Assembly: GCA_947445225.1 (NCBI GenBank)
Contig: CANFCX010000002.1
Coordinates: forward strand, 26,119-90,118
Direction of reading: 5' to 3'
Length of the DNA: 64,000 nucleotides
Source: Rhodospirillales bacterium
GTDB taxonomy: Bacteria; Pseudomonadota; Alphaproteobacteria; CACIAM-22H2
Shown one piece after another: positions 1-64,000 of this stretch. The notes under the pieces were generated by a model. It worked only from the letters and a program-made list of their open reading frames with translations, searched no databases and was not told the origin of the DNA. Positions within the stretch are counted from its first letter, which is position 1; every line of letters begins with the position of its first letter. Made by a program: the position numbers and the translations under genes.

Positions 1-1
1 C

Positions 2-436
2 ATCCGGGCCTATTCCGGCGACATCGACTCGGGCCTGATCGCCGCTCGCGAAGGGCCGCGCGTCCTTGGCCGTTGGACCAGTAGTTTGCGCGATGCCCAA
101 AGTGCTTGCCCAGGCCATGTCGCCCTGATGTCGGCCCTCAAACGGGCGGCCTTCACCGATGACGGCCAGCTGTTGTTCGTCAACGCCGGCATCGATCCTA
201 CCCGCCCGCTTTCCGCCCAAAGCGACAGCTTTTGGTGGGGCGCGGGCGCGTTTAGCCGCATCAACGAACCTTATGCCGGTTATCGCCGGGTCGTGCGCGG
301 CTTCGATACCGCCCATGCCGGCCTTGTGGAGGGCCCGTTTACGGTCAGCCTCGACGGGGGCAGCGGGTTTGGCGGCCCGCTGCTGGCCGCCTGTTTTGCT
401 CCCGACGGCACCGTTATCGACCGGATCGAGGCTTAG
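2..436 (+). CDS. metallophosphoesterase family protein, C-terminal fragment (5-prime end outside window)
   Basis: Open frame continuous from window start to stop at 436; C-terminal residues resemble Ser/Thr phosphatase / ApaH-like metallophosphoesterases; weak assignment from memory only. Confidence 0.35.
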   Translation: MRAYSGDIDSGLIAAREGPRVLGRWTSSLRDAQSACPGHVALMSALKRAAFTDDGQLLFVNAGIDPTRPLSAQSDSFWWGAGAFSRINEPYAGYRRVVRGFDTAHAGLVEGPFTVSLDGGSGFGGPLLAACFAPDGTVIDRIEA

Positions 437-544
437 TCCGTAAGACCGGCGCGCACGTTCCAAGTGACCGGCGTCACTGCCGGGCGTGGTGTCCTTCGTC
501 GTATTCTCCGAGCGATCGGCAATTCGCGTTTCCGGATCGACCGG

Positions 545-1411
545 ATGGGTACCATGACTGCTTCCAGCCAAACTCGGCCGGCCTATTCGGGCCGCCGCAC
601 CCACGCTCCCCTACCCCCGCTCTTGTCCCGAGAGCGCGAGTTGGAGCTAACCCGCCGCTGGCGCGACGGCCGCGATCGCGGCGCACTGGCGGAGATTGTC
701 GCGGCGTTCGACCGATTGGTCCTATCGAATGCGCGGCGTTATCGAAATTACGGCTTGCCGCTCGACGATCTGGTGCAGGAAGGCCATGTTGGCCTGCTTC
801 AGGCTGCGGCGCGGTTTGAGCCCGAACGCGGACTTCGCTTCGCCACCTATGCGATCTGGTGGGTGCGGGCGGCGATTCAGGATTTCATCCTGCGGAACTG
901 GTCGGTGGTTCGCACCGGGACCACGGCGGCGCAGAAATCGCTCTTCTTCAATTTACGGCGGCTGCGGGCCCAGCTCGATCCCGAGGCGGAGCGCCTCTCG
1001 CCCGCGAGCCGGTTGGCGATCGCGCGACGGCTCGGCGTCACGATCGGGGACGTCGCCGACATGGAAGGGCGACTCGGCGGCTCGGACCACTCGCTTAATC
1101 GCAGGCTGGCCGAAGACGGCGGCGAGGAATGGCAGGACTTGCTGACCTGCCCGCGCCCGACGCCGGAGGAAGACGTCGGCGACCGTCGCGAGGCCGCGAG
1201 TCGCAGACTGTGGTTGACCCAGGCGCTCGGCGATCTGCCGCCGCGGGAACGGATGATCATCGACCACCGGCGTCTGCGCGAAGAGGAAACGACGCTGGAG
1301 GTCCTCGGGCGGAAACTGGGGGTCAGCAAGGAACGTATCCGCCAGCTCGAGGAACGCGCCATCCGCAAGCTCCGGCAAAACCTGCAGGAAAGGATCGCCG
1401 CCCAGGCCTGA
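545..1411 (+). CDS. rpoH: RNA polymerase sigma-32 factor RpoH
   Basis: Sigma-70 family regions 2-4 (DDLVQEGHVGLLQAAARF, YAIWWVRAAIQDF) and the RpoH-box-like segment QRKLFFNLRRL variant (QKSLFFNLRRL); ATG at 545 chosen inside ORF 464..1411. Confidence 0.85.
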   Translation: MGTMTASSQTRPAYSGRRTHAPLPPLLSRERELELTRRWRDGRDRGALAEIVAAFDRLVLSNARRYRNYGLPLDDLVQEGHVGLLQAAARFEPERGLRFATYAIWWVRAAIQDFILRNWSVVRTGTTAAQKSLFFNLRRLRAQLDPEAERLSPASRLAIARRLGVTIGDVADMEGRLGGSDHSLNRRLAEDGGEEWQDLLTCPRPTPEEDVGDRREAASRRLWLTQALGDLPPRERMIIDHRRLREEETTLEVLGRKLGVSKERIRQLEERAIRKLRQNLQERIAAQA

Positions 1412-1420
1412 TGCCCGCGG

Positions 1421-2233
1421 CTAAGGCGGCAACACCTCGACCTGCTCGGGGTGCGAAACTTCGATCGCCGGACCGTTCAATGACCCCAGCCAGCCCCGAA
1501 TTCTGACGCGGCTTCCGGCATAACTCTGGGGATCGACCCGCGCCGCCGTGAACAGCCGGCGGGCCGAAGACGGAATCGACGCCGTGAAGTCCGTGCGATA
1601 GTCCGGCCCGAAATTCAGATAGGTGCGGCCGCGGATGGTCTCGACCTTGAGAACGGTTCCTTCGACGATTTGAAACGTGTCGATCAAGCGCGCGGTTTCT
1701 TCGGGTTTCAGCACGCGATAATAATCGTCGCTCCACAGGCCGCGCCGCGCGGCGCGCGCCGCGCCTTCAATGGCGAGCATCTCGGCGGCCATGGCCCGAT
1801 TGTCGGCGAAGGTGTAGACGCGGGCGAACCCAAGCCGCAGCATCTCTCCCTGAACCCAAATCCCCGGCTGGCCGCGTGTTTGGCTCTCGAGATGGAGATG
1901 GGCAAGAGCGCGCCGGTACCGGTCCGCGCGCGCCCCGCCGAAGGAAAGCGTCAGCCGGCGCCCGAGCGTGAGGTCGCTGAGGGCGGTGCGCGCTTGTTCG
2001 GCCAACGGCCAGGTCGGAAAATTCGCGCGGCCGAGCGGCAATTTAGGCGCCTGAATGCCGACCAGGCGGATGGACCGCCCATCGGCCAGGACCAAAGTAT
2101 CGCCATCGACGATTTCACGCGCGGTGCCAGTGCCGTCTTGCACCAAGGACGCCGTCTCCACGGCGCTTGGCGGCGCGACGGCTAGGATGAGGCCGATCAC
2201 GACGGCCAGGGCGGGAGCAAGGCGACGTACCAT
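1421..2233 (-). CDS. thermonuclease (SNase-like) family protein with N-terminal signal peptide
   Basis: Hydrophobic N-terminus then staphylococcal-nuclease-like motifs (VVDGDTLVL, LVGIQAPKL, RADRYRRALAHL). Confidence 0.65.
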   Translation of the reverse strand: MVRRLAPALAVVIGLILAVAPPSAVETASLVQDGTGTAREIVDGDTLVLADGRSIRLVGIQAPKLPLGRANFPTWPLAEQARTALSDLTLGRRLTLSFGGARADRYRRALAHLHLESQTRGQPGIWVQGEMLRLGFARVYTFADNRAMAAEMLAIEGAARAARRGLWSDDYYRVLKPEETARLIDTFQIVEGTVLKVETIRGRTYLNFGPDYRTDFTASIPSSARRLFTAARVDPQSYAGSRVRIRGWLGSLNGPAIEVSHPEQVEVLPP

Positions 2234-2287
2234 GTTCCGCGATCCTAGACCAACCGGGCGCGTCGCGGCAAAAACGCGCCGAGGCGG

Positions 2288-3301
2288 TTGACGGAGGGCC
2301 GCAGCCTGTGGCGATGTTCAGTCATGGCGCCAAGGCAAGAGACCGGAATGGGTCGCACCGAGTTGTTCCCCCCCATAGAACCCAAGGTCAGCGGCCTTCT
2401 GCCCCTTGATTCCCGTCACAGCATGTATTGGGAAGAATGCGGCAATCCGCAGGGCCGGCCGGTTGTGTTCCTTCATGGCGGCCCGGGCGCAGGCGCCACA
2501 TCCGCCCATCGCCGTTTTTTCGATCCGGCCTATTGGCGCATCATCGTTTATGACCAACGCGGCGCCGGCCGCTCCGTGCCCCATGGCGACCTGGTCGACA
2601 ACACAACCCCGCATCTGGTCGCCGATCTCGAATTGCTGCGGCGCCATCGCGGCATCGATCGCTGGGTTCTCTTCGGCGGTTCGTGGGGCAGCACGCTGGC
2701 GCTCGCCTACGCCGAGACCCATGCCGAAAGGTGCCTCGGCCTGATCTTGCGCGGCATCTTTCTCGCCCGGCAGAAAGAGATCGATTGGTTCTTGCACGGC
2801 GTCAAGGCGGTGTTCCCGGAGGCGTGGCGCAGCTTCGCCGGGTTTCTGCCGGAGGCGGAGCGCGGCGACATCCTGCCCGCCTATTATCGGCGCCTGATCG
2901 ATCCCGACGAGGCCGTTCACATGCCCGCCGCCCGGAGCTGGAGCAGTTATGAGGGGGCTTGTTCATCGCTCCTCCCCAGCACCGATGTGGCCGCAAGCCT
3001 GGTGGAAGATCGCACCGCGCTCGGGTTGGCTTGGATCGAGGCCCATTATTTCATCAACGACGCCTTTCTTCCCGAAAACGCGCTCCTCGCCAATCTCCGC
3101 GGCATCCGCCACTTGCCAGCCACGATTGTCCAAGGACGCTACGACCTGATTTGCCCCGTCGTCACCGCCGATGAATTGGCGCGCGCCTGGCCGGAGGCCG
3201 ACTACGTCATCGTCCCCGATGCCGGGCATTCGGCCATGGAGCCGGGCATTCGGAGCGCCCTCGTCGGCGCCACCGAAAGGCTACAGAGTTTGCTACTATG
3301 A
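2288..3301 (+). CDS. pip: proline iminopeptidase (alpha/beta hydrolase)
   Basis: LYPPIEP-like N-terminus (LFPPIEP), HGGPGAG, GGSWGSTLALAYA nucleophile elbow; true start may be ATG at 2327 or 2348. Confidence 0.8.
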   Translation: MTEGRSLWRCSVMAPRQETGMGRTELFPPIEPKVSGLLPLDSRHSMYWEECGNPQGRPVVFLHGGPGAGATSAHRRFFDPAYWRIIVYDQRGAGRSVPHGDLVDNTTPHLVADLELLRRHRGIDRWVLFGGSWGSTLALAYAETHAERCLGLILRGIFLARQKEIDWFLHGVKAVFPEAWRSFAGFLPEAERGDILPAYYRRLIDPDEAVHMPAARSWSSYEGACSSLLPSTDVAASLVEDRTALGLAWIEAHYFINDAFLPENALLANLRGIRHLPATIVQGRYDLICPVVTADELARAWPEADYVIVPDAGHSAMEPGIRSALVGATERLQSLLL

Positions 3302-3349
3302 AAAGGGCGATCGGCCCGTGGCCGACGCTCACCATGTGGGAGGGACTAT

Positions 3350-3865
3350 ATGCGCGGAATCCGGCTAACCTTGGCGGTTGCGGTCTTGGTTCTTACCCTG
3401 GCGGTTGGCGGACAACGCGCGGCGGCCCAAGATCCCGCATTTCTTGTCATTGGCGCCGGCGGGTATGACGTCAACAAACAGGACAATACCGCGGCCGAGT
3501 TTTCGCTTCAGTACCGTTCCGACGTCGACCTTTGGATATTCCGACCGTTCGCCGGGCTGATGGCGACAACCGATTCGGCCGTGAACGTCTATGCAGGAAT
3601 CGGCATCGATCTTTTCTTCGGCAATCGCTGGGTCGTGCGACCGAGTTTCGCGCCCGGATTCTATGCCGAAGGCGACGGCAAGGACCTCGGCCACAGCGTG
3701 GAGTTTCGCTCCGGAGTCGAAATCGCGTATCGGTTCGACGATCGCGCCCGCCTCGGGCTCGAACTCTACCATCTGTCGAACGCCAGCATTGGCAGCCGCA
3801 ACCCCGGCGAGGAATCGCTTATTTTGACCTACGCCGTGCCGATTTCATCACTGTTCGGCCCCTGA
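3350..3865 (+). CDS. PagL-like lipid A 3-O-deacylase / acyloxyacyl hydrolase family outer-membrane protein
   Basis: Signal peptide, beta-barrel-like alternating pattern, conserved H-x-S-N (HLSNAS) near C-terminus as in PagL. Confidence 0.55.
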   Translation: MRGIRLTLAVAVLVLTLAVGGQRAAAQDPAFLVIGAGGYDVNKQDNTAAEFSLQYRSDVDLWIFRPFAGLMATTDSAVNVYAGIGIDLFFGNRWVVRPSFAPGFYAEGDGKDLGHSVEFRSGVEIAYRFDDRARLGLELYHLSNASIGSRNPGEESLILTYAVPISSLFGP

Positions 3866-3906
3866 TCGCCGCCGGCCTGGATTTTTTCCGCCGGGCGGGT
3901 GGCCCG

Positions 3907-4476
3907 TCAGCCGCCGGCGGGCCCGGGTGGGCTTGCCACTTCAACGGCAACGGCTTCCGGCCCTTTTTGCGCGTGAACGACACGCATCTTGACGGTCTGG
4001 CCAGGTGTCAGCCCGCTTAGGCCGGCATTGCGAAGAATGGTGATGTGCAAGAACACATCCTTGCCGCCATCGTTCGGCGAAACAAACCCATAACCCTTGA
4101 GGGCGCTGAACCATTTAACGACACCATCCATCGGTGTGCCGTCATCGGCCGCGGGCGCCGCGAACCTGGGCGCCGGAGCGTCCATCCGCGACCGCGGCGG
4201 CGGCGCCTGCGCCGTGCTCAAATCAACATCGAGGACACGGAGCACCTGGCGACCCTTCGGGCTCTGCCCAATTTCGGCGAGCAAGCCCGCACCTTCCGCC
4301 ACGGCCTCAAAACCGGCGAGCTTCAGCACCGATAGGTGAAGGAAGGCTTCGGATGAACCGTCGACCGGGGTCACGAATCCGAATCCCTTGGCGACGTTGA
4401 ACCATTTGACGGTGGCGCGAACGCGGGTCCCGTCCCCGTCGGCCCGAAAATCGGGCTGTTCGAATTGCCTTTGCAC
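3907..4476 (-). CDS. cold-shock protein with two tandem cold-shock domains
   Basis: Two copies of the CSD RNP motifs (VVKWFSALKGYGFVSP... and VKWFNVAKGFGFVTP...). Confidence 0.8.
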   Translation of the reverse strand: MQRQFEQPDFRADGDGTRVRATVKWFNVAKGFGFVTPVDGSSEAFLHLSVLKLAGFEAVAEGAGLLAEIGQSPKGRQVLRVLDVDLSTAQAPPPRSRMDAPAPRFAAPAADDGTPMDGVVKWFSALKGYGFVSPNDGGKDVFLHITILRNAGLSGLTPGQTVKMRVVHAQKGPEAVAVEVASPPGPAGG

Positions 4477-4635
4477 TGGAGCGATCCACTCGAAAGAAAT
4501 GCGTCAATATGACGCGCCCGCGCGCCGAGATTAGCACTCCTGCCGGGGCACGGACAATCGCCTTCGGCTCGCGACGCTCAGGCGATATCGGCGGTCTTCG
4601 TCGCCGGTACCCGCCGCCTAGCATGCAAACCGCAC

Positions 4636-5406
4636 CTAATAGCGGTTTAGGTTGTTGTAAACGGCATGGGCGATCGGCAGTAAATCGTCGCGTGGCAGCT
4701 TCCCGACCAGCGCATAGGCCAAAGCCCCGTCGAGCCAGAAGAAAACGGACGCGCCTTCACCCTGAACGAAACGGAAGGCGGTCTCCTGGGAACCGCCGCC
4801 CGGCGCCGCGGCATGATAGAGGGTGACGCGGTTCCCACGATCGTTTTCATACATCAATTGGCTGGCCGCGCTGCCATCGGCCGAAGGCAGCAACCTGCCC
4901 CCGACCAGCGTGTAGCCTTCGCCGTCGAGGCGGGGCGCCTTGATCGGATGGCCCATCCGTTTGGACAGCCATGTCACGAGATGATCCTGCTCATTGGCCG
5001 CCACCTCCACCGGATGACGGACCTCGCCGACATAAACGACATGCGCGGCCACGGCCTGGCGGGTGATGGCGAAGACCGGCTGGGTGGCGTCGAGATTGGC
5101 ACCGCGCAGAAACCAACCTCCAGCCAGGCCGGTCACGACCAGAGCCCCGCCCGCGGCAATTCGCGCGGCGCGAGACGCCCAATTTCGGCGAGGCGCCGCC
5201 CACTCGGTTGGAAAGGGCTCCGCCAGCAGCGGATCGTACAGCGCGTGGAGTTCCTGATTGATCCGGCGATACGCGGCAACCCGCTCCGCCTCCTCCGGTT
5301 TGGCCGCCATCAGGGCTTCGACCGCGGCCTTGCGAACCGGATCGAGCTGCCCGTCGACATAAGCGTGCAGCTCGGTTTCACCGATGGTTTCCGGCGTCTG
5401 CGTCAT
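4636..5406 (-). CDS. anti-sigma factor (zinc-finger/transmembrane type) partnered with the upstream ECF sigma
   Basis: N-terminal anti-sigma motif (LHAYVDGQLD), central hydrophobic segment, start overlaps ECF sigma stop by ATGA. Confidence 0.6.
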   Translation of the reverse strand: MTQTPETIGETELHAYVDGQLDPVRKAAVEALMAAKPEEAERVAAYRRINQELHALYDPLLAEPFPTEWAAPRRNWASRAARIAAGGALVVTGLAGGWFLRGANLDATQPVFAITRQAVAAHVVYVGEVRHPVEVAANEQDHLVTWLSKRMGHPIKAPRLDGEGYTLVGGRLLPSADGSAASQLMYENDRGNRVTLYHAAAPGGGSQETAFRFVQGEGASVFFWLDGALAYALVGKLPRDDLLPIAHAVYNNLNRY

Positions 5407-5948
5407 TTGATTCTCCGCAACGCCGGCACCATGGTCCCCGCCATGGTCACGCGCAGCTTTTCACGCCCGCGATGCAGCCGCGACATCACCGTGCCGACGG
5501 GTATATCGAGGATGGTCGCCGCGTCCTGGTAGCTCGACTCTTCGAGGCCGACCAGCAACACGACCGCGCGTTGGTCCTCCGGGAGCAAGGCCAGGGCGTC
5601 GGCGAGCGAGCGAATTTCGAGCCGGGCTTCCTGTGACGCCGGTGTCGAGGCACCCGCACCGGCATCGTCGAGCGATATCGGGTGGGGCTGGCGATGATCC
5701 TTGCGTCGGATGTTAGCGTGAAGGTTGTGCATGATCGTAAATAGCCACGTTCTCATATTGCTGCCGCGCCGCCAAAGGTGAAGGCGGCTCCAGGCGCGTT
5801 CCAGACAATCCTGGACGAGGTCTTCCGCCGCTTCGCGGTTCCGCATCAGCGCGATCGCGTATCGCCGCAAATGCGGAATCTGCTCGACGACTAGGCGACG
5901 CCGGTCCTCACTCACCCGTGACTGCTCCCCGGTCCGCCCGCCAAACAC
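5403..5948 (-). CDS. ECF-subfamily RNA polymerase sigma-70 factor
   Basis: Region 2 (DLVQDCLERAW, TWLFTIMHNL) and region 4 (YQDAATILDIPVGTVMSRLHRGR). Confidence 0.85.
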   Translation of the reverse strand: MFGGRTGEQSRVSEDRRRLVVEQIPHLRRYAIALMRNREAAEDLVQDCLERAWSRLHLWRRGSNMRTWLFTIMHNLHANIRRKDHRQPHPISLDDAGAGASTPASQEARLEIRSLADALALLPEDQRAVVLLVGLEESSYQDAATILDIPVGTVMSRLHRGREKLRVTMAGTMVPALRRIK

Positions 5949-6049
5949 GCCCTAGACATATAATACACCCGTGCGTCGTGGTTATTCCGGCTACCCACCA
6001 AATGGATGGACGTGCGGCGGCGAGGCTAACATGGCAATATCGCCCGGTC

Positions 6050-7297
6050 ATGTGGACCCGCTGGATCGCCACCGCACCCAATTCGCGCCGGACGATCATC
6101 GGGGTTGGGCTCGGCTTGGCGCTTGCCTCGGCCGCGCAGGGCCAACAGCCCGGAGAGCGATTCCGCATCGATCCGCGCGACCTGCCGGCGCCCTTTTCCA
6201 CCCCAAGCATCGCCAATCCGCCGATCGCGGTATCGCGCCCCGCCGGCGCCGGCTTGACCCTGCCACCGGGGTTTTCGGCGACGATCTTCGCCGAGCGCCT
6301 TGGTCATGCGCGTTGGATCGAGACCGCACCCAACGGCGATGTTTTTCTTGCCCAGCCGGATAATGGCGTCGTCACCCTGCTCCGCGACACCGATGGCGAT
6401 GGGCGGGCCGACATCAATGTTCCCTTCGTGCAGGGATTGCGTCAGCCGCACGGACTGGCCGTGCGCGCCGGTTATCTCTACGTCGCCGATGTCGATCGCG
6501 TCTGGCGCATTCCCTATCGCCCCGGCGAAACCAGACCCACCGGTCCGCGCGAGGCGGTGACACCCACGGGTGCCCTTGGCGATGGCGGCGGTCATTGGAC
6601 ACGGAACCTTGCCTTCAGCCCGGACGGCAGCCGCTTCTATGTGGCCATCGGCTCACGCGGCAATCTGGGGGAGGAAAACGAACCGCGCGCGACCGTGCAA
6701 GAATTCCGGTCCGACGGCAGCAGCCAACGCACCTTCGCGAGCGGTCTGCGCAACCCGGTCGGCATTGCATTCCGGCCGGGGTCCCCTGACCTCTACGTCG
6801 TCGTAAATGAACGCGACGGGCTGGGTGACGGTTTGGTTCCGGACTATCTCACGCGGGTTGAAAATGGCGGCTTCTACGGGTGGCCCTATGCGTATATTGG
6901 ACGCAACCCTCAGCCTCGCCTGGCCGAAAGACGGCCCGATCTGGTGGCGCGCAGCCTGGTTCCCGATGTGCTGTTTCGGAGCCACTCGGCGCCGCTGGGC
7001 CTGGCGTTCTACACCGGGACACAGTTCCCCGACGATTATCGCGGCGACGCGTTTGTTGCCTTTCACGGTTCCTGGAATGCGAGCCAGCCGACCGGTTACA
7101 TGATCGTTCGCGTACCCTTCACGAATGGACGCGCCTCCGGCCACTACGAGGCGTTCGCCACCGGTTTTGCCACGCTGGGCCCCGGCCGGGCTCGGGTTTG
7201 GGGCCGCCCGGTCGGCCTCGCGATCGCCGCCGATGGCAGCCTGCTCGCCGCCGACGATGTCGGCAACGTCGTCTGGCGTATTCAATACCGCCGTTAA
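6050..7297 (+). CDS. PQQ-dependent soluble aldose/sorbosone dehydrogenase family protein (signal peptide)
   Basis: Signal peptide then beta-propeller SGDH motifs (DTDGDGRAD, FRPGSPDLYVV, HGSWNAS); ATG 6050 chosen inside ORF 5918..7297. Confidence 0.7.
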   Translation: MWTRWIATAPNSRRTIIGVGLGLALASAAQGQQPGERFRIDPRDLPAPFSTPSIANPPIAVSRPAGAGLTLPPGFSATIFAERLGHARWIETAPNGDVFLAQPDNGVVTLLRDTDGDGRADINVPFVQGLRQPHGLAVRAGYLYVADVDRVWRIPYRPGETRPTGPREAVTPTGALGDGGGHWTRNLAFSPDGSRFYVAIGSRGNLGEENEPRATVQEFRSDGSSQRTFASGLRNPVGIAFRPGSPDLYVVVNERDGLGDGLVPDYLTRVENGGFYGWPYAYIGRNPQPRLAERRPDLVARSLVPDVLFRSHSAPLGLAFYTGTQFPDDYRGDAFVAFHGSWNASQPTGYMIVRVPFTNGRASGHYEAFATGFATLGPGRARVWGRPVGLAIAADGSLLAADDVGNVVWRIQYRR

Positions 7298-7356
7298 CCG
7301 ATCGTTAGTCACGGGGGCATACAACAGGGCGACGGCAATGACATGCGAGCGCCCGG

Positions 7357-7611
7357 ATGCAAATCCCACCCAGCTTTTCCGTCTTGGAAGCCCTGTCGCG
7401 ACACGTCGCGCCCGCCAATGGCGGGGCCCCGCGTCCGGCGCCGGTCAAACCGCAACCACCCACAACGGATGTCGCGCGAACTCAACCGCTGACGGCGACC
7501 AATACTCGTCTAGCGGCCGCGGCCCCAACCCAACCGGGGGCCAATAAACCGGTCGCAATTTCCCATCTGCCCACGGTTCCGCGCGGGAGCCTGCTGAACA
7601 TCCTCGTCTGA
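7357..7611 (+). CDS. hypothetical proline-rich small protein (doubtful)
   Basis: ORF only; no recognisable domain; low complexity. Confidence 0.15.
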   Translation: MQIPPSFSVLEALSRHVAPANGGAPRPAPVKPQPPTTDVARTQPLTATNTRLAAAAPTQPGANKPVAISHLPTVPRGSLLNILV

Positions 7612-7654
7612 TTCTTGGGGATAGGCGGGGCGGGCTTAAAGCCAAACCCTGTCG

Positions 7655-7692
7655 CCCAAAAAAGGAAGTCGGCGACCCATGGGGCCGCCGAC
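7655..7692 (-). terminator. candidate rho-independent terminator for the small KA-peptide gene
   Basis: Inverted repeat gtcggcga / ccgccgac (7668-7675 / 7685-7692) followed on the minus strand by TTTTTTG (plus-strand caaaaaa 7655-7661). Confidence 0.35.
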
Positions 7693-7771
7693 TGAAGCAG
7701 GCCGGGGGCAAATCGCGCCCGGACGCGATGGAGTCTTCAAACGGCCGTTAGGCCGGTGAAAACTCAACCAA

Positions 7772-7861
7772 CTACTTCTTCTTAGCGGTCTTTTTTGCGG
7801 CGGGCTTCTTCGCCACGGTCTTCTTCGCCGGTTTCTTTGCAGCAGCCTTCTTCACTGGCAT
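7772..7861 (-). CDS. 29-aa lysine/alanine-rich small basic peptide (MPVKKAAAKKPAKKTVAKKPAAKKTAKKK)
   Basis: Hand translation of minus strand; ATG 7861..7859 preceded 7 nt upstream by AGGAGG; TAG stop at 7774..7772; followed on minus strand by a hairpin plus T-run at 7692..7655; below 60-aa track cutoff. Confidence 0.35.
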   Translation of the reverse strand: MPVKKAAAKKPAKKTVAKKPAAKKTAKKK

Positions 7862-8212
7862 GTCATTGACCTCCTATTGGTCACACTAAGGACCGGGTCG
7901 GCTGAGGGTGGTGGCTGTCGGTACCGCGGAGCTTTTTCGCGGACTTGATCATCGCATGATGATCGGGCCACCCCTCGACCACTGCGCACAACGCGCAACC
8001 AGTCCTAGGCGGCAGAAGATCATGGCAATTCAACCCCCTGTCAAGAAAATTCAATATCCTGTAGGTGAGCTTTGCAAATCATCCAAATATTGCGTATGCC
8101 CCCAATGGTTGCGTACATGAAAATTATCTACACACGCCATGGTATGACACTTCCGCAGTGCGCCTGAGAGAACTGCACAAACTAGGCGATAGCGGAAAGA
8201 TCGTCATGCATC

Positions 8213-9160
8213 CTACGATTGCAGCGGTTCCGACAACAACCCCCGCGCAAATTCCACCGCATCGAACGGCCGAAAATCGTCCGCGCCTTCGCCGACGCCG
8301 ATAGCGCGCACTGGCAGCGAAAATTTTTCGGCCAACGCGACCAAGATGCCGCCGCGCGCCGATCCATCGAGCTTCGTCAAAACGAGTCCGCTGACGTCGA
8401 CCATGGCACGAAATGTCTCGACCTGAGCCAGCGCATTTTGGCCGATGGTGGCGTCGAGGATCAGCAGACATTCATGCGGCGCGGTTGGATCGGCCTTACG
8501 CAGGGCGCGCACGATCTTTTGCAATTCCGCCATCAGGTCGGCCTTGTTGTGAAGACGCCCCGCGGTGTCGATGAGCAGCAGATCGGCGTCGCGGCGACGG
8601 GCCTCTTCGAGAGCGTCATAAGCAAGAGACGCGGGATCGCCGCCTTCGGGGCCAACGATCACCGGACAGCCGACGCGTTCGCCCCACAGCCGCAATTGGC
8701 TGACCGCGGCGGCGCGGAAGGTGTCGCCGGCCGCCAGCACGACCCGTTTGCCTTCGGCGCCGAACAGCCGGGCGAGTTTGCCGACCGTCGTCGTCTTGCC
8801 GCCGCCATTGGCGCCGACGACGAGCACGACGAAGGGCCGGCGCGCGGGGTCGAGCACAAAGGGACGCGCCGCCGGTGCAAGACGGAGGGCGATTTCGTCG
8901 GCCAAAGCAGCGCGAACGTCGTCGGCCGTGACGCCACGGTCGAATCGCCGCGTCTTCAAGGCGGCAACCAGGGCCGCCGCCGTTCGCGGCCCCAAATCGG
9001 CGCCGACGAGCAACTCCTCCAGCCGATCGAGAGTGGCCTCATCGAGTTTGCCGCTGGTGAGCGCGGCGGCGATGCCTTCGACCAAACGCGAGGACGAGCG
9101 GCTCAACCCGGATTTGAGCCGAGCCAACCAGCCGCGGCCCTGGGCTGTCGTTTCGGTCAT
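8213..9160 (-). CDS. ftsY: signal recognition particle receptor FtsY
   Basis: SRP GTPase motifs (GANGGGKTTTVGKLA, DTAGR, TKLDGSARGG); start set to ATG 9160 (MTETTAQGRGWLARLKSGL). Confidence 0.85.
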   Translation of the reverse strand: MTETTAQGRGWLARLKSGLSRSSSRLVEGIAAALTSGKLDEATLDRLEELLVGADLGPRTAAALVAALKTRRFDRGVTADDVRAALADEIALRLAPAARPFVLDPARRPFVVLVVGANGGGKTTTVGKLARLFGAEGKRVVLAAGDTFRAAAVSQLRLWGERVGCPVIVGPEGGDPASLAYDALEEARRRDADLLLIDTAGRLHNKADLMAELQKIVRALRKADPTAPHECLLILDATIGQNALAQVETFRAMVDVSGLVLTKLDGSARGGILVALAEKFSLPVRAIGVGEGADDFRPFDAVEFARGLLSEPLQS

Positions 9161-9167
9161 GCCGCGA

Positions 9168-10406
9168 TCACGCCAGGATGCGGGCGCGTAGCTCTTCGCC
9201 GTCGATGGCCTCCAGGCGAGCCCTGACCAAGGCACCGACCGGCGTCTCGCGATCGACGCGGACGGGCGCGAAATGTTCGCTGCGCCCGAACGTCCCATCC
9301 TCGACCAGAACATCGGCGGTCGCGCCAACGAGGCCGGCAAGAAATCGCCGTCTCAACTCGGCGCCCTGCTCCCGCAATTGGGCGGCGCGTTCGCGCCGGA
9401 GCGCGACTGGAATCTGCGGCATCCGCGCGGCCGGAGTTCCGACTCGCGGCGAATAGGGAAAGACATGCAGAAAGGCGATGCCGCATTCGTCGAGCAACGA
9501 TCGCGTGCCCGCCGCCATCGCCTCGGTTTCCGTCGGAAAGCCGGCGATGAGATCGGCGCCGAAGGCGATATCGGGACGTACCGCGCGCAGGCGCCCGCAC
9601 AAACGTACGACGTCGGCGCGGCTGTGCCGGCGCTTCATGCGCTTGAGGATGAGATCGTCGCCGGATTGGAGGCTGAGATGGAGATGGGGCATCAGCCGGC
9701 CTTCTTCGGCGAACAGGCGAAACAGATCGTCATCCACTTCGGCCGGATCGACCGAGGACAGCCGAAGCCGGGCAAGCCCGGGAACCGCATCGAGCAAACC
9801 GCGGATCATGCCGCCAAGATGCGGGCGCTCCGGCAGATCGCCGCCATAGGAGGTCAAATCGACGCCGGTGAGAACGACCTCGCGATAACCGGCATCGACC
9901 AACGCCTTGAGTTCTTCGATGATGTGCGCCGGCGGCACGCTGCGGCTGGGTCCACGTCCGTAGGGAATGATGCAAAAGGTGCATCGGTGATCGCAGCCGT
10001 TCTGCACCTGAACGAAGGCGCGGACCCGTTCGCGAAAACCGGCGGCGAGATGCCCGGCGGTCTCGCGAACCGCCATGATGTCGCCGACGATCACCCGAGC
10101 CTCGGTGTCCGCGTAGCGTTCGGATAAGAATTTCTCGCTGTTGCCCAGGACGCGGTCGACCTCCGGCATCGCGGCGAAGGCGCCCGGATTGATCTGGGCG
10201 GCACAGCCGGTGACGACGATGCGGGCGTTCGGTCGTTCGCGCCGCAACCGGCGAATCGCCTGCCGCGCTTGCCGCTCGGCTTCCGCCGTGACGGCGCAAG
10301 TGTTGACGATGACAAGATCGTCGTGCCCGGCGGTGGCCGCGCGTATGGCCTCGGATTCATAAGCGTTGAGCCGGCAGCCGAAGGTGACGATCTCGGGACC
10401 GCTCAT
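9168..10406 (-). CDS. mtaB: tRNA t6A37 methylthiotransferase MtaB (MiaB-like radical SAM)
   Basis: N-terminal MTTase domain (TFGCRLNAYESE), radical SAM CxxxCxxC (CDHRCTFC), TRAM-like C-terminus; ATG 10406. Confidence 0.8.
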   Translation of the reverse strand: MSGPEIVTFGCRLNAYESEAIRAATAGHDDLVIVNTCAVTAEAERQARQAIRRLRRERPNARIVVTGCAAQINPGAFAAMPEVDRVLGNSEKFLSERYADTEARVIVGDIMAVRETAGHLAAGFRERVRAFVQVQNGCDHRCTFCIIPYGRGPSRSVPPAHIIEELKALVDAGYREVVLTGVDLTSYGGDLPERPHLGGMIRGLLDAVPGLARLRLSSVDPAEVDDDLFRLFAEEGRLMPHLHLSLQSGDDLILKRMKRRHSRADVVRLCGRLRAVRPDIAFGADLIAGFPTETEAMAAGTRSLLDECGIAFLHVFPYSPRVGTPAARMPQIPVALRRERAAQLREQGAELRRRFLAGLVGATADVLVEDGTFGRSEHFAPVRVDRETPVGALVRARLEAIDGEELRARILA

Positions 10407-11239
10407 GACAGCAACGCCCCGTCCATGATTCCGGTGAAGGCGATTGCGGCGGGTCCGGTCATCGTGACGTGTCCGTTGGGCAGCCACTCGATCGACAACT
10501 CACCGCCATCCAGGGCGACCGCGGCGCGGCGTCCCGAAAGACCGCGCCGATGGGCCGCGACAATCGCGGCGCAGGCGCCGCTGCCGCAGGCCCGGGTGAG
10601 GCCGGCGCCGCGTTCCCACACGCGCAGACGCACCCGGTCGGGGGCCAAGACCGTGGCCACGCCGACATTGGCCCGTTCGGGAAACAGGGCGTTGTGCTCC
10701 AGAACCGGTCCCAGGGTCGCGAGGTCCACCGCGTCGGCGTCGTCCACGAAGAAAACCATATGCGGGTTCCCCATGCTCACGGCGACCGGCTCCTTCAGGG
10801 GACCCAGCTCGATCGGCAGCCTTTCCGTGTCCATCGCGCGGGCCAGCGGAATGTCGCGCCACTCGGTTCGCGCCGGCCCCATATCCACGGCGATGCGTCC
10901 GCGATCGGCGCGCGCGGCCTCGAGTCGTCCGGCCGCGGTCTCGATGGAGACGTGGTCGAGACCGGATTCGGTCATCAGGAGTTGGGCGACGCAGCGTGTG
11001 GCGTTGCCGCAAGCGGCAACCTCGCCGCCATCGGCGTTGTGAATCCGCATGAAGGCGTCGGCCCGCCCGTTTCGTGGCTTTTCGATGACGATAAGCTGAT
11101 CGCAGCCGATCCCGGTATGGCGGTCGGCGATGTGTCGCGCCACGCGGTCATCCGGAGCAAATGGCTCGCCGCGAGCGTCAACGACGACAAAGTCGTTGCC
11201 GAGCCCATGCATCTTGAGAAAAGCCCGTCCGCTCGTCAT
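10403..11239 (-). CDS. dapF: diaminopimelate epimerase DapF
   Basis: MHGLGNDFVVVD and catalytic-Cys regions (CGNATRC); stop overlaps mtaB start (ATGA). Confidence 0.85.
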   Translation of the reverse strand: MTSGRAFLKMHGLGNDFVVVDARGEPFAPDDRVARHIADRHTGIGCDQLIVIEKPRNGRADAFMRIHNADGGEVAACGNATRCVAQLLMTESGLDHVSIETAAGRLEAARADRGRIAVDMGPARTEWRDIPLARAMDTERLPIELGPLKEPVAVSMGNPHMVFFVDDADAVDLATLGPVLEHNALFPERANVGVATVLAPDRVRLRVWERGAGLTRACGSGACAAIVAAHRRGLSGRRAAVALDGGELSIEWLPNGHVTMTGPAAIAFTGIMDGALLS

Positions 11240-11428
11240 TTCGGCTTATAGGGCGGCCTAAGTCCGCAAGTCCATAGGATTCGCCCTTCACCGCGAGGCC
11301 GCCAAATGCCGATCACATTGGCTCACTTCCCCGTGACCACCAGAGGAAATCGGCGTGGGCCACGTACATATAAGAGACACAGTCGCTTCGCCACCCCTGG
11401 CGGGCCGACATACCAATGCCGACATACA

Positions 11429-12226
11429 ATGAAGGTGAGCCCCATGTACGTACCTATCGCCGCTGCCGCGCTCGGACTCGTCGGGCTCGTGGGTGCCACG
11501 TGCCTCTCGGGGCTGGGAGTCGCCGGTGCGCCCTTGGTCGTGAAGCTCTATGGCGCGGCGGGCGCCGCTCCCGCCTTCGTCGAAGCCGCCGGAGCCTTCG
11601 CCAAGAAGGAGGATGGGCGGATCGAGATCGCAATCGCATCCGCCCATGGGGCCTTCCAGGCCGCCGCGGATGCCGATCTTCTTTTCGACGACGGGGAGAC
11701 GGCGTTGACCGATATCGCGGCCGCGCTGACCGCCAACTTGGCGCCGCGGCCGGCGATACCGCTCTTCGCGCGGCCGCCCTCCGTTGTCGTCAAGCCGGGC
11801 AACCCCGAAAACATTGCCACGGTGCGCGATCTGGCGCGGCCCGGCACGAACATCATGGTTGTATCGGGAGCCCATGATTGGTTGCAGGCATCCACGCCGA
11901 CCGATGCGGCGGATGCGGTTCTGCTCCGCGCCGTGCTCGACAATGTTGTCGCCGTCGCCCGGGATCGCAAAGAAGCCGAACAGCTGTGGGCGGCGAACAC
12001 CCACATCGACGTCTGGTTGAATTGGGGCGCCGGCAAGGTCGAGGAGAGCGAAGTCGCCGACATCTCGGGCGGCCTGCCGGAATCGCTGCACCGCGCGGCA
12101 AGTGTCATGTTCACCGATCTGGGTGAATCCAAGACCTTGGCACATTCCTTCGTCGCCTTCCTGGCGAGCCGGCAAGGGTCGTCGATCTTCGCCAAATGGG
12201 GTTGGCCATACACCCCGTCTGAATGA
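11429..12226 (+). CDS. periplasmic substrate-binding protein (ModA/sulfate-type solute-binding fold), signal peptide
   Basis: Signal peptide after ATG 11429, overall SBP-like composition; weak family assignment. Confidence 0.45.
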   Translation: MKVSPMYVPIAAAALGLVGLVGATCLSGLGVAGAPLVVKLYGAAGAAPAFVEAAGAFAKKEDGRIEIAIASAHGAFQAAADADLLFDDGETALTDIAAALTANLAPRPAIPLFARPPSVVVKPGNPENIATVRDLARPGTNIMVVSGAHDWLQASTPTDAADAVLLRAVLDNVVAVARDRKEAEQLWAANTHIDVWLNWGAGKVEESEVADISGGLPESLHRAASVMFTDLGESKTLAHSFVAFLASRQGSSIFAKWGWPYTPSE

Positions 12227-12414
12227 GTCGAACACCGGCGCCACCGCGCCCCGCCCGGCCGGGCGGGGTGGGTCGTGCTTGACGAAGCGGGGCGCGACTT
12301 CTAGATTTCGCCCGTCCACGCAGTTTGTGGCGATCCGAACCCCTTGAGGGTCCGCCGGTCCGCGAGTTTCGCGCACCGGCGTGTTTTCGTTTTTGGCAAG
12401 GCAGCGTCGCGACG

Positions 12415-13779
12415 ATGTTCGAATCCTTGACGGGAAAACTCGGCGAAGTCTTCGATCGCCTACGCAAGCGCGGGGCGTTGTCGGAGGCCGACGTCGACGC
12501 CGCGCTGCGCGAAGTGCGCGTTGCCCTGCTCGAGGCCGATGTCGCCCTGTCCGTGGTCAAGGATTTCACCGGACGCGTGCGCCTTGCCGCTGTCGGCCAG
12601 GACGTGATCCGGAGCGTTACGCCCGGCCAGATGGTGGTGAAGATCGTCCACGATCAGCTCGTCGAGCTGCTTGGCGGCGGTCAACCGGTCGATGAAGCCG
12701 GCATCAATCTGCGCGCCGCCGCTCCCGTGGTCGTCCTCATGGTCGGACTTCAAGGATCGGGCAAAACGACGACGACGGCCAAGATCGCGCTGCGCCTCAA
12801 GACCCGCGAACGCAAGAAGGTTTTGATGGCGTCGCTCGACACGCGGCGTCCGGCCGCGCAGGAGCAGCTCGCCGTTCTGGGAACCCAGGTGGACGTGGCG
12901 ACATTGCCGATCGTCGTCGGCGAGCAGCCCGAGGCGATCGCCCGCCGCGCCCTGGAAACCGCCCGGCGCGAAGGCTGCGACGTACTTTTGCTCGATACCG
13001 CCGGCCGTCTGCATATCGACGATGAGTTGATGGCGGAGGCGCGTGCCATCGGCGCGATTGCTGCGCCCACCGAGACACTTTTGGTTGTCGACGCCATGAC
13101 CGGGCAGGACGCGGTCAATTTGGCGCGGGCCTTCAATGAACAGCTCGGGGTTACCGGCATCGTCATGACCCGCGTTGATGGCGATGCGCGCGGCGGCGCG
13201 GCCCTGTCCATGCGGGCGGTGACCGGCCGGCCGATCAAATTGATCGGCACCGGCGAAAAGCCCGACGCACTCGAGATTTTCCAACCCGACCGCATCGCGT
13301 CCCGAATCCTCGGCATGGGCGACATCGTTGGCTTGGTCGAACGCGCCGCCGAAACCGTCGAACGCGACGAAGCCGAGAAAATCGCCCGCAAATTGCAAAA
13401 AGGCGAATTCGACCTCGACGATATGGCGTCGCAACTGCGCCAGATTCGCCGCATGGGCGGGTTGTCGGGGGTCATGGGTATGTTGCCGAGCATCGGTCAG
13501 ATCAAACAGAAGCTCGCCGGTGCCAAAGTCGATGAACGTGTCCTGCGGCGTCAGGAGGCGATCATCGGATCGATGACTCGGATTGAACGCCGCAACGTCA
13601 AATTGCTCAACGCCTCGCGTAAACGTCGCATTGCCGGCGGCTCGGGCACGTCCGTCGAAGACGTCAATCGGCTGATCAAGCAGTACATGGAGATGAGCCG
13701 GATCGTGAAGCAGGTCGGCCGCATGGGCCAAAAGGGATTGGCGCGCCAGGGCATGGCCGCCCTCATGCGGCGTCATTAG
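12415..13779 (+). CDS. ffh: signal recognition particle protein Ffh
   Basis: MFESLTGKLGEVFDRLRKRG N-domain, GTPase motifs (GLQGSGKTTT, DTAGR, TRVDGDARGGAALS), M-domain. Confidence 0.9.
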   Translation: MFESLTGKLGEVFDRLRKRGALSEADVDAALREVRVALLEADVALSVVKDFTGRVRLAAVGQDVIRSVTPGQMVVKIVHDQLVELLGGGQPVDEAGINLRAAAPVVVLMVGLQGSGKTTTTAKIALRLKTRERKKVLMASLDTRRPAAQEQLAVLGTQVDVATLPIVVGEQPEAIARRALETARREGCDVLLLDTAGRLHIDDELMAEARAIGAIAAPTETLLVVDAMTGQDAVNLARAFNEQLGVTGIVMTRVDGDARGGAALSMRAVTGRPIKLIGTGEKPDALEIFQPDRIASRILGMGDIVGLVERAAETVERDEAEKIARKLQKGEFDLDDMASQLRQIRRMGGLSGVMGMLPSIGQIKQKLAGAKVDERVLRRQEAIIGSMTRIERRNVKLLNASRKRRIAGGSGTSVEDVNRLIKQYMEMSRIVKQVGRMGQKGLARQGMAALMRRH

Positions 13780-13794
13780 GCCGGAGACCGCACC

Positions 13795-14175
13795 ATGATC
13801 GATCATCTCTCCGTCGGGGTCGCGAACTTGACCCGCAGCCGCGGCTTCTATGACAAGGTGCTGAAGACGCTGGGCTACAAACGCGAGCTCACCTTCCCCC
13901 ACGCCGTCGGTTACGGCCGCGAGGGCAAGCCGAGTTTCTGGCTCGGGCCGGCGACCGGGCGCGCAAAAGCCAAAGCGATGCCCGGCTTCCACGTCGCCTT
14001 TGTGGCCGCCGACCGCAAATCCGTGGATCGTTTCTACAAGGCCGCGATCGCGGCGGGCGCCAAGGACAACGGCAAGCCCGGCCCGCGGCCGCTCTACCAC
14101 GCAAACTACTACGGCGCTTTTGTTGTCGATCCCGACGGCCATCACATCGAGGCCGTCTGCCACCAGCCGGAATGA
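13795..14175 (+). CDS. VOC/glyoxalase-bleomycin resistance family protein
   Basis: [23 protein letters not shown] fold signature, 126 aa. Confidence 0.7.
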
Positions 14176-14209
14176 TGTCACTCCAACTAGAAATGAGGTC
14201 GAGACCGAC

Positions 14210-14572
14210 ATGGCTTTGAAAATTCGCATGAGCCGGGCCGGAGCCAAGAAACGGCCGTTCTACCGTATCGTCGTCGCCGATAGCCGTTGCCCAAGGGACG
14301 GACGCTTCATCGAAAAGCTCGGCACCTATAATCCGATGGTCGCCGACAACCATCCCGATCGCGTGACGCTGGACGCCGACCGCATCAAATATTGGCTGTC
14401 GGTCGGCGCCAAGCCGAGCGACCGTGTCGGCCGTTTCCTCGGGAAGGCCGGCCTGGTGCCGATGCCGACCTATGGCGAGAGCCCGAAAAAGAGCGCGCCC
14501 CGCAAGAAGACGCGCGAGCGCACCGAGGCCGCGGCCGCCGCGGCGCCGGCCAGCGGCGCACCCGCCGCCTAA
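14210..14572 (+). CDS. rpsP: 30S ribosomal protein S16 (C-terminally extended)
   Basis: [26 protein letters not shown] signature; ATG 14210 inside ORF 14000..14572. Confidence 0.9.
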
Positions 14573-14587
14573 ACGCCGGATCGGACG

Positions 14588-15184
14588 ATGGTCGCAGTGA
14601 AGCAGGACGGAACACCGACGCAGCCCATTTGCGTCGGCGTGATCGTGGGGCCGCACGGCGTGCGCGGCGCCGTGCGTGTCCAAAGCTTCACGTCCGACCC
14701 GGCCGCGATCGCCGCCTATCAACCCCTTTTCGATGAGTCGGGCTCGCGGCGCTTCGCGCTGAAGAAGCTGGCCGCGGCAAGGGGTGGGCTGGTCGCGGCG
14801 ATTCGGGGCGTCGAGGACCGCGACGCCGCCGCGGCTTTGGCGGGCACCCGCCTGTTTACCTCGCGCGACGCCCTGCCGAAACTGGCGGAGGAGGAATACT
14901 ACCAGGCCGATCTGATCGGATTGCGCGCGGAGTCCGACGACGGCCGCGTCTTGGGAACGGTCAAGGCTGTCCACGACCATGGCGGCGGGCCCTATCTCGA
15001 AATCGCCGGCGAAACATCCGAAATGATGATTCCCTTCGGTCGCCGGACGGTTCCGGTCGTCGATCTGGGCGGAGGACGCATCGTTGTCGATCCTCCGGCG
15101 GAAACCGACGATGACCCGGGTATCGAACAAGGCGGGCTTCGTCCGCCCATCCCTGCGAGCGGTCGATCCGCCGGTCGGGATTGA
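14588..15184 (+). CDS. rimM: 16S rRNA processing protein RimM
   Basis: [19 protein letters not shown]-terminus; conserved rpsP-rimM-trmD-rplS order. Confidence 0.85.
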
Positions 15185-15188
15185 TGGA

Positions 15189-15908
15189 ATGACCGAGACG
15201 GCAAGACTTCCCTGGTCGGCCACGGTGCTGACGTTGTTCCCGGAGATGTTTCCCGGGCCGCTCGGCCATTCCTTGGCCGGCCGCGCATTGGCCGATGGTC
15301 GTTGGGCGTTGGAGGCCGTGGACATTCGCGGCTTCGCCACCGACCGCCATCGCACGGTCGACGATTACCCATTTGGCGGCGGCCCGGGCATGGTGATGCG
15401 TCCCGACGTCATCGACGCCGCGCTCGCCTGGGCGGCCCAAAACGGCCCGGCGCGGCCAACGATCTGCCTGTCGCCGCGCGGCAACCTGCTGGCGCAGCGC
15501 CGCATCCGTGAGCTTGCCGAAGCCCCCGGCGTTGTCATGGTGTGCGGCCGTTTCGAGGGCATCGACGAACGGGTCATCGCCGCGCGCGGATTGGAAGAGG
15601 TGAGCCTCGGCGATTTCGTGCTGTCCGGCGGCGAACCGGCGGCGATCGCGCTGATCGACGCCTGCGTGCGGCTGTTGCCAGGTGTCATGGGGCAGGAGCA
15701 ATCGCTGGCGGAGGAAAGCTTCGAGCGCGGCCTCTTGGAATATCCGCACTACACGAGGCCCCAGATTTGGCAGGAAAGACCCGTGCCCGATGTGTTGGTC
15801 TCGGGTCACCATGAAAAAATCCGGGCCTGGCGCCTTAGTCAGGCCGAACAAATAACGCGCGAGCGGCGGCCCGATTTGTGGGCCCGCTATGTGGCTGCCC
15901 GCGCGTAG
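15189..15908 (+). CDS. trmD: tRNA (guanine37-N1)-methyltransferase TrmD
   Basis: [27 protein letters not shown] motifs; ATG 15189 just after rimM stop. Confidence 0.9.
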
Positions 15909-15931
15909 TGCATTCGCAGAAAGGACTAACC

Positions 15932-16369
15932 ATGAACGTCATCGAACAAATCGAAAAAGAACAGATCACCAAGCTGACGGCGCAACGCAAAGTGCCGAGC
16001 TTCCGACCGGGGGACACATTGAGGATCAGCGTCAAGGTGGTCGAAGGCACGCGCGAGCGCCTTCAGGCATTCGAGGGCGTGTGCATCGCGCGCCGCAACG
16101 CCGGACTCAATTCGTCCTTCACCGTGCGCAAAATCTCGTTCGGCGAGGGTGTTGAGCGCGTTTTCCCGCTTTATTCTCCCCGGATCGCAGACATCGAGGT
16201 CGTCCGCCTCGGCGATGTGCGCCGGGCCAAGCTGTATTACCTGCGCGGCCTGACCGGCAAGAAAGCGCGTATCGCCGAACGTGCGGCGACGGCCGCGGAT
16301 ATGCCGGAAGCCGAGCTGATTGCCGACGTCGCCCCGGTCGCTGCAGAGGCGGCCAAGGCGGATAAATGA
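15932..16369 (+). CDS. rplS: 50S ribosomal protein L19 (C-terminally extended)
   Basis: [12 protein letters not shown]..., [14 protein letters not shown] signature. Confidence 0.9.
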
Positions 16370-16401
16370 TCCACGAACCGGCTCGGTGACGCAGGAGCGA
16401 C

Positions 16402-17808
16402 ATGTCGAAGCCGCTCACCCTGTTCGACAAGATTTGGAACCACCATGTCGTTGATCGGCAGAAGGACGGTACGTGCCTCATCTACGTCGACCTCCACCTC
16501 ATTCACGAGGTCACCTCGCCGCAGGCTTTCGAGGGATTGCGTAGCGCCGGGCGGCCGGTGCGCCGTCCGGATCTGACACTCGCCGTCGCCGATCATAACG
16601 TCCCGACGACCGACCGCCGGTTCGGCATTACCGACCCGGAATCGCTTCTTCAGGTCGAAACGCTGGGGCAGAACTGCGCCGCTTTCGGCATCCGCTATTT
16701 CGACATGGGGGATATCAGGCAGGGCATCGTTCATATCGTGGGCCCGGAGCAGGGTTTGACCCAACCGGGCATGACCATCGTCTGCGGCGACAGCCATACC
16801 TCCACCCATGGCGCCTTCGGCGCGCTGGCCTTTGGCATCGGCACGTCCGAGGTCGAACATGTGCTGGCCACGCAAACCCTGATCCAGCGTCCGGCCTCGA
16901 ACATGCGCGTCACCGTATCGGGGCGGCGGGGAAAAGGCGTCGCGGCCAAGGATTTGATCTTGGGGATCATCGGCCAGATCGGAACGGCCGGCGGCACCGG
17001 ACATGTCATCGAATTTGCAGGCCAAGCGGTTGCCGAGCTGTCGATGGAAGGCCGCATGACCATGTGCAACATGTCGATCGAGGCCGGAGCGCGGGCGGGT
17101 TTGATCGCGCCGGATGAAAAGACCTTCGCCTATCTTCTCGGACGTCCGATGGCGCCGAAGGCCGGGGCCTGGGAAATGGCGCTCGCTTATTGGAAGACGC
17201 TGCCTTCCGATCCCGGGGCGATTTACGAGAGTGAGGTCACCCTGGATGCCGGCGCAATCGCGCCCCAGGTCACTTGGGGCACCAGCCCCCAAGACGTGGC
17301 CGCCATCGATGGAACGGTGCCCGATCCGGCCGACCAGGCCGATCCGCGCCGCCGGGAAGCCATGGAGCGCGCGCTGAGTTACATGGGGCTGGCGCCGGGC
17401 ATGAACCTTCGCGACATCCACATCGACACCGTGTTCATCGGTTCGTGCACGAATGCGCGCATCGAGGATCTGCGCGCCGCCGCCGCGGTCGTGAAGAACC
17501 GCCATGTGGCCGATTCGGTGCGGGCATTGGTGGTTCCCGGATCCGGCCTGGTCAAGAACCAGGCGGAAGCGGAGGGGCTCGATCGCATCTTCATCGATGC
17601 CGGATTTGAATGGCGCGAACCTGGCTGTTCGATGTGCCTGGCCATGAACGCCGACAAGTTGAAGCCCGGCGAGCGCTGCGCCTCGACCTCCAATCGCAAC
17701 TTCGAGGGACGGCAGGGACCGGGCGGACGCACCCATCTGATGAGCCCCGAAATGGCCGCCGCGGCCGCGCTGGCCGGCCGCCTCGCCGATGTGCGCGAGC
17801 TGGTGTAG
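16402..17808 (+). CDS. leuC: 3-isopropylmalate dehydratase large subunit LeuC
   Basis: [17 protein letters not shown], aconitase-family Cys ligand regions. Confidence 0.95.
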
Positions 17809-17842
17809 CGCCCGCTGACACGACGACAACAAGCGGACAGAC

Positions 17843-18454
17843 ATGCAAAAGTTTGACACGTTTTCCGGGGTGGCGGCCCCGCTGCAGATCGACAATGTCG
17901 ATACCGACAGGATCATTCCCGCTCGATTCCTGAAAACCATCAAGCGGAGCGGGCTCGGCACGGCTTTGCTCTATCCCCTGCGTTACCACGCCGACGGCAG
18001 CGAGAGGCCGGATTTTGTCCTCAACCAACCCCGCTACCGCAAGGCCGGCATCCTGATCGCGGGCGAGAATTTCGGTTGTGGATCGAGCCGGGAGCACGCG
18101 CCCTGGGCCCTGCTCGATTTCGGCATCCGTTGTGTCATCGCCGAAAGCTTCGCCGATATTTTCTATAACAACTGTTTCAAGAACGGCATTCTCCCGGTGG
18201 TCTTGCCCAAATCGGAAATCGCCCGCCTGACGGAGTGCGCCGAGCGCGGCGCCAACGCCGTTTTCACCATTGATTTGGCGAAACAGGAAATCACCGATCC
18301 CGACGGCAGGACGTTGACCTTCGAGATCGACCCTTTCCGGAAGCACTGCCTGCTCAACGGCCTGGACGATATCGGATTGACCCTGGAGAAGGCGCCCGCG
18401 ATCGCGACCTACGAACAGGCGGCGCGGCAAACTCAGCCTTGGCTGTTCAAGTGA
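17843..18454 (+). CDS. leuD: 3-isopropylmalate dehydratase small subunit LeuD
   Basis: [13 protein letters not shown] swivel-domain signature. Confidence 0.9.
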
Positions 18455-18459
18455 ACCCG

Positions 18460-19581
18460 ATGCCAGGCAAACGCAGGCTCCTGATCCTTGCCGGCGACGG
18501 CATCGGTCCGGAATCCATGCGGCAGGTTCGCCGCGTCATCGACTGGCTAAGTCGCAACCGCGCGGTCGATTTCGACATCGAGGAAGGTTTGGTCGGCGGC
18601 GCCGCTTACGACGTTCATGGCACGCCGCTCACCGATGCCACGCTCGACCGGGCGATGCGGGCCGACGCCGTGTTGTTTGGCGCCGTCGGCGGCCCGAAAT
18701 GGGATTCGGTGCCATTCGCCAAGAAGCCGGAGCGCGGCCTGCTGCGCCTGCGCAAGGATTTGGACCTATTCGCGAATCTGCGGCCGGCCTTCCTATTCGA
18801 CGCCTTGCTCGACGCCTCGACGCTTAAACCTGAAATCGTACGCGGCCTCGATCTCTTGATCGTCCGCGAGTTGACCGGTGGCGTCTATTTCGGCCTGCCC
18901 CGCGGCATCGAGACATTGCCAGACGGCAGCCGCCGCGGCGTGAATACCCAGGTCTACACGACCGCGGAAATCGACCGCGTGGCCCGCGTGGCCTTCGAGC
19001 TTGCCGGCAAACGCCGCGGGAAACTCTGCTCCGTGGAAAAAGCCAATGTCATGGAAAGCGGCCAGCTTTGGCGCGAGGAGGTGCAAAAGCTGCACGACTC
19101 CTCCTATCCGCGCATCGAATTGTCGCATATGTACGCCGACAACTGCGCCATGCAGCTCGTGCGGGCGCCGAAGCAATTCGACGTCATTCTCACCGATAAT
19201 CTGTTCGGCGACTTGCTCTCCGATTGCGCGGCAATGTTGACCGGCTCGCTCGGCATGTTGCCTTCGGCCTCGCTGGGCCAAGCCGACGGCTCGGGACGGC
19301 GCCGGGCGCTGTACGAACCCGTCCATGGCAGCGCCCCCGACATCGCGGGCAAGGACATCGCCAATCCGCTGGCCACGGTGTTGAGCTTCGCGATGATGCT
19401 GCGTTATTCGTTCGATCTCGAGGAAGACGCGAGGCTGGTCGAGCGTGCCGTCGAGGCCGCGCTGAACGCGGGCATACGCACGGCCGACATCATGCAACCG
19501 GGCAAGACACCGGTTTCAACGACCGGGATGGGTGACGCCGTATTAAGGGAACTTGACCGGCTTTCCGCCGAACCGACCTAA
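18460..19581 (+). CDS. leuB: 3-isopropylmalate dehydrogenase LeuB
   Basis: [18 protein letters not shown] signatures; ORF opens at 18439, ATG 18460 preferred. Confidence 0.9.
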
Positions 19582-20264
19582 GCGGCTTCCGGTTCGATCT
19601 TTTGATAGTCCCAAACCGAGGCGGGCGGCAGGTTGAGGATCGTCGTGCCCAACCGTTTGCCCGTGAGGCCGAGCCGGGCCTTGGGCAGAGGGGATACCGG
19701 CAAATACGTGAATTGCAGGAAGCGGCCGCCGGGCGCCAAGACCGAAAAGCATTCATCGACGATCCGCTTTTGAACGGAAAGCGGCAGGTTCACCATCGGA
19801 ATTCCGCAGATGACCGTGCCGATCCGGCCATGCCACGCCGCTGGCAACAATTGCGAGAGGTTGGTGGCGTCGCCATGGATGACTTGGAGACCGGTGAATT
19901 GCTTCCGCAGATACGCGGCCATTCTGCCGTCGATTTCCACGACGAACAGACGGTCGTTCGGGATCCCCGAGGCTCTCAGCGCTCGGGTCACGGCACCGGT
20001 CCCGGCGCCGAGCTCGATCACGGCCTGATCTTCACCGACCCTAACGTTTCTGGCGATCAAGCGCGCCAGCGCCGGGGAACTCGGCAGCACCGACCCGACC
20101 TTCAGGGGATTGGCGAGCCATCGCCGCAGAAACAACAGATCCGCGCCGCGTTTGGCTGGCTTGGCGGGGATATCGCCGATGCCAAGGCCAAAGGCATCGT
20201 TGAGCCGGGTGGCGACGGCGCCTCGCAACCTGCGGTGGAAGTGGCCGGATGGAGGATTGGGCAT
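19578..20264 (-). CDS. class I SAM-dependent methyltransferase (phospholipid N-methyltransferase/rRNA adenine dimethylase-like fold)
   Basis: Motif [13 protein letters not shown]; small (228 aa) MTase. Confidence 0.5.
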
Positions 20265-20427
20265 GGTGCTGAACCCCTGGGAAAGCGTGCGGCCTGGCTG
20301 TCAGACCGCGCGCCTGCCGCCCACCCCGCCATTGACGCAAGGAACCGGCAAGCGCACTTGCAATCGCCCCCCGATGAGGGGTAAGCAACGCGGTCTCGCT
20401 TGTCAAGCCAAACGGAGAACGAGGACC

Positions 20428-21453
20428 ATGGGTTACCGGGTTGCAGTGGTTGGAGCCACCGGCAATGTCGGCCGCGAAATGCTGACGACGCTCGCCGAAC
20501 GCAAGTTTCCCGTCGATGACGTCGTGGCGCTTGCGTCCGAGCGATCGGTCGGTTCGGAGATCTCGTTCGGCGAGGACAATGTATTAAAGGTCCGCGACCT
20601 CGCGAAATTCGATTTCAAGGGAATCGATATCGCGCTGTCCTCGCCGGGATCGAAAGTGTCCGCCGTCTTCGCGCCGAAGGCCGCCAAGGCGGGTTGCGTC
20701 GTCATCGATAATACGTCGCAATTCCGCATGGATCCCGACGTGCCGCTGGTCGTGCCCGAGGTCAACCCCCAGGCGATCGCCAATTACGGCCGGCGCAATA
20801 TTATTGCCAACCCCAATTGTTCCACCATCCAGATGGTGGTCGCTCTCAAACCCCTGCACGATCTCGCCCGAATCAAACGGGTGGTCGTGTCCACCTATCA
20901 ATCGACCTCGGGCGCGGGAAAAGACGCGATGGACGAGCTGTTCAGCCAAACCCGCGCGATATTCGTCAACGACAGAATCGAGCGCCACAAATTCACCAAG
21001 CAGATCGCCTTCAACGTCATCCCGCACATCGACGTATTCATGGAAGACGGCGCCACCAAGGAAGAATGGAAGATGCGGGTGGAAACGCGGAAGATTCTCG
21101 ATCCCGATATCGAGGTCATCGCCACCTGTGTTCGTGTGCCCGTGTTCATCGGCCACGCCGAATCGATCAACGTCGAATTCGCGCGGCCGATTTCGGCCGC
21201 GGAAGCGCGCGCCGCTCTCAAGAAGGCGCCCGGCATTTCGGTGGTCGACCAACGCGCCGACGAAGGTTATGTGACGCCGATCGAGGTGGCCGGCGAGGAC
21301 AATGTTTTTGTCAGCCGCATTCGGGAAGATCATACGGTACCGCACGGCCTCGCCTTGTGGGTGGTCGGCGATAACCTGCGCAAGGGCGCCGCGCTGAACG
21401 CGGTCCAGATCGCCGAACACCTCATCAAGAACTATATGCAACGCGCCGCCTGA
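20428..21453 (+). CDS. asd: aspartate-semialdehyde dehydrogenase Asd
   Basis: VAVVGATGNVGREML, catalytic NPNCSTI region; ATG 20428 inside ORF 20110..21453. Confidence 0.9.
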   Translation: MGYRVAVVGATGNVGREMLTTLAERKFPVDDVVALASERSVGSEISFGEDNVLKVRDLAKFDFKGIDIALSSPGSKVSAVFAPKAAKAGCVVIDNTSQFRMDPDVPLVVPEVNPQAIANYGRRNIIANPNCSTIQMVVALKPLHDLARIKRVVVSTYQSTSGAGKDAMDELFSQTRAIFVNDRIERHKFTKQIAFNVIPHIDVFMEDGATKEEWKMRVETRKILDPDIEVIATCVRVPVFIGHAESINVEFARPISAAEARAALKKAPGISVVDQRADEGYVTPIEVAGEDNVFVSRIREDHTVPHGLALWVVGDNLRKGAALNAVQIAEHLIKNYMQRAA

Positions 21454-21538
21454 CCTAAGGGCTCGCCGCCATTGGCCTTGTCCCTTGTCGCCAACACCTC
21501 CACCTGATACGACACGGGGAAACCTTTAAGGTCATTTC

Positions 21539-22201
21539 ATGCAGCAATCCGTGCGCATCGCACCGTCGATCTTGTCGGCTGATTTCGCCCGGCTTGGTGA
21601 AGAGGTACGCGCGGTAACCTCGGCGGGCGCGGACTACATCCATGTCGACGTCATGGACGGCCACTTCGTGCCCAACATCACGATCGGCCCGGGAGTCGTG
21701 AAGGCGCTGCGACCCCACACGAAGCTGGTTTTCGACGTCCATCTCATGATCGCCCCGGTCGACCCGTTTATCCGCGATTTCGCGGAGGCCGGCGCCGACA
21801 TCATCACGGTTCATCCGGAATCCGGTCCACATCTGCATCGCACGGTGCAACTCATCAAATCCCTGGGAAAGAAGGCGGGCGTATCGCTGAACCCGGCGAC
21901 CCCGGTGGAGGCGATCGATTTCATCCTTGGCGACATCGACCTTGTCCTGGTCATGTCGGTCAATCCGGGCTTCGGCGGTCAGGCCTTCATCGCCAGCCAA
22001 CTCGACAAAATTCGAGTTTTGCGCCGGCGCATCGATGCCCTGGGCCGGAATGTCGATCTAGAAGTCGATGGCGGAATCAATCTCGAGACCGCGCGCAGCG
22101 CCGCCGCCGCCGGCGCCGATGTTCTGGTTGCCGGCACCGCGACATTCGCCGGCGGCCCGAATGCCTACGCCGAAAACATTCGGCGCCTCAGGAACGGCTG
22201 A
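21539..22201 (+). CDS. rpe: ribulose-phosphate 3-epimerase
   Basis: [29 protein letters not shown] signatures. Confidence 0.9.
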
Positions 22202-22213
22202 ACGCCGGTCGGA

Positions 22214-23791
22214 ATGGAAGGCACCGCCGGGAAGGCGCCCCGTTCTCGCCCGCCCACGTTGATCGCGCGGCTGTCGCGGCTGTGGCGTGACTGGGCCACC
22301 GGCGCGGTTCCACGGCCGCATCGCATTGCCTCCAGCCCTTGGGCCGGCGACCCGAACCGTGACGCCCGAATTTTCCTCGAAGAAAAAGCCCGAGCCGAAG
22401 CCGACAATTCGGCTGGCGCCCGCTTCCATTCCTTTGAGTGGCTGAACGATTTGCGCGCGTCCGGGGACGCGGATGCGCGCGGCCTGGCTCTCGGCGAGAT
22501 TTCGTCCTGGATCGACCTCCATGGCGATCCTAGTACGGTTTCCTGGCGCGCCGACATTCTGGGCGCGCGCTTGACGTCATGGCTGCGCGCTTACGATTTT
22601 CTCAACCCCGACGCCGATCTCGACCTTCGTCTCCGCCGCAGTTTCGCCCGGCAACTCCTCCGTCTCGCGCGCAGCGCCGGCACCGGGCCCGACGGAGTCC
22701 CCCGCCTCCTCGCGATCAAGGGATTGGTCTTTGCCGGGGCCTGCCTGCCCGGGCGGGACGCCCTCCTCACCCGTGGTCTGACCCTGCTCGAGCGTGAGCT
22801 TGGACGCCAAATCTTGGTTGACGGCGGACATGTCGAACGTTCGCCGGCCGCCCAACTCGAAGCGCTGCGTGTTCTTGTCGAGCTGCGCGTCCTCTTGAGC
22901 GAATGCGGCATCGGCGCGCCCGAGGCCCTTCATCACGCCATCGACCGCGTTGCTCCGATGCTCCGCTTCTTTCGTCATGGCGATGGCGGCCTTGCCCTGT
23001 TCAACGACAGCGGCGAGGCGGACGGCACGGAGATCGACGCTGTTCTTGCGGCCAGCGAAGCCAAGGGCAAACCACCCGCCGCGGCGTCGCATCTGGGCTT
23101 CCAGCGCCTGAGCGCGGAGCGCACGCTGGTTATCTTCGATGCCGGCGCGCCGCCGCCACCGGGGCTTGATCGGAGAGCCCATGCCGGCACGCTCAGCTTC
23201 GAGATGAGTGCCGGCCGCGAACGCCTGATCGTCAATTGCGGGGCACGCGCGGATTCGTCCGCGTGGCGGACCGCCCAACGCGCCACCGCCGCCCACAGCA
23301 CCGTCGTGGTTGCCGACACCAATTCGTCGGAATTGCTCGCCGATGGCGGTCTCGGCCATCGGCCGGTGACCGTGGAATGCCAACGCGCCGAGGCCGATGA
23401 AAATATCTGGATCGAGGCCAGCCACGACGGGTACCGCACGTTTGGCGTCATCCACCATCGCCGGCTTTATCTTTCCGCAGCCGGCGACGATTTGCGCGGC
23501 GAGGACCGTCTGACGGGTACCGCGGGGCGGCCTTTTGCCCTCCGCTTCCACATCCATCCCGAGGTGCAGGTGTCGCTCGCGCAAAATGGCGCCATGGTGC
23601 TGTTGCGGCCGCCGCGCGGGCCGGGCTGGCGCCTTCAGGTCGCGGGCGGGCGGATCGGGCTCGCGGAAAGCGTCTATTTGGGCAAGGCCGGCAAACCCCG
23701 GCGTTGCGAACAGATCGTCGTCGACGGAACGATCGGAACCGACGGCGCGGCGGTGAAATGGGCCATCAAACGCCTTCCGACGAAGGCTTGA
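22214..23791 (+). CDS. heparinase II/III-like family protein
   Basis: Alpha/alpha-toroid plus beta-sandwich family signatures (HAGTLSFEMSAG, ILVDGGHVERSP); conserved neighbour of rpe in alphaproteobacteria from memory. Confidence 0.55.
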   Translation: MEGTAGKAPRSRPPTLIARLSRLWRDWATGAVPRPHRIASSPWAGDPNRDARIFLEEKARAEADNSAGARFHSFEWLNDLRASGDADARGLALGEISSWIDLHGDPSTVSWRADILGARLTSWLRAYDFLNPDADLDLRLRRSFARQLLRLARSAGTGPDGVPRLLAIKGLVFAGACLPGRDALLTRGLTLLERELGRQILVDGGHVERSPAAQLEALRVLVELRVLLSECGIGAPEALHHAIDRVAPMLRFFRHGDGGLALFNDSGEADGTEIDAVLAASEAKGKPPAAASHLGFQRLSAERTLVIFDAGAPPPPGLDRRAHAGTLSFEMSAGRERLIVNCGARADSSAWRTAQRATAAHSTVVVADTNSSELLADGGLGHRPVTVECQRAEADENIWIEASHDGYRTFGVIHHRRLYLSAAGDDLRGEDRLTGTAGRPFALRFHIHPEVQVSLAQNGAMVLLRPPRGPGWRLQVAGGRIGLAESVYLGKAGKPRRCEQIVVDGTIGTDGAAVKWAIKRLPTKA

Positions 23792-23890
23792 CCGCGGGAG
23801 ATCCCGGAAATCGCGCCAGGAAAGGCGTCGCGGCGCCTTGACGTTCATGCCATGAACGGGGTATCGTTCACGATCTGAACAAGGATACCC

Positions 23891-24520
23891 TTGGCGAAAT
23901 CACAGGCATCGACGGGCGCGGGCGACACCGAAATCACACTCGGTCTGCTCAATGCGGTCGAAAAAAACAGCGATCTCACGCAGCGATCGGCGTCCCGCGA
24001 TCTCGGTATCGCGCTGGGTCTGACGAACGCCTATCTGCGCCGCTGCGTCAGCAAGGGGCTGATCAAGGTCAGGCAAATTCCCCGGAAGCGTTATGCGTAT
24101 TATCTGACGCCCAAGGGATTCGCCGAAAAAAGCCGGCTGACCGCGGAATACCTGTCCTCGTCGTTCAATTTTTTTCGCAAGGCCCGCAGCCAGCTCTCGG
24201 AATTGTTCGTGTTGTGCGAACAACGAAACTGGCGCCGCATCGCCCTTTGGGGATCCAGCGAGTTGGCCGAAATCGCCACCTTATGCGCGCGCGAACATGG
24301 CGTCGTTCTGGTCGGCATCCAGGATTCGAGAAGTAAAGCCGACACTTTCGCCGGGCTGAAGGTGTCAAGGCTGCCAGGCCAGCTTGGCGCGGTCGATGCC
24401 GTCATCCTCACCGAAACGCGGGCGCCGCAGGCCGCCTTCGACGAAGCCGCGGCAACCTTCGATCCAGAACGGATCCTGACGCCCAATCTGCTGCGGCTCG
24501 CGCATGGACGGAACCGCTGA
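23891..24520 (+). CDS. putative winged-helix transcriptional regulator, first gene of glycan locus
   Basis: N-terminal wHTH-like segment (LTQRSASRDLGIALGLTNAYLRRCVSKGLIKV...YAYYLTPKG) plus C-terminal alpha/beta domain; family unassigned. Confidence 0.4.
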   Translation: MAKSQASTGAGDTEITLGLLNAVEKNSDLTQRSASRDLGIALGLTNAYLRRCVSKGLIKVRQIPRKRYAYYLTPKGFAEKSRLTAEYLSSSFNFFRKARSQLSELFVLCEQRNWRRIALWGSSELAEIATLCAREHGVVLVGIQDSRSKADTFAGLKVSRLPGQLGAVDAVILTETRAPQAAFDEAAATFDPERILTPNLLRLAHGRNR

Positions 24521-24521
24521 C

Positions 24522-25025
24522 ATGCGGCGATGGTACGTCGCCCACACCCAGCCGCGCGCCGAATCCCAGGCCGAAATGCATTTGCGCCGCCAGGAATTCG
24601 ACGTCTACCTGCCGCGCCACAAAAAACAGCGCCGGCATGCGGGCCGCGCGGAAATCGTCGCGGCACCGTTGTTTCCGGGCTATCTGTTCGTGGGCATCGA
24701 CATGGAGCGCCAGCGTTGGCGTTCCATCGATTCCACGGTCGGCGTTCACCGGCTGGTATCGGGCGGAGACGGACCGATTCCCGTGCCGCCGGAGGTGATC
24801 GAGGCGATCCGCGAGCGCGAGGATGATTGCGGCTTCGTGGTCCTCGGGCGGGGGACAACTTTCGCGAAGGGCGATCGGATACGCGTGGTCGCCGGAGCAT
24901 TGAGCGATCAAGTCGGGTTGTTTGACGACGGGTCCGATTCCCAGCGTGTTGTTGTCCTGCTTCAACTTCTCGGCCGCCCCGTGCGCGTGAGGCTTCCGCT
25001 CGACGCGGTGGCCGCCTGCGCCTAG
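24522..25025 (+). CDS. NusG-family paralog (RfaH/UpxY-like operon-specific antiterminator candidate)
   Basis: NGN domain signature WYVAHTQPRAE...LFPGYLFV and KOW-like C-terminus; ~168 aa; sits directly upstream of the glycan operon leader. Confidence 0.7.
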   Translation: MRRWYVAHTQPRAESQAEMHLRRQEFDVYLPRHKKQRRHAGRAEIVAAPLFPGYLFVGIDMERQRWRSIDSTVGVHRLVSGGDGPIPVPPEVIEAIREREDDCGFVVLGRGTTFAKGDRIRVVAGALSDQVGLFDDGSDSQRVVVLLQLLGRPVRVRLPLDAVAACA

Positions 25026-25124
25026 GCGTAATTGTTCCTGGCGCTCGCCCTCGGCGAGCCCAGTTTTCCGCGGCTTAGGGCGCGGTTGGAGTCAAGTTCC
25101 ACTGGGTGAAGGCTTTCACCCGGA

Positions 25125-25138
25125 CTGCGGTAGCTTTG
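25125..25138 (+). promoter_or_regulatory. ops-like element (ctGCGGTAGCtttg) in operon leader
   Basis: GCGGTAGC at 25127-25134 matches the 8 core positions of E. coli ops GGCGGTAGCGTG on the non-template strand, 32 nt upstream of the first biosynthetic ATG (25166). Confidence 0.45.
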
Positions 25139-25165
25139 CCGCGATCGTAAGGTTTCTTTCCCAAA

Positions 25166-25864
25166 ATGATCAGAGTTTTCATCGGTTACGATCCGCGCGA
25201 GGCGGCGGCGTTCAGCGTGCTCGTCCACAGCATCCACAAACGGGCGACCCAGCCGGTTTGTGTGGTGCCGCTGATGTTGACTCAGCTCGCCGGCACCCTC
25301 ACGCGGCCGCGTGAGAAACTGCAATCGTCGGATTTTTCGTTTTCCAGATTCCTCACGCCGCATCTTGCGGACTACCGCGGTTGGGCGATCTTCATGGATT
25401 GCGACATGATCATGCGCGAGGACATCGGCGCGTTGTGGAACCTCCGCGACGAACGTTTCGCGGTCATGGTCGTCAAACACGATCATGTTCCGTCCGAGAC
25501 CAAGAAATTTCTCGATGAGCCGCAGTCCAAATACGGCAAGAAGAACTGGTCGAGTGTCATGCTGTTCAATTGCGACCGGTGTCGGGCGTTGACACCGTCT
25601 TATGTCAACGCCGCGAGCGGCCTTGAACTCCACCAGTTCAAATGGCTCGGGGACGACTCCTTGATCGGCGAGCTGCCGTCGAAATGGAACCACCTGGTCG
25701 GAGTATCCGCGCCCCGACCCGATGCGGCGTTGGTCCACTACACGATCGGCGGACCCTATTTCGATGAATACCGGGATTGCGAATATTCGGCCGAGTGGTT
25801 CGCCGAACGCGACGACATGATGCGTTGCGACCAGCGGGCGACCGGCCCGGCGAAGCGGCCTTAG
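25166..25864 (+). CDS. nucleotide-diphospho-sugar transferase (GT-A-like, DxD) family protein
   Basis: DxD-like FMDCDMI motif, ~230 aa; weak family assignment. Confidence 0.45.
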   Translation: MIRVFIGYDPREAAAFSVLVHSIHKRATQPVCVVPLMLTQLAGTLTRPREKLQSSDFSFSRFLTPHLADYRGWAIFMDCDMIMREDIGALWNLRDERFAVMVVKHDHVPSETKKFLDEPQSKYGKKNWSSVMLFNCDRCRALTPSYVNAASGLELHQFKWLGDDSLIGELPSKWNHLVGVSAPRPDAALVHYTIGGPYFDEYRDCEYSAEWFAERDDMMRCDQRATGPAKRP

Positions 25865-27412
25865 GTGCTGGCCGTGAGCCCCGATACAGGTTTTCCGCCG
25901 GCCCTCGACGAAGCGACCGCGGCGCGGCGCTTCGCCAGCGTCGGGATAGAGGTGCGGGCGGTTTGGCGCGATCTCGCGCTCAAATTGGCGGAACGGCTAA
26001 AGCAGCGGTACGGGTCCAAGATCCATCTTTACGTTCGCAGCCCGGAGGAACTCCGAGCCTTTCAAAAGATGAACGCCGATGGCCGTTGGGACTCCGTATC
26101 CAACAACAATGTCATCCCCGAAGCCATGCGCGCGACCGGCCTGAACGACGCCGACGTCATTGCCCGCGCCCAAGAATTTGAAAAACAGACCGACACGACG
26201 ATTAACCTGATCGCCTGCGTCCACCGCCATTTCGGCCGCGGCTTCAGTCCGGGCAGCTTCCATTACCCGCGATCGCGGCACTATCAGGCGGTCAGCTACA
26301 TTCAGATGCTGCACGCACATAGCGAGCTGCTTGAATTCTGGCGCCGCGAGATCGAGGGCAAGGGCCTGACCCTGCTGCTCCAAGGCGACAAGGATGCGGC
26401 GATCATGGCCCGCGCCCATGGCATTCTCTATCGCCGTCTCGATACCACGCGCTACAAGAACTATTGGTACTGGACACCGAGCGAGTACTACTTCAACCCC
26501 GCCGTCGAGCCGGCCTATCACGCGATGACGTCGTGGCCGGAATCGGATCTCGGCGAGTCCTACACGCTTGCCACCGCAAAGAAGACTTGGTTCGCCAGCG
26601 ATTCGCTCGCCCTTACCTTGCGCCGCACCGCCATGGCGGCCCTTCGATATGGCTATTGGAAGTTACGGCGCTACCAAAAGGCCGATAGCTACGATTTCAG
26701 AGCCTTCGTGGCCTTCCCCATGCGTGAACATCTCGCCTTTCGGCGCATGACGGGAGCGCGCACCGTGCGGCTTGGTGATCTGGCCGGCCGACGGTTCGCC
26801 TATTTCCCGTTGCACAAGGAACCGGAAACGAGCCTCCAGCTGATGTCGCCGGAGCATTTCAATCAGCACGCCGCGATCCTTTCGATCGCCCGCGACTTGC
26901 CGGCCGGCGTGTTGCTCGCGATCAAGGAGAACATGTGGTCGCTCGGCCGCCGGCCCACCGACTTCTACGAACAAGTCGCCGACCTCAAGAATGTCGTGTT
27001 TCTCGATCTCCGCGAAAATGGCATCGATTGCGCGCGGCAGGCCGATTTCACCGTCACGATCACGGGCACGGCGGGATTCGAAGCCGCCGTGATGGGCAAG
27101 CCCGTTGTCACCTTTGGCCGCCACAACATGTACAGCGTGCTGCCTCACGTTATGACGGTCACCGACGAAAGGCAGATCAAGGGTTTCGTCGATCGGGCGA
27201 TCCACGGCGTCGATCCCGAAAAGGCGCGCAGCGATGGGGCCCGCTTCCTGGCGGCCGCGCTTGCTTGCTCTTTCGACATGAAAAACTTTGCCCTGAATAC
27301 GCGGACGCAGACCGCCCGCCTTCAGGATGACGCGGTCGAAAACGCTTATGCCGGGCTGATTACGAGCCTCGCCCTTCCCGAGACCAACCAGGTGGCGGCC
27401 TTGGCCGGATGA
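25865..27412 (+). CDS. capsule polysaccharide biosynthesis protein, KpsC/KpsS-like (Capsule_synth fold) candidate
   Basis: C-terminal motif TITGTAGFEAAVMGKPVVTFG resembles the NSTVGFEAL...GKPVV motif of KpsC/KpsS beta-Kdo transferases; from memory. Confidence 0.45.
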   Translation: MLAVSPDTGFPPALDEATAARRFASVGIEVRAVWRDLALKLAERLKQRYGSKIHLYVRSPEELRAFQKMNADGRWDSVSNNNVIPEAMRATGLNDADVIARAQEFEKQTDTTINLIACVHRHFGRGFSPGSFHYPRSRHYQAVSYIQMLHAHSELLEFWRREIEGKGLTLLLQGDKDAAIMARAHGILYRRLDTTRYKNYWYWTPSEYYFNPAVEPAYHAMTSWPESDLGESYTLATAKKTWFASDSLALTLRRTAMAALRYGYWKLRRYQKADSYDFRAFVAFPMREHLAFRRMTGARTVRLGDLAGRRFAYFPLHKEPETSLQLMSPEHFNQHAAILSIARDLPAGVLLAIKENMWSLGRRPTDFYEQVADLKNVVFLDLRENGIDCARQADFTVTITGTAGFEAAVMGKPVVTFGRHNMYSVLPHVMTVTDERQIKGFVDRAIHGVDPEKARSDGARFLAAALACSFDMKNFALNTRTQTARLQDDAVENAYAGLITSLALPETNQVAALAG

Positions 27413-28635
27413 CCCTGGAACTCGAATCCCCGCCGCCGGATGTCCGCCGGGCACCATCGCTCCACGACCGCATGCTCGCGAATTTCCGGTTGGCCCGCGA
27501 AAGTTATGTCCGGCACCATCGCAGCCGACATTGGGACCTTTTTCCGCCGGATTACGAGGCGCGGCTTGGCGACGAGAGTCTGTGGCCGGATTTCCGCCGC
27601 AATGGGCTGACCCGCGGGTTCGGCACCTCAAGGGGCGCGCCGGACACGCCCGACGATACGCTCGATTCGCGGGCGGCCGGCAAGTTGGTCGCGGCGTTCG
27701 ACGGGTTGGTCGGGATCACCGGCTTTGAGTTTGTCCGCGATTATCACGAGGCGCGCATCGGCCGCCCGGTGGCTCTGGAACACCGCGGTCTGCTGCTCGA
27801 TCGCAACGATTTGCGTCTGGTCCATGACACCTGGGAGATCGTGCGCCATCTCGGGCTGCCGGCGGATGCGGCGCCGACCTTCGTCGAAATCGGCGGCGGC
27901 CATGGCGGCCTCGTCGCCAAACTCAAACGGCGTTGGCCGCGTGCGCGGTGCATCATCCTCGACCTGCCGGAGGTCAACGCCGTTCAGACCCACTATCTTT
28001 CGACCGCCTTTCCTGGCGCTCGGTTGCTTCTTTATTCCGAGTTCCTGGCCGGCGGCGCCAAGGCGCTTTCAGGCGAGTTCGATTTCGCCATCCTGCCGGG
28101 CTGGACCGCCGATCAATTGCGCGACGAGTCGGCCGATCTGGTGATGAACACCCGGTCGATGCAGGAGATGAACCGCGAGACCATCGGGTTCTATTTCGAC
28201 CGGATTCATCGGTTCCTGCGGCCGGGCGGCCTGTTCTATTGCGTCAATCGCTATACCAAATCGACGGTCGGCGAGCCCATCCGCATTAAGGACTTCCCGT
28301 TCGATGACCGCTGGCACATTCAGGTATCGCGGCCGTCTTTCGACCAGCCTTGGATACATGAGTTGATCGCCGTTCGCTCGACAATGCCGGTCGTGCCGGC
28401 GCCAGCGAGCACACTTGCCGCGTTGCCCCCCTATCGTTTGGCCGATGTCGGGACCGGCTTGGCGACGGCGATCCGGCGGCTGTTCGCGATTATTTTCGGC
28501 GACCATCCCAACATCAATCCGGGCATTCCAGGCACCCTGCGCAACGCTCGCGTGGCGCTGGAGCGGGGTTTGGTGGCTTGGGTGCGCGGGCGCCCCGGTC
28601 TTCGGGCCGGCTTGAAGAAACTTCTGCGCCGCTGA
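27409..28635 (+). CDS. class I SAM-dependent methyltransferase (sugar O-methyltransferase-like)
   Basis: Motif I FVEIGGGHGGL and acidic motif II; ATGA overlap with upstream gene. Confidence 0.55.
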   Translation: MTLELESPPPDVRRAPSLHDRMLANFRLARESYVRHHRSRHWDLFPPDYEARLGDESLWPDFRRNGLTRGFGTSRGAPDTPDDTLDSRAAGKLVAAFDGLVGITGFEFVRDYHEARIGRPVALEHRGLLLDRNDLRLVHDTWEIVRHLGLPADAAPTFVEIGGGHGGLVAKLKRRWPRARCIILDLPEVNAVQTHYLSTAFPGARLLLYSEFLAGGAKALSGEFDFAILPGWTADQLRDESADLVMNTRSMQEMNRETIGFYFDRIHRFLRPGGLFYCVNRYTKSTVGEPIRIKDFPFDDRWHIQVSRPSFDQPWIHELIAVRSTMPVVPAPASTLAALPPYRLADVGTGLATAIRRLFAIIFGDHPNINPGIPGTLRNARVALERGLVAWVRGRPGLRAGLKKLLRR

Positions 28636-28647
28636 CGACGACAAAAC

Positions 28648-29946
28648 GTGCGCCCTCGCCTTGTCCTATTTTTCCTGTCGCCGCGGTTGATCGATTGCGA
28701 CAGCTACTTGCCCGTGGCGATGGAGATGAAGGCGCAGCTTCCCGATCTCGACATCCGGTTCGTTACCTTCAGCCGGGAAAACTACGATGATGTCCGCAGC
28801 AACCCCACTTTGGCGGCGGGCCTCGCCCGCTGTGGCACACTCGCCTGGGTCGGCGGCGAGGGGCCGGGCGGTCGGTTACGACGGTCGCTGCGTCGAATCC
28901 GCAAATTCGCGGAACTCGCCGCAAGCCTTATCCGGCGACCCGGGGCCATGCTCTTTCACGGGCGGCAGTATGTCGAACGCCCCTACCGCGCGCTGTTTTG
29001 GCTGAACCGCATGCTTGGCGGGCGCGGTTTCGTCCTGGCCAGGATCCGCATGGTTGACGAGGGGCACCATCCCCATCGGCTGAGCGAGTTCGAGGTCATG
29101 GGGTCGCGCCGACTCTCGTGGCTTGATCGCCTTCGCGGGCGCGAGAGCGACGGACTTGTGCACTACCACGACCGCCAGGAGATGTATCTCCGCTCTCTCG
29201 CGAAATTTGGACGCACAGACTGGCCGCGGCGCGCCAAAGTCGGGTTGCCCAGCGCCTTGCCTTCATGGCGGGCGCTTATCGCCGAGGCGGTGGAGACCGA
29301 ACGCCAAGCGCTCGCCGCCGCGGGCCGCAACGTGGACGAGATCTACAGTTTCTTTTCTGCCAAGGGTTACAGCTCCACCCATCTGCGCACGCCGGAGTCG
29401 GCGCAACGCACCTTCGACAACGTCGTGCGTAGTTTGACGACCCTGCGGCCGCGCGCGACGATTCTGCTTCGGCCCCATCCCCTGGCCCTGCGCGAACCTT
29501 GGTTCAAGGCGGCGTTGGAGGCGATCGGGAACCCCAATGTGGTTCTCAGCTACGCCCATCCCGAAGTCATGGTCGCCCTGTCGCGCCGTGCCTTGGTCAA
29601 CAATCCCACCAACATCCTGTTCACCACGCCCTTCGGCCGATTCATCGATTGCAGCGACTATCGCCCGTCACATTATGAGCAAGTCGGCGAGGCTTCGCTG
29701 GCGGAGGGATATGGCGTCGTGTTCGTCAACCCCGCCCGCGACGATTTCGCCCAGCGCCTCGAATGGGCGCTCGGCGAGGAGCCGTGGCAAGACGTGGCCG
29801 TCTTCGCCAAGCGGGAGCGACTGAGCCGCGACAATCCGCCCTCGATCGCCGAAATGCTGAACTGGTTCGAGGCGTCCATGCCAAACGCCGATCCCATCCC
29901 CTCGGGCATAAGCAACGCCGCTAGCAGTCCGGGGCAACGACCGTGA
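28648..29946 (+). CDS. hypothetical protein, possible GT-B-like/Capsule_synth-like transferase
   Basis: No firm motif; length and position in glycan operon. Confidence 0.3.
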   Translation: MRPRLVLFFLSPRLIDCDSYLPVAMEMKAQLPDLDIRFVTFSRENYDDVRSNPTLAAGLARCGTLAWVGGEGPGGRLRRSLRRIRKFAELAASLIRRPGAMLFHGRQYVERPYRALFWLNRMLGGRGFVLARIRMVDEGHHPHRLSEFEVMGSRRLSWLDRLRGRESDGLVHYHDRQEMYLRSLAKFGRTDWPRRAKVGLPSALPSWRALIAEAVETERQALAAAGRNVDEIYSFFSAKGYSSTHLRTPESAQRTFDNVVRSLTTLRPRATILLRPHPLALREPWFKAALEAIGNPNVVLSYAHPEVMVALSRRALVNNPTNILFTTPFGRFIDCSDYRPSHYEQVGEASLAEGYGVVFVNPARDDFAQRLEWALGEEPWQDVAVFAKRERLSRDNPPSIAEMLNWFEASMPNADPIPSGISNAASSPGQRP

Positions 29947-30665
29947 GCACCGGCGTTCTTTGCGTGATCCCGGCGCGCGGCGGGTCAAAAGGCCTGCCCC
30001 GGAAAAACGTCCTGCCCCTGGCCGGGCGGCCGCTAGTCGGCTACCCCATCGCGGCGGCGAAGGCGAGCGGCGTGTGCGATGCCATCTTCGTCACGACCGA
30101 CGACGAAGAAATCGCGGCGGTTGCCCGGGCCGAGGGCGCCGATGTGCCGTTCCTGCGGCCCGCCGATTTGGCCGGGGACCTGACGACGACGGAAGCCACG
30201 TTGCGCCACGCCTTGCTCGCCTATGAGTCCCATACCGGACGGCAATTCGACATTTGCGTCTTCCTGACGCCGACCGACATCTTTCGCAGCCCGGCCTGGA
30301 TTGCTCGCGCCGTGAACCTGCTGAAGGAACAGCCGAAACTCGAAAGCGCCTTCGCCGGTACCGCCACGCACAAGAATTACTGGGACCGCGAACCCGGCGG
30401 CGCCTGGGTTCGCGTCCTGCCCTGGATGCGCGACTACAGCTCGCGGCAGGTGCGCCGGAAAATCTATCGCGAGGACACCGGGCTCGCCTGCGCCAGCCGC
30501 GCCGATATCTGGCGCGGCGGACGGCGAATCGGCGACGTCGTTGAAATCATTCCCAACGACCTCCCCGAGACGGCGATCGACATCCATACCGCCTTCGACC
30601 TGTTCCTGGCGACCAAGGCGATCGAATATCTGCGCGCGCACCACCCCGAGCGCCTCCCCGTCTGA
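29943..30665 (+). CDS. acylneuraminate cytidylyltransferase family protein (CMP-ulosonic acid synthetase)
   Basis: N-terminal VIPARGGSKGLPRKN motif of NeuA/PseF/LegF family. Confidence 0.8.
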   Translation: MSTGVLCVIPARGGSKGLPRKNVLPLAGRPLVGYPIAAAKASGVCDAIFVTTDDEEIAAVARAEGADVPFLRPADLAGDLTTTEATLRHALLAYESHTGRQFDICVFLTPTDIFRSPAWIARAVNLLKEQPKLESAFAGTATHKNYWDREPGGAWVRVLPWMRDYSSRQVRRKIYREDTGLACASRADIWRGGRRIGDVVEIIPNDLPETAIDIHTAFDLFLATKAIEYLRAHHPERLPV

Positions 30666-32062
30666 TGGCAAAAACACCAACCGCGACTTCAGGCAACGAT
30701 GGACCTTTGGTCTCCATCATCGTACGCACAAAGAACGAGGAGCGCTGGATCGGTAGCTGCCTGCGCGCCATCCAACGCCAGACCTATCGCAATTACGAAA
30801 TTATCCTGGTCGATAACCTGTCGACCGACCAGACGGTGGCGAAGGCCGCGCCTTTCGGTGTCAAGCTGGTGCGAATCGACAAATTCCTGCCCGGCAAGTC
30901 CCTGAACGACGGCATCCGCGCCAGTCGTGGAGAGATTCTGGTCTGCCTTTCCGGGCACTGCATCCCGGTCAACGAGGTCTGGCTTGGCAATCTCGTCCGC
31001 AATCTCGGCGATTCAGACGTCGCGGGCGTTTATGGCCGTCAGGAGCCGTTGAGCTTTTCGTCCGATCTCGATAAACGCGACCTGCTCATTACATTTGGCC
31101 TCGACCGCAAAGTACAGGTCAGGGACAGCTTTTTTCACAACGCCAACAGCGCGATGCGGCGGGCGGTCTGGGATCGCTTTCCCTTCGACGAAACCGTGAC
31201 CAATATCGAGGATCGGGTGTGGGCGCGACAGGTCCTATCCGCGGGCATGAAGATCGTCTACGAGCCCGAAGCCAGCGTCTACCACTGGCACGGCATCCAT
31301 CAGGAGATGAATTCTGAGCGGGCGCGCAATGTCGTGCGCATCATGGAACAGATCGATGGTACCGAAAGGATCGGCGCCGGCCCCGATTCCGCCGACCTTC
31401 ACGTCGTGGCGATCGTGCCGAGCAAGGGCGAACCGCGCCGATTCAACAACGCGCCGCTCGCCCTGCCCACGCTACGCCACGCGCTGGCCGCCAAATACGT
31501 CAACCATGTATTTGTCGCCACCGACAATGACGAGATGGCGGCGGTGGCGCGATCCGCCGGCGCCGGCGTCATCATGCGGCCGCCGAGCCTGTCCGAAGAC
31601 TACGTTGATATCGTCGATGTGTTGCAATTCGCCTTGGAACGAATCGAGGCGCAGGGGACTGTCCCGGATTTGGTCGTCGCACTCGAGGAGACCCACCCCT
31701 TTCGCCCAATCGCCCTCGTGGATTCAATGATCGCCAAATTGGTGAAGGAAGGGATGGACAGCCTGGTGGCGGCCAAACGGGAGCCCCGCCGCGTGTGGCT
31801 GAGCGACGATGGCTCGATCCGAGATGCGGGAGAGGGCGGATTCATGCCGCGTCAGTTCAAACGCACCGTGGCGTTTATCGGGCTGTTCGGTCTCGCCTTC
31901 GTCACTCACCCCAGCCTGATCCGCAGCGGCAGCATGTTCGGCGGCAAGGCCGGCATCTACGAAATCGACGATCCCTTCTGCGGCATCGAAATCCGCAGCG
32001 AGGAGCATCTGAAAAAAGCCGGCCCGCTGTTCGAGGCGTGGTCCCGAGAGACCCGGCCGTGA
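30665..32062 (+). CDS. bifunctional fusion: N-terminal GT2 glycosyltransferase + C-terminal acylneuraminate-cytidylyltransferase-like domain
   Basis: N-term VSIIVRTKNEERWIGSCLRAIQRQTY...EIILVDN (GT2), C-term AIVPSKGEPRRFNNAPLA...ATDNDEMAAVARSAG (CTase). Confidence 0.65.
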   Translation: MAKTPTATSGNDGPLVSIIVRTKNEERWIGSCLRAIQRQTYRNYEIILVDNLSTDQTVAKAAPFGVKLVRIDKFLPGKSLNDGIRASRGEILVCLSGHCIPVNEVWLGNLVRNLGDSDVAGVYGRQEPLSFSSDLDKRDLLITFGLDRKVQVRDSFFHNANSAMRRAVWDRFPFDETVTNIEDRVWARQVLSAGMKIVYEPEASVYHWHGIHQEMNSERARNVVRIMEQIDGTERIGAGPDSADLHVVAIVPSKGEPRRFNNAPLALPTLRHALAAKYVNHVFVATDNDEMAAVARSAGAGVIMRPPSLSEDYVDIVDVLQFALERIEAQGTVPDLVVALEETHPFRPIALVDSMIAKLVKEGMDSLVAAKREPRRVWLSDDGSIRDAGEGGFMPRQFKRTVAFIGLFGLAFVTHPSLIRSGSMFGGKAGIYEIDDPFCGIEIRSEEHLKKAGPLFEAWSRETRP

Positions 32063-33150
32063 GTCGCCGGAGTTATCGCGCCGCGTTCATCGGCTGCGGC
32101 CGCGTGGCCGAGCACTATGTGCGCATTCTCACCAAGATCGATCCGGTCGATCGGCTTGCGATCGCCGCTTGCAGCGATCCGATCGAAGCTAAAGCGCGGT
32201 CGATCGGCGCCGCGCTTGGCGCCAAACCCTACGGCAATACCGCCCAAATGCTCGCCGAAACCCGGCCCGATCTGGCCATCGTGATGACGCCCAGCGGATA
32301 CCACTATGACCATGCCAAGCAGGCGCTGGAGGCCGGATGCCACGTTCTCGCGGAGAAACCGGTGACGATCATCCCCGGCCAGGCAGGTGAGCTTGCGACT
32401 CTCGCCCGCGCTCGCGGTTTGCTCTACGGCGGCGTATTCCAGAACCGGTACAATCCGGCGCTCCGAAAGCTGCGCGAAGCCGTCGATAAGGGACGCTTCG
32501 GCACCATCGTAACGGCCGCCATTCGCCTGCGCTGGTGCCGCACCCAGGATTATTACGAGGATGGGTGGCACGGCACCTGGGCCATGGATGGCGGTGTCAT
32601 CAACCAGCAGGCCATACATCATGTCGATGCGCTGAATTGGCTTTGCGGCCCGATCGAGGCTGTCTCCGCGTCGGCCGGCAACCGCCTGAACCGGCTGGAG
32701 GCGGAGGACACGATGGTGGCCGCCATCCGCTTTTCCAGCGGCGCGCTCGGCACCATCGAGGCGACGACCGCGGCGCGACCGGTGGATTTCGAAGCCTCGC
32801 TGAGCATCGTCGGTGAGAAGGGAATGGTCCAGGTCGGCGGCATCGCCCTCAACCATATCGATGTCTGGCGTTTCGTGGTGCCCGAAGCGGAAGACGCGGA
32901 GATTCCCGCCCGCTGGTCGCAAGAGGTGGAATTCGGCTACGGAGTCGGCCACGGTCCGCTGCTTCGGGATTGGGTGGCGGCGCTGGATGCTGGCGCCGTC
33001 GAGCCACCGATCCCGGCGATGCAGGCGGTCCAGGCCGTCGAGCTGGTGCACGCGCTCTACGCCAGCGTCGAGACCGGCAACTGGGTCCGACCGCGCGACA
33101 AGGCGCAATCCGCGCGACTGGGCATCGCGCCGAAATCAAGGGCATCATGA
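32059..33150 (+). CDS. Gfo/Idh/MocA family NAD(P)-dependent oxidoreductase
   Basis: AFIGCGRVAEHY Rossmann start, EKP motif (VLAEKPV); GTG 32059 overlaps upstream stop (GTGA). Confidence 0.8.
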   Translation: MSRRSYRAAFIGCGRVAEHYVRILTKIDPVDRLAIAACSDPIEAKARSIGAALGAKPYGNTAQMLAETRPDLAIVMTPSGYHYDHAKQALEAGCHVLAEKPVTIIPGQAGELATLARARGLLYGGVFQNRYNPALRKLREAVDKGRFGTIVTAAIRLRWCRTQDYYEDGWHGTWAMDGGVINQQAIHHVDALNWLCGPIEAVSASAGNRLNRLEAEDTMVAAIRFSSGALGTIEATTAARPVDFEASLSIVGEKGMVQVGGIALNHIDVWRFVVPEAEDAEIPARWSQEVEFGYGVGHGPLLRDWVAALDAGAVEPPIPAMQAVQAVELVHALYASVETGNWVRPRDKAQSARLGIAPKSRAS

Positions 33151-34043
33151 CCACGATTGAAAACAAGTTTCCCGGCAAGGATGTCTCCGACGATGACCTG
33201 CGCACGAAACTCAGGCTGACGGCGAAGGCCAATCCCGGACACAGGAGCCGATTCACCGTGGCCGGGGTTGAATTCGGCGGCGATCTCGTCCCCGTCTTCG
33301 CCGGCCCGAACATGGTCGAGTCCGAGAGCCTGATCGTCGATATCGCCAAAGCCGTCAAACGGGCGGGCGCTCATTTCCTGCGCGGCGGCGCCTTCAAGCC
33401 GCTGACGTTCCCCTATCGCAGCGCGAAATACGCCGAGACACGCGAAGAGGGAATTGCCTGGCTCGCTCGCGCCAAGGCGGTGGCGGGAATCCCGGTCATC
33501 ACCGAGATCATGGAAGAGAAGTACATACCGCTCGTCGCCGGAGTCGCCGACATCCTCCAGATCGGCGCCCGCAACATGCAGAACTATCCCTTGATCGTCG
33601 CCTGCGCGCGGACCGGCAAGCCGATCATGTTGAAACGCCATTTCGGCTGCTCGTTGCGCGATTGGCTGGGCGCGGCGGAATACATCCTGGCCGAGGGCAA
33701 TGAAAAGGTGATCCTGTGCGAGCGCGGCATCTCCGCACCGCACACGCACCGCGCCACCTCGCGCTTCCTCCTCGATCTTCAAGTCGTGCCGGCCGCGCAG
33801 GAAGTGACACATCTGCCGATCGTCGTTGATCCCAGCCACGCCACCTTTTGGCGGGCTTGGGTGGCGCCGATGGCTCTCGCCTCGGTCGCCGCCGGAGCCG
33901 ACGGCGTGATGATCGAAGTTCACCCCGATCCGCCCAACGCCGCGGTCGATCCCCTGCAACCCGTCGACTACGCCGAGTTCAAGGACATCATGGGCCGCAT
34001 GGACGCGGTCGCCCGCGCCGTCGGACGAAAAGTGCTGGCGTGA
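33147..34043 (+). CDS. DAHP synthetase I family protein (type I-beta DAHPS/KDOPS-like PEP aldolase) paralog
   Basis: [10 protein letters not shown] and [13 protein letters not shown] motifs match AroA(G)/T. maritima-type DAHPS; 298 aa; ATGA overlap with upstream gene. Confidence 0.75.
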
Positions 34044-34933
34044 CGGCGATCTCCGGACTGATCGAGAACAACGTAGCGTGGCAGCCGGGCAAGCCCTTCG
34101 CGGCGATCTTGGGCGCCAGCCCCTCAAAGGGGGCGCGGTCGCCTCGCCTTTGGAATGCAGCCTTCGCCGCGTGCGGCCGGGATTCAAGGATGGTGCCGTT
34201 CGACGTGACCGCGGCCAAACTGGCGGCTCTGCTGGAGGCCCTCGACCGCGATACCGATTTCCTCGGCGCGGCGATTGCCGTGCCGCATAAGGAGGCCGTG
34301 GCCCGGTGGCTCGGGGAGCGCGTCACTCCGGAAGCCGCGCGGATCGGAGCCGTGAACTGCCTCTTTCGGCGCGACGGACGCCTTTGGGGCACCAATACCG
34401 ATGGCGAGGCCGCCCGCGTCAGCCTGGAGCGAAGAGTTGGCGGGCTGTTGTCGGAGAAGCGTGTCCTCCTGCTCGGCCCCGGAGGCGCTGGCAAGGCAGT
34501 CGCGGCCTTCATCGTCGGCGGCTGCCGCGCGCTGTTTTTGGTCGGACGCGATGCCGAACGGACGCGCGCCTTCGCGGACAGGATCGGAGCGTCGTCCATT
34601 TCCGTCTCGGCACTCGATGCGCAATTGCCGGCGGTGGATGTGCTGGTCAACTGCACCAGCGTCGGCAGCGCCGCGGCCGGCACGGCGGAGCTTTCGCCGC
34701 TCTCCCCGGCCCAGATTGCGCGGCTTCCCGACCACGCCCTGGTCTTTGACATCATCTACGATCCCAGCCCGACTCGGCTTCTTGCCCTCGCGGCGGCGCG
34801 CGGCCTGGCCACGCTTGACGGGACCGAAATGAACCTCGAACAGGCGGCGCTCGCATTCGGCCATGCCGTTCCCGGCACTGGCACCGCCTCTGACATACAT
34901 GCGGCGATGGCGGCGGCGGCACGCCGCGCGTGA
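34040..34933 (+). CDS. shikimate/quinate 5-dehydrogenase (AroE) family protein
   Basis: SPxxxNAAF-like (SPRLWNAAF), GTNTDG and Rossmann LLLGPGGAGKAV motifs; GTG 34040 overlaps upstream stop (GTGA). Confidence 0.75.
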   Translation: MTAISGLIENNVAWQPGKPFAAILGASPSKGARSPRLWNAAFAACGRDSRMVPFDVTAAKLAALLEALDRDTDFLGAAIAVPHKEAVARWLGERVTPEAARIGAVNCLFRRDGRLWGTNTDGEAARVSLERRVGGLLSEKRVLLLGPGGAGKAVAAFIVGGCRALFLVGRDAERTRAFADRIGASSISVSALDAQLPAVDVLVNCTSVGSAAAGTAELSPLSPAQIARLPDHALVFDIIYDPSPTRLLALAAARGLATLDGTEMNLEQAALAFGHAVPGTGTASDIHAAMAAAARRA

Positions 34934-34967
34934 ACGCCGTCCCGGCGACAACCTCACGGATGGGGAC

Positions 34968-35810
34968 ATGCGCAAAATACTGAAGAGAATATTGATGGCG
35001 CTCGGGCTGTTCCCGATCGTCCTGGCCTTCCTCGACAAAGTCAAAAAGCCATTTCGGCGCACCGTGAACAAATGGCTGCTTTGGACCACAAGGCTGCGGG
35101 GCGGCAGCTACACCGATTTCTACGAGCGGATGATGGACCGCCGCGCCCGCGGCGCCTGGACCGGCAAATCGGGCGCGGCCGTTACCGGCACGCCCGAAGA
35201 GCGGAGGCGCCAGTTCGCCCCGGACTATTTCGCAACCCATGGCTGGATTACACCGGCGACGGTCTTCCTGGACTATGGCTGCGGCGGGGGGGCCACCGGA
35301 GTCAATTTCATCCGCCACCTGGACGCCGGCCGCTACACCGGCGCCGACATCTCAAGCGAATGCCTCGAACGTGCGCGCGGCTGGGTTGCCACATGCGGTC
35401 TTTCGGACAAGAACCCGAATTTCGTTCATTTGAGCCGCGGTTCGCTTGCCGGGCTGGCCGGGAAGAAGTTCGACGTCATCTACGCGCAAGATGTCGTCGT
35501 GCATATGCCGCCCGAGGCGGTTCGACAATTGATCCGCGACATGGCCGAATTTATGCACGAACGAAGTGTATTCCTGCTGACGTTCACCTATGCGGACTCC
35601 GATTGCGAATACCAAAACGACAACGTCAATTGGCACCACAACCCGCGATTCTTTATCGATGCGATCGAAGGGACGCCGCTCGATTGCGAGGAAGTTCGCG
35701 AGTGGGCCACCGCGGGCTACAAGCCAACCGTGCCCATCCGCATGGCCCGCTTCCGTTTGCGGTCGGGCGCGGCGAGTCACGAGCCCCGGGCGGCGGCGAC
35801 GCAGGGATAG
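34968..35810 (+). CDS. class I SAM-dependent methyltransferase
   Basis: Motif I LDYGCGGGATG; ATG 34968 inside ORF 34863..35810. Confidence 0.6.
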   Translation: MRKILKRILMALGLFPIVLAFLDKVKKPFRRTVNKWLLWTTRLRGGSYTDFYERMMDRRARGAWTGKSGAAVTGTPEERRRQFAPDYFATHGWITPATVFLDYGCGGGATGVNFIRHLDAGRYTGADISSECLERARGWVATCGLSDKNPNFVHLSRGSLAGLAGKKFDVIYAQDVVVHMPPEAVRQLIRDMAEFMHERSVFLLTFTYADSDCEYQNDNVNWHHNPRFFIDAIEGTPLDCEEVREWATAGYKPTVPIRMARFRLRSGAASHEPRAAATQG

Positions 35811-35816
35811 GCACAC

Positions 35817-36752
35817 ATGGACGCGCAAGCCAAAATCAAACCGCGCCGCACACCGGTCCAAGAAATGATGTTCATTTACGGTCTGCGCGCGGGCTTGCCC
35901 TTTCCGGCGATCAAGGTCGCCGCGGAGGCTCTGGACGTTGCGCGCCGCCCGTTGGATTGCTGGCATCGCCGCGCCGTCGCCCGATCGGTGTCGGCCGGTT
36001 CGTCGCGGCGGAACCACATTCCCCGGGCGAAGGGATTTGAGTTCATCGATTCCACGATCGTCCCGGAGATCGCGGCGCTGGTTTCCGCCGGGCAGGCGCT
36101 TTACGCCGAACGCGCGCGTTCCGTGCCCCAGGATGGGGCGCAGCCTTTCTACGACATCCTAACTGCGCGCGACATTCTCGACCAAAAGGCATTTCTCGAC
36201 GCGGCCTTGTCGCCGGCGATGGTCGAGATCGCCGCGGGCTATTTCGGCACGATGCCACGGCTGCAAAACCTAATGCTCTGTGTCTCGCCAGGCCGTCCCG
36301 CCTCGGCCCAAAGCGAACTGTTCCATTTGGATAAACCAAACGTTGGATTCCTGCAGGCCTTCGTCAACGTGCTCGATGTGGGGCCGGAAAACGGTCCGCT
36401 AACCTTTCTGCCCGCCGATGTTACCGCCCGCGTTCGCAGCGCCACCGGTTATGACCGCCGCTCGTTTTCCGGCGATACACGTCTCCGCGACGAAGAGGTG
36501 TTTCAGCATTGCCGTCACGAGGACGCCGTCGCCCTGGTCGGTCCGGCCGGGCACGGCGCCTTCGTCGACACGTCGAATTGCCTGCATTTCGGCTCTCGAT
36601 GCCGCGGCGGTGTTCGCGTCGTTTGTATTATTCAATACGCCCCGGCGCATAAATGTCGCCCGTCCTTTTCCGGGCGTTTCGACGGTCATCGATTCGGCGG
36701 CGATCCGATCCGGAGTCTCTTGCTCGACGGCGCGAGGCCGCGGTCCGAGTGA
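35817..36752 (+). CDS. phytanoyl-CoA dioxygenase (PhyH) family Fe(II)/2-oxoglutarate oxygenase candidate
   Basis: H-x-D facial triad candidate (FHLDKP), ENGPLTFLP motif. Confidence 0.45.
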   Translation: MDAQAKIKPRRTPVQEMMFIYGLRAGLPFPAIKVAAEALDVARRPLDCWHRRAVARSVSAGSSRRNHIPRAKGFEFIDSTIVPEIAALVSAGQALYAERARSVPQDGAQPFYDILTARDILDQKAFLDAALSPAMVEIAAGYFGTMPRLQNLMLCVSPGRPASAQSELFHLDKPNVGFLQAFVNVLDVGPENGPLTFLPADVTARVRSATGYDRRSFSGDTRLRDEEVFQHCRHEDAVALVGPAGHGAFVDTSNCLHFGSRCRGGVRVVCIIQYAPAHKCRPSFSGRFDGHRFGGDPIRSLLLDGARPRSE

Positions 36753-38581
36753 CGGATTTGGGTTACAAGGACGCCATCCGCGCCGCACCGCGAGTCGGCT
36801 TCACGCGCCGCCGTGTCGCGATATTGCTGGTGTTACAGGTTGGCGCGGTCGCCTTCGAGGGCCTCGGCATTTCCATGCTGCTGCCTGTGTTCCAATTCAT
36901 GCAGGCCGGCGAGGCCATCGGCCCGCTCGCCGACAGCACGTTTTGGCGCTGGATCATCTCGGCGCACGAGGCCCTCGGCCTCGGGGTCAGCCTGGTGACC
37001 CTGCTGGCCGCGAGTTTCGCCGGAATTCTCTTTCGCCAGGCCTTCGTCTACGCGCGCATGATCTATGAGGCCCGGGTCAATGAGTCCTCCATCCAATCGC
37101 TGCGCAATCTCGGGTTTCGCCGCTATTTGACCGCGCGCGTCACCGCGCAGGAAGACGTTCGGCTCGGCGCCGTGGTTAACGACCTGGTCGTCGAAGCCCC
37201 GCGTGCCGTCGCCGCGGTGATGTGTGTGGTACGCGTCGCGGGCGGCACCATCCTGATGGCCTTCTACGCCGGATTGCTGACCCTGCTGTCGCCCTGGATG
37301 ACGCTTGCCTCTTCGATCGTCTTCGGGGCCGCCATCGGCATGCTCCGCCGCCTGCTCGGTCAAAGCCGGGAGGCCAGTCAACGGATCAGCGAATCCAGCC
37401 GCACCGTAGCCACCTTCCTCGCCGAGCGATTGAAGGCCGTGCGCCTCATTCGTTTATCCGGCACCCAAGCCGGCGAGATCGCCCGCATGGAAATGTTGAC
37501 GCTGCGACAGGCTAAAAGGGCCGTGCATTTCCAATCGCTGGGGGCGAGCATCAACACCTTGATGGAGCCGGTGGTCGTGGCCTTCAGCTTCGTCATGCTG
37601 TACGTGGCGACAACCGTTGCCGCGATGCCGCTCGAATCGATCGGGCTATTTCTGTTGATCCTGCTGCGTTTGCTCCCGGCCGTGACCGAGATGGTGAAGA
37701 TGCACCACGTCGTTCTGGGTTTCTCGGCGAGTCTGCGGGCCGTCGAACAAAGGCTGGCCGCCCTCGAATCGGCCCGCGAAGACAAAGGCGGGGAACTCAG
37801 CTTCAGCGGGCTGCGGCGGGCGATTCGCTTCAACGGCGTGACGTTCGATTACGGTCTGGGAACGGAAGTACCGGCGCTGCACGACATTTCCCTCGACATC
37901 CCCGCCGGTCAAATGACGGCGTTGGTCGGACCTTCTGGCAGCGGCAAGTCGACCTTGATCGACCTTCTGCCGCGCCTCCGCGATCCGACCGGCGGTGCGA
38001 TTTCGATCGATGGCGCGGTGCTCACCGAATTCGCGCTCGATTCCCTGCGCGCGGGCATCGCCTATGTGTCGCAGAGTCCCCAGATATTCGACGTTCTGGT
38101 CGCCGAGCACATCCGATACGGCAACCCGAAGGCCACGGATGACGAAGTGCGTGCCGCCGCCCAACTCGCGGGCGCGGCGGAGTTCATCGAGAAGTTGCCG
38201 AAGGGCTACGACACAGCACTTGGCGAAGATGGGCACCGGCTTTCCGGCGGCCAGCGCCAGCGTCTGGACCTCGCTCGCGCGCTCGCACGCCGCTCCCCCG
38301 TCCTTATCCTCGACGAGCCCACCAGCCAACTTGACGCCGACGCCGAGGTCAAGTTCCGAGAGGCGCTGCGCCGCATCCGGCGGGAAACGTCGACGACCAT
38401 CGTCGTGATTGCCCATCGCCTATCGACCGTTGCCGATGCCGATCAGATCATAGTCCTCGACGGCGGCCGACTCATCGCCATCGGCACACATGAGGCCCTG
38501 CTTCGCCGGGGTGGTTGGTATGCCGAGGCCTTTGCCAAACAGACGGCCGGCGCGGCCCCGCTTAACGCCACGGGAACATGA
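36749..38581 (+). CDS. ABC transporter, fused permease/ATP-binding (MsbA/PglK-like type I exporter)
   Basis: Six TM helices then Walker A GPSGSGKST, signature LSGGQRQRLDLARAL, Walker B ILDEPTS; GTG 36749 (GTGA overlap). Confidence 0.85.
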   Translation: MTDLGYKDAIRAAPRVGFTRRRVAILLVLQVGAVAFEGLGISMLLPVFQFMQAGEAIGPLADSTFWRWIISAHEALGLGVSLVTLLAASFAGILFRQAFVYARMIYEARVNESSIQSLRNLGFRRYLTARVTAQEDVRLGAVVNDLVVEAPRAVAAVMCVVRVAGGTILMAFYAGLLTLLSPWMTLASSIVFGAAIGMLRRLLGQSREASQRISESSRTVATFLAERLKAVRLIRLSGTQAGEIARMEMLTLRQAKRAVHFQSLGASINTLMEPVVVAFSFVMLYVATTVAAMPLESIGLFLLILLRLLPAVTEMVKMHHVVLGFSASLRAVEQRLAALESAREDKGGELSFSGLRRAIRFNGVTFDYGLGTEVPALHDISLDIPAGQMTALVGPSGSGKSTLIDLLPRLRDPTGGAISIDGAVLTEFALDSLRAGIAYVSQSPQIFDVLVAEHIRYGNPKATDDEVRAAAQLAGAAEFIEKLPKGYDTALGEDGHRLSGGQRQRLDLARALARRSPVLILDEPTSQLDADAEVKFREALRRIRRETSTTIVVIAHRLSTVADADQIIVLDGGRLIAIGTHEALLRRGGWYAEAFAKQTAGAAPLNATGT

Positions 38582-39402
38582 ACGACGATGCCGAATCCAC
38601 GAATCGGGATAGCGTCATTCGGGTGGCCGTGCTTACGACCGACACGCCGCACCACCGATATTATCTTCGCCGCCTGTGGAACGAGGCGCCGCAGGGTGTC
38701 GAATTCGTTCTCGCGCTTTTCGAGACCAGGCCCTATCCGTGGGGCCGCAATGCCAAGCGACATTTGCGCCAGACCATGCCGAATCTATGGCGCGGCCTTG
38801 CGCTCAACCCCTATTTCCAGCCCCTATCCTTCGCCCGCGCCCAGGCCGAGTTCGAAAATTCGCACTTCTTCCCCGATGGCGATAGCAGCCTTCCCAAATC
38901 CCTCCCGGTCAGAAAAGTCCGATCCGTCAACGATGACGACGCGGCGGTCGCACTTGCCGAGGCAGCGCCGGACCTTCAACTGGTCTATGGCACCGGCGTG
39001 GTCAAGGCACGGACCTTCGATGGGCCGCCGCTCGGCACGGTCAACGCTCATGGCGGAAAATTGCCGGCCTATCGCGGCCTCGACACCAATCTATGGGCGG
39101 TGCTTGAGGGGCGACCCCAGGATATGACCGTGACCCTCCACGGCATCGATGCCGGAATCGATACCGGCCAGATTTACGCCGCCGAGCCCATCGGCCGCAT
39201 CAAGGGCATGAACGCCGTTAATCTGCGCTGTCATACCGCGATCTTGTGCACACGCATGACCATCGATTTGCTCGCGCGTTTTGCCGCCGGCACCGCCAGA
39301 GCGGAGCCACAGACGGGCGAAGGCCGCTACTTCGGTCCGATGCCGTGGCTTCTCAGGCAGCGCGCCGGCCGGCTGCTGCGCGCCTATGCGGAGTCGCCAT
39401 GA
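38578..39402 (+). CDS. formyltransferase family protein (Fmt/PurN-like N-terminal domain)
   Basis: NAHGGKLPAYRGLD catalytic motif of N10-formyl-THF-dependent formyltransferases. Confidence 0.7.
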   Translation: MNDDAESTNRDSVIRVAVLTTDTPHHRYYLRRLWNEAPQGVEFVLALFETRPYPWGRNAKRHLRQTMPNLWRGLALNPYFQPLSFARAQAEFENSHFFPDGDSSLPKSLPVRKVRSVNDDDAAVALAEAAPDLQLVYGTGVVKARTFDGPPLGTVNAHGGKLPAYRGLDTNLWAVLEGRPQDMTVTLHGIDAGIDTGQIYAAEPIGRIKGMNAVNLRCHTAILCTRMTIDLLARFAAGTARAEPQTGEGRYFGPMPWLLRQRAGRLLRAYAESP

Positions 39403-40349
39403 TCGCCGACCCGCCCGGCCGCTACTTCGTACTGCTCTATCACGGCGTTCATGCCGATGATCTCGAACTCGGCCACCGCAATAGTTCGGGAAAACATGTG
39501 CCGCGCTCGCGTTTTGCCGCCGAGATGCGGCATTTGGCCGCGAACCGCCCGGTCGTGCGCTTGAGCGACATCGCCGCCGCCCATCGCGGCGAGCGCGACC
39601 TGCCGGCGGGTGCGGTCGCCGTCACCTTCGACGACGGCTTCTACAACAATCTCGCCGAGGCGCTGCCTGTTCTTGAGAAATTCGGCGTCCCCGCGACCTT
39701 CTATCTCGCGACCGGATTCATCGGCACCGGCCGCGCGATTTGGACCGACCGGTTAGAGGCAGCGATTGTGCAGACCAAACGCGACCGGCTGACTCTTGTT
39801 TTAAGCGGCGTGGAGACGCGTTTTCCCCTGACCGACAGACAATCCCGCCTAACCGCCCTATCCGCGGTCAAACGTGCCTGCAAAGGCCTGCCCAACGCCG
39901 ACAAGGACATCGTGGTGGCCGAGGTCGAAGCGCAGCTACAGGCTCAAGCCGACCCCAATCACCCGCTTTATCGCTTCCTCGATTGGGACGACGTGCGGAC
40001 GATGAACCGATCCCCCGTTGTCGATTTCGGCGCGCACACCGTGGACCATGTTTCGCTGGCGAAAGTGCCCAGGGCGGAGATGCGGCGGCAAATCGACGAC
40101 TCGGTGGCGGCTCTGGAAAGCGCATTGCAGCATCGCTGCACGTTGTTTTCCTACCCCGAGGGGCAGGCCGACGATTACGACGACCATGTCATCGGCCATC
40201 TGCGCGAACGCGGCTTCGATCACGCGCCGAGCGCCATGGCGGGGTCCAACGATCTTGGAATCACCAACCCCTTCCATATCCGCCGCGACATGGTCGGGTT
40301 CGAGAACCGGCCCTATCCATTCATGCCCCAACCGAAGAACGCGGCATGA
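39399..40349 (+). CDS. polysaccharide deacetylase (NodB homology domain)
   Basis: VTFDDGF and His-ligand motifs; ATGA overlap both ends. Confidence 0.75.
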   Translation: MIADPPGRYFVLLYHGVHADDLELGHRNSSGKHVPRSRFAAEMRHLAANRPVVRLSDIAAAHRGERDLPAGAVAVTFDDGFYNNLAEALPVLEKFGVPATFYLATGFIGTGRAIWTDRLEAAIVQTKRDRLTLVLSGVETRFPLTDRQSRLTALSAVKRACKGLPNADKDIVVAEVEAQLQAQADPNHPLYRFLDWDDVRTMNRSPVVDFGAHTVDHVSLAKVPRAEMRRQIDDSVAALESALQHRCTLFSYPEGQADDYDDHVIGHLRERGFDHAPSAMAGSNDLGITNPFHIRRDMVGFENRPYPFMPQPKNAA

Positions 40350-41362
40350 TCCTGTTCGGTCGCGATCTTGATAAGGATGTGGCCGTGGTCGCCGAAATCG
40401 GCGTCAACCACGAAGGCAACGTCGATGTGGCCTCCCGCATCCTTGCCGCCGCCGCGAAGGCCGGGGCCGATGCGGTCAAGCTGCAAAGTTACACGCCCGA
40501 GCGTTACACCTCCGCTTCGGACGCCGAACGTTTTGCCCGAGTCTCGCGCGTCGCCCTCGACATCGCCGCCCACGACCGCCTGGCAGCGGAGGCCAAGGCA
40601 ATCGGCATTCCCTTGTTTTCGACACCGCTTTCCGAAGATTGGGTCCAGCCGATCGCGGAATTCGCTCCGGCCATCAAGATCGCGAGCGGCGATCTGACGT
40701 TCGAGACCGTGATCCGCGCCGCCGCCCGCACCGGCAAGCCGGTCCTCCTCTCGACCGGCTGCGGTGTCGTCGATGAAATCGACCGGGCCGTGGGTTGGGT
40801 GCGCGACGAGGTTGGTCCGAAGGCATTGAACGAAAGGTTGGTTCTGCTGCATTGCGTGTCCGGCTATCCCACGCCCATTGAGCAGGCCAATGTGCGCGCC
40901 GTGCCTTTCCTGAAGGCACGGTACGGCCTGCCGGTCGGCTACTCCAACCATGTCATCGGGTCCGAGGCCGTGCTGGCCGCCGCGGCTTTGGGGGCGGCGG
41001 TTATCGAGGTCCACGTTACCGATGCCAATCTGCGGGAGACGAGCAGCTTCCGCGATCACCGTCTGTCGTTCACCGGGCCGGAACTGGCGGCGCTCATCCA
41101 ATCCATCCGGGGCGTGAAATCCGCGCTGGGCGATGCGGCGAAGACCGTGCAGGCGGCGGAGGCCGGGAATCGAGACGCAATCCGCAAGGGGATCGTCGCC
41201 AAACACGACCTTGCCGCGGGTGTCGTGTTGACCGATGACGATCTGCTCTATGCGCGCCCGGCAACACAGTTCCTCGCCGCCGAACGTCCGACACTTATCG
41301 GCCGGCGTTTGCTGCGCGCCTTGCGCCGGGGTGAGATCGTTCCGCGGGACGCGGTGAAATAA
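40346..41362 (+). CDS. N-acetylneuraminate synthase family protein (NeuB/LegI/PseI-type) with SAF domain
   Basis: VVAEIGVNHEGN...KAGADAVKLQ N-terminus and C-terminal SAF-like domain. Confidence 0.85.
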   Translation: MILFGRDLDKDVAVVAEIGVNHEGNVDVASRILAAAAKAGADAVKLQSYTPERYTSASDAERFARVSRVALDIAAHDRLAAEAKAIGIPLFSTPLSEDWVQPIAEFAPAIKIASGDLTFETVIRAAARTGKPVLLSTGCGVVDEIDRAVGWVRDEVGPKALNERLVLLHCVSGYPTPIEQANVRAVPFLKARYGLPVGYSNHVIGSEAVLAAAALGAAVIEVHVTDANLRETSSFRDHRLSFTGPELAALIQSIRGVKSALGDAAKTVQAAEAGNRDAIRKGIVAKHDLAAGVVLTDDDLLYARPATQFLAAERPTLIGRRLLRALRRGEIVPRDAVK

Positions 41363-41365
41363 TCC

Positions 41366-43192
41366 ATGTGCGGCATTGCCGGCGCCATCCATAGAAGCCC
41401 GCTCGATGATAAGCGCATCGCCGCGACCTTCGCCGCGATGAAGAACCGCGGACCCGATGGCAGCGGCGTCCATCGCGGCACATTGGGCGGCTTTTCCGTG
41501 ACGCTGCTCCACACGCGACTTGCCATCATCGATCTCGATCCGCGCGCCAATCAGCCCTTCATTCGCGGCAACCTCGTGCTCATCTACAACGGCGAAATCT
41601 ACAATTACGTCGAGCTGCGCGCGGAGTTGGAGGGGCTTGGACACCGCTTCACGACGACATCGGATACCGAGGTCATCGTCGAGGCATGGCGGGAGTGGGG
41701 AAAGGCGTCGTTCGACCGCTTCGAGGGGATGTGGGCCTTCGCCCTTCTCGATACGGCCAAGGATCGTTTGATCCTGTCGCGCGACCGCTTCGGCGAAAAG
41801 CCGCTTTATTTCATGCGCCATGACGGCGCGTTGTATTTCGCTTCCGAGGTGAAATTTCTCGAGGCGCTTTCGGGTCATCGGCCCGCCGCCAATCTTCGCC
41901 AGGTGCGGCGCTACCTCGTTAATGGCTACAAGTCGTTATACAAGGGACAAGACACCTTCTTCGACGGCGTCGGCGCGTTGCCGGCCTCTACCTTCGCCGA
42001 GATGGCCGGTCCGGATTTGCCCATGCCCCGCCGCTATTGGCGACTGGAATACGCCCCACAGGCAATGTCGGCGCCTGACGCCGCCGATGGCGTGCGCGCA
42101 CGTTTGACGCGAGCCGTCGAAATCAGGCTGCGCGCGGACGTCCCGGTTGCCTTCTGCCTGTCCGGCGGCATCGATTCGGGAACCCTGGCGGCCCTGGCCG
42201 TCAAACATTTCGGCGCCCGCCTACATGCCTTTTCGATCATTGACGGCGACGCCCGCTACAACGAAAGCGCCAATATCGCGACCGTGGTCGAGGATCTCGG
42301 CTGCGAGCATCATATCGTCCACACATCGACCGAGGGTTTCCTCGATCGCCTTGACGCGCAAATCGCCTATCACGACGCCCCGGTGGCGACGATCACCTAT
42401 TACCTGCACGCGTTCCTGTCGCAGGCGATCGCGGCGCGCGGCTATAAGGTGGCGATCTCGGGCACGGCCGCCGACGAACTCTTCACCGGCTATTACGACC
42501 ACTACGCCTTCTGGCTGGCCGAACAGCGCGACCGCAACGATTTCCCGCATGTCCTCGACGAATGGCGCAAGAGTTATGGCGCCTTTGTCCAGAACCCGTT
42601 GCTCCAAGATCCCCTCCGTTTCGTCGCCGAGCCCTGCGCGCGCGACCATATTTTCCTGAACGCGGACTTCTTTTCTTCCCTGTTGCGCGATCCCTTCGAC
42701 GAACCCTTCGCGGAGGCGGCCTATAGCGGCAATTTGCTGCGGAACCGGATGCTGAACGAACTCCAACACGAATCCATCCCGGTGATCCTCGGCGAGGACG
42801 ACATGAATTCGATGGAATATTCCATCGAGAACCGTTCGCCCTATCTCGACCGCGATCTGGCGGAGTTCGCTTATCGGATTCCCAACGCGCACCTGATTCG
42901 CGACGGCTTCGTCAAATGGCCGCTGCGCGAAGCCGGGGCCGGAAGCCTGCATGACCGCGTGCGCCTGGACCGGCGCAAGCGGGGATTCAATGCTTCCATC
43001 GAATCGCTGCTCGACCGCCGCGATCCGCGGGTTCGGGAGCGCCTGCTCGCCCCCGGTCCAATTTTCGACGTGGTTGATCGCAAGCGTTTTCTCGAATTCT
43101 TCGACGCCGACATGACCGACAACAGTTTCTCGAAATTCCTGTTCAGTTTCGTTTCGGCGCGCCTGTTCCTCGATCGCCGAGCAGCGGCTTGA
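41366..43192 (+). CDS. asparagine synthetase B-type glutamine amidotransferase (copy 1)
   Basis: MCGIAG nucleophile, PP-loop CLSGGIDS. Confidence 0.85.
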   Translation: MCGIAGAIHRSPLDDKRIAATFAAMKNRGPDGSGVHRGTLGGFSVTLLHTRLAIIDLDPRANQPFIRGNLVLIYNGEIYNYVELRAELEGLGHRFTTTSDTEVIVEAWREWGKASFDRFEGMWAFALLDTAKDRLILSRDRFGEKPLYFMRHDGALYFASEVKFLEALSGHRPAANLRQVRRYLVNGYKSLYKGQDTFFDGVGALPASTFAEMAGPDLPMPRRYWRLEYAPQAMSAPDAADGVRARLTRAVEIRLRADVPVAFCLSGGIDSGTLAALAVKHFGARLHAFSIIDGDARYNESANIATVVEDLGCEHHIVHTSTEGFLDRLDAQIAYHDAPVATITYYLHAFLSQAIAARGYKVAISGTAADELFTGYYDHYAFWLAEQRDRNDFPHVLDEWRKSYGAFVQNPLLQDPLRFVAEPCARDHIFLNADFFSSLLRDPFDEPFAEAAYSGNLLRNRMLNELQHESIPVILGEDDMNSMEYSIENRSPYLDRDLAEFAYRIPNAHLIRDGFVKWPLREAGAGSLHDRVRLDRRKRGFNASIESLLDRRDPRVRERLLAPGPIFDVVDRKRFLEFFDADMTDNSFSKFLFSFVSARLFLDRRAAA

Positions 43193-43809
43193 CGGCGACG
43201 ATCGCCATCGTGGACTACGGACTGGGCAACCTTACGTCGGTGGCCGGGGCGGTCGAACGGCTTGGTTTCTTACCCAGGCTTGCCGCCGACCCCGCCGCGC
43301 TGGAAACCGCCGACAAATTTATCCTGCCGGGGGTTGGCGCCTTCGGCGATGGAATGGCCGAGCTGCATCGGCGCGGCCTCGCCGACGCGCTGAACCGACT
43401 GGTTCTGGGGGCGGGCAGGCCGATCCTGGGCATTTGCCTGGGCGCTCAACTGCTCGCCCGCGGCAGCGCCGAGTTCGGCGATCACCGCGGCCTGGGGTGG
43501 CTGGACGCCGAGGTTGTTCGCATCGACCCAGCGGACACGAACCTGCGCGTCCCCCATGTCGGATGGAACGAGTTGCGCCGGAAACGCGATAGCGTGTTGT
43601 TCAAGAACGTCCCCGACGACGCGCTTTTCTACTACGTCCATAGTTTTCACATTTGCGGCGACCGCGACGTCATCACCGGCGAGACCGATTACGGCGGCCC
43701 GGTGACGGCGACGGTCGAGAAGGGGCGCATTTACGGAACCCAATTTCATCCCGAAAAGAGCCAGCGCCACGGCCTCACCGTCTTGCGCAATTTCCTCGAA
43801 GAGGGCTGA
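43189..43809 (+). CDS. HisH-like glutamine amidotransferase subunit (WbuY-type)
   Basis: IAIVDYGLGNL, GICLGAQLL catalytic Cys, HPE; TTG start overlapping upstream stop. Confidence 0.85.
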   Translation: MTATIAIVDYGLGNLTSVAGAVERLGFLPRLAADPAALETADKFILPGVGAFGDGMAELHRRGLADALNRLVLGAGRPILGICLGAQLLARGSAEFGDHRGLGWLDAEVVRIDPADTNLRVPHVGWNELRRKRDSVLFKNVPDDALFYYVHSFHICGDRDVITGETDYGGPVTATVEKGRIYGTQFHPEKSQRHGLTVLRNFLEEG

Positions 43810-43817
43810 GGAGGGTC

Positions 43818-44564
43818 GTGTTACGCAAACGCCTGGTGACCGTCCTCACCTTCAACGACGGGGTCTTGTTCCGGACGAAGGATTTCCTGCCGGACTATCG
43901 CTATACGCTCAATTTCGTGGATGCGTGGTCGGTGGACGAAATCGTTGTCCTCGATGTCACGCGGCCGGGCAGCGGCCAGCGGGCCAATTTTCTCGAGGTC
44001 GTGCGCCGTTTCGCCGGTAAGTGTTTCGTGCCGCTGGCCGCCGGCGGTGGCCTTCGCCATCTCGATGACGTGCGCGAGATGATGGGCATCGGCGCGGACA
44101 AAGTCGTGGTCAATTCCGCCGCGATTCGGCGGCCGGAATTCATTACCGAAATCGCGCGGGCCTACGGCGCGCAATGTGTTGTCGTCTGCATCGACGCCAG
44201 AAAGCGCGCCGAGGGCGGCTATGAAGTATTCGCGGATTTCGCGTCCTCCCCCACCGGCCTGACACCGGAAAATTGGGCACAGGAGGCGGTGCGGCGGGGA
44301 GCCGGTGAGATTCTTATCCAGGCCGTGGACCGCGATGGGTCGCTCGAGGGTTATGATCTCGAACTCTGCCGGGCGGTCGCCGATGCGGTCGACGTACCGG
44401 TCCTGATCCTCGGCGGCGCCGGCCAATGGCAGCACTTCGTCGAGGGATTCCGGGAGGCCCGCGCCTCCGCCGTGTGCACCCAAAACATCTACCACTTCAC
44501 CGAGACCGCGATCAAAAGCGCGAAGACCTTTCTTACCAAAGCCGGAATCGAAATCCGCCCATGA
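43818..44564 (+). CDS. HisF-like cyclase subunit (WbuZ-type)
   Basis: (beta/alpha)8 HisF signatures (VPLAAGGG, DKVVVNSAA); GTG 43818 preceded by GAGGAGGG. Confidence 0.85.
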   Translation: MLRKRLVTVLTFNDGVLFRTKDFLPDYRYTLNFVDAWSVDEIVVLDVTRPGSGQRANFLEVVRRFAGKCFVPLAAGGGLRHLDDVREMMGIGADKVVVNSAAIRRPEFITEIARAYGAQCVVVCIDARKRAEGGYEVFADFASSPTGLTPENWAQEAVRRGAGEILIQAVDRDGSLEGYDLELCRAVADAVDVPVLILGGAGQWQHFVEGFREARASAVCTQNIYHFTETAIKSAKTFLTKAGIEIRP

Positions 44565-44587
44565 TGTCGTTCACCATCGAGTAGGCA

Positions 44588-45697
44588 ATGTTCCAGTTCT
44601 GCAAAAAATGTCTGATGCCGTCGAGCAGGCCCCGTATCGGCTTTAATCCCGAGGGGATATGCAACGGTTGCCTCAATGCCGAAGAAAAGAACCATGTGGA
44701 TTGGGGGGCCAGGGGCCAGGAATTCCTGGATCTCATCGCCGCCTATAAATCCACGGATGGTAGTTGGGATTGTGTCGTGCCGTGGAGCGGCGGCAAGGAT
44801 TCAAGCGCGATCGCATGGCGGCTGAAATTCGACTACGGCCTTAATCCGCTACTCGTCACGTTTTCGCCGATGATCCCCTCCGAGATCGGGCAACACAATC
44901 GCGAACAGATGCTGAAGGCTGGATTCGACCACCTTCTCGTCCGGCCGAATCAGAAAGTAGCGCGCCACCTCGCCCATCGCTTTTTCGTCGAGCGTGGCAA
45001 CCCCAAGGTGGCCTGGGACGCCGGCGTTAATACGATCCCCTTGCAGGTCGCCGTGCGGTATCGCATCCCGCTGGTCTTTTACGCCGAACATGGCGAAAGC
45101 GAATATGGCGGCAAGGTCCGCAACGAAGAGTCGAAAAAAATTCGCGACTTCACCGAAGTCATCGAACATCAGATCGGCGACGATCCGCGCAACTGGGTCG
45201 ATGACAAGATCGGGGCCGGCGATCTCAACCCCTATCACTATCCCGACCGCGACGCCGTCGCCGCCGTGGGCGTGAAGGCGCTCTATTTCGCCTACTTCCA
45301 CCGATGGGACGTGGTGTCCAATTACGAACTCATCGCCGAAAAGATCGACTTCAAGACCGTTCCCTGGGGCCGCAGCGAAGGCACGTTCACGAGTTTCGAC
45401 AGCCTCGACGACAAGATCGACGACCTCTATTACTACCTTCAATTCATCAAATTCGGATTTGGCCGAGCCGTGCGCGACGCCAGCCGGCAAATCCAAAACG
45501 GCCGCCTGACCCGCGCCCAAGGTCTGGACCTAGCCCAACGTTATGACGGCGAGTTCCCTGGGGAACATATCGATGCCACGCTCGAATTCCTGGGCCTCGG
45601 CCGCGGCGAGTTCGAGCACATCGTCGATCTTCATCGCAATCCCGAAATCTGGACGATTCAAGGCAATGAATGGCATTTGCGCAACCCGTTGCGTTAA
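44588..45697 (+). CDS. N-acetyl sugar amidotransferase (WbuX/PseA-like, PP-loop)
   Basis: N-terminal CxxC...CxxC (CKKCLMP...CNGCLN) and PP-loop VPWSGGKDSS typical of TIGR03573-type proteins. Confidence 0.8.
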   Translation: MFQFCKKCLMPSSRPRIGFNPEGICNGCLNAEEKNHVDWGARGQEFLDLIAAYKSTDGSWDCVVPWSGGKDSSAIAWRLKFDYGLNPLLVTFSPMIPSEIGQHNREQMLKAGFDHLLVRPNQKVARHLAHRFFVERGNPKVAWDAGVNTIPLQVAVRYRIPLVFYAEHGESEYGGKVRNEESKKIRDFTEVIEHQIGDDPRNWVDDKIGAGDLNPYHYPDRDAVAAVGVKALYFAYFHRWDVVSNYELIAEKIDFKTVPWGRSEGTFTSFDSLDDKIDDLYYYLQFIKFGFGRAVRDASRQIQNGRLTRAQGLDLAQRYDGEFPGEHIDATLEFLGLGRGEFEHIVDLHRNPEIWTIQGNEWHLRNPLR

Positions 45698-45720
45698 TTC
45701 GACATTGAGAAAGGCCGAGG

Positions 45721-46596
45721 ATGCCGAACGTTAAGCACACGAATTTTCCCTGCGACCTATGCGGCGCCGACCGACCGGTCGAGGTACCGCATAGCCGCGA
45801 ATACACCGGCGACCAGCCCATCCACATCTGTGGCCAATGTGGGTTTGTCTATGTTCGCAGCCGGCGATCGGCCAAGGACATCGCGGCGTCCTGGTCCGAC
45901 GACATCTTCGGCGAGGGGTACACGGCCCGCATCCCGGCGGTGACCGCCCGGCTGACCTTTGTCGCCGCCTTTCTCGACGAACAAATCGGGCTGAAGGGCA
46001 AGACGTTATGCGACATCGGCGGCGGCGAGGGTGAATTTCTCCGCATCGCCGGTGGGCAGCCCTATGGCGCCCGTACCTTCGGGATCGAGCCGTCGCCGGC
46101 CAATTGCGCCCGGCTTCAAGAGCTTGGCATCGAACATTTCAACGGCACGATCGAGGATTATCGGGATCGGCCGGAAGGGCAAAAACGTCGCTTCGACGTC
46201 GTCACCATCATGTGGACGCTGGAAAATTGCCAGTCCTGCCGCGCCATGCTCGACGCCGCTCATGACGTGCTCGCCGATGGCGGTCACATCCTGGTGGCCA
46301 CGGGCAGCCGCCTGCTCGTGCCGTTCAAGAAGCCGCTGCACTATTATTTGAGCAAGAACCCGGCCGACACCCATTGCTTCCGGTTCAGCGCCAATTCCTT
46401 GCGCGGAATTCTCGCCGTTTCCGGCTTTGCTCCCGTCGCCATCAATCGTTATGTCGATCAGGACTGGCTGGTCGTGGTCGCACGCAAGGAGGCCAAGGGT
46501 AAATCGATCCCCTGGCAAGGGGACGATCCCAAGGCGATGTCGGATTTCTTCGAACGCTGGCACCGCGACACCCAAACCCATTTCCGAGACATTTGA
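45721..46596 (+). CDS. class I SAM-dependent methyltransferase with N-terminal Zn-ribbon
   Basis: CDLCGA...CGQCGF Zn-ribbon then motif I LCDIGGGEGEF. Confidence 0.55.
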   Translation: MPNVKHTNFPCDLCGADRPVEVPHSREYTGDQPIHICGQCGFVYVRSRRSAKDIAASWSDDIFGEGYTARIPAVTARLTFVAAFLDEQIGLKGKTLCDIGGGEGEFLRIAGGQPYGARTFGIEPSPANCARLQELGIEHFNGTIEDYRDRPEGQKRRFDVVTIMWTLENCQSCRAMLDAAHDVLADGGHILVATGSRLLVPFKKPLHYYLSKNPADTHCFRFSANSLRGILAVSGFAPVAINRYVDQDWLVVVARKEAKGKSIPWQGDDPKAMSDFFERWHRDTQTHFRDI

Positions 46597-47684
46597 CGGC
46601 CGCCCCCATGCCCCAAATCCCCTATGACAGCTTCGTGGCGCCGCTCGCCGGCCAGCGCATCCTTCTGGTCGGCGGCGCCGGTTTCATCGGACACAATTTG
46701 GCCCTGGCGCTTCGTCGCGCCAATGCCGAGGTCATGGTCGCCGACAATCTGGTGGTCAACAACCTGATCGCCAATGTCGGCGACCCGGCGCTCGATCCCC
46801 TGCGCCGGCAGATGTATCTCGACTTTCTGCTCGACCGGTTCAGCCTGATGCGCGATGCCGGCGTGTTGATCCGCAATGCCGACGCCCGCAACTTGACCGA
46901 TGTCACGCGCCTCTTCGATGAATTCAAACCCAACAAGGTCGTTCAATTGGCGGCCATCGCCAGCGCCGTCGATGCCCGCAAGGATCCAGGCCTTTGTTTC
47001 GACCTTCAACTCCTCACCCTTCGCAATGTGCTGGAATTGTGCCGTCGCGGCGGTGACCTGATCGAGGTGATGTTTCTTAGCTCCAGTACCGTCTACGGCG
47101 ATTTCGAGACGCCGACCGTGGATGAGGCCACCCGCCCCCAGCCCCGCGGCATCTATGCGAACGCGAAATACATGGGCGAAAGACTGGTTCGCACTTATGC
47201 CGACCAACATGGCATCGCCTGCGTCGTGGTTCGTCCCAGCGCGCTGTATGGCGAACGTTGCATCAGCGGGCGCGTCTCCCAGGCCTTCATTGAAAACGCG
47301 CTTTCGGGGAAACCGTTGTTGCTCGAGGGCGGCGGCGATGGCCGGCTCGATTTCACCTATATCGAGGACCTGGTGCAGGGCATGGCGCGGGCGCTCTCGC
47401 TTAAAAAGCGCCCGGGTTACACGAACACGTTCAATCTGACCTTCGGCAACGCGCGCACCATCGCCGAGCTTGCGGCCATCGTTAAGAGCGTCGTGCCAAC
47501 GGCGAGGCTGGAGGAGAGACCGCGCGCCGCCGACAAACCGGTGCGCGGCACGCTGTCGACCAAGAAGGCCGAAGAGGAGTTGGGCTTCAAGGCTGGGTGG
47601 GCTCTGGAAACTGGGTATAGGCAATATTGCGAGTGGTACGCGGATCAATGGCAACGCACGGTCGCGCGGCGGAACCACGGTTGA
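46593..47684 (+). CDS. NAD-dependent epimerase/dehydratase (extended SDR) family protein
   Basis: ILLVGGAGFIGHNL Rossmann, YxxxK (YANAKYMGE); TTG 46593 or ATG 46608. Confidence 0.8.
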   Translation: MTAAPMPQIPYDSFVAPLAGQRILLVGGAGFIGHNLALALRRANAEVMVADNLVVNNLIANVGDPALDPLRRQMYLDFLLDRFSLMRDAGVLIRNADARNLTDVTRLFDEFKPNKVVQLAAIASAVDARKDPGLCFDLQLLTLRNVLELCRRGGDLIEVMFLSSSTVYGDFETPTVDEATRPQPRGIYANAKYMGERLVRTYADQHGIACVVVRPSALYGERCISGRVSQAFIENALSGKPLLLEGGGDGRLDFTYIEDLVQGMARALSLKKRPGYTNTFNLTFGNARTIAELAAIVKSVVPTARLEERPRAADKPVRGTLSTKKAEEELGFKAGWALETGYRQYCEWYADQWQRTVARRNHG

Positions 47685-49273
47685 CCGCGATCCCGCGACG
47701 CGTGAATGAGGCGGCACGGGCTGTCGCCTTCGACTTGGAGGCGATGGAACGCGACCCGGCGTGGCGCGAAAGCGTGGCGTGGCCGCTGTCGCCGGTGGAA
47801 ATCGCGTCCACTGTCGATGCACTTACGCAACGGTGGCTCGAATTCCTCGATACCCTTCGCGACGAGGGCCACCGTGACGTCGCGGTGCTGGCGGGATTGA
47901 CCCTCGTCGCAACCGCCGGCTGGTTGGCGGAGTCCGCCCTCGCCGTGACTCGCGAAGAACATGCCGGAATTCGCCTTCGCGGCGGCCCTGCCGAACTGCC
48001 CTGGCTACGCGGCGAAGTGGACACGCCGCCGCGCGCGGCTGGTCTTTCCCGCATCAAACCGCCTTCCGTACCGAAATACGCCGCCATTCGGCGCGCGCTA
48101 CGCACGGCCAGTTGGACCGCGCCGTGGCGCCTGCCGCGCGCCCTGCTGGCACCGCGCGCGACCGCGATAAGCCACAACCCGATGTTGGCGACGGCGGCGC
48201 GGCGTTTTCCGGGCGGCGTCGGGTTTAGGCATGCGGAGAGTCTGCTTCTCGACGTCCGCTCGCGGACGGTCGAACCGCTGTTCGCCGTTGGTGAACTGGC
48301 GGCGGCGGCTGCCGCGGCGCTCGCCCGGATCGGCGGACTCGGCGACATCGTCCGCCGGCGTCTCGAGCGGCTCGTCTTGGACCAGGCGCAAAGCCTGTTT
48401 GAGCAGGCAGCCCGCGACCTGGCGGCGATTCGCCAGATCCGCCTTCCCGAAATCCTGTGGTCGGGGACCGGGGGGTATTGGCCGGCGCGGGCCGCGGGGC
48501 TGGAGGTTCTGCGACGCGGCGGCGAGGTTGTCCGCTTCGATCATGGCGGCACCTTCGGCATGTTGGCCAAACTTGAGGACACCGCCCAACGTGAATTTAC
48601 CGCGGCCGGCCGTTACGTCGTGGCCACGGAAGCCGTGGCCGCCATCGCAGGGCTGGCACACCCCGAACGTATGGTGCCGTGGCGAAGCTGTCGGATCGAG
48701 GGCGCCGGTGGCGATCCGGCCTTCGCCGCCGTTCCGATTGCACCGCGGCCGGCGAAAGTCGGGCGGCGGCTGGCCGTCTACGCCCCGACATTACTCCGTG
48801 GCTACCGGCAACTGCCCCAACCCTGGCTTGCCGATCCGATCTATCTCGACTGGCAGTTGCGTTTGGCCGAAATGTTGAAGGCCTCACCGGTCGATGTCTT
48901 GTGCAAGCCGCATCCCGAGGGGCTCCTGCGCGGTCGGCCCCATCCCCTCGCCGCGGTCGCCGACACCACCTATGTCCCGTTTGAAGACGTGATCGACACC
49001 GCCGATGTCTTCGTTTTCGACTTCGCCTCGACGACCGCCTTTTGGAAGGCGCTGTGCACCGACCGGCCCGTGGTCTTCATCGACATGGGCATGGCCCCGT
49101 TCGCGGCGCCGGTCGCGGCGATGATCGCGCGCCGCTGCCGAGTCATTTCCGCGAAAATGGACGAAAGAAATCGGCCGATCGTCGATGCCTCGGCATTTGG
49201 CGAGGCCGTGGCCGGAGGTCCAGGACGCGCGGACCCTTCGGACTTCCGCCGCCTGTTGGCCGGAGAGACATGA
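47648..49273 (+). CDS. hypothetical protein, possible Capsule_synth-like transferase
   Basis: C-terminal FDFASTTAFWKALCTDRPVVFID segment reminiscent of KpsC/S motif; start ATG 47648 or TTG 47681. Confidence 0.3.
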   Translation: MATHGRAAEPRLTAIPRRVNEAARAVAFDLEAMERDPAWRESVAWPLSPVEIASTVDALTQRWLEFLDTLRDEGHRDVAVLAGLTLVATAGWLAESALAVTREEHAGIRLRGGPAELPWLRGEVDTPPRAAGLSRIKPPSVPKYAAIRRALRTASWTAPWRLPRALLAPRATAISHNPMLATAARRFPGGVGFRHAESLLLDVRSRTVEPLFAVGELAAAAAAALARIGGLGDIVRRRLERLVLDQAQSLFEQAARDLAAIRQIRLPEILWSGTGGYWPARAAGLEVLRRGGEVVRFDHGGTFGMLAKLEDTAQREFTAAGRYVVATEAVAAIAGLAHPERMVPWRSCRIEGAGGDPAFAAVPIAPRPAKVGRRLAVYAPTLLRGYRQLPQPWLADPIYLDWQLRLAEMLKASPVDVLCKPHPEGLLRGRPHPLAAVADTTYVPFEDVIDTADVFVFDFASTTAFWKALCTDRPVVFIDMGMAPFAAPVAAMIARRCRVISAKMDERNRPIVDASAFGEAVAGGPGRADPSDFRRLLAGET

Positions 49274-50955
49274 CCGCGCAAATCGCCCGACCCGCCGTCC
49301 CCGCCGCCACGTTTGTCGACATTGAAGACGGCTACGGTTGGCGGCGGACGCGCCATGGCACGATGGTGCTGTGGACCAAGGGCTACGTCCATGGGCAGTC
49401 GGCGGAATCTCTGGCGCGCGCTTTTTCCGATGCCGGCGCGGACAAACTCGAATCCGTCTTGCTCTCGCTCCACGGCCATTTTGCTCTTGTCGCCGAGACG
49501 CCGGAGTGGGCCTTGGCCGCCGTCGATCGGGTTCGCAGCATTCCGCTGTTCGTGACGGAAGGTTCCAACGGCCCGATCGTCGGTGACAATGCCTTGCGCT
49601 TGCAGGGAAGACTTCGTCCATCGCCCGAGTTCGTCGATCGCGAAGCGGCCCTGCTTCTGGGAATGTCCGGATACACGCTGGGCGCCAAAACCTTGGACCG
49701 CCGCATCGACCAGGTCGAGCCCGGCCATTTTCTATTCATACGCGGCCAGGCGGTTCCTCATCAGAAGCGCTACCACGCCTGGGTGCCTTGGAAGAGCGGC
49801 GCCGGTACGCCGGCAAAGACGACAGGCCAACTTGCCGACGTAACGCTCGGCGTGTTGGAGCGGATGGCCGCCTCGGTGGGCGACCGCCCAATTGTGGTGC
49901 CGCTCAGCGCGGGGTTGGATTCGCGCCTGGTCGTTTCCGGCCTCCATCGACTCGGTGTTCGGGACGTGCGGTGTTTTTCCTACGGACTCCCCGGAAATTA
50001 CGAGGCCGAAGCGGGGCGGAGCATCGCCGACCGGCTGGGCTATCCGTGGACATTCATTCACCTCGACCCGAAAATCCAGCGTGAGGTCTTCGCCTCGGCC
50101 GACAACCAGGCCTATGTCCGTTTTGCCGACACCCTGGCCGCGGTTCCATTCCAGCAGGATTTCCACGCCGTACGCAGCCTCCGCGATTCCGGCTGGCTGC
50201 CGAAGGACGCGGTGCTGGTTAATGGCCAGACTGGCGATTTCATTGCCGGCAATCATATCCCCGTGGCGCTGCGGCGGGCGCGATCCGAACTCGACGCCGA
50301 TTCTCGCTGGCGCCTTATTATCGACGGGCTCGTCGCCAAACATTACAGCCTGTGGGGGTTTCTCAAGACGCGGGAGAATTTGGCTCTGGTCGAAGGGCGC
50401 CTGCGCGAGGACATCGCCGCGGCCGGCGGCGCTCTTGGCGATCCCCAGACCGACCACGGGCTTTTCGAGGTGTCGGAATTCCGCAATCGCCAGTGCAAAT
50501 ACGTGATTGGCGGCCAACGCATTTACGAATACCTGGGTTTCGATTGGCGGCTGCCGTTGTGGGACAACGACTATTTGGACTTTTGGGCGGAGGCTCCACT
50601 CGCGGCCAAGGCGGGGCAGTCGCTCTACCGCCGCATGCTCGAAGAACAGAATTGGGGCGGCGTCTGGCAGGGCTGGACCTTTCCGCGGCGTGTCTCACCA
50701 GCTTGGCTCGCGCCGATGCGCCTGGCCGCCAAGGCCGCGTTCTTGCCGCTGGGACGCAAGCGATGGCATCGATTCGAACGCGCGCACTTCGCTTATTGGA
50801 TGGACGTCGTCGCCAATTACGCGATTGCACCCTATGCCCGCGTGCGACGGGATCGCCGCGATCACCGCAACGCTATTTCCTGGCATGTCGAAGCCTATTT
50901 GGCCGCCAAGGGCCTCGGCCTCGACGGACGGGAGATCGAGGCCGAATGCGCGTGA
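49270..50955 (+). CDS. asparagine-synthetase-related amidoligase lacking the N-terminal Cys nucleophile
   Basis: PP-loop VVPLSAGLDSRLV, AsnB-like GHFALV region, but protein starts MTAQ (no Cys2). Confidence 0.5.
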   Translation: MTAQIARPAVPAATFVDIEDGYGWRRTRHGTMVLWTKGYVHGQSAESLARAFSDAGADKLESVLLSLHGHFALVAETPEWALAAVDRVRSIPLFVTEGSNGPIVGDNALRLQGRLRPSPEFVDREAALLLGMSGYTLGAKTLDRRIDQVEPGHFLFIRGQAVPHQKRYHAWVPWKSGAGTPAKTTGQLADVTLGVLERMAASVGDRPIVVPLSAGLDSRLVVSGLHRLGVRDVRCFSYGLPGNYEAEAGRSIADRLGYPWTFIHLDPKIQREVFASADNQAYVRFADTLAAVPFQQDFHAVRSLRDSGWLPKDAVLVNGQTGDFIAGNHIPVALRRARSELDADSRWRLIIDGLVAKHYSLWGFLKTRENLALVEGRLREDIAAAGGALGDPQTDHGLFEVSEFRNRQCKYVIGGQRIYEYLGFDWRLPLWDNDYLDFWAEAPLAAKAGQSLYRRMLEEQNWGGVWQGWTFPRRVSPAWLAPMRLAAKAAFLPLGRKRWHRFERAHFAYWMDVVANYAIAPYARVRRDRRDHRNAISWHVEAYLAAKGLGLDGREIEAECA

Positions 50956-52214
50956 TGGTCGTCTCCCGGCTGTTCTCCGGCTTCTCCGATTCACTAACGA
51001 CGGGCACCTGGCGGCCGAAGGGCCAGCCGGCGATCTATAAGCTGCTGGAAGCCCTCGCCGCCGCGCCCGACATCGACCTGATCTCCGTCTTCGGTTGTAA
51101 GGACGAAACCGCGGGAAAACGATTCGCCGGGCGGCGATGGGCCAATGTCGATCGCCTGGGTGTCTGCGCCATCCTGCCCTATCGGCGGCGCCGCGGGCTC
51201 GCCGCGGTGGGGCTGGACACGGCGTGGCGCGAAATCACCCATGCCGCGCGTTGTCTGTGGCTCTACCTACGCCACCGTCCCGACGTCATCTATTTCACCA
51301 ATGCCAATTTCGCCATTGCCGCGCTTTTCGCGCGCCTTGGATTGGGCCGCGTCATCCTGCGGTTCATGGGCATGTTTCCAGCGGAGCAGGCATTGGCGCT
51401 ATCCCGCGGCGGTTTCGTTCGCTGGCTCTATGCTGCACCCTTCGACCACGTCGTCTGCACGCAGGAAGGCAGCGGCGCCGAATGGTACCTGCCGCGTTTG
51501 CTGCGGCCCTCGGTCCCGCTCTCGATTCTCCTGAACGGTGTGGACCGGGACCGGCCAAGCCCGGAACAGGTCGAGACACTACGCGCCAGCCTTGGGCTGA
51601 CGCGGCGACCGACAATCCTTTTTGTCGGCCGTCTGGAGACCATGAAGGGTTGCGTGGAATTTCTCGATGCGGCGCTCCTTGTCCTCAAGGAGCGGCCGGG
51701 TGCCGGCCAGTTCGTGATCGCCGGTTCGGGCAGCCTCAAGGACACGCTGCTTCGGCGTCTTGAGGATGCCGGCCGCCCCGGCGATATCCATCTTCTAGAC
51801 GGCCTGCCGCATGACTCGATGCCCGCCGTCTACGCGACCTGCGATATCTATGTCTCGCTCAACAAACATGGCAATTTGAGCAACGCCAATCTGGAGGCGC
51901 TCGCAGCCGGCAAATGTCTGGTCGTGCTGGAGGGCGATCCGGCGGCCCATATCGATCAGATCACGGAGTCGCTGCTACCCCGGGAATGCGCAAGGCGCGT
52001 TTCTCGCGCCGACATATCCCGAAATCTCGCCGACACACTCATCACATTGCTCGACCGCCCCGAACAGGCCGCCGCCCACGCCGCCGCCGCGCGGCGGCTC
52101 GCCGATAAGATCTTGATCGGCTGGGACGAGCGTGTGAGTCAGGAAATTTCCATCATTCTCGGTTCCTTCAACACAAAGGCTTCATGTACGTCATCGGCAT
52201 CAGTTCCGGCCTGA
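50955..52214 (+). CDS. glycosyltransferase family 4 (GT-B)
   Basis: GT4 C-terminal E-x7-E-like region (NLEALAAGKCLVV); start TGATG overlap. Confidence 0.65.
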   Translation: MVVSRLFSGFSDSLTTGTWRPKGQPAIYKLLEALAAAPDIDLISVFGCKDETAGKRFAGRRWANVDRLGVCAILPYRRRRGLAAVGLDTAWREITHAARCLWLYLRHRPDVIYFTNANFAIAALFARLGLGRVILRFMGMFPAEQALALSRGGFVRWLYAAPFDHVVCTQEGSGAEWYLPRLLRPSVPLSILLNGVDRDRPSPEQVETLRASLGLTRRPTILFVGRLETMKGCVEFLDAALLVLKERPGAGQFVIAGSGSLKDTLLRRLEDAGRPGDIHLLDGLPHDSMPAVYATCDIYVSLNKHGNLSNANLEALAAGKCLVVLEGDPAAHIDQITESLLPRECARRVSRADISRNLADTLITLLDRPEQAAAHAAAARRLADKILIGWDERVSQEISIILGSFNTKASCTSSASVPA

Positions 52215-53830
52215 AACACGGTCACCACGACGGCGGCGCCGTGCTCCTGCGAGACGGCGAGTTAATCGCGGCCAGCGAGGAGGAGCGGTTCACGCTCGCC
52301 AAACACGCTCGCGGGGAGCTGCCGCGCGGCGCCATCCGCTTCTGCCTCAAGAAGGCCGGCATCACGATGCGCGAGGTCGATTGGGTGTGTTCGCCGCTCA
52401 AATCATATCCGCACTATGCCCAGCGTCTGACCGATTATTTCGCCTTCAATTTCGGCCACAGCCCGAAAATTGAACTCTACGACCACCACCTCTGCCACGC
52501 GGCCAGCACCTATTACGGCTCCGGCTTCGACGAAGCCGGTGTCTTGTGCGTCGATTTCTCGGGGGATTCGAGTTCGGGCCTCGCCATCCATGGCCGGGGA
52601 ACGACGATGTCCGAGGTTGTCCGCTTCGAACGCCACAACAGCCTCGGCCTGTTCTATGGGATGTTGACGCAATACCTTGGGTTCTCCATGACCCATGACG
52701 AATACAAGGTCATGGGTCTTGCCTCCTACGGCACGCCGCGATTCCTGGAAGCCTTCGACCGCATCCTCCGTCCCGAAGGCTTCGGCTTCGTACTCGAGCG
52801 TGGCTATGACAAGCGGCTGCGCGATGCGCCGATATACACGACGGATTTTTCGACGCGACAGGAACGCATATTCACCGAATTGCTCGAAGAGGTTCTTGGG
52901 CCCCGCCGTATGCCCGGCGAAAAACTCGACGACCGCTTCCGCGATATCGCCGCGAGCGGTCAAAAGCGATTGGAGGAAATCGGCGTTCATCTCGCCCGCA
53001 CGCTGGTCCAACGCACGGGCTGTACCGATCTGTGCCTGGCCGGCGGCGTCGCCCTGAACTGCAAGATGAACATGGAGATTTGGCGGGAGGCTGGAATCCG
53101 CCGCCTCTATGTCCCGCCGGTCCCGCATGATGCCGGGGTCGCTTTGGGCGCGGCCATGCTGAAGAGCGTTGAACATGGGCATCCCATCGCGCCGCTCACC
53201 CATGCCTATTGGGGACCGGAGTATTCACCGGACGAAATCCGCCGGACGCTAGTTCAGGTCGGCGCGCGTTTTTCCGAGTGCCGCGACCCGACCGAAGCCG
53301 CCGCCGCCGATTTGCTCGCGCAACGGACCGTGGGCTGGTTTCAGGGACGCATGGAATTCGGTCCGCGCGCCCTCGGCAACCGATCCATCCTCGCCGACCC
53401 ACGCAGCACGGCGATGAAAGATCGCATCAACGCCACCATCAAATACCGTGAGGAATTCCGGCCCTTTTGCCCGTCGGTTCTTCCGGCCGCGCAGTCCGAC
53501 TATTTCGAGAACAGCTTTGACGCGCCGTTCATGGTCGTAACCTTTCCGGCACGGCCAGGGACCGCGGACATCTTGCCCGCCGTCACCCATGTCGACAACA
53601 CCGCGCGCATTCAAAGTGTCAGCGCCCAACACAATCCGCTGTTCCATCGCCTGATCGAGACGTTCGCCGAGCAGGGCGGCGTTCCGGTGGTCCTTAACAC
53701 CAGCCTCAACATCAATGAACAGCCGACGGTCAACGCCCCGCTCGAAGCGCTGCACACCTATTTCTGCAGTGGCCTTGACGTGCTCTACCTCGGCCCATTC
53801 CGTTTGGAGAAAATCCGCGATGAAGCCTGA
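52184..53830 (+). CDS. carbamoyltransferase (NodU/CmcH family)
   Basis: MYVIGISSGLKHGHHDGGAVLL Kae1/YgjD-like N-domain and C-terminal YrdC-like carbamoyltransferase domain. Confidence 0.85.
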   Translation: MYVIGISSGLKHGHHDGGAVLLRDGELIAASEEERFTLAKHARGELPRGAIRFCLKKAGITMREVDWVCSPLKSYPHYAQRLTDYFAFNFGHSPKIELYDHHLCHAASTYYGSGFDEAGVLCVDFSGDSSSGLAIHGRGTTMSEVVRFERHNSLGLFYGMLTQYLGFSMTHDEYKVMGLASYGTPRFLEAFDRILRPEGFGFVLERGYDKRLRDAPIYTTDFSTRQERIFTELLEEVLGPRRMPGEKLDDRFRDIAASGQKRLEEIGVHLARTLVQRTGCTDLCLAGGVALNCKMNMEIWREAGIRRLYVPPVPHDAGVALGAAMLKSVEHGHPIAPLTHAYWGPEYSPDEIRRTLVQVGARFSECRDPTEAAAADLLAQRTVGWFQGRMEFGPRALGNRSILADPRSTAMKDRINATIKYREEFRPFCPSVLPAAQSDYFENSFDAPFMVVTFPARPGTADILPAVTHVDNTARIQSVSAQHNPLFHRLIETFAEQGGVPVVLNTSLNINEQPTVNAPLEALHTYFCSGLDVLYLGPFRLEKIRDEA

Positions 53831-54866
53831 TACCGACCGGAGCGGCCGTTATCAGCCGCGCATCGACCTGAACGGCGCCACCGTCCTGATCACCGGCGGG
53901 AGCGGATCGTTCGGCCGGCATTTTGTGCGCGCCGTGCTCAAACATTGGCGGCCCGAGCGCCTCATCGTCTTTTCCCGCGACGAGATGAAACAATACGAAA
54001 TGCAGGGCGATCCAACGATCGGCGCGGGCGACCCGATGCGTTATTTCATCGGCGATGTCCGCGATTCCGATCGCCTGGAGATGGCCATGCGCGGGGTCGA
54101 CTACGTCATCCACGCCGCCGCGCTGAAACAGGTGCCGACGGCCGAATACAATCCCTTCGAGTGCATCCGCACCAACGTCTTGGGCGCGGAGAACGTGGTG
54201 AAGGCGGCACTCCGCACCGGCGTGAAGCGGGTCGTGGCGCTTTCCACCGACAAGGCGGTCAACCCGATCAATTTGTACGGGGCGAGCAAACTCGCCTCCG
54301 ACAAGATTTTCGTCGCGGCCAACCATTTGAGCGGCCGGGCCGGCGCGCATTTTTGCGTCGTGCGTTACGGCAATGTGCTGGGGTCTCGGGGCAGCGTCGT
54401 CCCCCTGTTCCGGACTCTCGCGGCCACGGGCGCCGGAGACGTGCCGATCACCGACCCCCGCATGACGCGGTTTTGGATCACGCTCGACCAGGGGGTTGAT
54501 TTCGTTCTGTCCGCCCTCGCCGCGATGCAGGCCGGGGAAATCTTCGTGCCCAAAATCCCCAGCGTCCTCATCACAGACCTGGCCGAAGCGATGCTTCCCG
54601 GCCGCGTTCAACGAACCGTCGGCATTCGTCCGGGCGAGAAGCTGCACGAAGTCATGGTCACCGAGGACGATGCCCGCACGACCGTCGAACTCGAAGACCG
54701 CTTTGTTATCGAACCTTCACTCAAGTTCTGGCGGTCCGAATCATTGGCCGATCGCGGCGCCAAGCGGGTTGCCGAGGGTTTTCGATACGCCAGCGACACC
54801 AACCCCGAGTGGCTCGACGCGGTTTCGCTCCGCCGCGTTCTCATCGAAAATGGACTGCTTGCCTAA
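53820..54866 (+). CDS. UDP-N-acetylglucosamine 4,6-dehydratase (PseB/FlaA1/CapE-like)
   Basis: VLITGGSGSFGRHF, YxxxK (YGASKLASD), conserved PseB-family segments. Confidence 0.85.
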   Translation: MKPDTDRSGRYQPRIDLNGATVLITGGSGSFGRHFVRAVLKHWRPERLIVFSRDEMKQYEMQGDPTIGAGDPMRYFIGDVRDSDRLEMAMRGVDYVIHAAALKQVPTAEYNPFECIRTNVLGAENVVKAALRTGVKRVVALSTDKAVNPINLYGASKLASDKIFVAANHLSGRAGAHFCVVRYGNVLGSRGSVVPLFRTLAATGAGDVPITDPRMTRFWITLDQGVDFVLSALAAMQAGEIFVPKIPSVLITDLAEAMLPGRVQRTVGIRPGEKLHEVMVTEDDARTTVELEDRFVIEPSLKFWRSESLADRGAKRVAEGFRYASDTNPEWLDAVSLRRVLIENGLLA

Positions 54867-54868
54867 CC

Positions 54869-55708
54869 ATGCGCCCGACATTGGTCACGGGCGTCACCGG
54901 CCTGCTTGGCCCCTATCTGATCGAGACGATGACAAGCCGGGGCAAGGTCGTGGGCACCGGTGGACGCGGCGGGGAAATCCCATGCGACCTGACCGATGCC
55001 CGGGCTACGCGTCGGATGGTGGAATCGGTCGATCCCGGCATTGTCATTCATTCGGCCGCGCTCAGCCTGGTCGATGAATGCGAAGGGAACCCGGCGCGCG
55101 CGGCCGCCCTCAACCGCGACGCGACGCGTAATCTGGTGTCGGCTCTGGCCCCGGATACCAAACTCGTCGCGATCTCGACGGATCAGGTTTATGCGGATAC
55201 GGACGGACCGCATCCCGAGGACAACACCGGCCCCGTCAACACTTATGGCCTCAGCAAGCTCGACAGCGAACGCGAGGCCATGGCGCATCCGGGCGCATTG
55301 ATCGTTCGCACGAATTTCTTCGGCCCGTCGCGCACGCCCGGACGACAGAGCCTTTCGGACTGGATCGCGGCAAATTTGGCTGAACGCCACCCGATCACCC
55401 TGTTTTTGGACTCCCTTTATTCGCCGCTGCAAATGGATACCGTCGCGGCGCTGATCGCCGAGGCCTTGGACAGAAACCTTTCGGGCATTTTCAATTTTGG
55501 CAGCCGCGCGGGGATGTCGAAGCGGGATTTCGGCTTTGCCGTCGCCCGGCGCCTCGGATTGGCGACCGACAGCGCGGCCTCCGGCTACGCACGAGACATT
55601 CCGGGCCGCGCCCGGCGGGCGCGCGACCTGCGCATGGATGTGAGCCGCCTGGAATCGGCTCTCGGACGGCGCCTCCCCACACTTCGAGAAGAGATCGACA
55701 GACTATGA
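54869..55708 (+). CDS. RmlD-like (dTDP-4-dehydrorhamnose reductase family) NAD(P)-dependent 4-ketoreductase
   Basis: LVTGVTGLLG, YGLSKLDSE YxxxK; 280 aa; immediately downstream of PseB-like gene. Confidence 0.7.
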   Translation: MRPTLVTGVTGLLGPYLIETMTSRGKVVGTGGRGGEIPCDLTDARATRRMVESVDPGIVIHSAALSLVDECEGNPARAAALNRDATRNLVSALAPDTKLVAISTDQVYADTDGPHPEDNTGPVNTYGLSKLDSEREAMAHPGALIVRTNFFGPSRTPGRQSLSDWIAANLAERHPITLFLDSLYSPLQMDTVAALIAEALDRNLSGIFNFGSRAGMSKRDFGFAVARRLGLATDSAASGYARDIPGRARRARDLRMDVSRLESALGRRLPTLREEIDRL

Positions 55709-56775
55709 GCCGGGAATTCACGATAGGCCGCCACCGCGTGGGTGGCCGCAACCCCACCTATTTCATCGCCGACATCGCCGCCAATCACGATGGCGATCTC
55801 GAGCGCGCGAAGCGGCTGATACGGCTGTGCGCGGAAGCCGGCGCCAGCGCCGCGAAGTTCCAGAATTTCAGGGCCGAAACCATCGTTTCCGACTATGGCT
55901 TCAAGGCGCTGGGCGGACAGAAATCGCACCAGGCCAATTGGGCAAAGAGCGTCTTCGATGTTTATGCCGATGCGTCCTTGCCGGTGGCGTGGACCGAGAC
56001 GTTGAAGGCCACCTGCAACGCGGCCGGAATCGATTATTTCACCGCGCCCTACGACCTCGACCTGATCGACCGACTCGGGCCCCATGTCTGCGCCTGGAAA
56101 CTGGGCTCTGGCGACGTGACCTGGCACGAATCGATCGAGCGCATGGCGAAGGACGGCAAACCCCTCATTATCGCCACCGGCGCCTCGACCATGCCCGAGG
56201 TCCGCGCCGCGATGGCGGCCGCCCGAAAATATTGCAACGACATCGTGCTGATGCAATGCAACACCAACTACACGGCGTCGCTTGAGAATTTCCAGCACGC
56301 CAACCTGAAGGTCCTCACGGCCTTCGCGGCCGAATTTCCGGACGTCATCCTCGGTCTTTCCGATCATACGCCCGGTCACGCTACGGTGCTCGGCGCCGTC
56401 GCCCTCGGGGCGAGGGCCATCGAGAAACACTTCACCGACGATTGCGAACGCACGGGTCCCGATCACAAATTTTCGATGGATCCTCGCACCTGGCGCGAGA
56501 TGGTGGATCGCACGCGCGAACTGGAAGCCGCACTCGGCGATGGGATCAAGAAGGTCGAAGACAACGAAGCCGAAACCGTGGTCCTGCAACGCCGCGCCAT
56601 TCGGGCGGCACGGGCGATCCCACGCGGTCGCAAGATCGGGGCGACCGATCTCGTCGTGCTGCGTCCGTGCCCGGCGGACGGGTTACCCCCGTACCGAAAG
56701 GCCGAACTGATCGGCCGCGTCGCCCGTCGCGCCATCGAGGCCGGCGATTGCGTGCGGCTGGCCGACGTCGAATGA
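55705..56775 (+). CDS. N-acetylneuraminate synthase family protein (NeuB/PseI-type) with SAF domain, copy 2
   Basis: PTYFIADIAANHDGDLERAKRLI...AKFQNF; C-terminal SAF domain. Confidence 0.85.
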   Translation: MSREFTIGRHRVGGRNPTYFIADIAANHDGDLERAKRLIRLCAEAGASAAKFQNFRAETIVSDYGFKALGGQKSHQANWAKSVFDVYADASLPVAWTETLKATCNAAGIDYFTAPYDLDLIDRLGPHVCAWKLGSGDVTWHESIERMAKDGKPLIIATGASTMPEVRAAMAAARKYCNDIVLMQCNTNYTASLENFQHANLKVLTAFAAEFPDVILGLSDHTPGHATVLGAVALGARAIEKHFTDDCERTGPDHKFSMDPRTWREMVDRTRELEAALGDGIKKVEDNEAETVVLQRRAIRAARAIPRGRKIGATDLVVLRPCPADGLPPYRKAELIGRVARRAIEAGDCVRLADVE

Positions 56776-57428
56776 AAGCCGGGATCGTCATCCCCGCGCT
56801 GAACGAGGAAAAAACCATCGTCGAAGTCGTGCGCAGCGTCCGCCCCTATGGCGAGGTGATCGTCGTCGATGACGGCTCCAGCGACGCCACGGCGGCGCTG
56901 GCCGAGACGGCGGGCGCCATTGTCGTCCGGCACGCGGCCAATCGCGGCTATGACGGCGCGCTCGCCAGCGGCTTCGCGCGGGCGGCGTCCTTGAACTTCG
57001 ATGCGGCCTTGTCTTTCGACGCGGACGGGCAACACGATCCCACCGTGATCGCGCGTATGTTGACCCCAATCGCCGCCGGGCAAGCGGATCTGGTGCTCGG
57101 AGCACGGCCGCACCCCGCCCGACCCTCCGAATGGCTGTTCGATCTTTATGCGCGCACCCGATTCGGCGTTCCCGACATCTTGTGCGGCCTCAAGGCATTT
57201 TCGGCATCGGTCTATCGCGCCCATGGCGCGGCGGCGGAAAGGCGATCGATCAATACGGCCATGGCTCTGGCCGCGATCCGCGCGGGCCGCCGTTGGGCAA
57301 ACGTCGCCGTACCGATCCGGCCGCGCGACGGACAACCCCGATTCGGCTCGGCCCTGCGGGCGAACTGGCGGATCGTCAAGGCGCTAGGCGGCGCCGTCGC
57401 CGATGATTTCGGCGGCAGGCCGGCATGA
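56772..57428 (+). CDS. glycosyltransferase family 2 (small, DPM1-like)
   Basis: VIPALNEEKTI...VIVVDDGSSD GT2 N-terminus. Confidence 0.6.
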   Translation: MKAGIVIPALNEEKTIVEVVRSVRPYGEVIVVDDGSSDATAALAETAGAIVVRHAANRGYDGALASGFARAASLNFDAALSFDADGQHDPTVIARMLTPIAAGQADLVLGARPHPARPSEWLFDLYARTRFGVPDILCGLKAFSASVYRAHGAAAERRSINTAMALAAIRAGRRWANVAVPIRPRDGQPRFGSALRANWRIVKALGGAVADDFGGRPA

Positions 57429-58180
57429 CCAACGTCGTTGCCGTAATCCAGGCGCGGATGACGTCCACGCGTTTGCCGGGGAAGGTTCTCATGCCCTTGG
57501 CCGGCGCCCCGCTTCTGACCCGCATGATCGAGCGCGTGCGCCGCATCCGCGGGCTCGATCGAATCTGCGTCGCCATTCCCGAAGGCGCGGCGCATGACCC
57601 GATTGCCGAACTGGTCCGTGGGTTGGGGGATGTGACGCTGGTGCGCGGCCCGGAGGACGACGTCTTGCGCCGCACGGCGATGGCCGCGACGGCGTGCCGC
57701 GCGGATATCGTCGTTCGGTTGACCTCGGACTGCCCGATGATCGCCCCCGATGTTTGCGCTGTGGTTATCGCGATGCGGCAGGCGACCGGCACGCCCTATG
57801 CGCGAACCGCGTTCGCAAGCGGCTATCCCCTCGGCTTCGATACCGAAGTCGTCCGCGCGGACGCCTTGGCGGAGGCGGATCGGGAAGCCGTGGATCCCTA
57901 TGAGCGCGAACACGTCACACCCTTCCTGTGGCGCCGCCCGGAGCGTTATCCCTGTGTCTTCCTCGATCGCCGCCCAACGCGGCGCGATTGGCGGCTGGTG
58001 GTCGACACCGCCCAGGATCTGGAACTGGCGAGGAACGTCTTCGACGCTCTCTATTCGACGCGCCCGGCCTTTGGCTTCGCCGACATCGAAGCATTATTCG
58101 CGGCCAGGCCGGAGCTGCTCGACATCAACCGCGCCACGGCGCAAAACCCCTATCGCGGACTTCCGCAGGACGCACCATGA
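57425..58180 (+). CDS. cytidylyltransferase (PseF/SpsF-like CMP-nonulosonic acid synthetase)
   Basis: VIQARMTSTRLPGKVL motif characteristic of PseF/SpsF-type cytidylyltransferases. Confidence 0.8.
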   Translation: MTNVVAVIQARMTSTRLPGKVLMPLAGAPLLTRMIERVRRIRGLDRICVAIPEGAAHDPIAELVRGLGDVTLVRGPEDDVLRRTAMAATACRADIVVRLTSDCPMIAPDVCAVVIAMRQATGTPYARTAFASGYPLGFDTEVVRADALAEADREAVDPYEREHVTPFLWRRPERYPCVFLDRRPTRRDWRLVVDTAQDLELARNVFDALYSTRPAFGFADIEALFAARPELLDINRATAQNPYRGLPQDAP

Positions 58181-58809
58181 CACTCGGCGAAAAACAACTC
58201 GGCATCTGGCGCGGCGATTTCGGCAACGCGTATATCGAGCGCAACCAGGCAACCGCGGAACGTGTCAGACAGCGCGTCGCGGCTTTTGCTTCGATCCTGC
58301 CCCACCTCGCCGGTGCGCCGGCGGCGTCGATTCTCGAGGTCGGCGCCAATATCGGGCTCAACCTGCGCGCCCTCGCCGGCCTTACCGGAGCCGTGCTCCA
58401 CGCCGTGGAGCCAAACCGCCAAGCCCGCGAGATCTTGATTGCGGAATCCGTCTTGCCGGTCGAGCGCGTTCATGACGCCACGGCGGCGGCGTTGCCGATG
58501 GCGGATGCCTCGTTTGACCTCGTTTTCACCTCGACGGTGTTGATCCATGTACCGGACGAGGCGCTCGCCGCGGCCATGCGGGAGATTCATCGCGTCAGCC
58601 GGCGCTGGATCCTCTGCATGGAGTATTTCTCCCCGGTGGCGCAGACCATCACCTATCGCGGGCATGGCGACCTGCTGTTCAAACGCGACTATGGCGGACT
58701 TTGGCTCGACGGCTTTCCCGACCTTGAATACGTCGCCGATGGATTTTTCTGGAAGCGGACAACCGGGCTGGACGACGTCAATTGGTGGTTGTTTCGGAAA
58801 TCCCATTGA
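58177..58809 (+). CDS. pseudaminic-acid-biosynthesis-associated methylase-like SAM methyltransferase
   Basis: ~210 aa MTase, motif I ILEVGANIGLNL; resembles TIGR03587-type methylases from memory. Confidence 0.55.
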   Translation: MTLGEKQLGIWRGDFGNAYIERNQATAERVRQRVAAFASILPHLAGAPAASILEVGANIGLNLRALAGLTGAVLHAVEPNRQAREILIAESVLPVERVHDATAAALPMADASFDLVFTSTVLIHVPDEALAAAMREIHRVSRRWILCMEYFSPVAQTITYRGHGDLLFKRDYGGLWLDGFPDLEYVADGFFWKRTTGLDDVNWWLFRKSH

Positions 58810-59945
58810 CCGCGCCGACCGCAGCGGCCCGAAGCGGGAGGGAACCGCTTCGGGTTTTATTTTTTCTGCCCGACCTCGATCTGGGTGGCGCGCAACGGAC
58901 GGTCGTCAACTTGGTCAACAATCTGCCGCGAGCCGGTGTCGTGCCGATGCTGGCCGTGGCGCGGGCCGATGGACCAGCTCGCGAGTGGCTTGCGAAAGAT
59001 ATCAGCTTCGTCGATTTAGCCGCGGGCCGGTTGCGTGGCGCGGCCCTACCCCTCAGGCGTTTGATCACCGCGACTCGTCCAGACCTTGTTTTCGCGACCA
59101 TCGCACACGCCAATGTCGTCGCGACGTTGGCGACACTCGGGCTTTCACACCGGCCGGCTATCGTGTTGCGCGAGACCAACAGCCATCGCCATCGTCCCGA
59201 TCTGTCTTGGGCCAGCCGCGTGGCGATCGCCTGGGCCTATCGCCGCGCCGATGCCGTGGTGGCGCTTTCGAGCGGAGTCGGCCGCGAATTGACGGAATCC
59301 TACGGTCTCGATCCGAGGCGGGTCGTCACCATTCACAATCCGGTCGAGGTCGAACACATCGCCGCGAACGCGCGCACCGCCATTCGGCCATGGACAGCCG
59401 ACGCACCCGTGGTGATCGGGCTCGGGCGATTGGTCGCGCAGAAGGGTTTCGATCTTCTTCTCCGTGCTTTCGCGGCGGCGGCGCCGGACAATGCTCGGCT
59501 GGTCATCATCGGCGACGGCCCCGACCGCGGCGCCCTTCAACACCTTGCCGGCGAACTCCGCATCGAAGGCCGCGTCGGGATACGGACCAGCGTCGAGAAC
59601 ATCGCTCCCTGGCTGACCCACGCCGCCATGTTCGTCTTGTCGTCGCGTTGGGAGGGTTTCGGTCATGTCATCGTCGAGGCCATGGCCTGCGGCACTCCCG
59701 TGATCGCCGCGGATTGCCCATACGGTCCCGCCGACATCGTCCGCCATGATCGGGACGGGTTGCTGGTTCCGGCAACCCTCGGTGGACTGACCGACGGCAT
59801 GAAAAAGCTATTCGGCGATCCTGCCTTGGCCAGGCGCCTGGGGGCGGCGGCGGTCGAGTCTTCGCGCCGCTTCTCCGCCGACCGTATCGCCGCCCGTTAT
59901 GCGGACCTGTTCCATCGCCTTTGTGCCGCGAAGGAAGCCGCGTGA
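58782..59945 (+). CDS. glycosyltransferase family 4
   Basis: GT4 signatures (GRLVAQKGFDLLL, SRWEGFGHVIVEAMACGTPVIA); start uncertain (TTG 58806 possible). Confidence 0.7.
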   Translation: MVVVSEIPLTAPTAAARSGREPLRVLFFLPDLDLGGAQRTVVNLVNNLPRAGVVPMLAVARADGPAREWLAKDISFVDLAAGRLRGAALPLRRLITATRPDLVFATIAHANVVATLATLGLSHRPAIVLRETNSHRHRPDLSWASRVAIAWAYRRADAVVALSSGVGRELTESYGLDPRRVVTIHNPVEVEHIAANARTAIRPWTADAPVVIGLGRLVAQKGFDLLLRAFAAAAPDNARLVIIGDGPDRGALQHLAGELRIEGRVGIRTSVENIAPWLTHAAMFVLSSRWEGFGHVIVEAMACGTPVIAADCPYGPADIVRHDRDGLLVPATLGGLTDGMKKLFGDPALARRLGAAAVESSRRFSADRIAARYADLFHRLCAAKEAA

Positions 59946-61042
59946 GCACCGACCGTCGTATCCTGCATGTCATCACCGACCTCGATGTCGGCGGCGCCGA
60001 GAACATGCTGGCGACACTTCTTGAGGCAAGGCGGCCGAACGCACCCAAGGCTTCCGTGGTCAGCCTGACACCCGCCGGTCCCCTCGCCGAACGTATCGCC
60101 CACGCGGGTGTACCCGTCGCGGATCTGGGAATTGCCGGCGCGGGAGCGATTCTCCCCGGACTTTGGAGGCTCGCCGCCCATATTCGCTCGTGGAAGCCGC
60201 ACGCCATTCAAGGCTGGATGTATCACGGCAATCTCGCGGCGACCGTCGCCCTCGGTCTTTCCGGGCGACGCCGCGGGACCGGGCTCTACTGGGGCATTCG
60301 TTGCTCCGACATGGATCTCAGCCGATATGACCGGCAGTTGCGGTTGATCGTGCGGGCCGGAGCCCGCCTCTCCCACTTGCCCGACGCCATCGTTGCGAAT
60401 TCAGAGGCCGGCCGGACGACACATGAACGACTGGGCTACCAGGCACAGCGGTTTGACGTGATCGACAACGGCATCGACACCGAACGATTTCGCCCGGACC
60501 CCAGGGCACGGGCAGAGTTGCGGTCGTCTCTCGGCCTCGCCGAGGGAATGCCCGTGCTGATCCATGTTGCTCGCCGCGACCCGATGAAGGATCACGAAAC
60601 GATGCTCGCGAGTTTGGCCCAGTTGCCCGGGACCGCATTGCTGGTCGTCGGTTTGGGCACGGAGACGCTCCCCGAACGTGCCGGGCTTCATCGACTCGGG
60701 CGACGCGACGACGTCGCGCGCGTGTTGGCCGCCTCGGACCTGGTGGTTTCGTCCTCGGCTTTCGGCGAAGGTTTTCCGAGCGCGATCGCGGAGGGCATGG
60801 CCGCTGGGTTGCCGGCGGTCGCCACGGACGTCGGTGATTCCGCGCGCATCATTGGCGGGACCGGCCGAGTCGTGCCACCATCCGATCCGGTGGCGATGAG
60901 TGCCGCCATCGCCGGGCTCCTGAAGGAGGGACCGGAATCATTGGCCAAACGCGGCATCGCCGCTCGCCGACGGATCGAAGAGAATTTTTCCGTGGCCCGC
61001 GCCGCCGCCGCCTTCGACGCGCTCCACCTGGGTTTGACCTAA
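59942..61042 (+). CDS. glycosyltransferase family 4
   Basis: GT4 signatures (SSAFGEGFPSAIAEGMAAGLPAVATD); GTG 59942 (GTGA overlap). Confidence 0.75.
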   Translation: MSTDRRILHVITDLDVGGAENMLATLLEARRPNAPKASVVSLTPAGPLAERIAHAGVPVADLGIAGAGAILPGLWRLAAHIRSWKPHAIQGWMYHGNLAATVALGLSGRRRGTGLYWGIRCSDMDLSRYDRQLRLIVRAGARLSHLPDAIVANSEAGRTTHERLGYQAQRFDVIDNGIDTERFRPDPRARAELRSSLGLAEGMPVLIHVARRDPMKDHETMLASLAQLPGTALLVVGLGTETLPERAGLHRLGRRDDVARVLAASDLVVSSSAFGEGFPSAIAEGMAAGLPAVATDVGDSARIIGGTGRVVPPSDPVAMSAAIAGLLKEGPESLAKRGIAARRRIEENFSVARAAAAFDALHLGLT

Positions 61043-61044
61043 CC

Positions 61045-62949
61045 ATGTGCGGCATCGCCGGACTCGTCGATCTCGGCGGCATCAACCGGGCCATTGTGGC
61101 GCCGCGCTTGTCGGCGGCACTGGATCGCCTGAAGCGACGCGGCCCGGACGGCGAAGGAACCTGGTTCGACGAGCGTGCCGCTTTCGGCCATCGCCGGCTG
61201 GCCATTATCGACCTTACTCAAGCAGCGGCCCAACCGATGGCCGCCCATGGTTTCGTCGTCACCTATAATGGCGAAGTCTATAATTTCTCCGCGCTGCGCG
61301 AGGAGCTTGCGGCGCGCGGCCATCGCTTTCAGACCCAATCCGACACCGAAATCCTGCTTGCGGGTTGGCGCGAATGGGGCGAAGGCCTTCTCGACCGGAT
61401 TTCCGCCATGTTCGCCTTCGCCCTGTGGGATCCGGAAAAGGGCGAGTTGATCCTGGCGCGCGACCGCTTCGGCAAGAAGCCTCTATTGTTTCACCACGAC
61501 GGCAGGCGGCTGGCCTTTGCCTCCGATCTGATCGCCCTCGAAAAACTCGCGGGTGCCCAATTCCCCATCGATCCGGAGGCGTTGCGCCTCTATTTCGCCT
61601 TGCGCTTCGTCCCCGAGTCTCGATCGATCGCGGCCGGGGTTACCAAGCTTCCGCCGGGGCATCTTGTCCGATTCTCCGCGACCGGGATGAGCATTACGCG
61701 ATGGTATCGGCCGGAGAGAACCGCCGCGCCTGTCTTTGCCACGGAAGACGAAGCCGGGTCCGCGTTGAGGCGCCATTTGAAGACCGCGGTTGCGGATCGT
61801 TTGGTGGCCGATGTTCCGGTCGGCGCGTTTCTTTCCGGGGGCATCGATTCGTCCATCATCGCCGCGCTGATGGCCGAACGGGGTGGCACGGTGCGTACCT
61901 TTACCGTGGGTTTCGCCGACGCTCCCGAATATTACGAAGAAAGACCCGCGGCACAGGTGGTCGCCAACCATCTCGGCACCAAACACACCGAAATCGCGGT
62001 TTCGGCGAACGACGCATTGGCGGCTCTGCCGGAGGTGTTCGCCGGGCTCGATGAACCCTTTGCCGACAGCTCGGCGGTGCCGACCTATCTCGTTTCGCGA
62101 GCGACTCGCCAGCATGTGACGGTTGCCCTGTCGGGCGATGGCGCCGATGAAGTGTTTGGTGGCTATCGCCGTTATCAGGGCGAGTTGTATGCGGAGAGGT
62201 ATCGCCGCCTGCCGCGTTGGCTGCGAAAAAATGTCATCGAAACCCTGGTCGGCCTTCTGCCCGAGAGCAAGGACAATCCGGTGCTGGAGGCGAGCCGGCG
62301 GATCAAGCGTTTTGCCGCCCATGCCGGAAAGACCGCGACCGAGCGGCAGGCGGGCTGGGCGCGATCGCTGAACGAAGACGAACTCGACGCGTTGCTGGTC
62401 TCACCGGCGCCGACGGCGCCGACCGTGGAGGCGCTGGTCGGACAACTCCGCGAAGGCCAATCCGGAAGCGACCCGATCAATGTCATGCTGGGCACGGAAA
62501 TCGCGTTCGGCCTGCCCGGCGACATGCTGGTGAAGGTTGACCGCATGAGCATGGCCAACGGACTCGAAGTCAGATGCCCGTATTTGGATCACCACGTCAT
62601 CGAATGCGCCGCGGCGATGCCCGGCGGCTTCAAGCTGGCACCCGGCCTCGGCAAACGCATCCTTCGCCGTGCCTTCGCGGACGTTCTTCCGGCATCGGTC
62701 TTCGCGCGCCCCAAGAAAGGCTTCGAGTTGCCGGTCGCCGCGTGGTTGACCGGCGATCTGGCGGACGGCTTGCGGCGCGCCATCGATCCGGCGCGGCTCA
62801 AGCGCCAGGGTTTGTTTAGGCCGGAACCACCACAGCGCTGGCTGGCCGACCTAAAATCCGGCCGCCGCGATACGGCCTGGACCTTGTGGACACTGCTCGC
62901 CTTTCAGTCCTGGGCCGAGGCGCATGGCCGGCCGGAGGCGCACGCGTGA
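61045..62949 (+). CDS. asparagine synthetase B-type glutamine amidotransferase (copy 2)
   Basis: MCGIAG, PP-loop FLSGGIDSS. Confidence 0.85.
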   Translation: MCGIAGLVDLGGINRAIVAPRLSAALDRLKRRGPDGEGTWFDERAAFGHRRLAIIDLTQAAAQPMAAHGFVVTYNGEVYNFSALREELAARGHRFQTQSDTEILLAGWREWGEGLLDRISAMFAFALWDPEKGELILARDRFGKKPLLFHHDGRRLAFASDLIALEKLAGAQFPIDPEALRLYFALRFVPESRSIAAGVTKLPPGHLVRFSATGMSITRWYRPERTAAPVFATEDEAGSALRRHLKTAVADRLVADVPVGAFLSGGIDSSIIAALMAERGGTVRTFTVGFADAPEYYEERPAAQVVANHLGTKHTEIAVSANDALAALPEVFAGLDEPFADSSAVPTYLVSRATRQHVTVALSGDGADEVFGGYRRYQGELYAERYRRLPRWLRKNVIETLVGLLPESKDNPVLEASRRIKRFAAHAGKTATERQAGWARSLNEDELDALLVSPAPTAPTVEALVGQLREGQSGSDPINVMLGTEIAFGLPGDMLVKVDRMSMANGLEVRCPYLDHHVIECAAAMPGGFKLAPGLGKRILRRAFADVLPASVFARPKKGFELPVAAWLTGDLADGLRRAIDPARLKRQGLFRPEPPQRWLADLKSGRRDTAWTLWTLLAFQSWAEAHGRPEAHA

Positions 62950-64000
62950 AAATCTGCCAGCTCTGCGCCGTCGATTTCACGTTGCACACCTTTCTCTTGC
63001 CGCTGATGCGCGGCATGCGGGAGGCGGGGCATGAGGTCGTCGGCGTTTGTGCCGACGGACCACTTCTGGCGGGCGTGCGGGCGCAAGGATTCACCGTCGA
63101 GACCGTTCCTTTCGTCCGCGGCTACAAACCCTTGGCCCATCTCCGCGCCTTCCGCGCCTTGGTGCGGATATTTCGCCGCGAAAACTTCGACCTTGTTCAT
63201 ACCCATACACCGATCGGTGCCTTGATCGGCCGTCTGGCCGCCGCCTGGGCCGGCGTGCCGCGAATCGTTTATACCGCCCATGGCTTCTACTTCCACGACC
63301 GCATGCCTCTGTGGAAGCGGGCCTTGTTCATGGCGCTTGAATTCGTTCCGGGCCGCTTCACCGACATTCTGTTCACGCAGTCGGCGGAGGACGCGGCCAC
63401 CGCCCGACAATTCCGCCTGTGCCGCGGTGGGATCGTCGAGGCGATCGGCAATGGCGCCGATCCCGCGCGGTTCCACCCGGTGGCCGATGGCGATCGCGAG
63501 CGTAACGCTCTGCGCCGGCAGCTCGACACGCCTGACGAGGCCGTGGTCATCGTCACCGTGGGAAGGCTGGTCGCCGAAAAGGGTTATCCCGAACTTTTCA
63601 CGGCGATGCGCGAGGTGAACGCGATTTTATGGGCGGTCGGCGAAAGGTTGCCGAGCGACCATGCGGCAGGCATCGAGGCGGCGATCGAGACGGCGCAATC
63701 CGATCCCAATCGCCGGGTTCGCCTGCTTGGCTACCGCCCGGACATTCCCCATTTGCTGAGGGCCGCCGACATCTTCGTGCTGGCATCCCATCGCGAGGGC
63801 ATGCCCCGTTCGATCATCGAGGCCATGTTTACCGGCTTGCCCGTCGTGGCCACCGATATTCGCGGCTGCCGCGAAGAGGTTGCCGCGGAGTCGACCGGAA
63901 TTCTGGTGCCGGTCGAAGACCGGCCCGCGTTGGCGGCAGCCCTGAACCGGCTTGTCGTGGACCGGAGCCTGCGGGCGCGCATGGGTGCGGCCGGACGAGA
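62946..64000 (+). CDS. glycosyltransferase family 4, 3-prime truncated by window end
   Basis: Hand-read frame from GTG 62946 (GTGA overlap): VKICQLCAVDFTLHTFLLPL... with GT4 C-domain (ASHREGMPRSIIEAMFTGLPVVATD); no stop before 64000. Confidence 0.7.
   Translation, partial: MKICQLCAVDFTLHTFLLPLMRGMREAGHEVVGVCADGPLLAGVRAQGFTVETVPFVRGYKPLAHLRAFRALVRIFRRENFDLVHTHTPIGALIGRLAAAWAGVPRIVYTAHGFYFHDRMPLWKRALFMALEFVPGRFTDILFTQSAEDAATARQFRLCRGGIVEAIGNGADPARFHPVADGDRERNALRRQLDTPDEAVVIVTVGRLVAEKGYPELFTAMREVNAILWAVGERLPSDHAAGIEAAIETAQSDPNRRVRLLGYRPDIPHLLRAADIFVLASHREGMPRSIIEAMFTGLPVVATDIRGCREEVAAESTGILVPVEDRPALAAALNRLVVDRSLRARMGAAGR

Follow-up and report, generated by a model that had tools for sequence, protein, structure and literature searches.

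Is a 29-codon open reading frame (ORF) rich in lysine codons a gene in its own right and, if it is, what could so short and so basic a product do? The question arises on the minus strand of the stretch of DNA analyzed here (the window, 64,000 nucleotides, G+C content of 64%), where the ORF occupies positions 7861..7772, ends in a TAG stop at 7774..7772, and encodes MPVKKAAAKKPAKKTVAKKPAAKKTAKKK, a peptide with 13 lysines and 0 acidic residues. An earlier note on this DNA had given the translation exactly. It had also placed an AGGAGG Shine-Dalgarno (SD) sequence 7 nt upstream of the ATG; inspection of the sequence located the motif at 7875..7870 (minus strand), 8 nt from the ATG (7861..7859). 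The hairpin and T tract that it had reported downstream are present as an intrinsic terminator at 7655..7693 (minus strand), which starts 78 nt 3′ of the stop codon and consists of a stem at 7693..7667 (12 bp, 9 of them G-C, loop of 3) followed by TCCTTTTTTG, with a T run at 7663..7658. The intervening 3′ untranslated region (3′ UTR; 7694..7771, minus strand) folds into two hairpins, GAGUUUUCA..UGAAGACUC and a UCCGGG-containing one at approximately 7721-7700, and the segment from the stop codon through the terminator (7775..7640) is more stably folded than its shuffled versions (z = −3.0). The peptide was indeed unannotated: an exact-sequence look-up of MPVKKAAAKKPAKKTVAKKPAAKKTAKKK among 15 billion proteins returned 0 matches.

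Lysine accounts for 13 of the 29 codons, against 6 in the best other 29-codon window in any frame of the 64 kb and a maximum of 5 to 6 per 29 codons in simulated sequence (30 first-order Markov runs). Across five neighboring genes, 21 of 1,679 codons (1.25%) specify lysine, and the micro-gene is the only short ORF within the window with an (AAR)3 run. A chance origin of the ORF is excluded by this density of lysine codons. The unit around the ORF is larger than previously described: the extent of 7655-7861 given in the earlier note held the ORF, the 3′ UTR, and the terminator but overlooked a promoter and a 152-nt leader, with which the transcription unit runs on the minus strand from about 8056 to 7655, promoter to terminator. 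The promoter block (8014..8056, minus strand) is composed of TATTGAATTTTC, a TTGACA −35 element (8044..8039), 17 nt, and GATCTTCT as the −10 region (8021..8014). We infer that the unit is transcribed from this TTGACA promoter and that the ORF is translated.

Relatives of this cassette were sought in two ways. An FtsY-based scan, with one genome per species, yielded 80 loci, and a metagenome collection scanned by the promoter block only yielded 18 contigs. The resulting family has 29 loci. Of 81 genome sequences, 11 carry the cassette (the window and 10 of the 80 species representatives), and the 18 metagenome contigs supply the rest; every member comes from an uncultured MAG or a metagenome contig. 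The two closest relatives, L001 and L002 (FtsY identity of 94% and 91%), carry the same 29-codon ORF in the same SD context. At the equivalent place, L011, L015, L016, L019, L052, L062, L065, and L066 carry ORFs of 12 to 16 codons (12 in L015), and these short-type peptides take the forms MAKKKKAKKKKL, MAAKKK[A/S]KKK[A/G]KKK[V/I], and MAAKKKAKKK[A/T]AKKK[K/Q]. The family layout comprises a perfect −35 element, a conserved −10 block, a leader of 123 to 152 nt, an SD, an ATG, a lysine-rich ORF of 12 to 29 codons, and a terminator, and every member has AGGAG at a similar spacing to the ATG. An SD, an ATG, and a lysine-rich ORF lay 123 to 136 nt past the promoter block in all 16 metagenome contigs with enough downstream sequence, and all 24 promoter-pattern loci with enough downstream sequence had the three elements; a profile search added three loci. 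The metagenome loci were thus selected via the promoter motif, whereas the choice of the 11 genome sequences (the window, and 10 found by FtsY similarity) did not depend on it; the pattern in both sets is the same.

The promoter motif shared by the family is TTGAWTTTNCTTGACA-N16/17-GATSTTCT, that is, an AT-rich stretch, a perfect TTGACA, a spacer of 16 to 17 nt, and, in most members, GATSTTCT. Its −10 element is weak against the Escherichia coli consensus. The poor match to TATAAT explains why a generic sigma-70 scanner did not call the window promoter; nor did the scanner call those of three short-type loci. Short-type promoters have an additional TTGTCAA about 22 bp upstream of the −35 TTGACA(A), with which it forms a 6- to 7-bp inverted repeat (L011 5141..5180 and equivalents; alignment A4, columns 12 to 47). 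The window's lineage lacks this repeat, which could be an operator or a divergent −35.

A covariance model of the leader (R1) recovered exactly the 29 loci in 793 kb searched, and nhmmer, the covariance model, and an (AAR)3 scan found no diverged cassette in the other 70 ftsY loci, the scans yielding one spurious ORF, in L022. In a neighbor-joining tree of FtsY, the 26 cassette loci with a usable FtsY formed one clade with 0 cassette-less members inside, which indicates a single origin of the cassette followed by complete retention, down to about 55 to 67% FtsY identity. Furthermore, a profile built from short-type members only had the window promoter as its sole significant match in the 64 kb (E = 8e-6), with the ORF as a weak match, and this supports homology between the 29-aa and the 12- to 16-aa forms. 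A group of uncultured Alphaproteobacteria thus seems to make a tiny, genetically encoded polycation.

We then asked of the ORF what the earlier note had named as its test, i.e., whether the reading frame is conserved beyond the nucleotides. It is in L001 and L002, which have five wobble changes and one V-to-M replacement, and in distant relatives, where the SD, ATG, and lysine-rich ORF keep their place although indels (in frame) and the choice of stop codon differ. When ORFs of one length class are compared, 20 of the 26 variable sites fall at codon position 3, with 19 extra synonymous codon types versus 6 amino acid changes. Length differences, of −9 and +3 nt, preserve the frame, and each of TAA, TAG, and TGA serves as a stop. 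Lysine makes up 45 to 67% of the residues of the family peptides (8 to 13 lysine codons in 12 to 29 codons, 84% of them AAG across the family). Between the lysines stand A, S, G, T, P, V, and M, and the peptides end in I, V, L, K, or Q; no variant contains an acidic residue or arginine. Judged by these substitutions, the variation is of the kind typical of coding sequence.

Pairwise comparison of the window, L001, and L002 placed this variation against neutral-like sites. Divergence was 17.6% at ftsY third positions (L001 versus L002 only), 17 to 19% in the spacer between ftsY and the promoter, and 15 to 23% beyond the terminator. It was 0 to 2% in the promoter, 1.3 to 2.6% in the leader, 3 to 7% in the ORF (nearly all of it at wobble sites), and 4 to 6% in the 3′ UTR and terminator. 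The promoter and leader are thus about 10-fold more conserved than neutral sites among close relatives, and the wobble sites of the ORF vary roughly at the neutral rate in the window's lineage. The edges of the conserved block are sharp, with the promoter at its start and the terminator at its end. That this is a chance ORF or a nonfunctional intergenic remnant might be argued from its shortness, its low complexity, and the lack of anything similar among annotated sequences. Such a reading is scarcely credible next to a lysine density far beyond chance, retention in every sampled member of a deep clade (to about 55 to 67% FtsY identity), a coding-type substitution pattern, and conserved-block edges that coincide with the promoter and the terminator. 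The earlier proposal of a genuine small gene with its own ribosome-binding site and terminator is supported by the conservation of the frame in relatives, and the micro-gene is very probably a functional, translated gene.

By these comparisons the leader appears to be the most constrained part of the unit. In the window it spans 152 nt (7862..8013, minus strand), with a core rod that matches the family model at 7991..7859 (68.7 bits against R1), and in the window's lineage an outer helix and a hairpin are added at the 5′ end. The minimum free energy (MFE) of the window leader is −65.8 kcal/mol (z = −3.3). In predicted folds, the leader of every member is one long imperfect hairpin, P1 to P4, with the SD and AUG lying 3′ of the rod, either unpaired or in short, weak local hairpins (MFE folds). 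In the model-fitted alignment, 72% of cells were paired, compared with 35 to 45% in slid controls; both partners had changed in 16 of 33 pairs (matched or exceeded by 9 of 500 shuffles), and none of the 500 attained the covariation score. A plain MAFFT alignment gave weaker but concordant numbers. Because both alignments use a structure derived from one member, the modeled structure is, in our view, moderately to well supported in its basal helices and weakly supported toward the apex. Searches of Rfam 15 with the window region (E ≤ 10), with four related loci (E ≤ 1), and with the whole window (gathering score) gave no meaningful match to the leader or transcript, and the leader is a candidate for a new class of cis-regulatory RNA. 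We also considered an ORF of 48 aa at 7998..7852 (minus strand), which overlaps the leader, and rejected it as not conserved: short-type leaders, e.g., that of L016, contain no start codon.

Short-type leaders carry further motifs just upstream of the ORF. An invariant AUCGGAA stands just 3′ of the rod, at about −27 to −21 from the AUG (L016 4826..4832), and there are CsrA-type GGA motifs and a PhaF-like NNGGA at about −27; all are absent from the window's lineage. Binding by the KPAA tail of PhaF requires AUGGA/CGGGA elements at −27 to −31 (PMC12818456), and the likeness of AUCGGAA to these elements is one of resemblance only.

At the other end of the transcript, a strong hairpin followed by a T run lies 53 to 109 nt past the stop codon in 21 of 22 distinct 3′ UTRs. 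The exception, L015, was missed by the T-run filter and has a 14-pair terminator hairpin; across the 3′ UTR folds, terminators measure 11 to 17 bp. A first hairpin begins 0 to 6 nt past the stop codon, and no sequence conservation of the 3′ UTR was found between subfamilies. CUCC-like motifs in the 3′ UTR were considered as partners of the transcript's own SD and rejected, their duplex energies being no better than those of shuffles (z of −1.7 to +1.3). All subfamilies share the promoter, the helices at the base of the leader, the SD and ATG, and a stretch of lysine codons interrupted only by small neutral residues.

Upstream of the cassette, all on the minus strand, lie genes for diaminopimelate epimerase (dapF, 10403..11239), a MiaB/MtaB-family radical-SAM enzyme (9168..10487), and FtsY (8213..9166), with the micro-gene next downstream of the last. 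The cassette stands directly 3′ of dapF-mtaB-ftsY wherever upstream sequence exists; among the metagenome contigs with upstream sequence, ftsY is directly upstream in 17 of 17, usually with mtaB and dapF. In the three short-type loci scanned, ftsY has a small terminator-like hairpin of its own before the cassette promoter, which marks the cassette as a separate unit. The ATG of ftsY at 9166 is 1 nt past the stop codon (9170..9168) of the MiaB/MtaB-like gene, suggesting translational coupling. A 375-aa FtsY ORF with a TTG start has an extra stretch at 9164..9340 (minus strand); FtsY of L001 and L002 starts with MTETTAQG, equivalent to the window's ATG 9166, and the 317-aa protein read from that ATG has full SRP54_N and GTPase domains. 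The longer form is probably an overextension. The window contains no tRNAs.

Downstream, the micro-gene converges with a conserved 84-aa ORF of unknown family (7357..7611, plus strand), beyond which are genes for a glucose/sorbosone dehydrogenase and an EcfG-type ECF sigma factor. The 84-aa product, MQIPPSFSVLEALS...PRGSLLNILV, has no Pfam family; homologs with matching N- and C-terminal motifs occur in L011, L016, L019, L052, and L090, and tblastn matches occur in L093 and L098. The homologs usually adjoin a pair formed by an EcfG-type ECF sigma factor and a putative anti-sigma factor, and the 84-aa product is likely a real, uncharacterized small protein of this stress-sigma neighborhood. In the window, the ECF sigma factor (5403..5948, minus strand) matches the PhyR sigma2 domain (EcfG-type general-stress sigma). 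The 256-aa ORF that follows it (4636..5406, minus strand) has no Pfam match and probably encodes the anti-sigma factor, and several relatives keep both genes in synteny with the cassette region.

The gene after the cassette is convergent in the window, L001, L002, L011, L016, L088, L089, L090, and L094. Elsewhere, the next genes are co-oriented and unrelated between lineages (SugE-like, a membrane protein of about 287 aa, and proteins of about 340 and 385 aa). In L052, a sub-threshold match to the Guanidine-II (mini-ykkC) riboswitch at 5526..5578 (plus strand; 26.3 bits versus a gathering score of 32) immediately precedes the gene for the SugE/Gdx-like small membrane protein. These contexts bear on whether the cassette is a classical ribosome-dependent attenuator, in which a leader peptide of lysine codons would control read-through into a lysine-related gene. 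The short ORF rich in one codon type, the structured spacer, and a terminator 53 to 109 nt downstream are all features of such a device, for which the Thr/Lys-codon leader sORF of Sinorhizobium meliloti is a precedent (PMC10117765). However, the next gene is convergent in the nine loci listed above, including the window, and the co-oriented ones differ by lineage; antiterminator pairing is not evident in MFE folds of the 3′ UTR, where the hairpins are independent; and the structured leader is 5′ of the ORF instead of between the ORF and the terminator. We rejected a cis attenuator on the downstream gene context, and it is a very improbable explanation of the cassette.

A broader alternative places the function in the RNA itself. 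Because the RNA parts are under tighter constraint than the ORF, the main function could lie at the level of RNA: the transcript would be a dual-function or regulatory RNA, the lysine run would serve as a sensor of lysyl-tRNA supply or of mtaB-type modification of tRNA-Lys or as a ribosome loader, and the peptide would be a by-product. In addition to the conservation of the leader and 3′ UTR, covariation supports a leader structure, and only lysine codons, not a specific peptide sequence, are kept across subfamilies. The first hairpin of the 3′ UTR is so close to the stop codon that a terminating ribosome would melt it. Moreover, the upstream operon includes dapF, of the lysine pathway, and an enzyme of the MiaB/MtaB family; MtaB modifies tRNA-Lys(UUU). 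Yet there is no cis target, the downstream genes being convergent or unrelated, the sequence of the 3′ UTR differs between subfamilies, its pairing with the SD does not exceed that of shuffles, and the folds contain no obvious antiterminator that would compete with the very stable terminator. The non-lysine positions are never acidic, which suggests selection on net charge. As for the neighborhood, the dapF-mtaB-ftsY order, which is probably widespread in Alphaproteobacteria, is also present in the cassette-less relatives from the same FtsY-based scan, and the linkage of the cassette to these genes is therefore probably historical. On balance, we regard an RNA-centered function as unlikely, though it is still a serious competing reading.

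The reading that we prefer is that the peptide is a polycation that binds a polyanion and whose expression is controlled by the leader; we give it a probability of about 0.5. According to this proposal, the product would be a translated microprotein made almost only of lysine and small residues (28 to 29 aa in the window's lineage and 12 to 16 aa in relatives). It would act electrostatically: in effect an oligolysine encoded by a gene, this soluble polycation of the cytoplasm would bind RNA or ribosomes, DNA, or polyphosphate, as do the Lys/Ala/Pro tails of H1-like bacterial proteins. The leader would set the amount of peptide via mRNA stability and/or translational control, possibly with feedback by the peptide; that it is so strongly constrained suggests that production of the peptide is regulated. 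As no homology to characterized protein families was found, function is argued from composition alone. In the simplest reading, selection acts on net positive charge. The arrangement of residues differs between helix-compatible KKKAKKK in the short forms, which have neither proline nor KPAA, and proline-containing KKPAAKK in the window's lineage. With length and pattern so varied, only charge, or only lysine codons, is conserved; this fits nonspecific binding and fits an irrelevant peptide equally well. A toxin of type I or another membrane-active small protein was considered and rejected, as the peptides have no hydrophobic stretch.

Small, strongly basic products are also known from ribosomes, and the micro-gene could specify a lineage-specific ribosomal or ribosome-associated miniprotein, present in stoichiometric amounts like bTHX, bS22, bL37, or eL41, with the leader providing autogenous control. 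Its size and charge are those of known tiny, lineage-restricted ribosomal proteins found only through structures, and a perfect −35, a strong SD, a highly constrained leader, and 100% retention in the clade would all suit such a protein. The known examples, however, are rich in arginine, have aromatic or hydrophobic contact residues, and keep stable lengths, while the family peptides are built on lysine and alanine without arginine, range from 12 to 29 aa, and differ in spacing pattern. Also, the cassette is outside ribosomal-protein operons, and no ribosomal-protein family of NCBIfam or Pfam matched. Because the peptide has neither arginine nor aromatic residues and its length is not fixed, we consider a ribosomal protein less likely than a polycation, and doubtful overall.

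The only Pfam match to the window peptide was HC2 (PF07382; residues 4 to 29, 15.1 bits, E = 0.026), which is below the gathering score of 40 and compositional in nature, and NCBIfam returned only noise (E of 1.9 to 6.7), neither match being a ribosomal protein. A phmmer search of 1.84 billion representatives with a 33-aa in-frame extension gave 0 matches, a null result made uninformative by the low complexity of the query. Of the earlier suggestion that the peptide is like histone H1-like, nucleoid-associated, or ribosome-associated tails, the resemblance therefore stands and membership in such a family does not, given the HC2 score and the NCBIfam result. The H1-like KKPA/KPAA pattern is moreover peculiar to the window's lineage, the commoner form in the family being a 12- to 16-aa oligolysine, MAAKKKAKKKAKKKI.

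Genes of 12 to 29 codons are invisible to annotation pipelines and nearly so to tryptic proteomics, because trypsin would cut such a peptide into pieces of one to a few residues. The cassette illustrates that such a gene can persist throughout a deep clade of bacteria, complete with a promoter, a structured leader, and a terminator of its own. A functional peptide would imply that an oligolysine made by ribosomes can serve in bacteria for tasks usually ascribed to polyamines, Mg2+, or long H1-like tails, and tiny polycationic peptides would then merit a systematic search in other GC-rich genomes, where runs of lysine codons stand out sharply. A bolder and rather unlikely extension is that the clade encodes a ribosomally made “peptide polyamine,” whose synthesis would be governed by a new cis-regulatory leader RNA responsive to the peptide itself or to the state of polyanions and cations in the cell. 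The peptide would be either a previously unseen component of the ribosome or nucleoid or a general counter-ion of nucleic acids. Were this true, few stand-alone bacterial genes with a trans-acting product would be as short as the 12-codon gene of L015.

Neither a stand-alone poly-lysine micro-gene nor its leader came up in our searches of Rfam, Pfam, NCBIfam, and the searchable literature. Several known systems share some of its features. Among RNA-based systems, hisL, pheL, trpL, and SEP5 of S. meliloti have in common with the cassette a short ORF dominated by one amino acid, a structured RNA, and an intrinsic terminator; the cassette differs in having neither a regulated downstream gene nor an evident antiterminator and in its long structured leader 5′ of the ORF. 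SgrS/SgrT, RNAIII/hld, and SR1/SR1P are likewise stand-alone transcripts of about 300 to 350 nt with a promoter and terminator of their own, a tiny ORF, and strongly constrained noncoding parts (dual-function sRNAs encoding small proteins are reviewed in PMC12310071). Unlike them, the cassette has no recognized base-pairing seed or target, its 3′ UTR differs from one subfamily to another, and Rfam has no entry that matches it.

Among proteins, bTHX, bL37, and eL41 are tiny basic ribosomal proteins. Together with bS22 (PMC10081302) and bL38 (PMC11851116), both tiny, basic, and lineage restricted, they resemble the micro-gene product in being 24 to 50 aa long, extremely basic, and encoded by easily missed genes; they occur only in certain phyla and work through rRNA binding. 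The micro-gene peptide departs from them in its lack of arginine and aromatic residues, its variable length and pattern, and the position of its gene outside a ribosomal-protein operon. The KPAA regions of AlgP and PhaF, chlamydial Hc2, and the PAKKA repeats of mycobacterial HupB and Ku are like the window peptide in combining lysine with alanine, proline, or threonine without arginine or acidic residues. The Lys/Ala/Pro regions of the KPAA type in AlgP bind DNA and polyphosphate granules (PMC9239181), the PhaF tail binds mRNA upstream of the SD and activates translation (PMC12818456), and PAKKA repeats modulate DNA binding by Ku of Mycobacterium smegmatis (PMC3553676). Such H1-like regions are tails of 100 to 200 residues on folded domains, with 9 to 30 repeats in those of the KPAA type (PMC12818456), whereas the micro-gene peptide is free-standing and has 12 to 29 aa. 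It is not a KPAA-repeat tail: the window peptide contains KKPAAKK, with one exact KPAA, and KKPAKK, the short-type peptides contain no KPAA, and no domain is attached. Our literature searches turned up no free-standing peptide of this kind with a promoter, structured leader, and terminator dedicated to it. Taken together, the sequence comparisons argue that the micro-gene is a real, conserved, and previously unannotated gene, akin to small basic nucleic-acid-binding peptides and to H1-like low-complexity polycations.

Follow-up and report, generated by a model that had tools for sequence, protein, structure and literature searches.

A co-directional surface-glycan locus with an RfaH-like/ops cassette at its head in an uncultured alphaproteobacterium

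Results

Gene content and extent of the locus

Within the window (the whole 64,000-nucleotide stretch of DNA analysed), a continuous chain of 37 open reading frames, rather than the approximately 38 genes counted in the first-pass annotation, was found to occupy positions 23891-64000 (Table 1). All lay on the + strand as that annotation had described, and independent gene calls on public contigs 99.95-100% identical to the window placed every gene from the wHTH regulator onward on this strand and none on the other. Gene content beyond the window was taken from locus L001, which is identical to window positions 56127-64000; the cluster continues for ~5.5 kb, to ~69468 in window-equivalent coordinates, and as a whole comprises 41 genes on one strand over ~45.6 kb, from a heparinase II/III-like gene to purH. 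The core neighbours are rpe and the heparinase II/III-like gene upstream and purH downstream, the latter starting 27 nt after the last cluster gene. The + strand bias is wider than the cluster, with most genes from ~11.3 kb (12325 by Pfam) to 64000, ribosomal and leu genes included, on this strand.

Pfam matches at E<=0.01 were obtained for 32/37 open reading frames, with g21 additionally matched by NCBIfam WbuX alone. Two NeuB-family synthases, PseB and three or four cytidylyltransferase domains form a nonulosonic-acid gene set, accompanied by a WbuX/HisH/HisF amidino module, amidotransferases, a carbamoyltransferase, methyltransferases and an ABC exporter. The cluster is a surface-glycan locus, of O-antigen or capsule type, built around nonulosonic acids. 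An assignment of g10 as KdsA was rejected on its TIGR01361 match.

Table 1. Features of the locus in window coordinates.
Feature	Position	Strand	Remarks
Promoter-like site TTGACG-18-TATCGT	23838..23867	+	99-nt gap between heparinase-like and wHTH genes; 9/12 consensus
g01 wHTH regulator, MarR-like, EPS-associated, 209 aa	23891..24520	+	Pfam HTH_24 7e-09
g02 RfaH-like NusG paralog, 167 aa	24522..25025	+	Pfam NusG 1.8e-24; database model P0001
Leader hairpin CUGGCGCUCGCC-CUC-GGCGAGCCCAG, then UUUU	25038..25063	+	just past g02 stop; leader MFE z = -2.5
Conserved hairpin CUGGGUGAA-GGCU-UUCACCCGG	25102..25123	+	56 distinct leaders
ops-like element TGCGGTAGCTTT	25126..25137	+	core GCGGTAGC at 25127-25134
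g03 glycosyltransferase	25166..25864	+	weak GT8 match (Pfam)
g04 capsule-synthesis-like protein	25874..27412	+	weak match; alternative start 25865
g05 methyltransferase	27409..28635	+	
g06	28648..29946	+	no family match (Pfam, NCBIfam)
g07 CMP-sugar cytidylyltransferase, PseF-like	29943..30665	+	
g08 GT2 glycosyltransferase fused to cytidylyltransferase domain	30665..32062	+	
g09 GFO/IDH/MocA oxidoreductase	32059..33150	+	
g10 DAHP-synthase-type aldolase (Bacillus type)	33147..34043	+	TIGR01361 279.9 bits, above cut-off 267.75
g11 shikimate-dehydrogenase-like	34040..34933	+	public start 34190; Pfam boundary favours 34040 or 34109
g12 methyltransferase	34968..35810	+	
g13	35817..36752	+	no family match (Pfam, NCBIfam)
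g14 fused ABC exporter, MsbA/HepA-like	36749..38581	+	
g15 formyltransferase-like protein	38578..39402	+	
g16 polysaccharide deacetylase	39399..40349	+	
g17 NeuB-family nonulosonic acid synthase	40346..41362	+	first copy
g18 AsnB-type amidotransferase	41366..43192	+	
g19 HisH-like glutamine amidotransferase	43189..43809	+	
g20 HisF-like cyclase	43818..44564	+	
g21 WbuX N-acetyl sugar amidotransferase	44588..45697	+	313.7 bits, above cut-off 203.2
g22 methyltransferase	45721..46596	+	
g23 NAD-dependent epimerase/dehydratase	46593..47684	+	alternative start 46608
g24	47681..49273	+	no family match (Pfam, NCBIfam); alternative start 47648
g25 divergent asparagine-synthase-like protein	49270..50955	+	
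g26 GT1-family (GT4-type) glycosyltransferase	50946..52214	+	
g27 carbamoyltransferase	52184..53830	+	
g28 PseB, UDP-GlcNAc 4,6-dehydratase (inverting)	53820..54866	+	510 bits, above cut-off 407.75
g29 RmlD-like reductase	54869..55708	+	
g30 NeuB-family nonulosonic acid synthase	55705..56775	+	second copy
g31 GT2 glycosyltransferase	56772..57428	+	
g32 cytidylyltransferase	57425..58180	+	
g33 methyltransferase	58177..58809	+	last of module A
g34 GT4 glycosyltransferase	58806..59945	+	first of module B; TTG start (58806) overlapping g33 stop; from 58806 to conserved N-terminal motif, no canonical start codon
T1, intrinsic-terminator-like	58826..58866	+	12-bp stem (8 G-C pairs), 7-nt loop, then TTTTATTTTTT
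g35 GT4 glycosyltransferase	59942..61042	+	55% identical homolog in inverted module of L020, L043
g36 AsnB-type amidotransferase	61045..62949	+	58-60% identical homologs in L020, L042, L043
g37 GT4 glycosyltransferase	62946..64000, runs off window	+	379 aa in L001
g38 (NAD-binding), T2, g39 (Wzy_C), g40 (WecA-like), g41 (WbpM-like), purH	beyond window, in this order		

Packing of the genes

All 17 of the 4-nt start/stop overlaps previously quoted (ten ATGA, five GTGA and two TTGA) were recovered at their positions, and three more are possible (GTGA at 29943, TTGA at 47681 and 58806); the accompanying list of gaps over 20 nt had missed one, at 45698-45720 (23 nt). The 36 junctions comprise 20 possible -4 overlaps, one of -1 and one each of -10, -11 and -31, together with 11 gaps measuring 1-34 nt and the 140-nt leader. 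Some of the overlap starts are ambiguous, as public gene calls pick ATG 34190 and ATG 46608 over GTG 34040 and TTG 46593; at 34040, it is the earlier start that agrees better with the Pfam domain boundary. Overlapping junctions numbered 24/36 in the cluster compared to 0/8 for the core genes immediately before it, which are likewise co-directional (Fisher p=0.0007), a density that exceeds chance. The description of the locus as a dense, co-directional cluster of glycan genes adjoining core genes is supported.

The head cassette and its leader

The cluster head is ordered wHTH gene, RfaH-like NusG paralog, hairpin, ops. The regulator g01 scored 63.7 bits against NCBIfam TIGR04176 MarR_EPS, under the cut-off of 88, and its C-terminal ~100 aa (residues 104-209) gave no Pfam match; in 46/58 related loci, the RfaH-like gene is immediately preceded by a wHTH homolog. 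The g02 gene begins with an ATG 1 nt past the g01 stop, and its product is best matched in NCBIfam by TIGR01955 RfaH (130 bits, below the cut-off of 144.5), followed by UpxY (82), NusG (61) and LoaP (56), and among solved structures by E. coli RfaH (1.9e-12). It differs from that protein in the absence of the DNA-contact residues K10 and R73 and the autoinhibition residue E48, and in a C-terminal domain predicted by AlphaFold2 (pLDDT 89.6) to be a beta-barrel rather than the alpha-hairpin of RfaH. According to published work (PMC7593976), Alphaproteobacteria account for 18% of rfaH genes, RfaH clusters from outside the enterobacteria adjoin envelope genes, and an HTH regulator is associated with one cluster, CL4. 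Systems of this kind are already known; the present example is unusually long and resides in an uncultured alphaproteobacterium.

The first hairpin of the leader (25038..25063) is possibly a weak attenuator; it is not conserved in relatives and falls outside the leader consensus. The second is conserved, with a mean MFE of -13.5 versus -7.9 kcal/mol in controls (Wilcoxon 8e-11) and compensatory variants in five loci (L103, L112, L131, L138, L163), and ends 2 nt before the 12-nt ops-equivalent and 3 nt before its core. This core is identical to positions 2-9 of E. coli ops and occurs as a single + strand copy in 64 kb, inside the 140-nt leader. It was located ~50-170 nt (mostly 50-90) past the RfaH-like stop codon in 55/73 related metagenome loci and similarly in three more gene-called loci (L175-L177); relative to the family consensus, the window element contains one additional T (GCGGTAGCTTTG) and lies ~100 nt from the stop codon, farther than the consensus. 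In L175, just 77 nt in total separate the RfaH-like gene from the next gene, leaving no room for a separate promoter, which indicates that ops is transcribed from upstream. Dozens of related loci from metagenomes share the head cassette, and in four gene-called relatives co-directional glycan genes extend behind it for at least 10 kb; three of these four have NeuB-family genes there.

Promoter-like and terminator-like elements

By virtue of its position, the sole argument, the site at 23838..23867 is a candidate for the main promoter. Promoter-like sites within the cluster were not above chance in number and none was intergenic, in a scan with a sigma-70 consensus that is weak evidence for an alphaproteobacterium. 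T1 starts 17 nt past the g33 stop, within codons 7-21 of g34 at the seam of modules A and B, and an element as strong arose in 3/400 shuffles. A second terminator-like hairpin, T2, lies at ~64983, ~1 kb beyond the window and 31 nt past the g38 stop in a 151-nt gap; a further gap, of 139 nt, precedes the WbpM-like gene. Together T1 and T2 bracket a separately conserved module. Strict + strand terminators downstream of ops in relatives amounted to just 1 in 166 kb. As the effects of E. coli RfaH at intrinsic terminators are only ~2-fold (PMC6391919), it is not certain that T1 and T2 would be read through. The position of purH, a housekeeping gene, directly after the last cluster gene argues that the tail has internal promoters, and this proximity, T1, T2 and the 151- and 139-nt gaps suggest extra promoters and sub-operons.

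Occupancy of the site in relatives

The heparinase-like gene directly adjoins purH in ~30 alphaproteobacterial genomes, which places the cluster in an insertion hot spot. Closer relatives carry at this site different cargo, an inverted g34-g37 module (an independent block adjoining the heparinase-like gene in L020, L042 and L043) or the WecA-like and WbpM-like tail genes alone with purH (L012, L034, L041, L060 and L082). In a relative with a 59% identical RfaH-like protein, the site is likewise occupied by this cassette, and in L019 a wHTH homolog lies 1.7 kb past the heparinase-like gene. L169, one short metagenome contig, carries 2.9 kb of the cluster head at 100% identity and joins it to unrelated upstream DNA at 23837/23838, exactly where the promoter-like site starts.

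Cluster and flanking core genes were alike in GC (0.639 vs 0.640), GC3 (0.767 vs 0.769) and codon usage. No tRNA was found at the cluster, the Pfam results contained neither integrase nor transposase domains, and the two boundaries had no repeat of at least 9 nt in common. The first-pass annotation had reported this flank-like GC and lack of mobility hallmarks correctly, and both agree with its reading of an ancient chromosomal locus, but the hot-spot occupancy, the differing cargo and the L169 junction do not: the site is a variable hot spot with hypervariable cargo, and not a fixed ancient operon.

Discussion

The best explanation, and in our judgement a probable one, is a hypervariable chromosomal nonulosonic-acid glycan locus with an RfaH-like/ops cassette head that would act by antitermination. 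RfaH-type processive antitermination appears the best-supported mechanism, as dozens of related loci retain factor and signal together at the head. Transcription would start upstream of the wHTH gene and run through the RfaH-like gene, and RNA polymerase would pause at the hairpin-ops site (25102-25137), where the RfaH-like protein may bind the non-template DNA strand at its ops hairpin and remain on the polymerase. The polymerase so modified would resist Rho and read through the hairpins at 58826 and ~64983, by which the distal genes would be expressed, with the stop/start codon overlaps predicted to hold ribosomes close behind it. From the sequence, one transcript over g03-g33 (25166-58809) is plausible and the most credible extent, and one reaching past 58809 would be conditional. 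The earlier proposal of a single unit needing antitermination is thus borne out in its RfaH-like/ops head, but a single unit is not established, given T1, T2, the tail gaps and the closeness of purH.

The main alternative, though we regard it as unlikely, is a series of neighbouring operons with nothing but their orientation in common: module A (g03-g33) would end at T1 and module B (g34-g38) at T2, followed by a self-promoted tail of Wzy_C and WecA-like genes and by the WbpM-like gene with purH, each with its own promoter, and the RfaH-like factor would serve the first unit only, or merely modulate it. The strength and placement of T1, the location of T2 and the 139-nt gap fit this arrangement, as do the independent inverted g34-g37 blocks and the five loci in which the WecA-like and WbpM-like genes accompany purH alone, and must there have their own promoters; dependence of purH on a promoter 45 kb away would also be implausible. 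Against it, the g33/g34 junction has no intergenic space for a promoter (the TTGA at 58806 overlaps, and T1 lies within g34 coding sequence), promoter-like sites are not above chance, and a head cassette for antitermination is most readily understood if there are terminators to be overcome.

That the cluster is a genomic island which recently entered the space between the heparinase-like gene and purH seems improbable. The adjacency of these two genes in other genomes, the variable cargo and the L169 breakpoint, which falls precisely on the cluster's left edge, would be expected of such an island, but L169 is one short contig, composition and codon usage are those of the core flanks, mobility hallmarks were not found, and the conserved cassette at the same site in the 59% relative, the L019 homolog and tail genes common to relatives at the site all speak against recent transfer. 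That co-directionality is a by-product of replication-linked strand bias with no operon meaning is hardly credible; the bias does extend to ribosomal and leu genes upstream, but the junction overlaps are specific to the cluster, unrelated contigs show the same layout of cassette plus array, and GC skew is negative across the cluster, whereas a leading strand is expected to show positive skew.

The glycan locus is a chain of 41 tightly packed plus-strand genes

An unbroken chain of plus-strand ORFs spans 23891-64000, as the first-pass annotation had described, and independent gene calls on public metagenome contigs matching the window (99.95-100% identity) likewise placed the wHTH gene (g01) and everything after it on the plus strand. 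One locus, L001, matches window 56127-64000 without difference and extends past the window end through g38-g41, and the whole locus is therefore ~45.6 kb long and contains 41 genes, on the plus strand throughout. Upstream of it lie ffh, rimM, trmD, rplS, leuCDB, asd, rpe and a heparinase II/III-like gene, with an EcfG/PhyR-type sigma factor, indicative of an alphaproteobacterium, encoded farther upstream of the core genes; the best matches of the window rpe (77-79% identical) come from Azospirillum, Stellaceae and unclassified MAGs.

Coordinates of features in and around the glycan locus (window numbering, with window equivalents beyond the window end)
Feature	Position	Strand	Description
Strict terminator	7667-7693	-	sole strict terminator in the window other than T1
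Small Lys/Ala-rich ORF	~7778-7862	-	histone H1-like in look
Heparinase II/III-like gene	22214-23791		upstream neighbour of the locus
Promoter-like site	23838-23867		before the wHTH gene
g01	23891-24520 (head of locus)	+	MarR-like, EPS-associated wHTH protein
g02	24522-25025	+	NusG paralog, 167 aa, database model P0001
Hairpin 3' of g02	25038-25063		11-bp hairpin, then UUUU
Leader hairpin	25102-25123		abuts ops
ops-like element	25126-25137		TGCGGTAGCTTT
ops core	25127-25134	+	GCGGTAGC
g09-g11	32059-34933	+	GFO-family oxidoreductase, Bacillus-type DAHP synthase, shikimate-dehydrogenase-like gene
T1	58826-58866	+	intrinsic-terminator-like; 12-bp stem, 8 G-C pairs, then TTTTATTTTTT
g38	after g37, beyond window	+	NAD-binding protein
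T2	64983-65010 (L001 8857-8884)		12-bp hairpin, then TTCTTTTT
g39	after g38, beyond window	+	Wzy_C protein
g40	after g39, beyond window	+	WecA-like initiating transferase
g41	end ~69468	+	WbpM/PglF-like dehydratase
purH	27 nt past g41 end		

All 17 of the 4-nt start/stop overlaps read from the sequence in the first pass were found where they had been placed, and 20 of the 36 junctions are possible overlaps of this kind when those at 29943, 47681 and 58806 are included. At the other junctions the genes overlap by 1 nt (one case) or by 10, 11 and 31 nt, or are separated by gaps of 1-34 nt and, in one case, by the 140-nt leader; a gap of 23 nt (45698-45720) had been missed in the first pass. A few GTG/TTG overlap starts are ambiguous, the public calls preferring 34190 and 46608. 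Overlapping junctions made up 24/36 in the cluster against 0/8 in the upstream co-directional core genes (rimM, trmD, rplS, leuC, leuD, leuB, rpe and heparinase-like; Fisher p=0.0007), and tight packing is therefore a property of the cluster and not of the genome.

By its gene content the locus is of surface-glycan type (LPS O-antigen or capsule), with predicted modified nonulosonic acids at its core. Pfam (E<=0.01) matched 32 of the 37 ORFs in the window and g21 was recognised by NCBIfam WbuX only, whereas g06, g13, g24 and the C-terminal half of g01 gave no family match. Two NeuB-family synthases (g17, g30) are accompanied by PseB (g28, 510 bits, exceeding the NCBIfam cut-off), by three cytidylyltransferases and a GT2 glycosyltransferase that carries the fourth cytidylyltransferase domain as a fusion, by a WbuX/HisH/HisF amidino module (g19-g21) and by three AsnB-type amidotransferases. 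Modifying enzymes are represented by a carbamoyltransferase, a formyltransferase, five methyltransferases and a deacetylase, glycosyltransferases by nine genes (g03, g08, g26, g31, g34, g35 and g37, with g39 and g40 beyond the window), and export by an MsbA/HepA-like ABC exporter. The consecutive genes g09-g11 are an unusual trio in a glycan cluster and suggest a heptulosonate- or shikimate-derived substituent. Assignment of g10 as KdsA was ruled out, as the Bacillus-type DAHP synthase model scored above its cut-off and KDO8P synthase models far below theirs.

An RfaH-like factor is encoded in cis with a hairpin and ops element

Processive antitermination, which the first-pass annotation had considered necessary for a transcript of this length, is the mechanism best supported by the sequence comparisons, given the RfaH-like g02, the ops core and the occurrence in relatives of the cassette formed by the wHTH gene, the RfaH-like gene, the hairpin and ops. 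The best NCBIfam model for g02 was TIGR01955 RfaH (130 bits, below the cut-off of 144.5), with lower scores for UpxY (NF033644; 82 bits, cut-off 100), NusG (61 bits) and LoaP (NF033641; 56 bits, cut-off 125), and its best solved-structure match was E. coli RfaH (1.9e-12, versus 4.5e-09 for NusG). By alignment, the ops-contact residues H20, R23 and Q24 of E. coli RfaH are retained, whereas two others have changed (K10 to Q, R73 to V), as has the autoinhibition residue E48 (to A), position 73 being variable across RfaH-like relatives. An AlphaFold2 model (pLDDT 89.6) predicts the C-terminal KOW domain as a beta-barrel and not as the alpha-hairpin of free, autoinhibited RfaH, a single predicted state that would be compatible with fold switching. 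The g02 gene is linked in cis to the ops core, 100 nt upstream of it, and this linkage is kept in most relatives. The wHTH gene stands directly upstream of the RfaH-like gene in 46/58 related loci. The C-terminal half of g01 (window 24200-24517, ~100 residues) had no Pfam match, and tblastn alignments to its homologs in related metagenome loci run through this stretch; it may be a ligand-binding domain.

The 140-nt leader carries the sole plus-strand copy of the ops core in 64 kb, an exact match to positions 2-9 of E. coli ops, and the longer ops-like element differs from the 12-nt E. coli ops, GGCGGTAGnnTG, by two end mismatches. In E. coli ops, residues C3, G4, G5, T6, A7 and G8 form and fill the recognised non-template DNA hairpin (PMC6391919). 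Among 80 metagenome loci encoding RfaH-like proteins 40-60% identical to g02, the ops consensus TGCGGTAGC[G/A/T]TG, or [T/G]GCGGTAGC[G/A/T]TG, was found in 55 of the 73 with enough downstream DNA, at a distance of ~50-170 nt (mostly 50-90) from the RfaH-like stop codon. A hairpin with a conserved 3' arm, TTCACCCGGA, abuts ops in 56/56 distinct leaders, with a mean MFE of -13.5 kcal/mol compared to -7.9 kcal/mol for shuffled 5' arms (Wilcoxon 8e-11) and with compensatory changes in several leaders. It was this per-sequence folding against shuffled 5' arms that demonstrated the upstream hairpin; MAFFT and RNAalifold analysis of the 56 leaders recovered only a 2-bp ops mini-hairpin, missing the upstream one because loop lengths differ. 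Rfam searches of the whole window at gathering thresholds, and of the leader at E<=10, gave nothing relevant, with JUMPstart unmatched. In the window ~13 nt separate the 3' end of the hairpin from the U that corresponds to the pause position of E. coli ops, and the spacing of hairpin and ops suggests a hairpin-stabilised pause. The other leader hairpin, directly 3' of the g02 stop codon, is unconserved in relatives and may weakly attenuate transcription from the regulator genes into ops.

In four gene-called relatives (P0002, P0092/L175, P0105/L176 and P0055/L177) a wHTH gene and a NusG paralog are followed by 10 kb or more of glycan genes in the same orientation. The hairpin and ops are present in L175-L177, where the cargo consists of nonulosonic-acid genes including NeuB, and in L005, a short contig carrying P0002. 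In L175 the RfaH-like gene is separated from the next gene by 77 nt in total, so that transcription of ops must start at a promoter that precedes the regulator genes or lies within them. Another family member, P0036, has neither wHTH gene nor ops and sits in a mixed-orientation EPS locus; members of the RfaH-like family are therefore not all associated with long co-directional arrays. Relatives scanned with a crude GC3-based gene caller, which is unreliable below ~55% GC, showed broken runs in some loci, and these calls are taken as weak support only.

Terminator-like hairpins stand at the module seams

The proposed single transcription unit is plausible for 25166-58809 (31 genes, 33.6 kb), where all gaps are <=34 nt and a strict terminator scan found none, and is less so farther on, where two strong terminator-like hairpins, T1 and T2, lie. 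Promoter-like sites were no commoner than chance, and the sole intergenic one precedes the wHTH gene. As no gap above 34 nt and no strict terminator interrupts them, a single transcript for g03-g33 (module A) is well motivated from the gene layout, and continuation beyond T1 needs read-through. Such read-through is what the NusG paralog at the head would supply; at intrinsic terminators E. coli RfaH has modest effects only (PMC6391919). In relatives, the 166 kb scanned downstream of ops held a single strict plus-strand terminator.

T1 starts 17 nt past the g33 stop codon and falls within codons 7-21 of g34; its loop contains GGGAGGG, its T-tract codes for VLFFL, which is conserved at the GT4 N-terminus, and an element of T1 strength was seen in 3/400 shuffles. 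A position of T1 in a true intergenic gap was ruled out, there being no canonical start between 58806 and the GT4 motif from 58851 and g34 having usable start codons only at or before 58806. T2 is as strong as T1 and lies 31 nt past the g38 stop codon, in a 151-nt gap ~1 kb beyond the window, and the two hairpins flank g34-g38 (module B). Homologs of g34-g37 (34-63% identical) form an opposite-orientation block adjoining the heparinase-like gene in L020, L042 and L043 (inverted g37, g36, g35 and g34 at about 12390-18600), so that g34-g37 constitute a separately conserved module and T1 lies at a module seam. At the distal end, the WbpM-like gene is preceded by a 139-nt gap, purH follows shortly after it, and the tail genes alone are found with purH in several relatives; they are probably driven by promoters of their own. 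Far upstream, the minus-strand terminator of the window follows the small Lys/Ala-rich ORF.

The site between the heparinase-like gene and purH is variably occupied

The cluster and its core flanks agree in GC (0.639 vs 0.640, the window as a whole being 64%), in GC3 (0.767 vs 0.769; Mann-Whitney p >0.7 each) and in codon usage (likelihood p = 0.99), which extends the original remark on matching GC content, and a composition equal to that of core flanks argues against recent foreign origin. Island hallmarks were likewise absent, with no tRNA, integrase or shared boundary repeat >=9 nt at the locus and no integrase or transposase Pfam domain in 57 proteins scanned. Within the cluster (24000-64000) the GC skew stays negative, and its cumulative value drops from -0.30 to -1.38, compared with near zero over 8-20 kb.

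The idea of an ancient chromosomal locus was borne out in its core-like composition and lack of mobility hallmarks, but not in synteny, which revealed variable occupancy of the site. Of 80 alphaproteobacterial loci, ~30 have an empty site (rpe, heparinase-like gene and purH with no insert), L009 (Stellaceae) and L010 among them. On the P0002 contig, rpe and the heparinase-like gene are followed by the cassette at the same site and then by different cargo; in L034, L041 and L063 nothing but WecA-like and/or WbpM-like genes precedes purH there, L046 has a 5.3-kb insert, and L019 has a wHTH homolog 1.7 kb past the heparinase-like gene. Judged from these comparisons, the locus is best described as a long-resident yet modular, recombining glycan hot spot, and not as a fixed ancient operon or a classical mobile island.

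A 3.3-kb contig from another sample (L169) is 100% identical to window 23837-26749, while the 434 nt that precede this match in L169 are unrelated to the heparinase-like gene. The breakpoint, 23837/23838, falls exactly at the -35-like hexamer TTGACG, and L173 begins at 23827; a 74-aa fragment of an ORF in the alternative left flank had no Pfam match. This junction may reflect a rearrangement, an error of assembly or a second genomic setting of the cluster head.

Comparison with known systems and a possible origin by stacking

With its overlaps, strand and packing confirmed, the feature is real and had been accurately described overall. Long glycan operons headed by a NusG paralog are already known as a kind of system; what is distinctive here is the length, the cis-linked hairpin-ops cassette and the terminator-like elements at module seams. 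As in the LPS core, O-antigen and capsule operons governed by RfaH and ops (JUMPStart) in E. coli and Salmonella, a NusG paralog with RfaH as its best match is associated with an identical ops core in the untranslated leader of a long co-directional polysaccharide operon. Enterobacterial RfaH targets are ~10-20 kb, compared with ~45 kb here. Whereas E. coli RfaH is unlinked and acts in trans on several operons, the window factor is encoded directly upstream of its own ops and is paired with a wHTH regulator; it also lacks K10, R73 and E48, has a predicted beta-barrel C-terminal domain, and, unlike in E. coli, a conserved hairpin abuts its ops. If the locus is one transcription unit, it would rank with the longest known polysaccharide operons and be a natural test of how far an RfaH-type factor carries RNA polymerase.

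As reported by Wang et al. (2020, mBio, PMC7593976), 18% of rfaH genes are alphaproteobacterial, non-enterobacterial RfaH clusters adjoin envelope genes, and an HTH regulator accompanies one of the RfaH-like clusters, CL4. Our locus resembles clusters CL2-CL8, especially CL4, in having an alphaproteobacterial RfaH-like gene beside glycosyltransferase, epimerase and exopolysaccharide genes, with an adjoining HTH regulator in the case of CL4, a likeness by gene neighbourhood; it differs in the canonical ops core and hairpin lying directly 3' of the gene in most relatives. The mode of recruitment is understood for E. coli RfaH alone, and the hairpin-ops element offers a concrete candidate recruitment site for RfaH-like proteins whose recruitment is unknown in the literature (PMC7593976). 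With the cis-linked cassette, an ops core of essentially canonical sequence, physically coupled to the factor gene, would also be in use well beyond enterobacteria.

Bacteroides UpxY/UpxZ capsular loci share a NusG paralog as leading gene of a polysaccharide operon thought to be controlled by it, and occur as many alternative glycan loci. However, g02 scores lower with the UpxY model than with the RfaH model, no UpxZ-like partner or small downstream inhibitor gene is present in the window, the partner is instead the upstream wHTH gene, and an ops-like element serves as the predicted DNA signal. Cis-linked, specialised NusG paralogs also stand before very long operons in the case of LoaP (Bacillus dfn operon) and TaA (Myxococcus ta operon), and LoaP is reported to act at intrinsic terminators within its operon (PMC6391919); those operons make polyketides in contrast to glycans here, and g02 falls far below the LoaP cut-off.

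It is conceivable, if rather unlikely, that the wHTH gene, the RfaH-like gene, the hairpin and ops form a portable 'operon head' which stacks once-independent glycan operons into a super-operon of >45 kb. Stacking would then have taken place between the heparinase-like gene and purH, at a hot spot of recombination, and T1 and T2 would be relic terminators, fossil operon ends left at the module seams. T1, in the first 21 codons of the translationally coupled g34, would serve as a checkpoint passed only with the RfaH-like factor, or a closely trailing ribosome, on the polymerase. The hairpin, ending 2 nt before the 12-nt ops equivalent, would be a pause-stabilising addition missing from E. coli ops.

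Hypervariable O-antigen and capsule loci occupy fixed chromosomal sites in other bacteria, such as galF-gnd in Enterobacteriaceae. The present site is comparable in its conserved flanks (heparinase-like gene and purH) and in glycan gene sets that differ between relatives, and differs in lacking a low-GC signature and in being empty in many alphaproteobacteria. This hot spot may serve as an anchor for locating surface-glycan loci in uncultured alphaproteobacteria. The heparinase II/III-like gene adjoins purH across many alphaproteobacteria; in L175 it is located (5823-7331) among glycan genes upstream of the cassette, a placement from which it may itself belong to glycan metabolism.

Follow-up and report, generated by a model that had tools for sequence, protein, structure and literature searches.

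A winged-helix regulator, an RfaH-like NusG paralogue and a conserved hairpin–ops-like leader element at the head of an alphaproteobacterial polysaccharide locus

RfaH is the model for the sequence-specific recruitment of an elongation factor, and its mechanism has been worked out in enterobacteria only. In Escherichia coli the ops element (GGCGGTAGCGTG) is located in the leaders of the LPS, capsule, haemolysin and F-pilus operons, where it acts as a class II pause, and the targets of RfaH are SD-less. The E. coli protein is autoinhibited through an alpha-helical C-terminal domain which refolds to a beta-barrel, a state that involves the E48-R138 salt bridge, I93 and F130. LoaP, a NusG paralogue of Bacillus velezensis and relatives, is reported to depend on a leader RNA hairpin, and no ops-like DNA core is known for this factor. 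The recruitment of other NusG paralogues is described in reviews as unknown. In the survey by Wang et al., 18% of rfaH genes are assigned to Alphaproteobacteria, the non-CL1 clusters (CL2-CL8) are neighboured by envelope and polysaccharide genes, one of them with an HTH regulator, the modes of recruitment outside E. coli are regarded as unknown, and the contacts with ops are argued to have arisen late. The existence of alphaproteobacterial RfaH homologues and the HTH neighbour of one RfaH cluster are thus already published, and the survey probably covers the same clade as the one described here, with CL4 as the candidate cluster. In the text consulted, neither an ops-like site nor a hairpin or an operator is described for these clusters. 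An ops-like site, a hairpin and putative operators are present at the locus analysed in the current study.

Within the 64-kb window (i.e. the whole stretch of DNA that was analysed), a winged-helix (wHTH) regulator gene at 23891..24520 (+ strand, 209 aa, TTG start, open reading frame confirmed) is followed by the gene of an RfaH-like NusG paralogue at 24522..25025 (+ strand, 167 aa, NGN domain and KOW-size C-terminal domain). The regulator gene ends with TGA at 24518-24520, base 24521 is a c and the ATG of the RfaH-like gene is at 24522, thereby substantiating the two reading frames and the 1-nt gap claimed in an earlier note on this DNA. A second in-frame ATG is found at 24504, the start at 24522 being favoured by homologues and by public gene calls. 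On identical metagenome contigs, such calls likewise predict genes for products of 209 aa and 167 aa that are 1 nt apart, and both frames exhibit the third-position GC bias expected for coding sequence (the genome having approximately 64% GC). Upstream of the pair are the housekeeping genes leuCDB, asd and rpe and a heparinase II/III-like gene, while the presumed target array follows on the + strand from 25166 to at least 62949. Pfam annotation and coding-frame analysis revealed approximately 35 tightly packed polysaccharide and nonulosonic-acid genes in this array, with glycosyltransferases, NeuB, CMP-transferases, an ABC exporter and similar genes (Pfam). As previously proposed, the pair represents the first two genes of the locus, a same-strand polysaccharide array of at least 38 kb, the first gene of which beyond the pair is GT8-like and starts 30 nt past position 11 of the ops-like element described below.

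The product of 24522..25025 matches the Pfam NusG NGN domain (86.6 bits, residues 3-97), and its translation contains both WYVAHTQPRAE and LFPGYLFV, so that the claim of a clear NGN domain holds. The best curated match is the NCBIfam RfaH model TIGR01955, at 130.1 bits and below the equivalog cutoff of 144.5, while lower scores were obtained with the UpxY model NF033644 (82.3 bits, under the cutoff of 100), the nusG model TIGR00922 (61.1 bits, under 135.7) and the LoaP model NF033641 (56.4 bits, under 125). The HMM search that the earlier note had suggested as a check therefore places RfaH at the top and UpxY next, with nusG far below its cutoff. All 28 of the 28 aligned relatives match the RfaH model, with a best E-value of 5.7e-39 as against 8.6e-24 for UpxY and 7.3e-21 for nusG, and E. 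coli RfaH is the best solved relative, over the full length of the protein. The likeness to RfaH and UpxY that had been drawn for this polysaccharide-locus head is correct, RfaH being the closer of the two. These data support the assignment of the protein as a specialised NusG paralogue, in agreement with the earlier view that it is not the essential NusG. An NGN domain followed by a KOW-size C-terminal domain would also be expected of the housekeeping NusG of this organism, yet there is next to no chance that this gene encodes it: HMM scores and gene context led to the rejection of this identity, as the nusG model reaches less than half of its cutoff, the neighbours are wHTH and GT8-like genes with secE and rplK absent next door, and the wHTH/RfaH-like pair is located in variable polysaccharide loci.

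The NGN domain can be superposed on E. coli RfaH structures at 1.2-2.5 Å with 29-34% identity, and is followed by a single C-terminal domain of KOW size, as in RfaH; the site bound on RNA polymerase would be that of NusG. This C-terminal domain, previously viewed as a short KOW-like tail, is KOW-like but not short, since it constitutes a full-size domain of approximately 55 aa, which is a five-strand beta-barrel in the AlphaFold2 model of the protein (pLDDT 90). Concerning the ops-contact residues of RfaH, H20, R23, Q24, T72, G74 and V75 are kept, the first three of which form most of the T6-reading pocket and are all retained in the RfaH-like family. Compared to E. coli RfaH, the family carries the substitutions K10 to Q, R73 to V and E48 to A, and alanine substitution of K10 and R73 cripples recruitment of the E. 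coli protein (PMC5995543). An invariant basic loop, K35-R37-R38-H39-A40-R41, is present in the family and has no counterpart in the aligned part of E. coli RfaH. Among the residues of the autoinhibition set, I93 and the counterparts of F130 and R138 in the alignment (F134 and R142, respectively) are kept while E48 is an alanine. The predicted beta-barrel says little on fold-switching, because AlphaFold2 gives the same fold for nearly all experimentally proven fold-switchers too (PMC9247905).

In approximately 72 of 80 alphaproteobacterial loci, the RfaH-like gene is immediately preceded by the regulator gene in the same orientation. The product of the regulator gene has 6213 homologues, mostly of approximately 214 aa. 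The description of this protein as a small wHTH protein is accurate regarding the fold and not the size, as it comprises an N-terminal winged helix (residues ~14-80) and a Rossmann-like C-terminal domain (residues ~100-205), the latter modelled by AlphaFold2 with a pLDDT of approximately 90 and devoid of a GxGxxG motif. Pfam HTH_24 is matched over residues 14-59 (35.6 bits, E = 7e-9, above the gathering threshold of 21.9), while MarR_2 fails (13.9 bits against 27) and the Pfam match to MerR is insignificant (E = 0.15). The nearest curated model, MarR_EPS (TIGR04176), scores 63.7 bits against a cutoff of 88 and covers residues 14-105 only, which makes the earlier label of an unassigned family a fair one. 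MarR_EPS proteins have a similar winged-helix domain and are likewise associated with exopolysaccharide loci; in contrast to the protein studied here, with its additional Rossmann-like domain of approximately 100 aa, they are single-domain proteins of approximately 105 aa (model of 105 positions). No PDB sequence match was obtained, and Foldseek retrieved only generic Rossmann folds with a TM of approximately 0.36 or below. A Rex-like regulator, combining a wHTH with an NAD-binding Rossmann domain, was also considered and is not supported by these results, nor by Pfam, which gave no match for the C-terminal half.

A sigma-70-type promoter (-35 TTGACG, 18-nt spacer, -10 TATCGT) precedes the pair at 23838..23867 (+ strand) and is the sole promoter-like site in 23500-25600. 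Of 72 related loci, 61-62 have cTTGACGTTCA in front of the wHTH gene, together with a TA kept at the distance of the -10. Two palindromes, to which no strand is assigned, cover this promoter: the putative operator O1 at 23843..23857, GTTCATGCCATGAAC (GTTCA-N5-TGAAC), overlaps the -35 and the spacer, and the putative operator O2 at 23866..23880, GTTCACGATCTGAAC, overlaps the -10 and the likely transcription start. They are the only two in the whole 64-kb window. Across 1.41 Mb of sequence there are 116 palindromes, 114 of which are situated within 200 nt upstream of a wHTH start; at least one is present in 67 of 74 loci, and 46 of the 74 have a second copy, located approximately 25 nt upstream of O1 or immediately downstream of it. 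Nine hairpin-ops sites that are displaced or orphan have the palindrome 68-198 nt upstream, mostly after a TTGACA -35 box. This co-occurrence suggests that the wHTH protein binds the palindrome.

The earlier note makes no mention of a near-canonical ops element just downstream of the pair. This ops-like element, TGCGGTAGCTTT, is found at 25126..25137 (+ strand; family consensus TGCGGTAGCGTG). Comparative analysis revealed GCGGTAG 51-118 nt past the RfaH-like stop codon in 57 of 81 loci, where approximately 0.4 would be expected by chance, and the ops element (GGCGGTAGnnTG) that characterises the transcribed leaders of RfaH targets is represented there as TGCGGTAGC(G)TG. The invariant core GCGGTAGC corresponds to positions 2-9 (G2-C9) of E. 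coli ops, and T11 is conserved in at least 90%. In E. coli, C3-G8 are needed for RfaH recruitment and not for pausing, while T11-G12 are needed for pausing (Zuber 2018, PMC5995543); the conserved bases are thus those that serve recruitment. The association is also seen when starting from the element, as 85 of the 104 evaluable loci among 120 metagenome loci with TCACCCGGANTGCGGTAGC have an RfaH-like gene directly upstream. An exact GCGGTAG within 600 nt past the gene is lacking in 24 of the 81 genome loci, some of which are contig ends or standalone genes, and in one (L053) the covariance model found a variant site directly after the gene. This model has exactly one match in the window, at 25099-25141, with 30.2 bits where 50-66 bits are typical. 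The copy in the window is diverged at its 3' end, with TT in place of the consensus T11-G12 (TTTG vs GTGG), so that the pause dinucleotide is absent. Searching the window with the E. coli ops consensus (up to 2 mismatches) gave 70 matches against 70 expected, which is uninformative by itself, and it is the comparative analysis that makes the match at 25126 meaningful.

A leader hairpin, CTGGGTGAaggcTTTCACCCGG, at 25102..25123 (+ strand) precedes the ops-like core, the two together spanning 25102-25137, and its 3' arm, TCACCCGG(A), is conserved in sequence (conserved arm TCACCCGGA). Of 56 distinct homologous leaders, 54 were predicted by RNAfold to form a hairpin in which this arm is paired. 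As loop lengths vary, MAFFT could not align the 5' arm and was replaced by a 20-sequence one-register seed and a covariance model, in whose alignment 90.1% of cells are paired, compared to 62% or 50% with the partner slid by one column, these counts coming from an alignment itself fitted to the structure. Non-Watson-Crick cells are G.T in 87 cases and A.C in 30, which points to a structure of the sense strand. Covariation is modest, with 14 cells changed on both sides, since there is hardly any variation in the 3' arm. The base of the hairpin is 11-12 nt upstream of the expected pause position, T11 of the ops-like element, which matches the hairpin-to-pause geometry of the his pause, a likeness to class I hairpin pauses that is geometric only. 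No U-tract follows the hairpin, which is therefore not an intrinsic terminator; the terminator scan retrieved nothing beyond a weak stem at chance frequency, which overlaps the stop codon (25013-25028), and an Rfam scan of the whole window at gathering thresholds gave no match.

At other loci the ops site is in every case followed first by a sugar or polysaccharide gene, the family of which differs from locus to locus. SD-like motifs precede 4 of 56 such first genes, as opposed to 21-24% of other ORFs, echoing the SD-less targets of E. coli RfaH. In several loci the stop codon and the ops site are only approximately 50 nt apart, approximately 30 of which are occupied by the hairpin, leaving no room for a promoter and thereby supporting read-through from upstream. 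At least one locus (L203) has operator-bearing sequence between the RfaH-like gene and the ops site, and an internal promoter may be situated within the RfaH-like coding region. The finding of standalone RfaH-like genes and of orphan hairpin-ops sites implies action in trans and hence a specific signal.

Based on these findings, we consider it reasonably probable that the locus is controlled by a two-tier cassette, in which the regulator gates initiation while the RfaH-like factor loads at the hairpin-ops element and carries RNA polymerase through the operon. In the first tier, a dimer of the 209-aa wHTH protein would bind GTTCA-N5-TGAAC over its own -35, spacer and -10, most likely with repression as the outcome, and its Rossmann-like domain may serve in ligand sensing or dimerisation. 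In the second tier, transcription from the pair promoter would proceed through both genes into the leader hairpin and the ops-like sequence, where RNA polymerase would be expected to pause and the paused complex to expose the non-template GCGGTAGC, as in E. coli ops. Loading of the RfaH-like NGN domain on this complex would then keep NusG and Rho away and allow processive transcription of the 38 kb or more that follow. As the loading site is situated downstream of the gene of the factor, early transcripts would yield the factor and later ones would be antiterminated. The pair also appears to act in trans, given the displaced hairpin-ops sites at other polysaccharide operons with the same promoter palindrome.

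Each tier of this model has to be weighed against other readings. The wHTH protein might be an activator of the cassette and secondary promoters, through MerR-like binding to the spacer or as a class II activator, in keeping with an operator located within the spacer, where MerR-type activators bind, and with the second copy of many Hyphomicrobiales loci, which is located where activators typically bind, approximately 25 nt upstream of the -35. We regard this as unlikely without dismissing it, as the operators overlap the -35 and the -10/transcription start both in the window and at secondary promoters, and the MerR match is insignificant. Operators in these positions are the usual arrangement of MarR-type repressors, and repression of the cassette promoter by the wHTH protein is the most likely outcome.

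For the second tier, a LoaP-like or mixed mode of recruitment would have the paralogue or a partner read the nascent RNA hairpin and its TCACCCGGA arm rather than non-template DNA, with GCGGTAGC being mainly a pause signal or part of the RNA ligand. The occurrence of the hairpin in nearly all leaders, a 3' arm as conserved as the ops core, the loss of K10 and R73 from the DNA-reading pocket, the invariant basic loop and the hairpin dependence of LoaP would all fit such a mode, which is nevertheless improbable in our estimation because the stretch of invariant bases coincides with ops G2-C9, and thereby comprises both the C3:G8 pair and the G4-A7 loop recognised in DNA by the E. coli protein, the T6-reading pocket is largely retained, and the LoaP model scores 56 bits against 130 for RfaH. 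More improbable still is that the hairpin-ops element is not a loading site and instead functions in attenuation, in RNA processing or stability or as a second wHTH site, while the paralogue acts in cis by local concentration without sequence-specific recruitment. Such action has been proposed for newly arisen paralogues, and an ancestral cis mode is discussed by Wang & Artsimovitch (PMC7819879); it would agree with a factor encoded immediately upstream, with the NusG-like beta-barrel of the AlphaFold2 model and with the alanine in place of E48 of the autoinhibition salt bridge. The missing U-tract argues against an attenuator of the intrinsic terminator type, the palindrome differs from the hairpin arms, and the excess of G.T over A.C argues against a double-stranded DNA palindrome; moreover, the standalone genes and orphan sites imply trans action, and a near-copy of E. 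coli ops would be present by coincidence. Loading of the RfaH-like factor at the hairpin-ops element therefore remains the reading we prefer.

Compared to the E. coli system, the clade thus shares the two-domain NusG-paralogue fold, with RfaH as best HMM and PDB match, an identical ops core with T11 mostly kept, in the leader of long polysaccharide operons, the H20, R23 and Q24 pocket and a tendency of the first downstream gene to lack an SD. It differs in the position of the factor gene, which lies in cis immediately before its ops site and is paired with a dedicated wHTH regulator, in the conserved hairpin abutting ops where E. coli has a hairpin-less, backtrack-type pause, in K10, R73 and E48, and in a score below the NCBI RfaH cutoff. 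The Bacteroides UpxY/UpxZ system is similar in that each capsular polysaccharide locus starts with the genes of a specialised NusG paralogue and of a small partner regulator; however, the gene order is reversed here, an ops-type DNA signal is present, the UpxY cutoff is not reached, and the partner is a wHTH protein with palindromic operators rather than an UpxZ-type inhibitor of other UpxY proteins. LoaP is likewise a cis-encoded NusG paralogue that relies on a 5' leader hairpin, yet it targets polyketide clusters and its model falls far short of its cutoff here.

Literature searches (RfaH with Bradyrhizobium, and motif strings), partly too broad in scope, retrieved no description of the ops-hairpin and operator. 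It is possible, and we put it forward tentatively, that the element is a composite loading signal undescribed for any NusG paralogue, in which a nascent-RNA pause hairpin at his-pause spacing and an ops-type non-template core are read by a cis-encoded RfaH-like factor without two of the ops-reading side chains of E. coli, possibly without autoinhibition, and wired to a wHTH/Rossmann regulator whose operator marks every regulon promoter. With its recognisable ops core, the clade provides a second system at a large phylogenetic distance from the enterobacterial one. It raises the questions of how old the ops read-out is and how the loss of K10 and R73 is tolerated, of whether a hairpin-stabilised pause replaces or adds to the backtracked ops pause, and of how an initiation regulator and a processivity factor are coupled in one cassette. 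The covariance model and the operator palindrome together provide a regulon predictor for soil and aquatic Alphaproteobacteria, including Bradyrhizobium, the regulon being surface polysaccharide loci. Culturable carriers include Bradyrhizobium sp. CSA112 and B. retamae (loci L035 and L078). Were the proposal correct, ops recognition would be common to the alpha- and gammaproteobacterial RfaH lineages, by descent or transfer, rather than a late enterobacterial refinement, and the control of initiation and of elongation would be inherited together as one portable cassette placed before interchangeable sets of polysaccharide genes.

Two + strand ORFs, one of 209 aa with a TTG start (23891..24520) and one of 167 aa with an ATG start (24522..25025), both exhibit coding-type third-position GC bias in a window of ~64% GC. 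They are separated by a single base, as the earlier note had observed, and public metagenome contigs carry gene calls for identical proteins with identical coordinates. The housekeeping genes leuC, leuB, asd and rpe, together with a heparinase II/III-like gene, lie 5' of this cassette, while Pfam analysis of the region from 25166 to at least 62949 revealed ~35 tightly packed + strand genes. Their products include GT8-like and KpsC/S-like proteins, methyltransferases, three CMP-sugar transferases, a KdsA-like enzyme, a PseB-like dehydratase, HisH/HisF-like and three AsnB-like amidotransferases, a carbamoyltransferase, GT2 and GT4 glycosyltransferases, a fused ABC exporter and two NeuB synthases (starting at 39740 and 55705); the ORFs at 28648, 35817, 44588 and 47627 returned no Pfam match. 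The array is a large nonulosonic-acid-type polysaccharide locus and, given its gene content and same-strand packing, the two ORFs are its first two genes, as had been proposed. The rpe and heparinase II/III-like pair (21539-23791) also precedes the cassette in seven homologous loci (L003, L004, L010, L050, L053, L063 and L076), which suggests a conserved chromosomal site with a variable polysaccharide locus in several Rhodospirillales-type loci.

The 167-aa protein contains an NGN domain (Pfam, 86.6 bits), and its top NCBIfam model is RfaH (TIGR01955) at 130.1 bits, below the curated cutoff of 144.5 bits, followed by UpxY (82.3 bits), nusG (61.1 bits; cutoff 135.7) and LoaP (56.4 bits). All 28 aligned relatives match these four models, RfaH having by far the best E-value, and the RfaH and nusG scores substantiate the claim that this gene does not encode the essential NusG. 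The closest solved relative over the full length is E. coli RfaH (E = 1.9e-12), on which the NGN domain of an AlphaFold2 model (pLDDT 90.3) superposes at 1.2-2.5 Å with 29-34% identity. The C-terminal domain is modelled as a beta-barrel; since AlphaFold2 predicts beta structure for nearly all variants that are helical by experiment (PMC9247905), this is no argument against RfaH-type fold-switching. In an ungapped alignment with RfaH, H20, R23, Q24, T72, G74, V75, I93 and R138 (here R142) are retained, with K10, R73 and E48 replaced by Q, V and A, respectively. A nearly invariant basic loop, K-x-R-R-H-A-R (residues 35-41; window 24624-24644), is specific to the RfaH-like family; E. coli RfaH lacks it where the two sequences align. 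It represents a candidate nucleic-acid contact.

Hundreds of relatives share 50-62% identity with this protein, many labelled 'transcriptional antiterminator RfaH' by JGI, and a scan in which each species was represented by a single genome yielded 563. With few exceptions the best 80 loci are alphaproteobacterial (Rhodospirillaceae, Pseudolabrys, Xanthobacteraceae, Bradyrhizobium and Ferrovibrio); closest of all is a Lake Baikal Rhodospirillaceae MAG at 96% identity. A few of these top loci belong to MAGs carrying other labels (L013, L048, L061 and L079; Acidiferrales, Udaeobacter, Hydrogenedens, Chloroflexota), which may be due to mis-binning or to a horizontally transferred cassette. Immediately 5' on the same strand, ~72 of the 80 loci encode a homologue of the 209-aa protein, and ~7 carry a standalone RfaH-like gene instead. 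Such genes without a wHTH neighbour (53-59% identity) occur in L008, L009, L036, L040, L045 and L052, in most cases flanked by opposite-strand ORFs.

K-mer enrichment 3' of the RfaH-like gene identified GCGGTAGC in 57 of 81 loci, 51-118 nt from the stop codon, where ~0.4 loci would be predicted from how often it occurs across the same 1.35 Mb. Anchored alignment produced the consensus TTTCACCCGGACTGCGGTAGCGTGG, in which CACC and GCGGTAGC are invariant and T11 (E. coli ops numbering) is at least 90% conserved, as compared to GGCGGTAGCGTG for the E. coli ops element. In the latter, RfaH recruitment depends on C3-G8 but pausing does not, the pause being induced by T11-G12 (PMC5995543); the invariant part of the ops-like element is therefore taken as its recruitment core. 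The window copy retains this core and is weaker than the family norm, its 3' end reading GCTTTG. In several loci only ~50 nt separate stop codon and ops, a spacing from which the element would have to be reached by read-through from an upstream promoter. A weak terminator-like stem (25013-25028; CGCCTGCGCCTAGGCG then TAATTGTT) lies over the RfaH-like stop codon; matches of this kind occur here as often as chance would predict.

A hairpin directly precedes the ops-like core in 54 of 56 distinct leaders (25102-25137 in the window, ops included), with a 3' arm reading (T)CACCCGG(A), a 5' arm in which complementarity and not sequence is kept, and variable loops (mean MFE -14.8 kcal/mol; mean z -1.9). 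A covariance model built from 20 seed sequences detected 59 sites in 81 sources; in the window it has a single hit (25099-25141). Whether the conserved symmetry represents folded RNA or a double-stranded DNA palindrome can be weighed from the non-Watson-Crick cells, where G.T (87) outnumbers A.C (30), as would be expected of a sense-strand structure. Pairing on the covariance-model alignment amounts to 90.1% of cells and drops to 62% and 50% with the partner shifted by one column, and four pairs exhibit changes on both sides; as the alignment is fitted to the model, these figures lean towards structure, and covariation is limited because the 3' arm is invariant. Its invariance might mean that the arm is recognised in the DNA of the upstream fork, in the non-template strand or in the RNA. 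In hairpin-stabilised pauses the stem ends 11-12 nt before the pause position; the stem described here ends 11-12 nt before T11, a geometry which by analogy would match such a pause.

As independent confirmation, a contig scan recovered at least 120 metagenome loci with TCACCCGGANTGCGGTAGC. Among the matches listed, an RfaH-like gene lies within 200 nt 5' of it in 85 of 104 evaluable loci, and 14 evaluable loci have none on the contig. Twelve of the loci lacking the gene on the contig were examined: in ~8 the motif occupies an intergenic leader, followed, where Pfam-checked, by genes of Bac_transf, HAD, NeuB or NTP-transferase type (and in one case preceded by a Wzy_C-like gene), and three others resemble chance matches within coding sequence. 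Among the genomes, the hairpin-ops is displaced in L002, L004, L009 and L045 and divergent in L042. It always faces polysaccharide genes in the loci examined, the first of which differs by locus (Polysacc_synt_2, GFO/IDH, ABC exporter, AsnB, DegT, GT2, GT4 or 2-epimerase). The hairpin-ops directly follows the wHTH gene in L002 (13208-13250), L169 and L183 with no RfaH-like gene between, that of L002 being 4.7 kb away; in L009 and L045 the site lies 3.8-5 kb from the standalone RfaH-like gene. Tandem copies, ~240 nt apart (4296-4339 and 4535-4579), follow the RfaH-like gene in L078 (Bradyrhizobium retamae).

The 209-aa protein, whose family counts 6213 matches of mostly ~214 aa, contains a winged helix (nearest curated model MarR_EPS, below cutoff) and a confidently modelled C-terminal alpha/beta domain with generic Rossmann matches only. 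Of 72 loci, 61-62 have cTTGACGTTCA upstream of its gene as part of a TTGACG / GTTCA-N5-TGAAC / TA(-10) arrangement, with a second palindrome placed either ~25 nt further upstream or across the -10 and the start of transcription. Of 116 occurrences of GTTCA-N5-TGAAC in 1.41 Mb, 114 are at wHTH-gene promoters, and the window contains just two, at 23843 and 23866. From this co-occurrence and the overlap with the core promoter, we infer that the palindrome is bound by the wHTH protein, probably as a repressor. Nine displaced or orphan hairpin-ops sites also have this palindrome, at a distance of 68-198 nt upstream; in the majority a TTGACA -35 box comes before it, with the 3' half of the palindrome lying across the -10 position. 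Operator and hairpin-ops thus go together at secondary promoters, and no other evidence speaks as strongly for a single regulon of the two proteins.

In the rfaH survey by Wang et al. (2020, PMC7593976), 18% of rfaH genes are alphaproteobacterial, non-CL1 clusters adjoin envelope genes, recruitment is known for E. coli RfaH only and the ops contacts are argued to have arisen late. Our literature search found no paper with the extended hairpin-ops motif or the operator. The gene pair is therefore of an already known kind; what appears to be new is the hairpin-ops element, the operator and the way the two are coupled.

Beyond sequence conservation, we infer a mechanism in which the wHTH protein would gate initiation at operator-occupied promoters, possibly in answer to a ligand on its Rossmann-like domain, while the RfaH-like factor would load at the hairpin-assisted ops pause and secure elongation. 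An SD-like motif precedes the first gene in 4 of 56 cases versus 21-24% for other ORFs, a depletion which, given the naive rule used to call start codons, is only a weak hint of RfaH-style ribosome recruitment. Such two-tier control would suit a 38-kb operon exposed to Rho.
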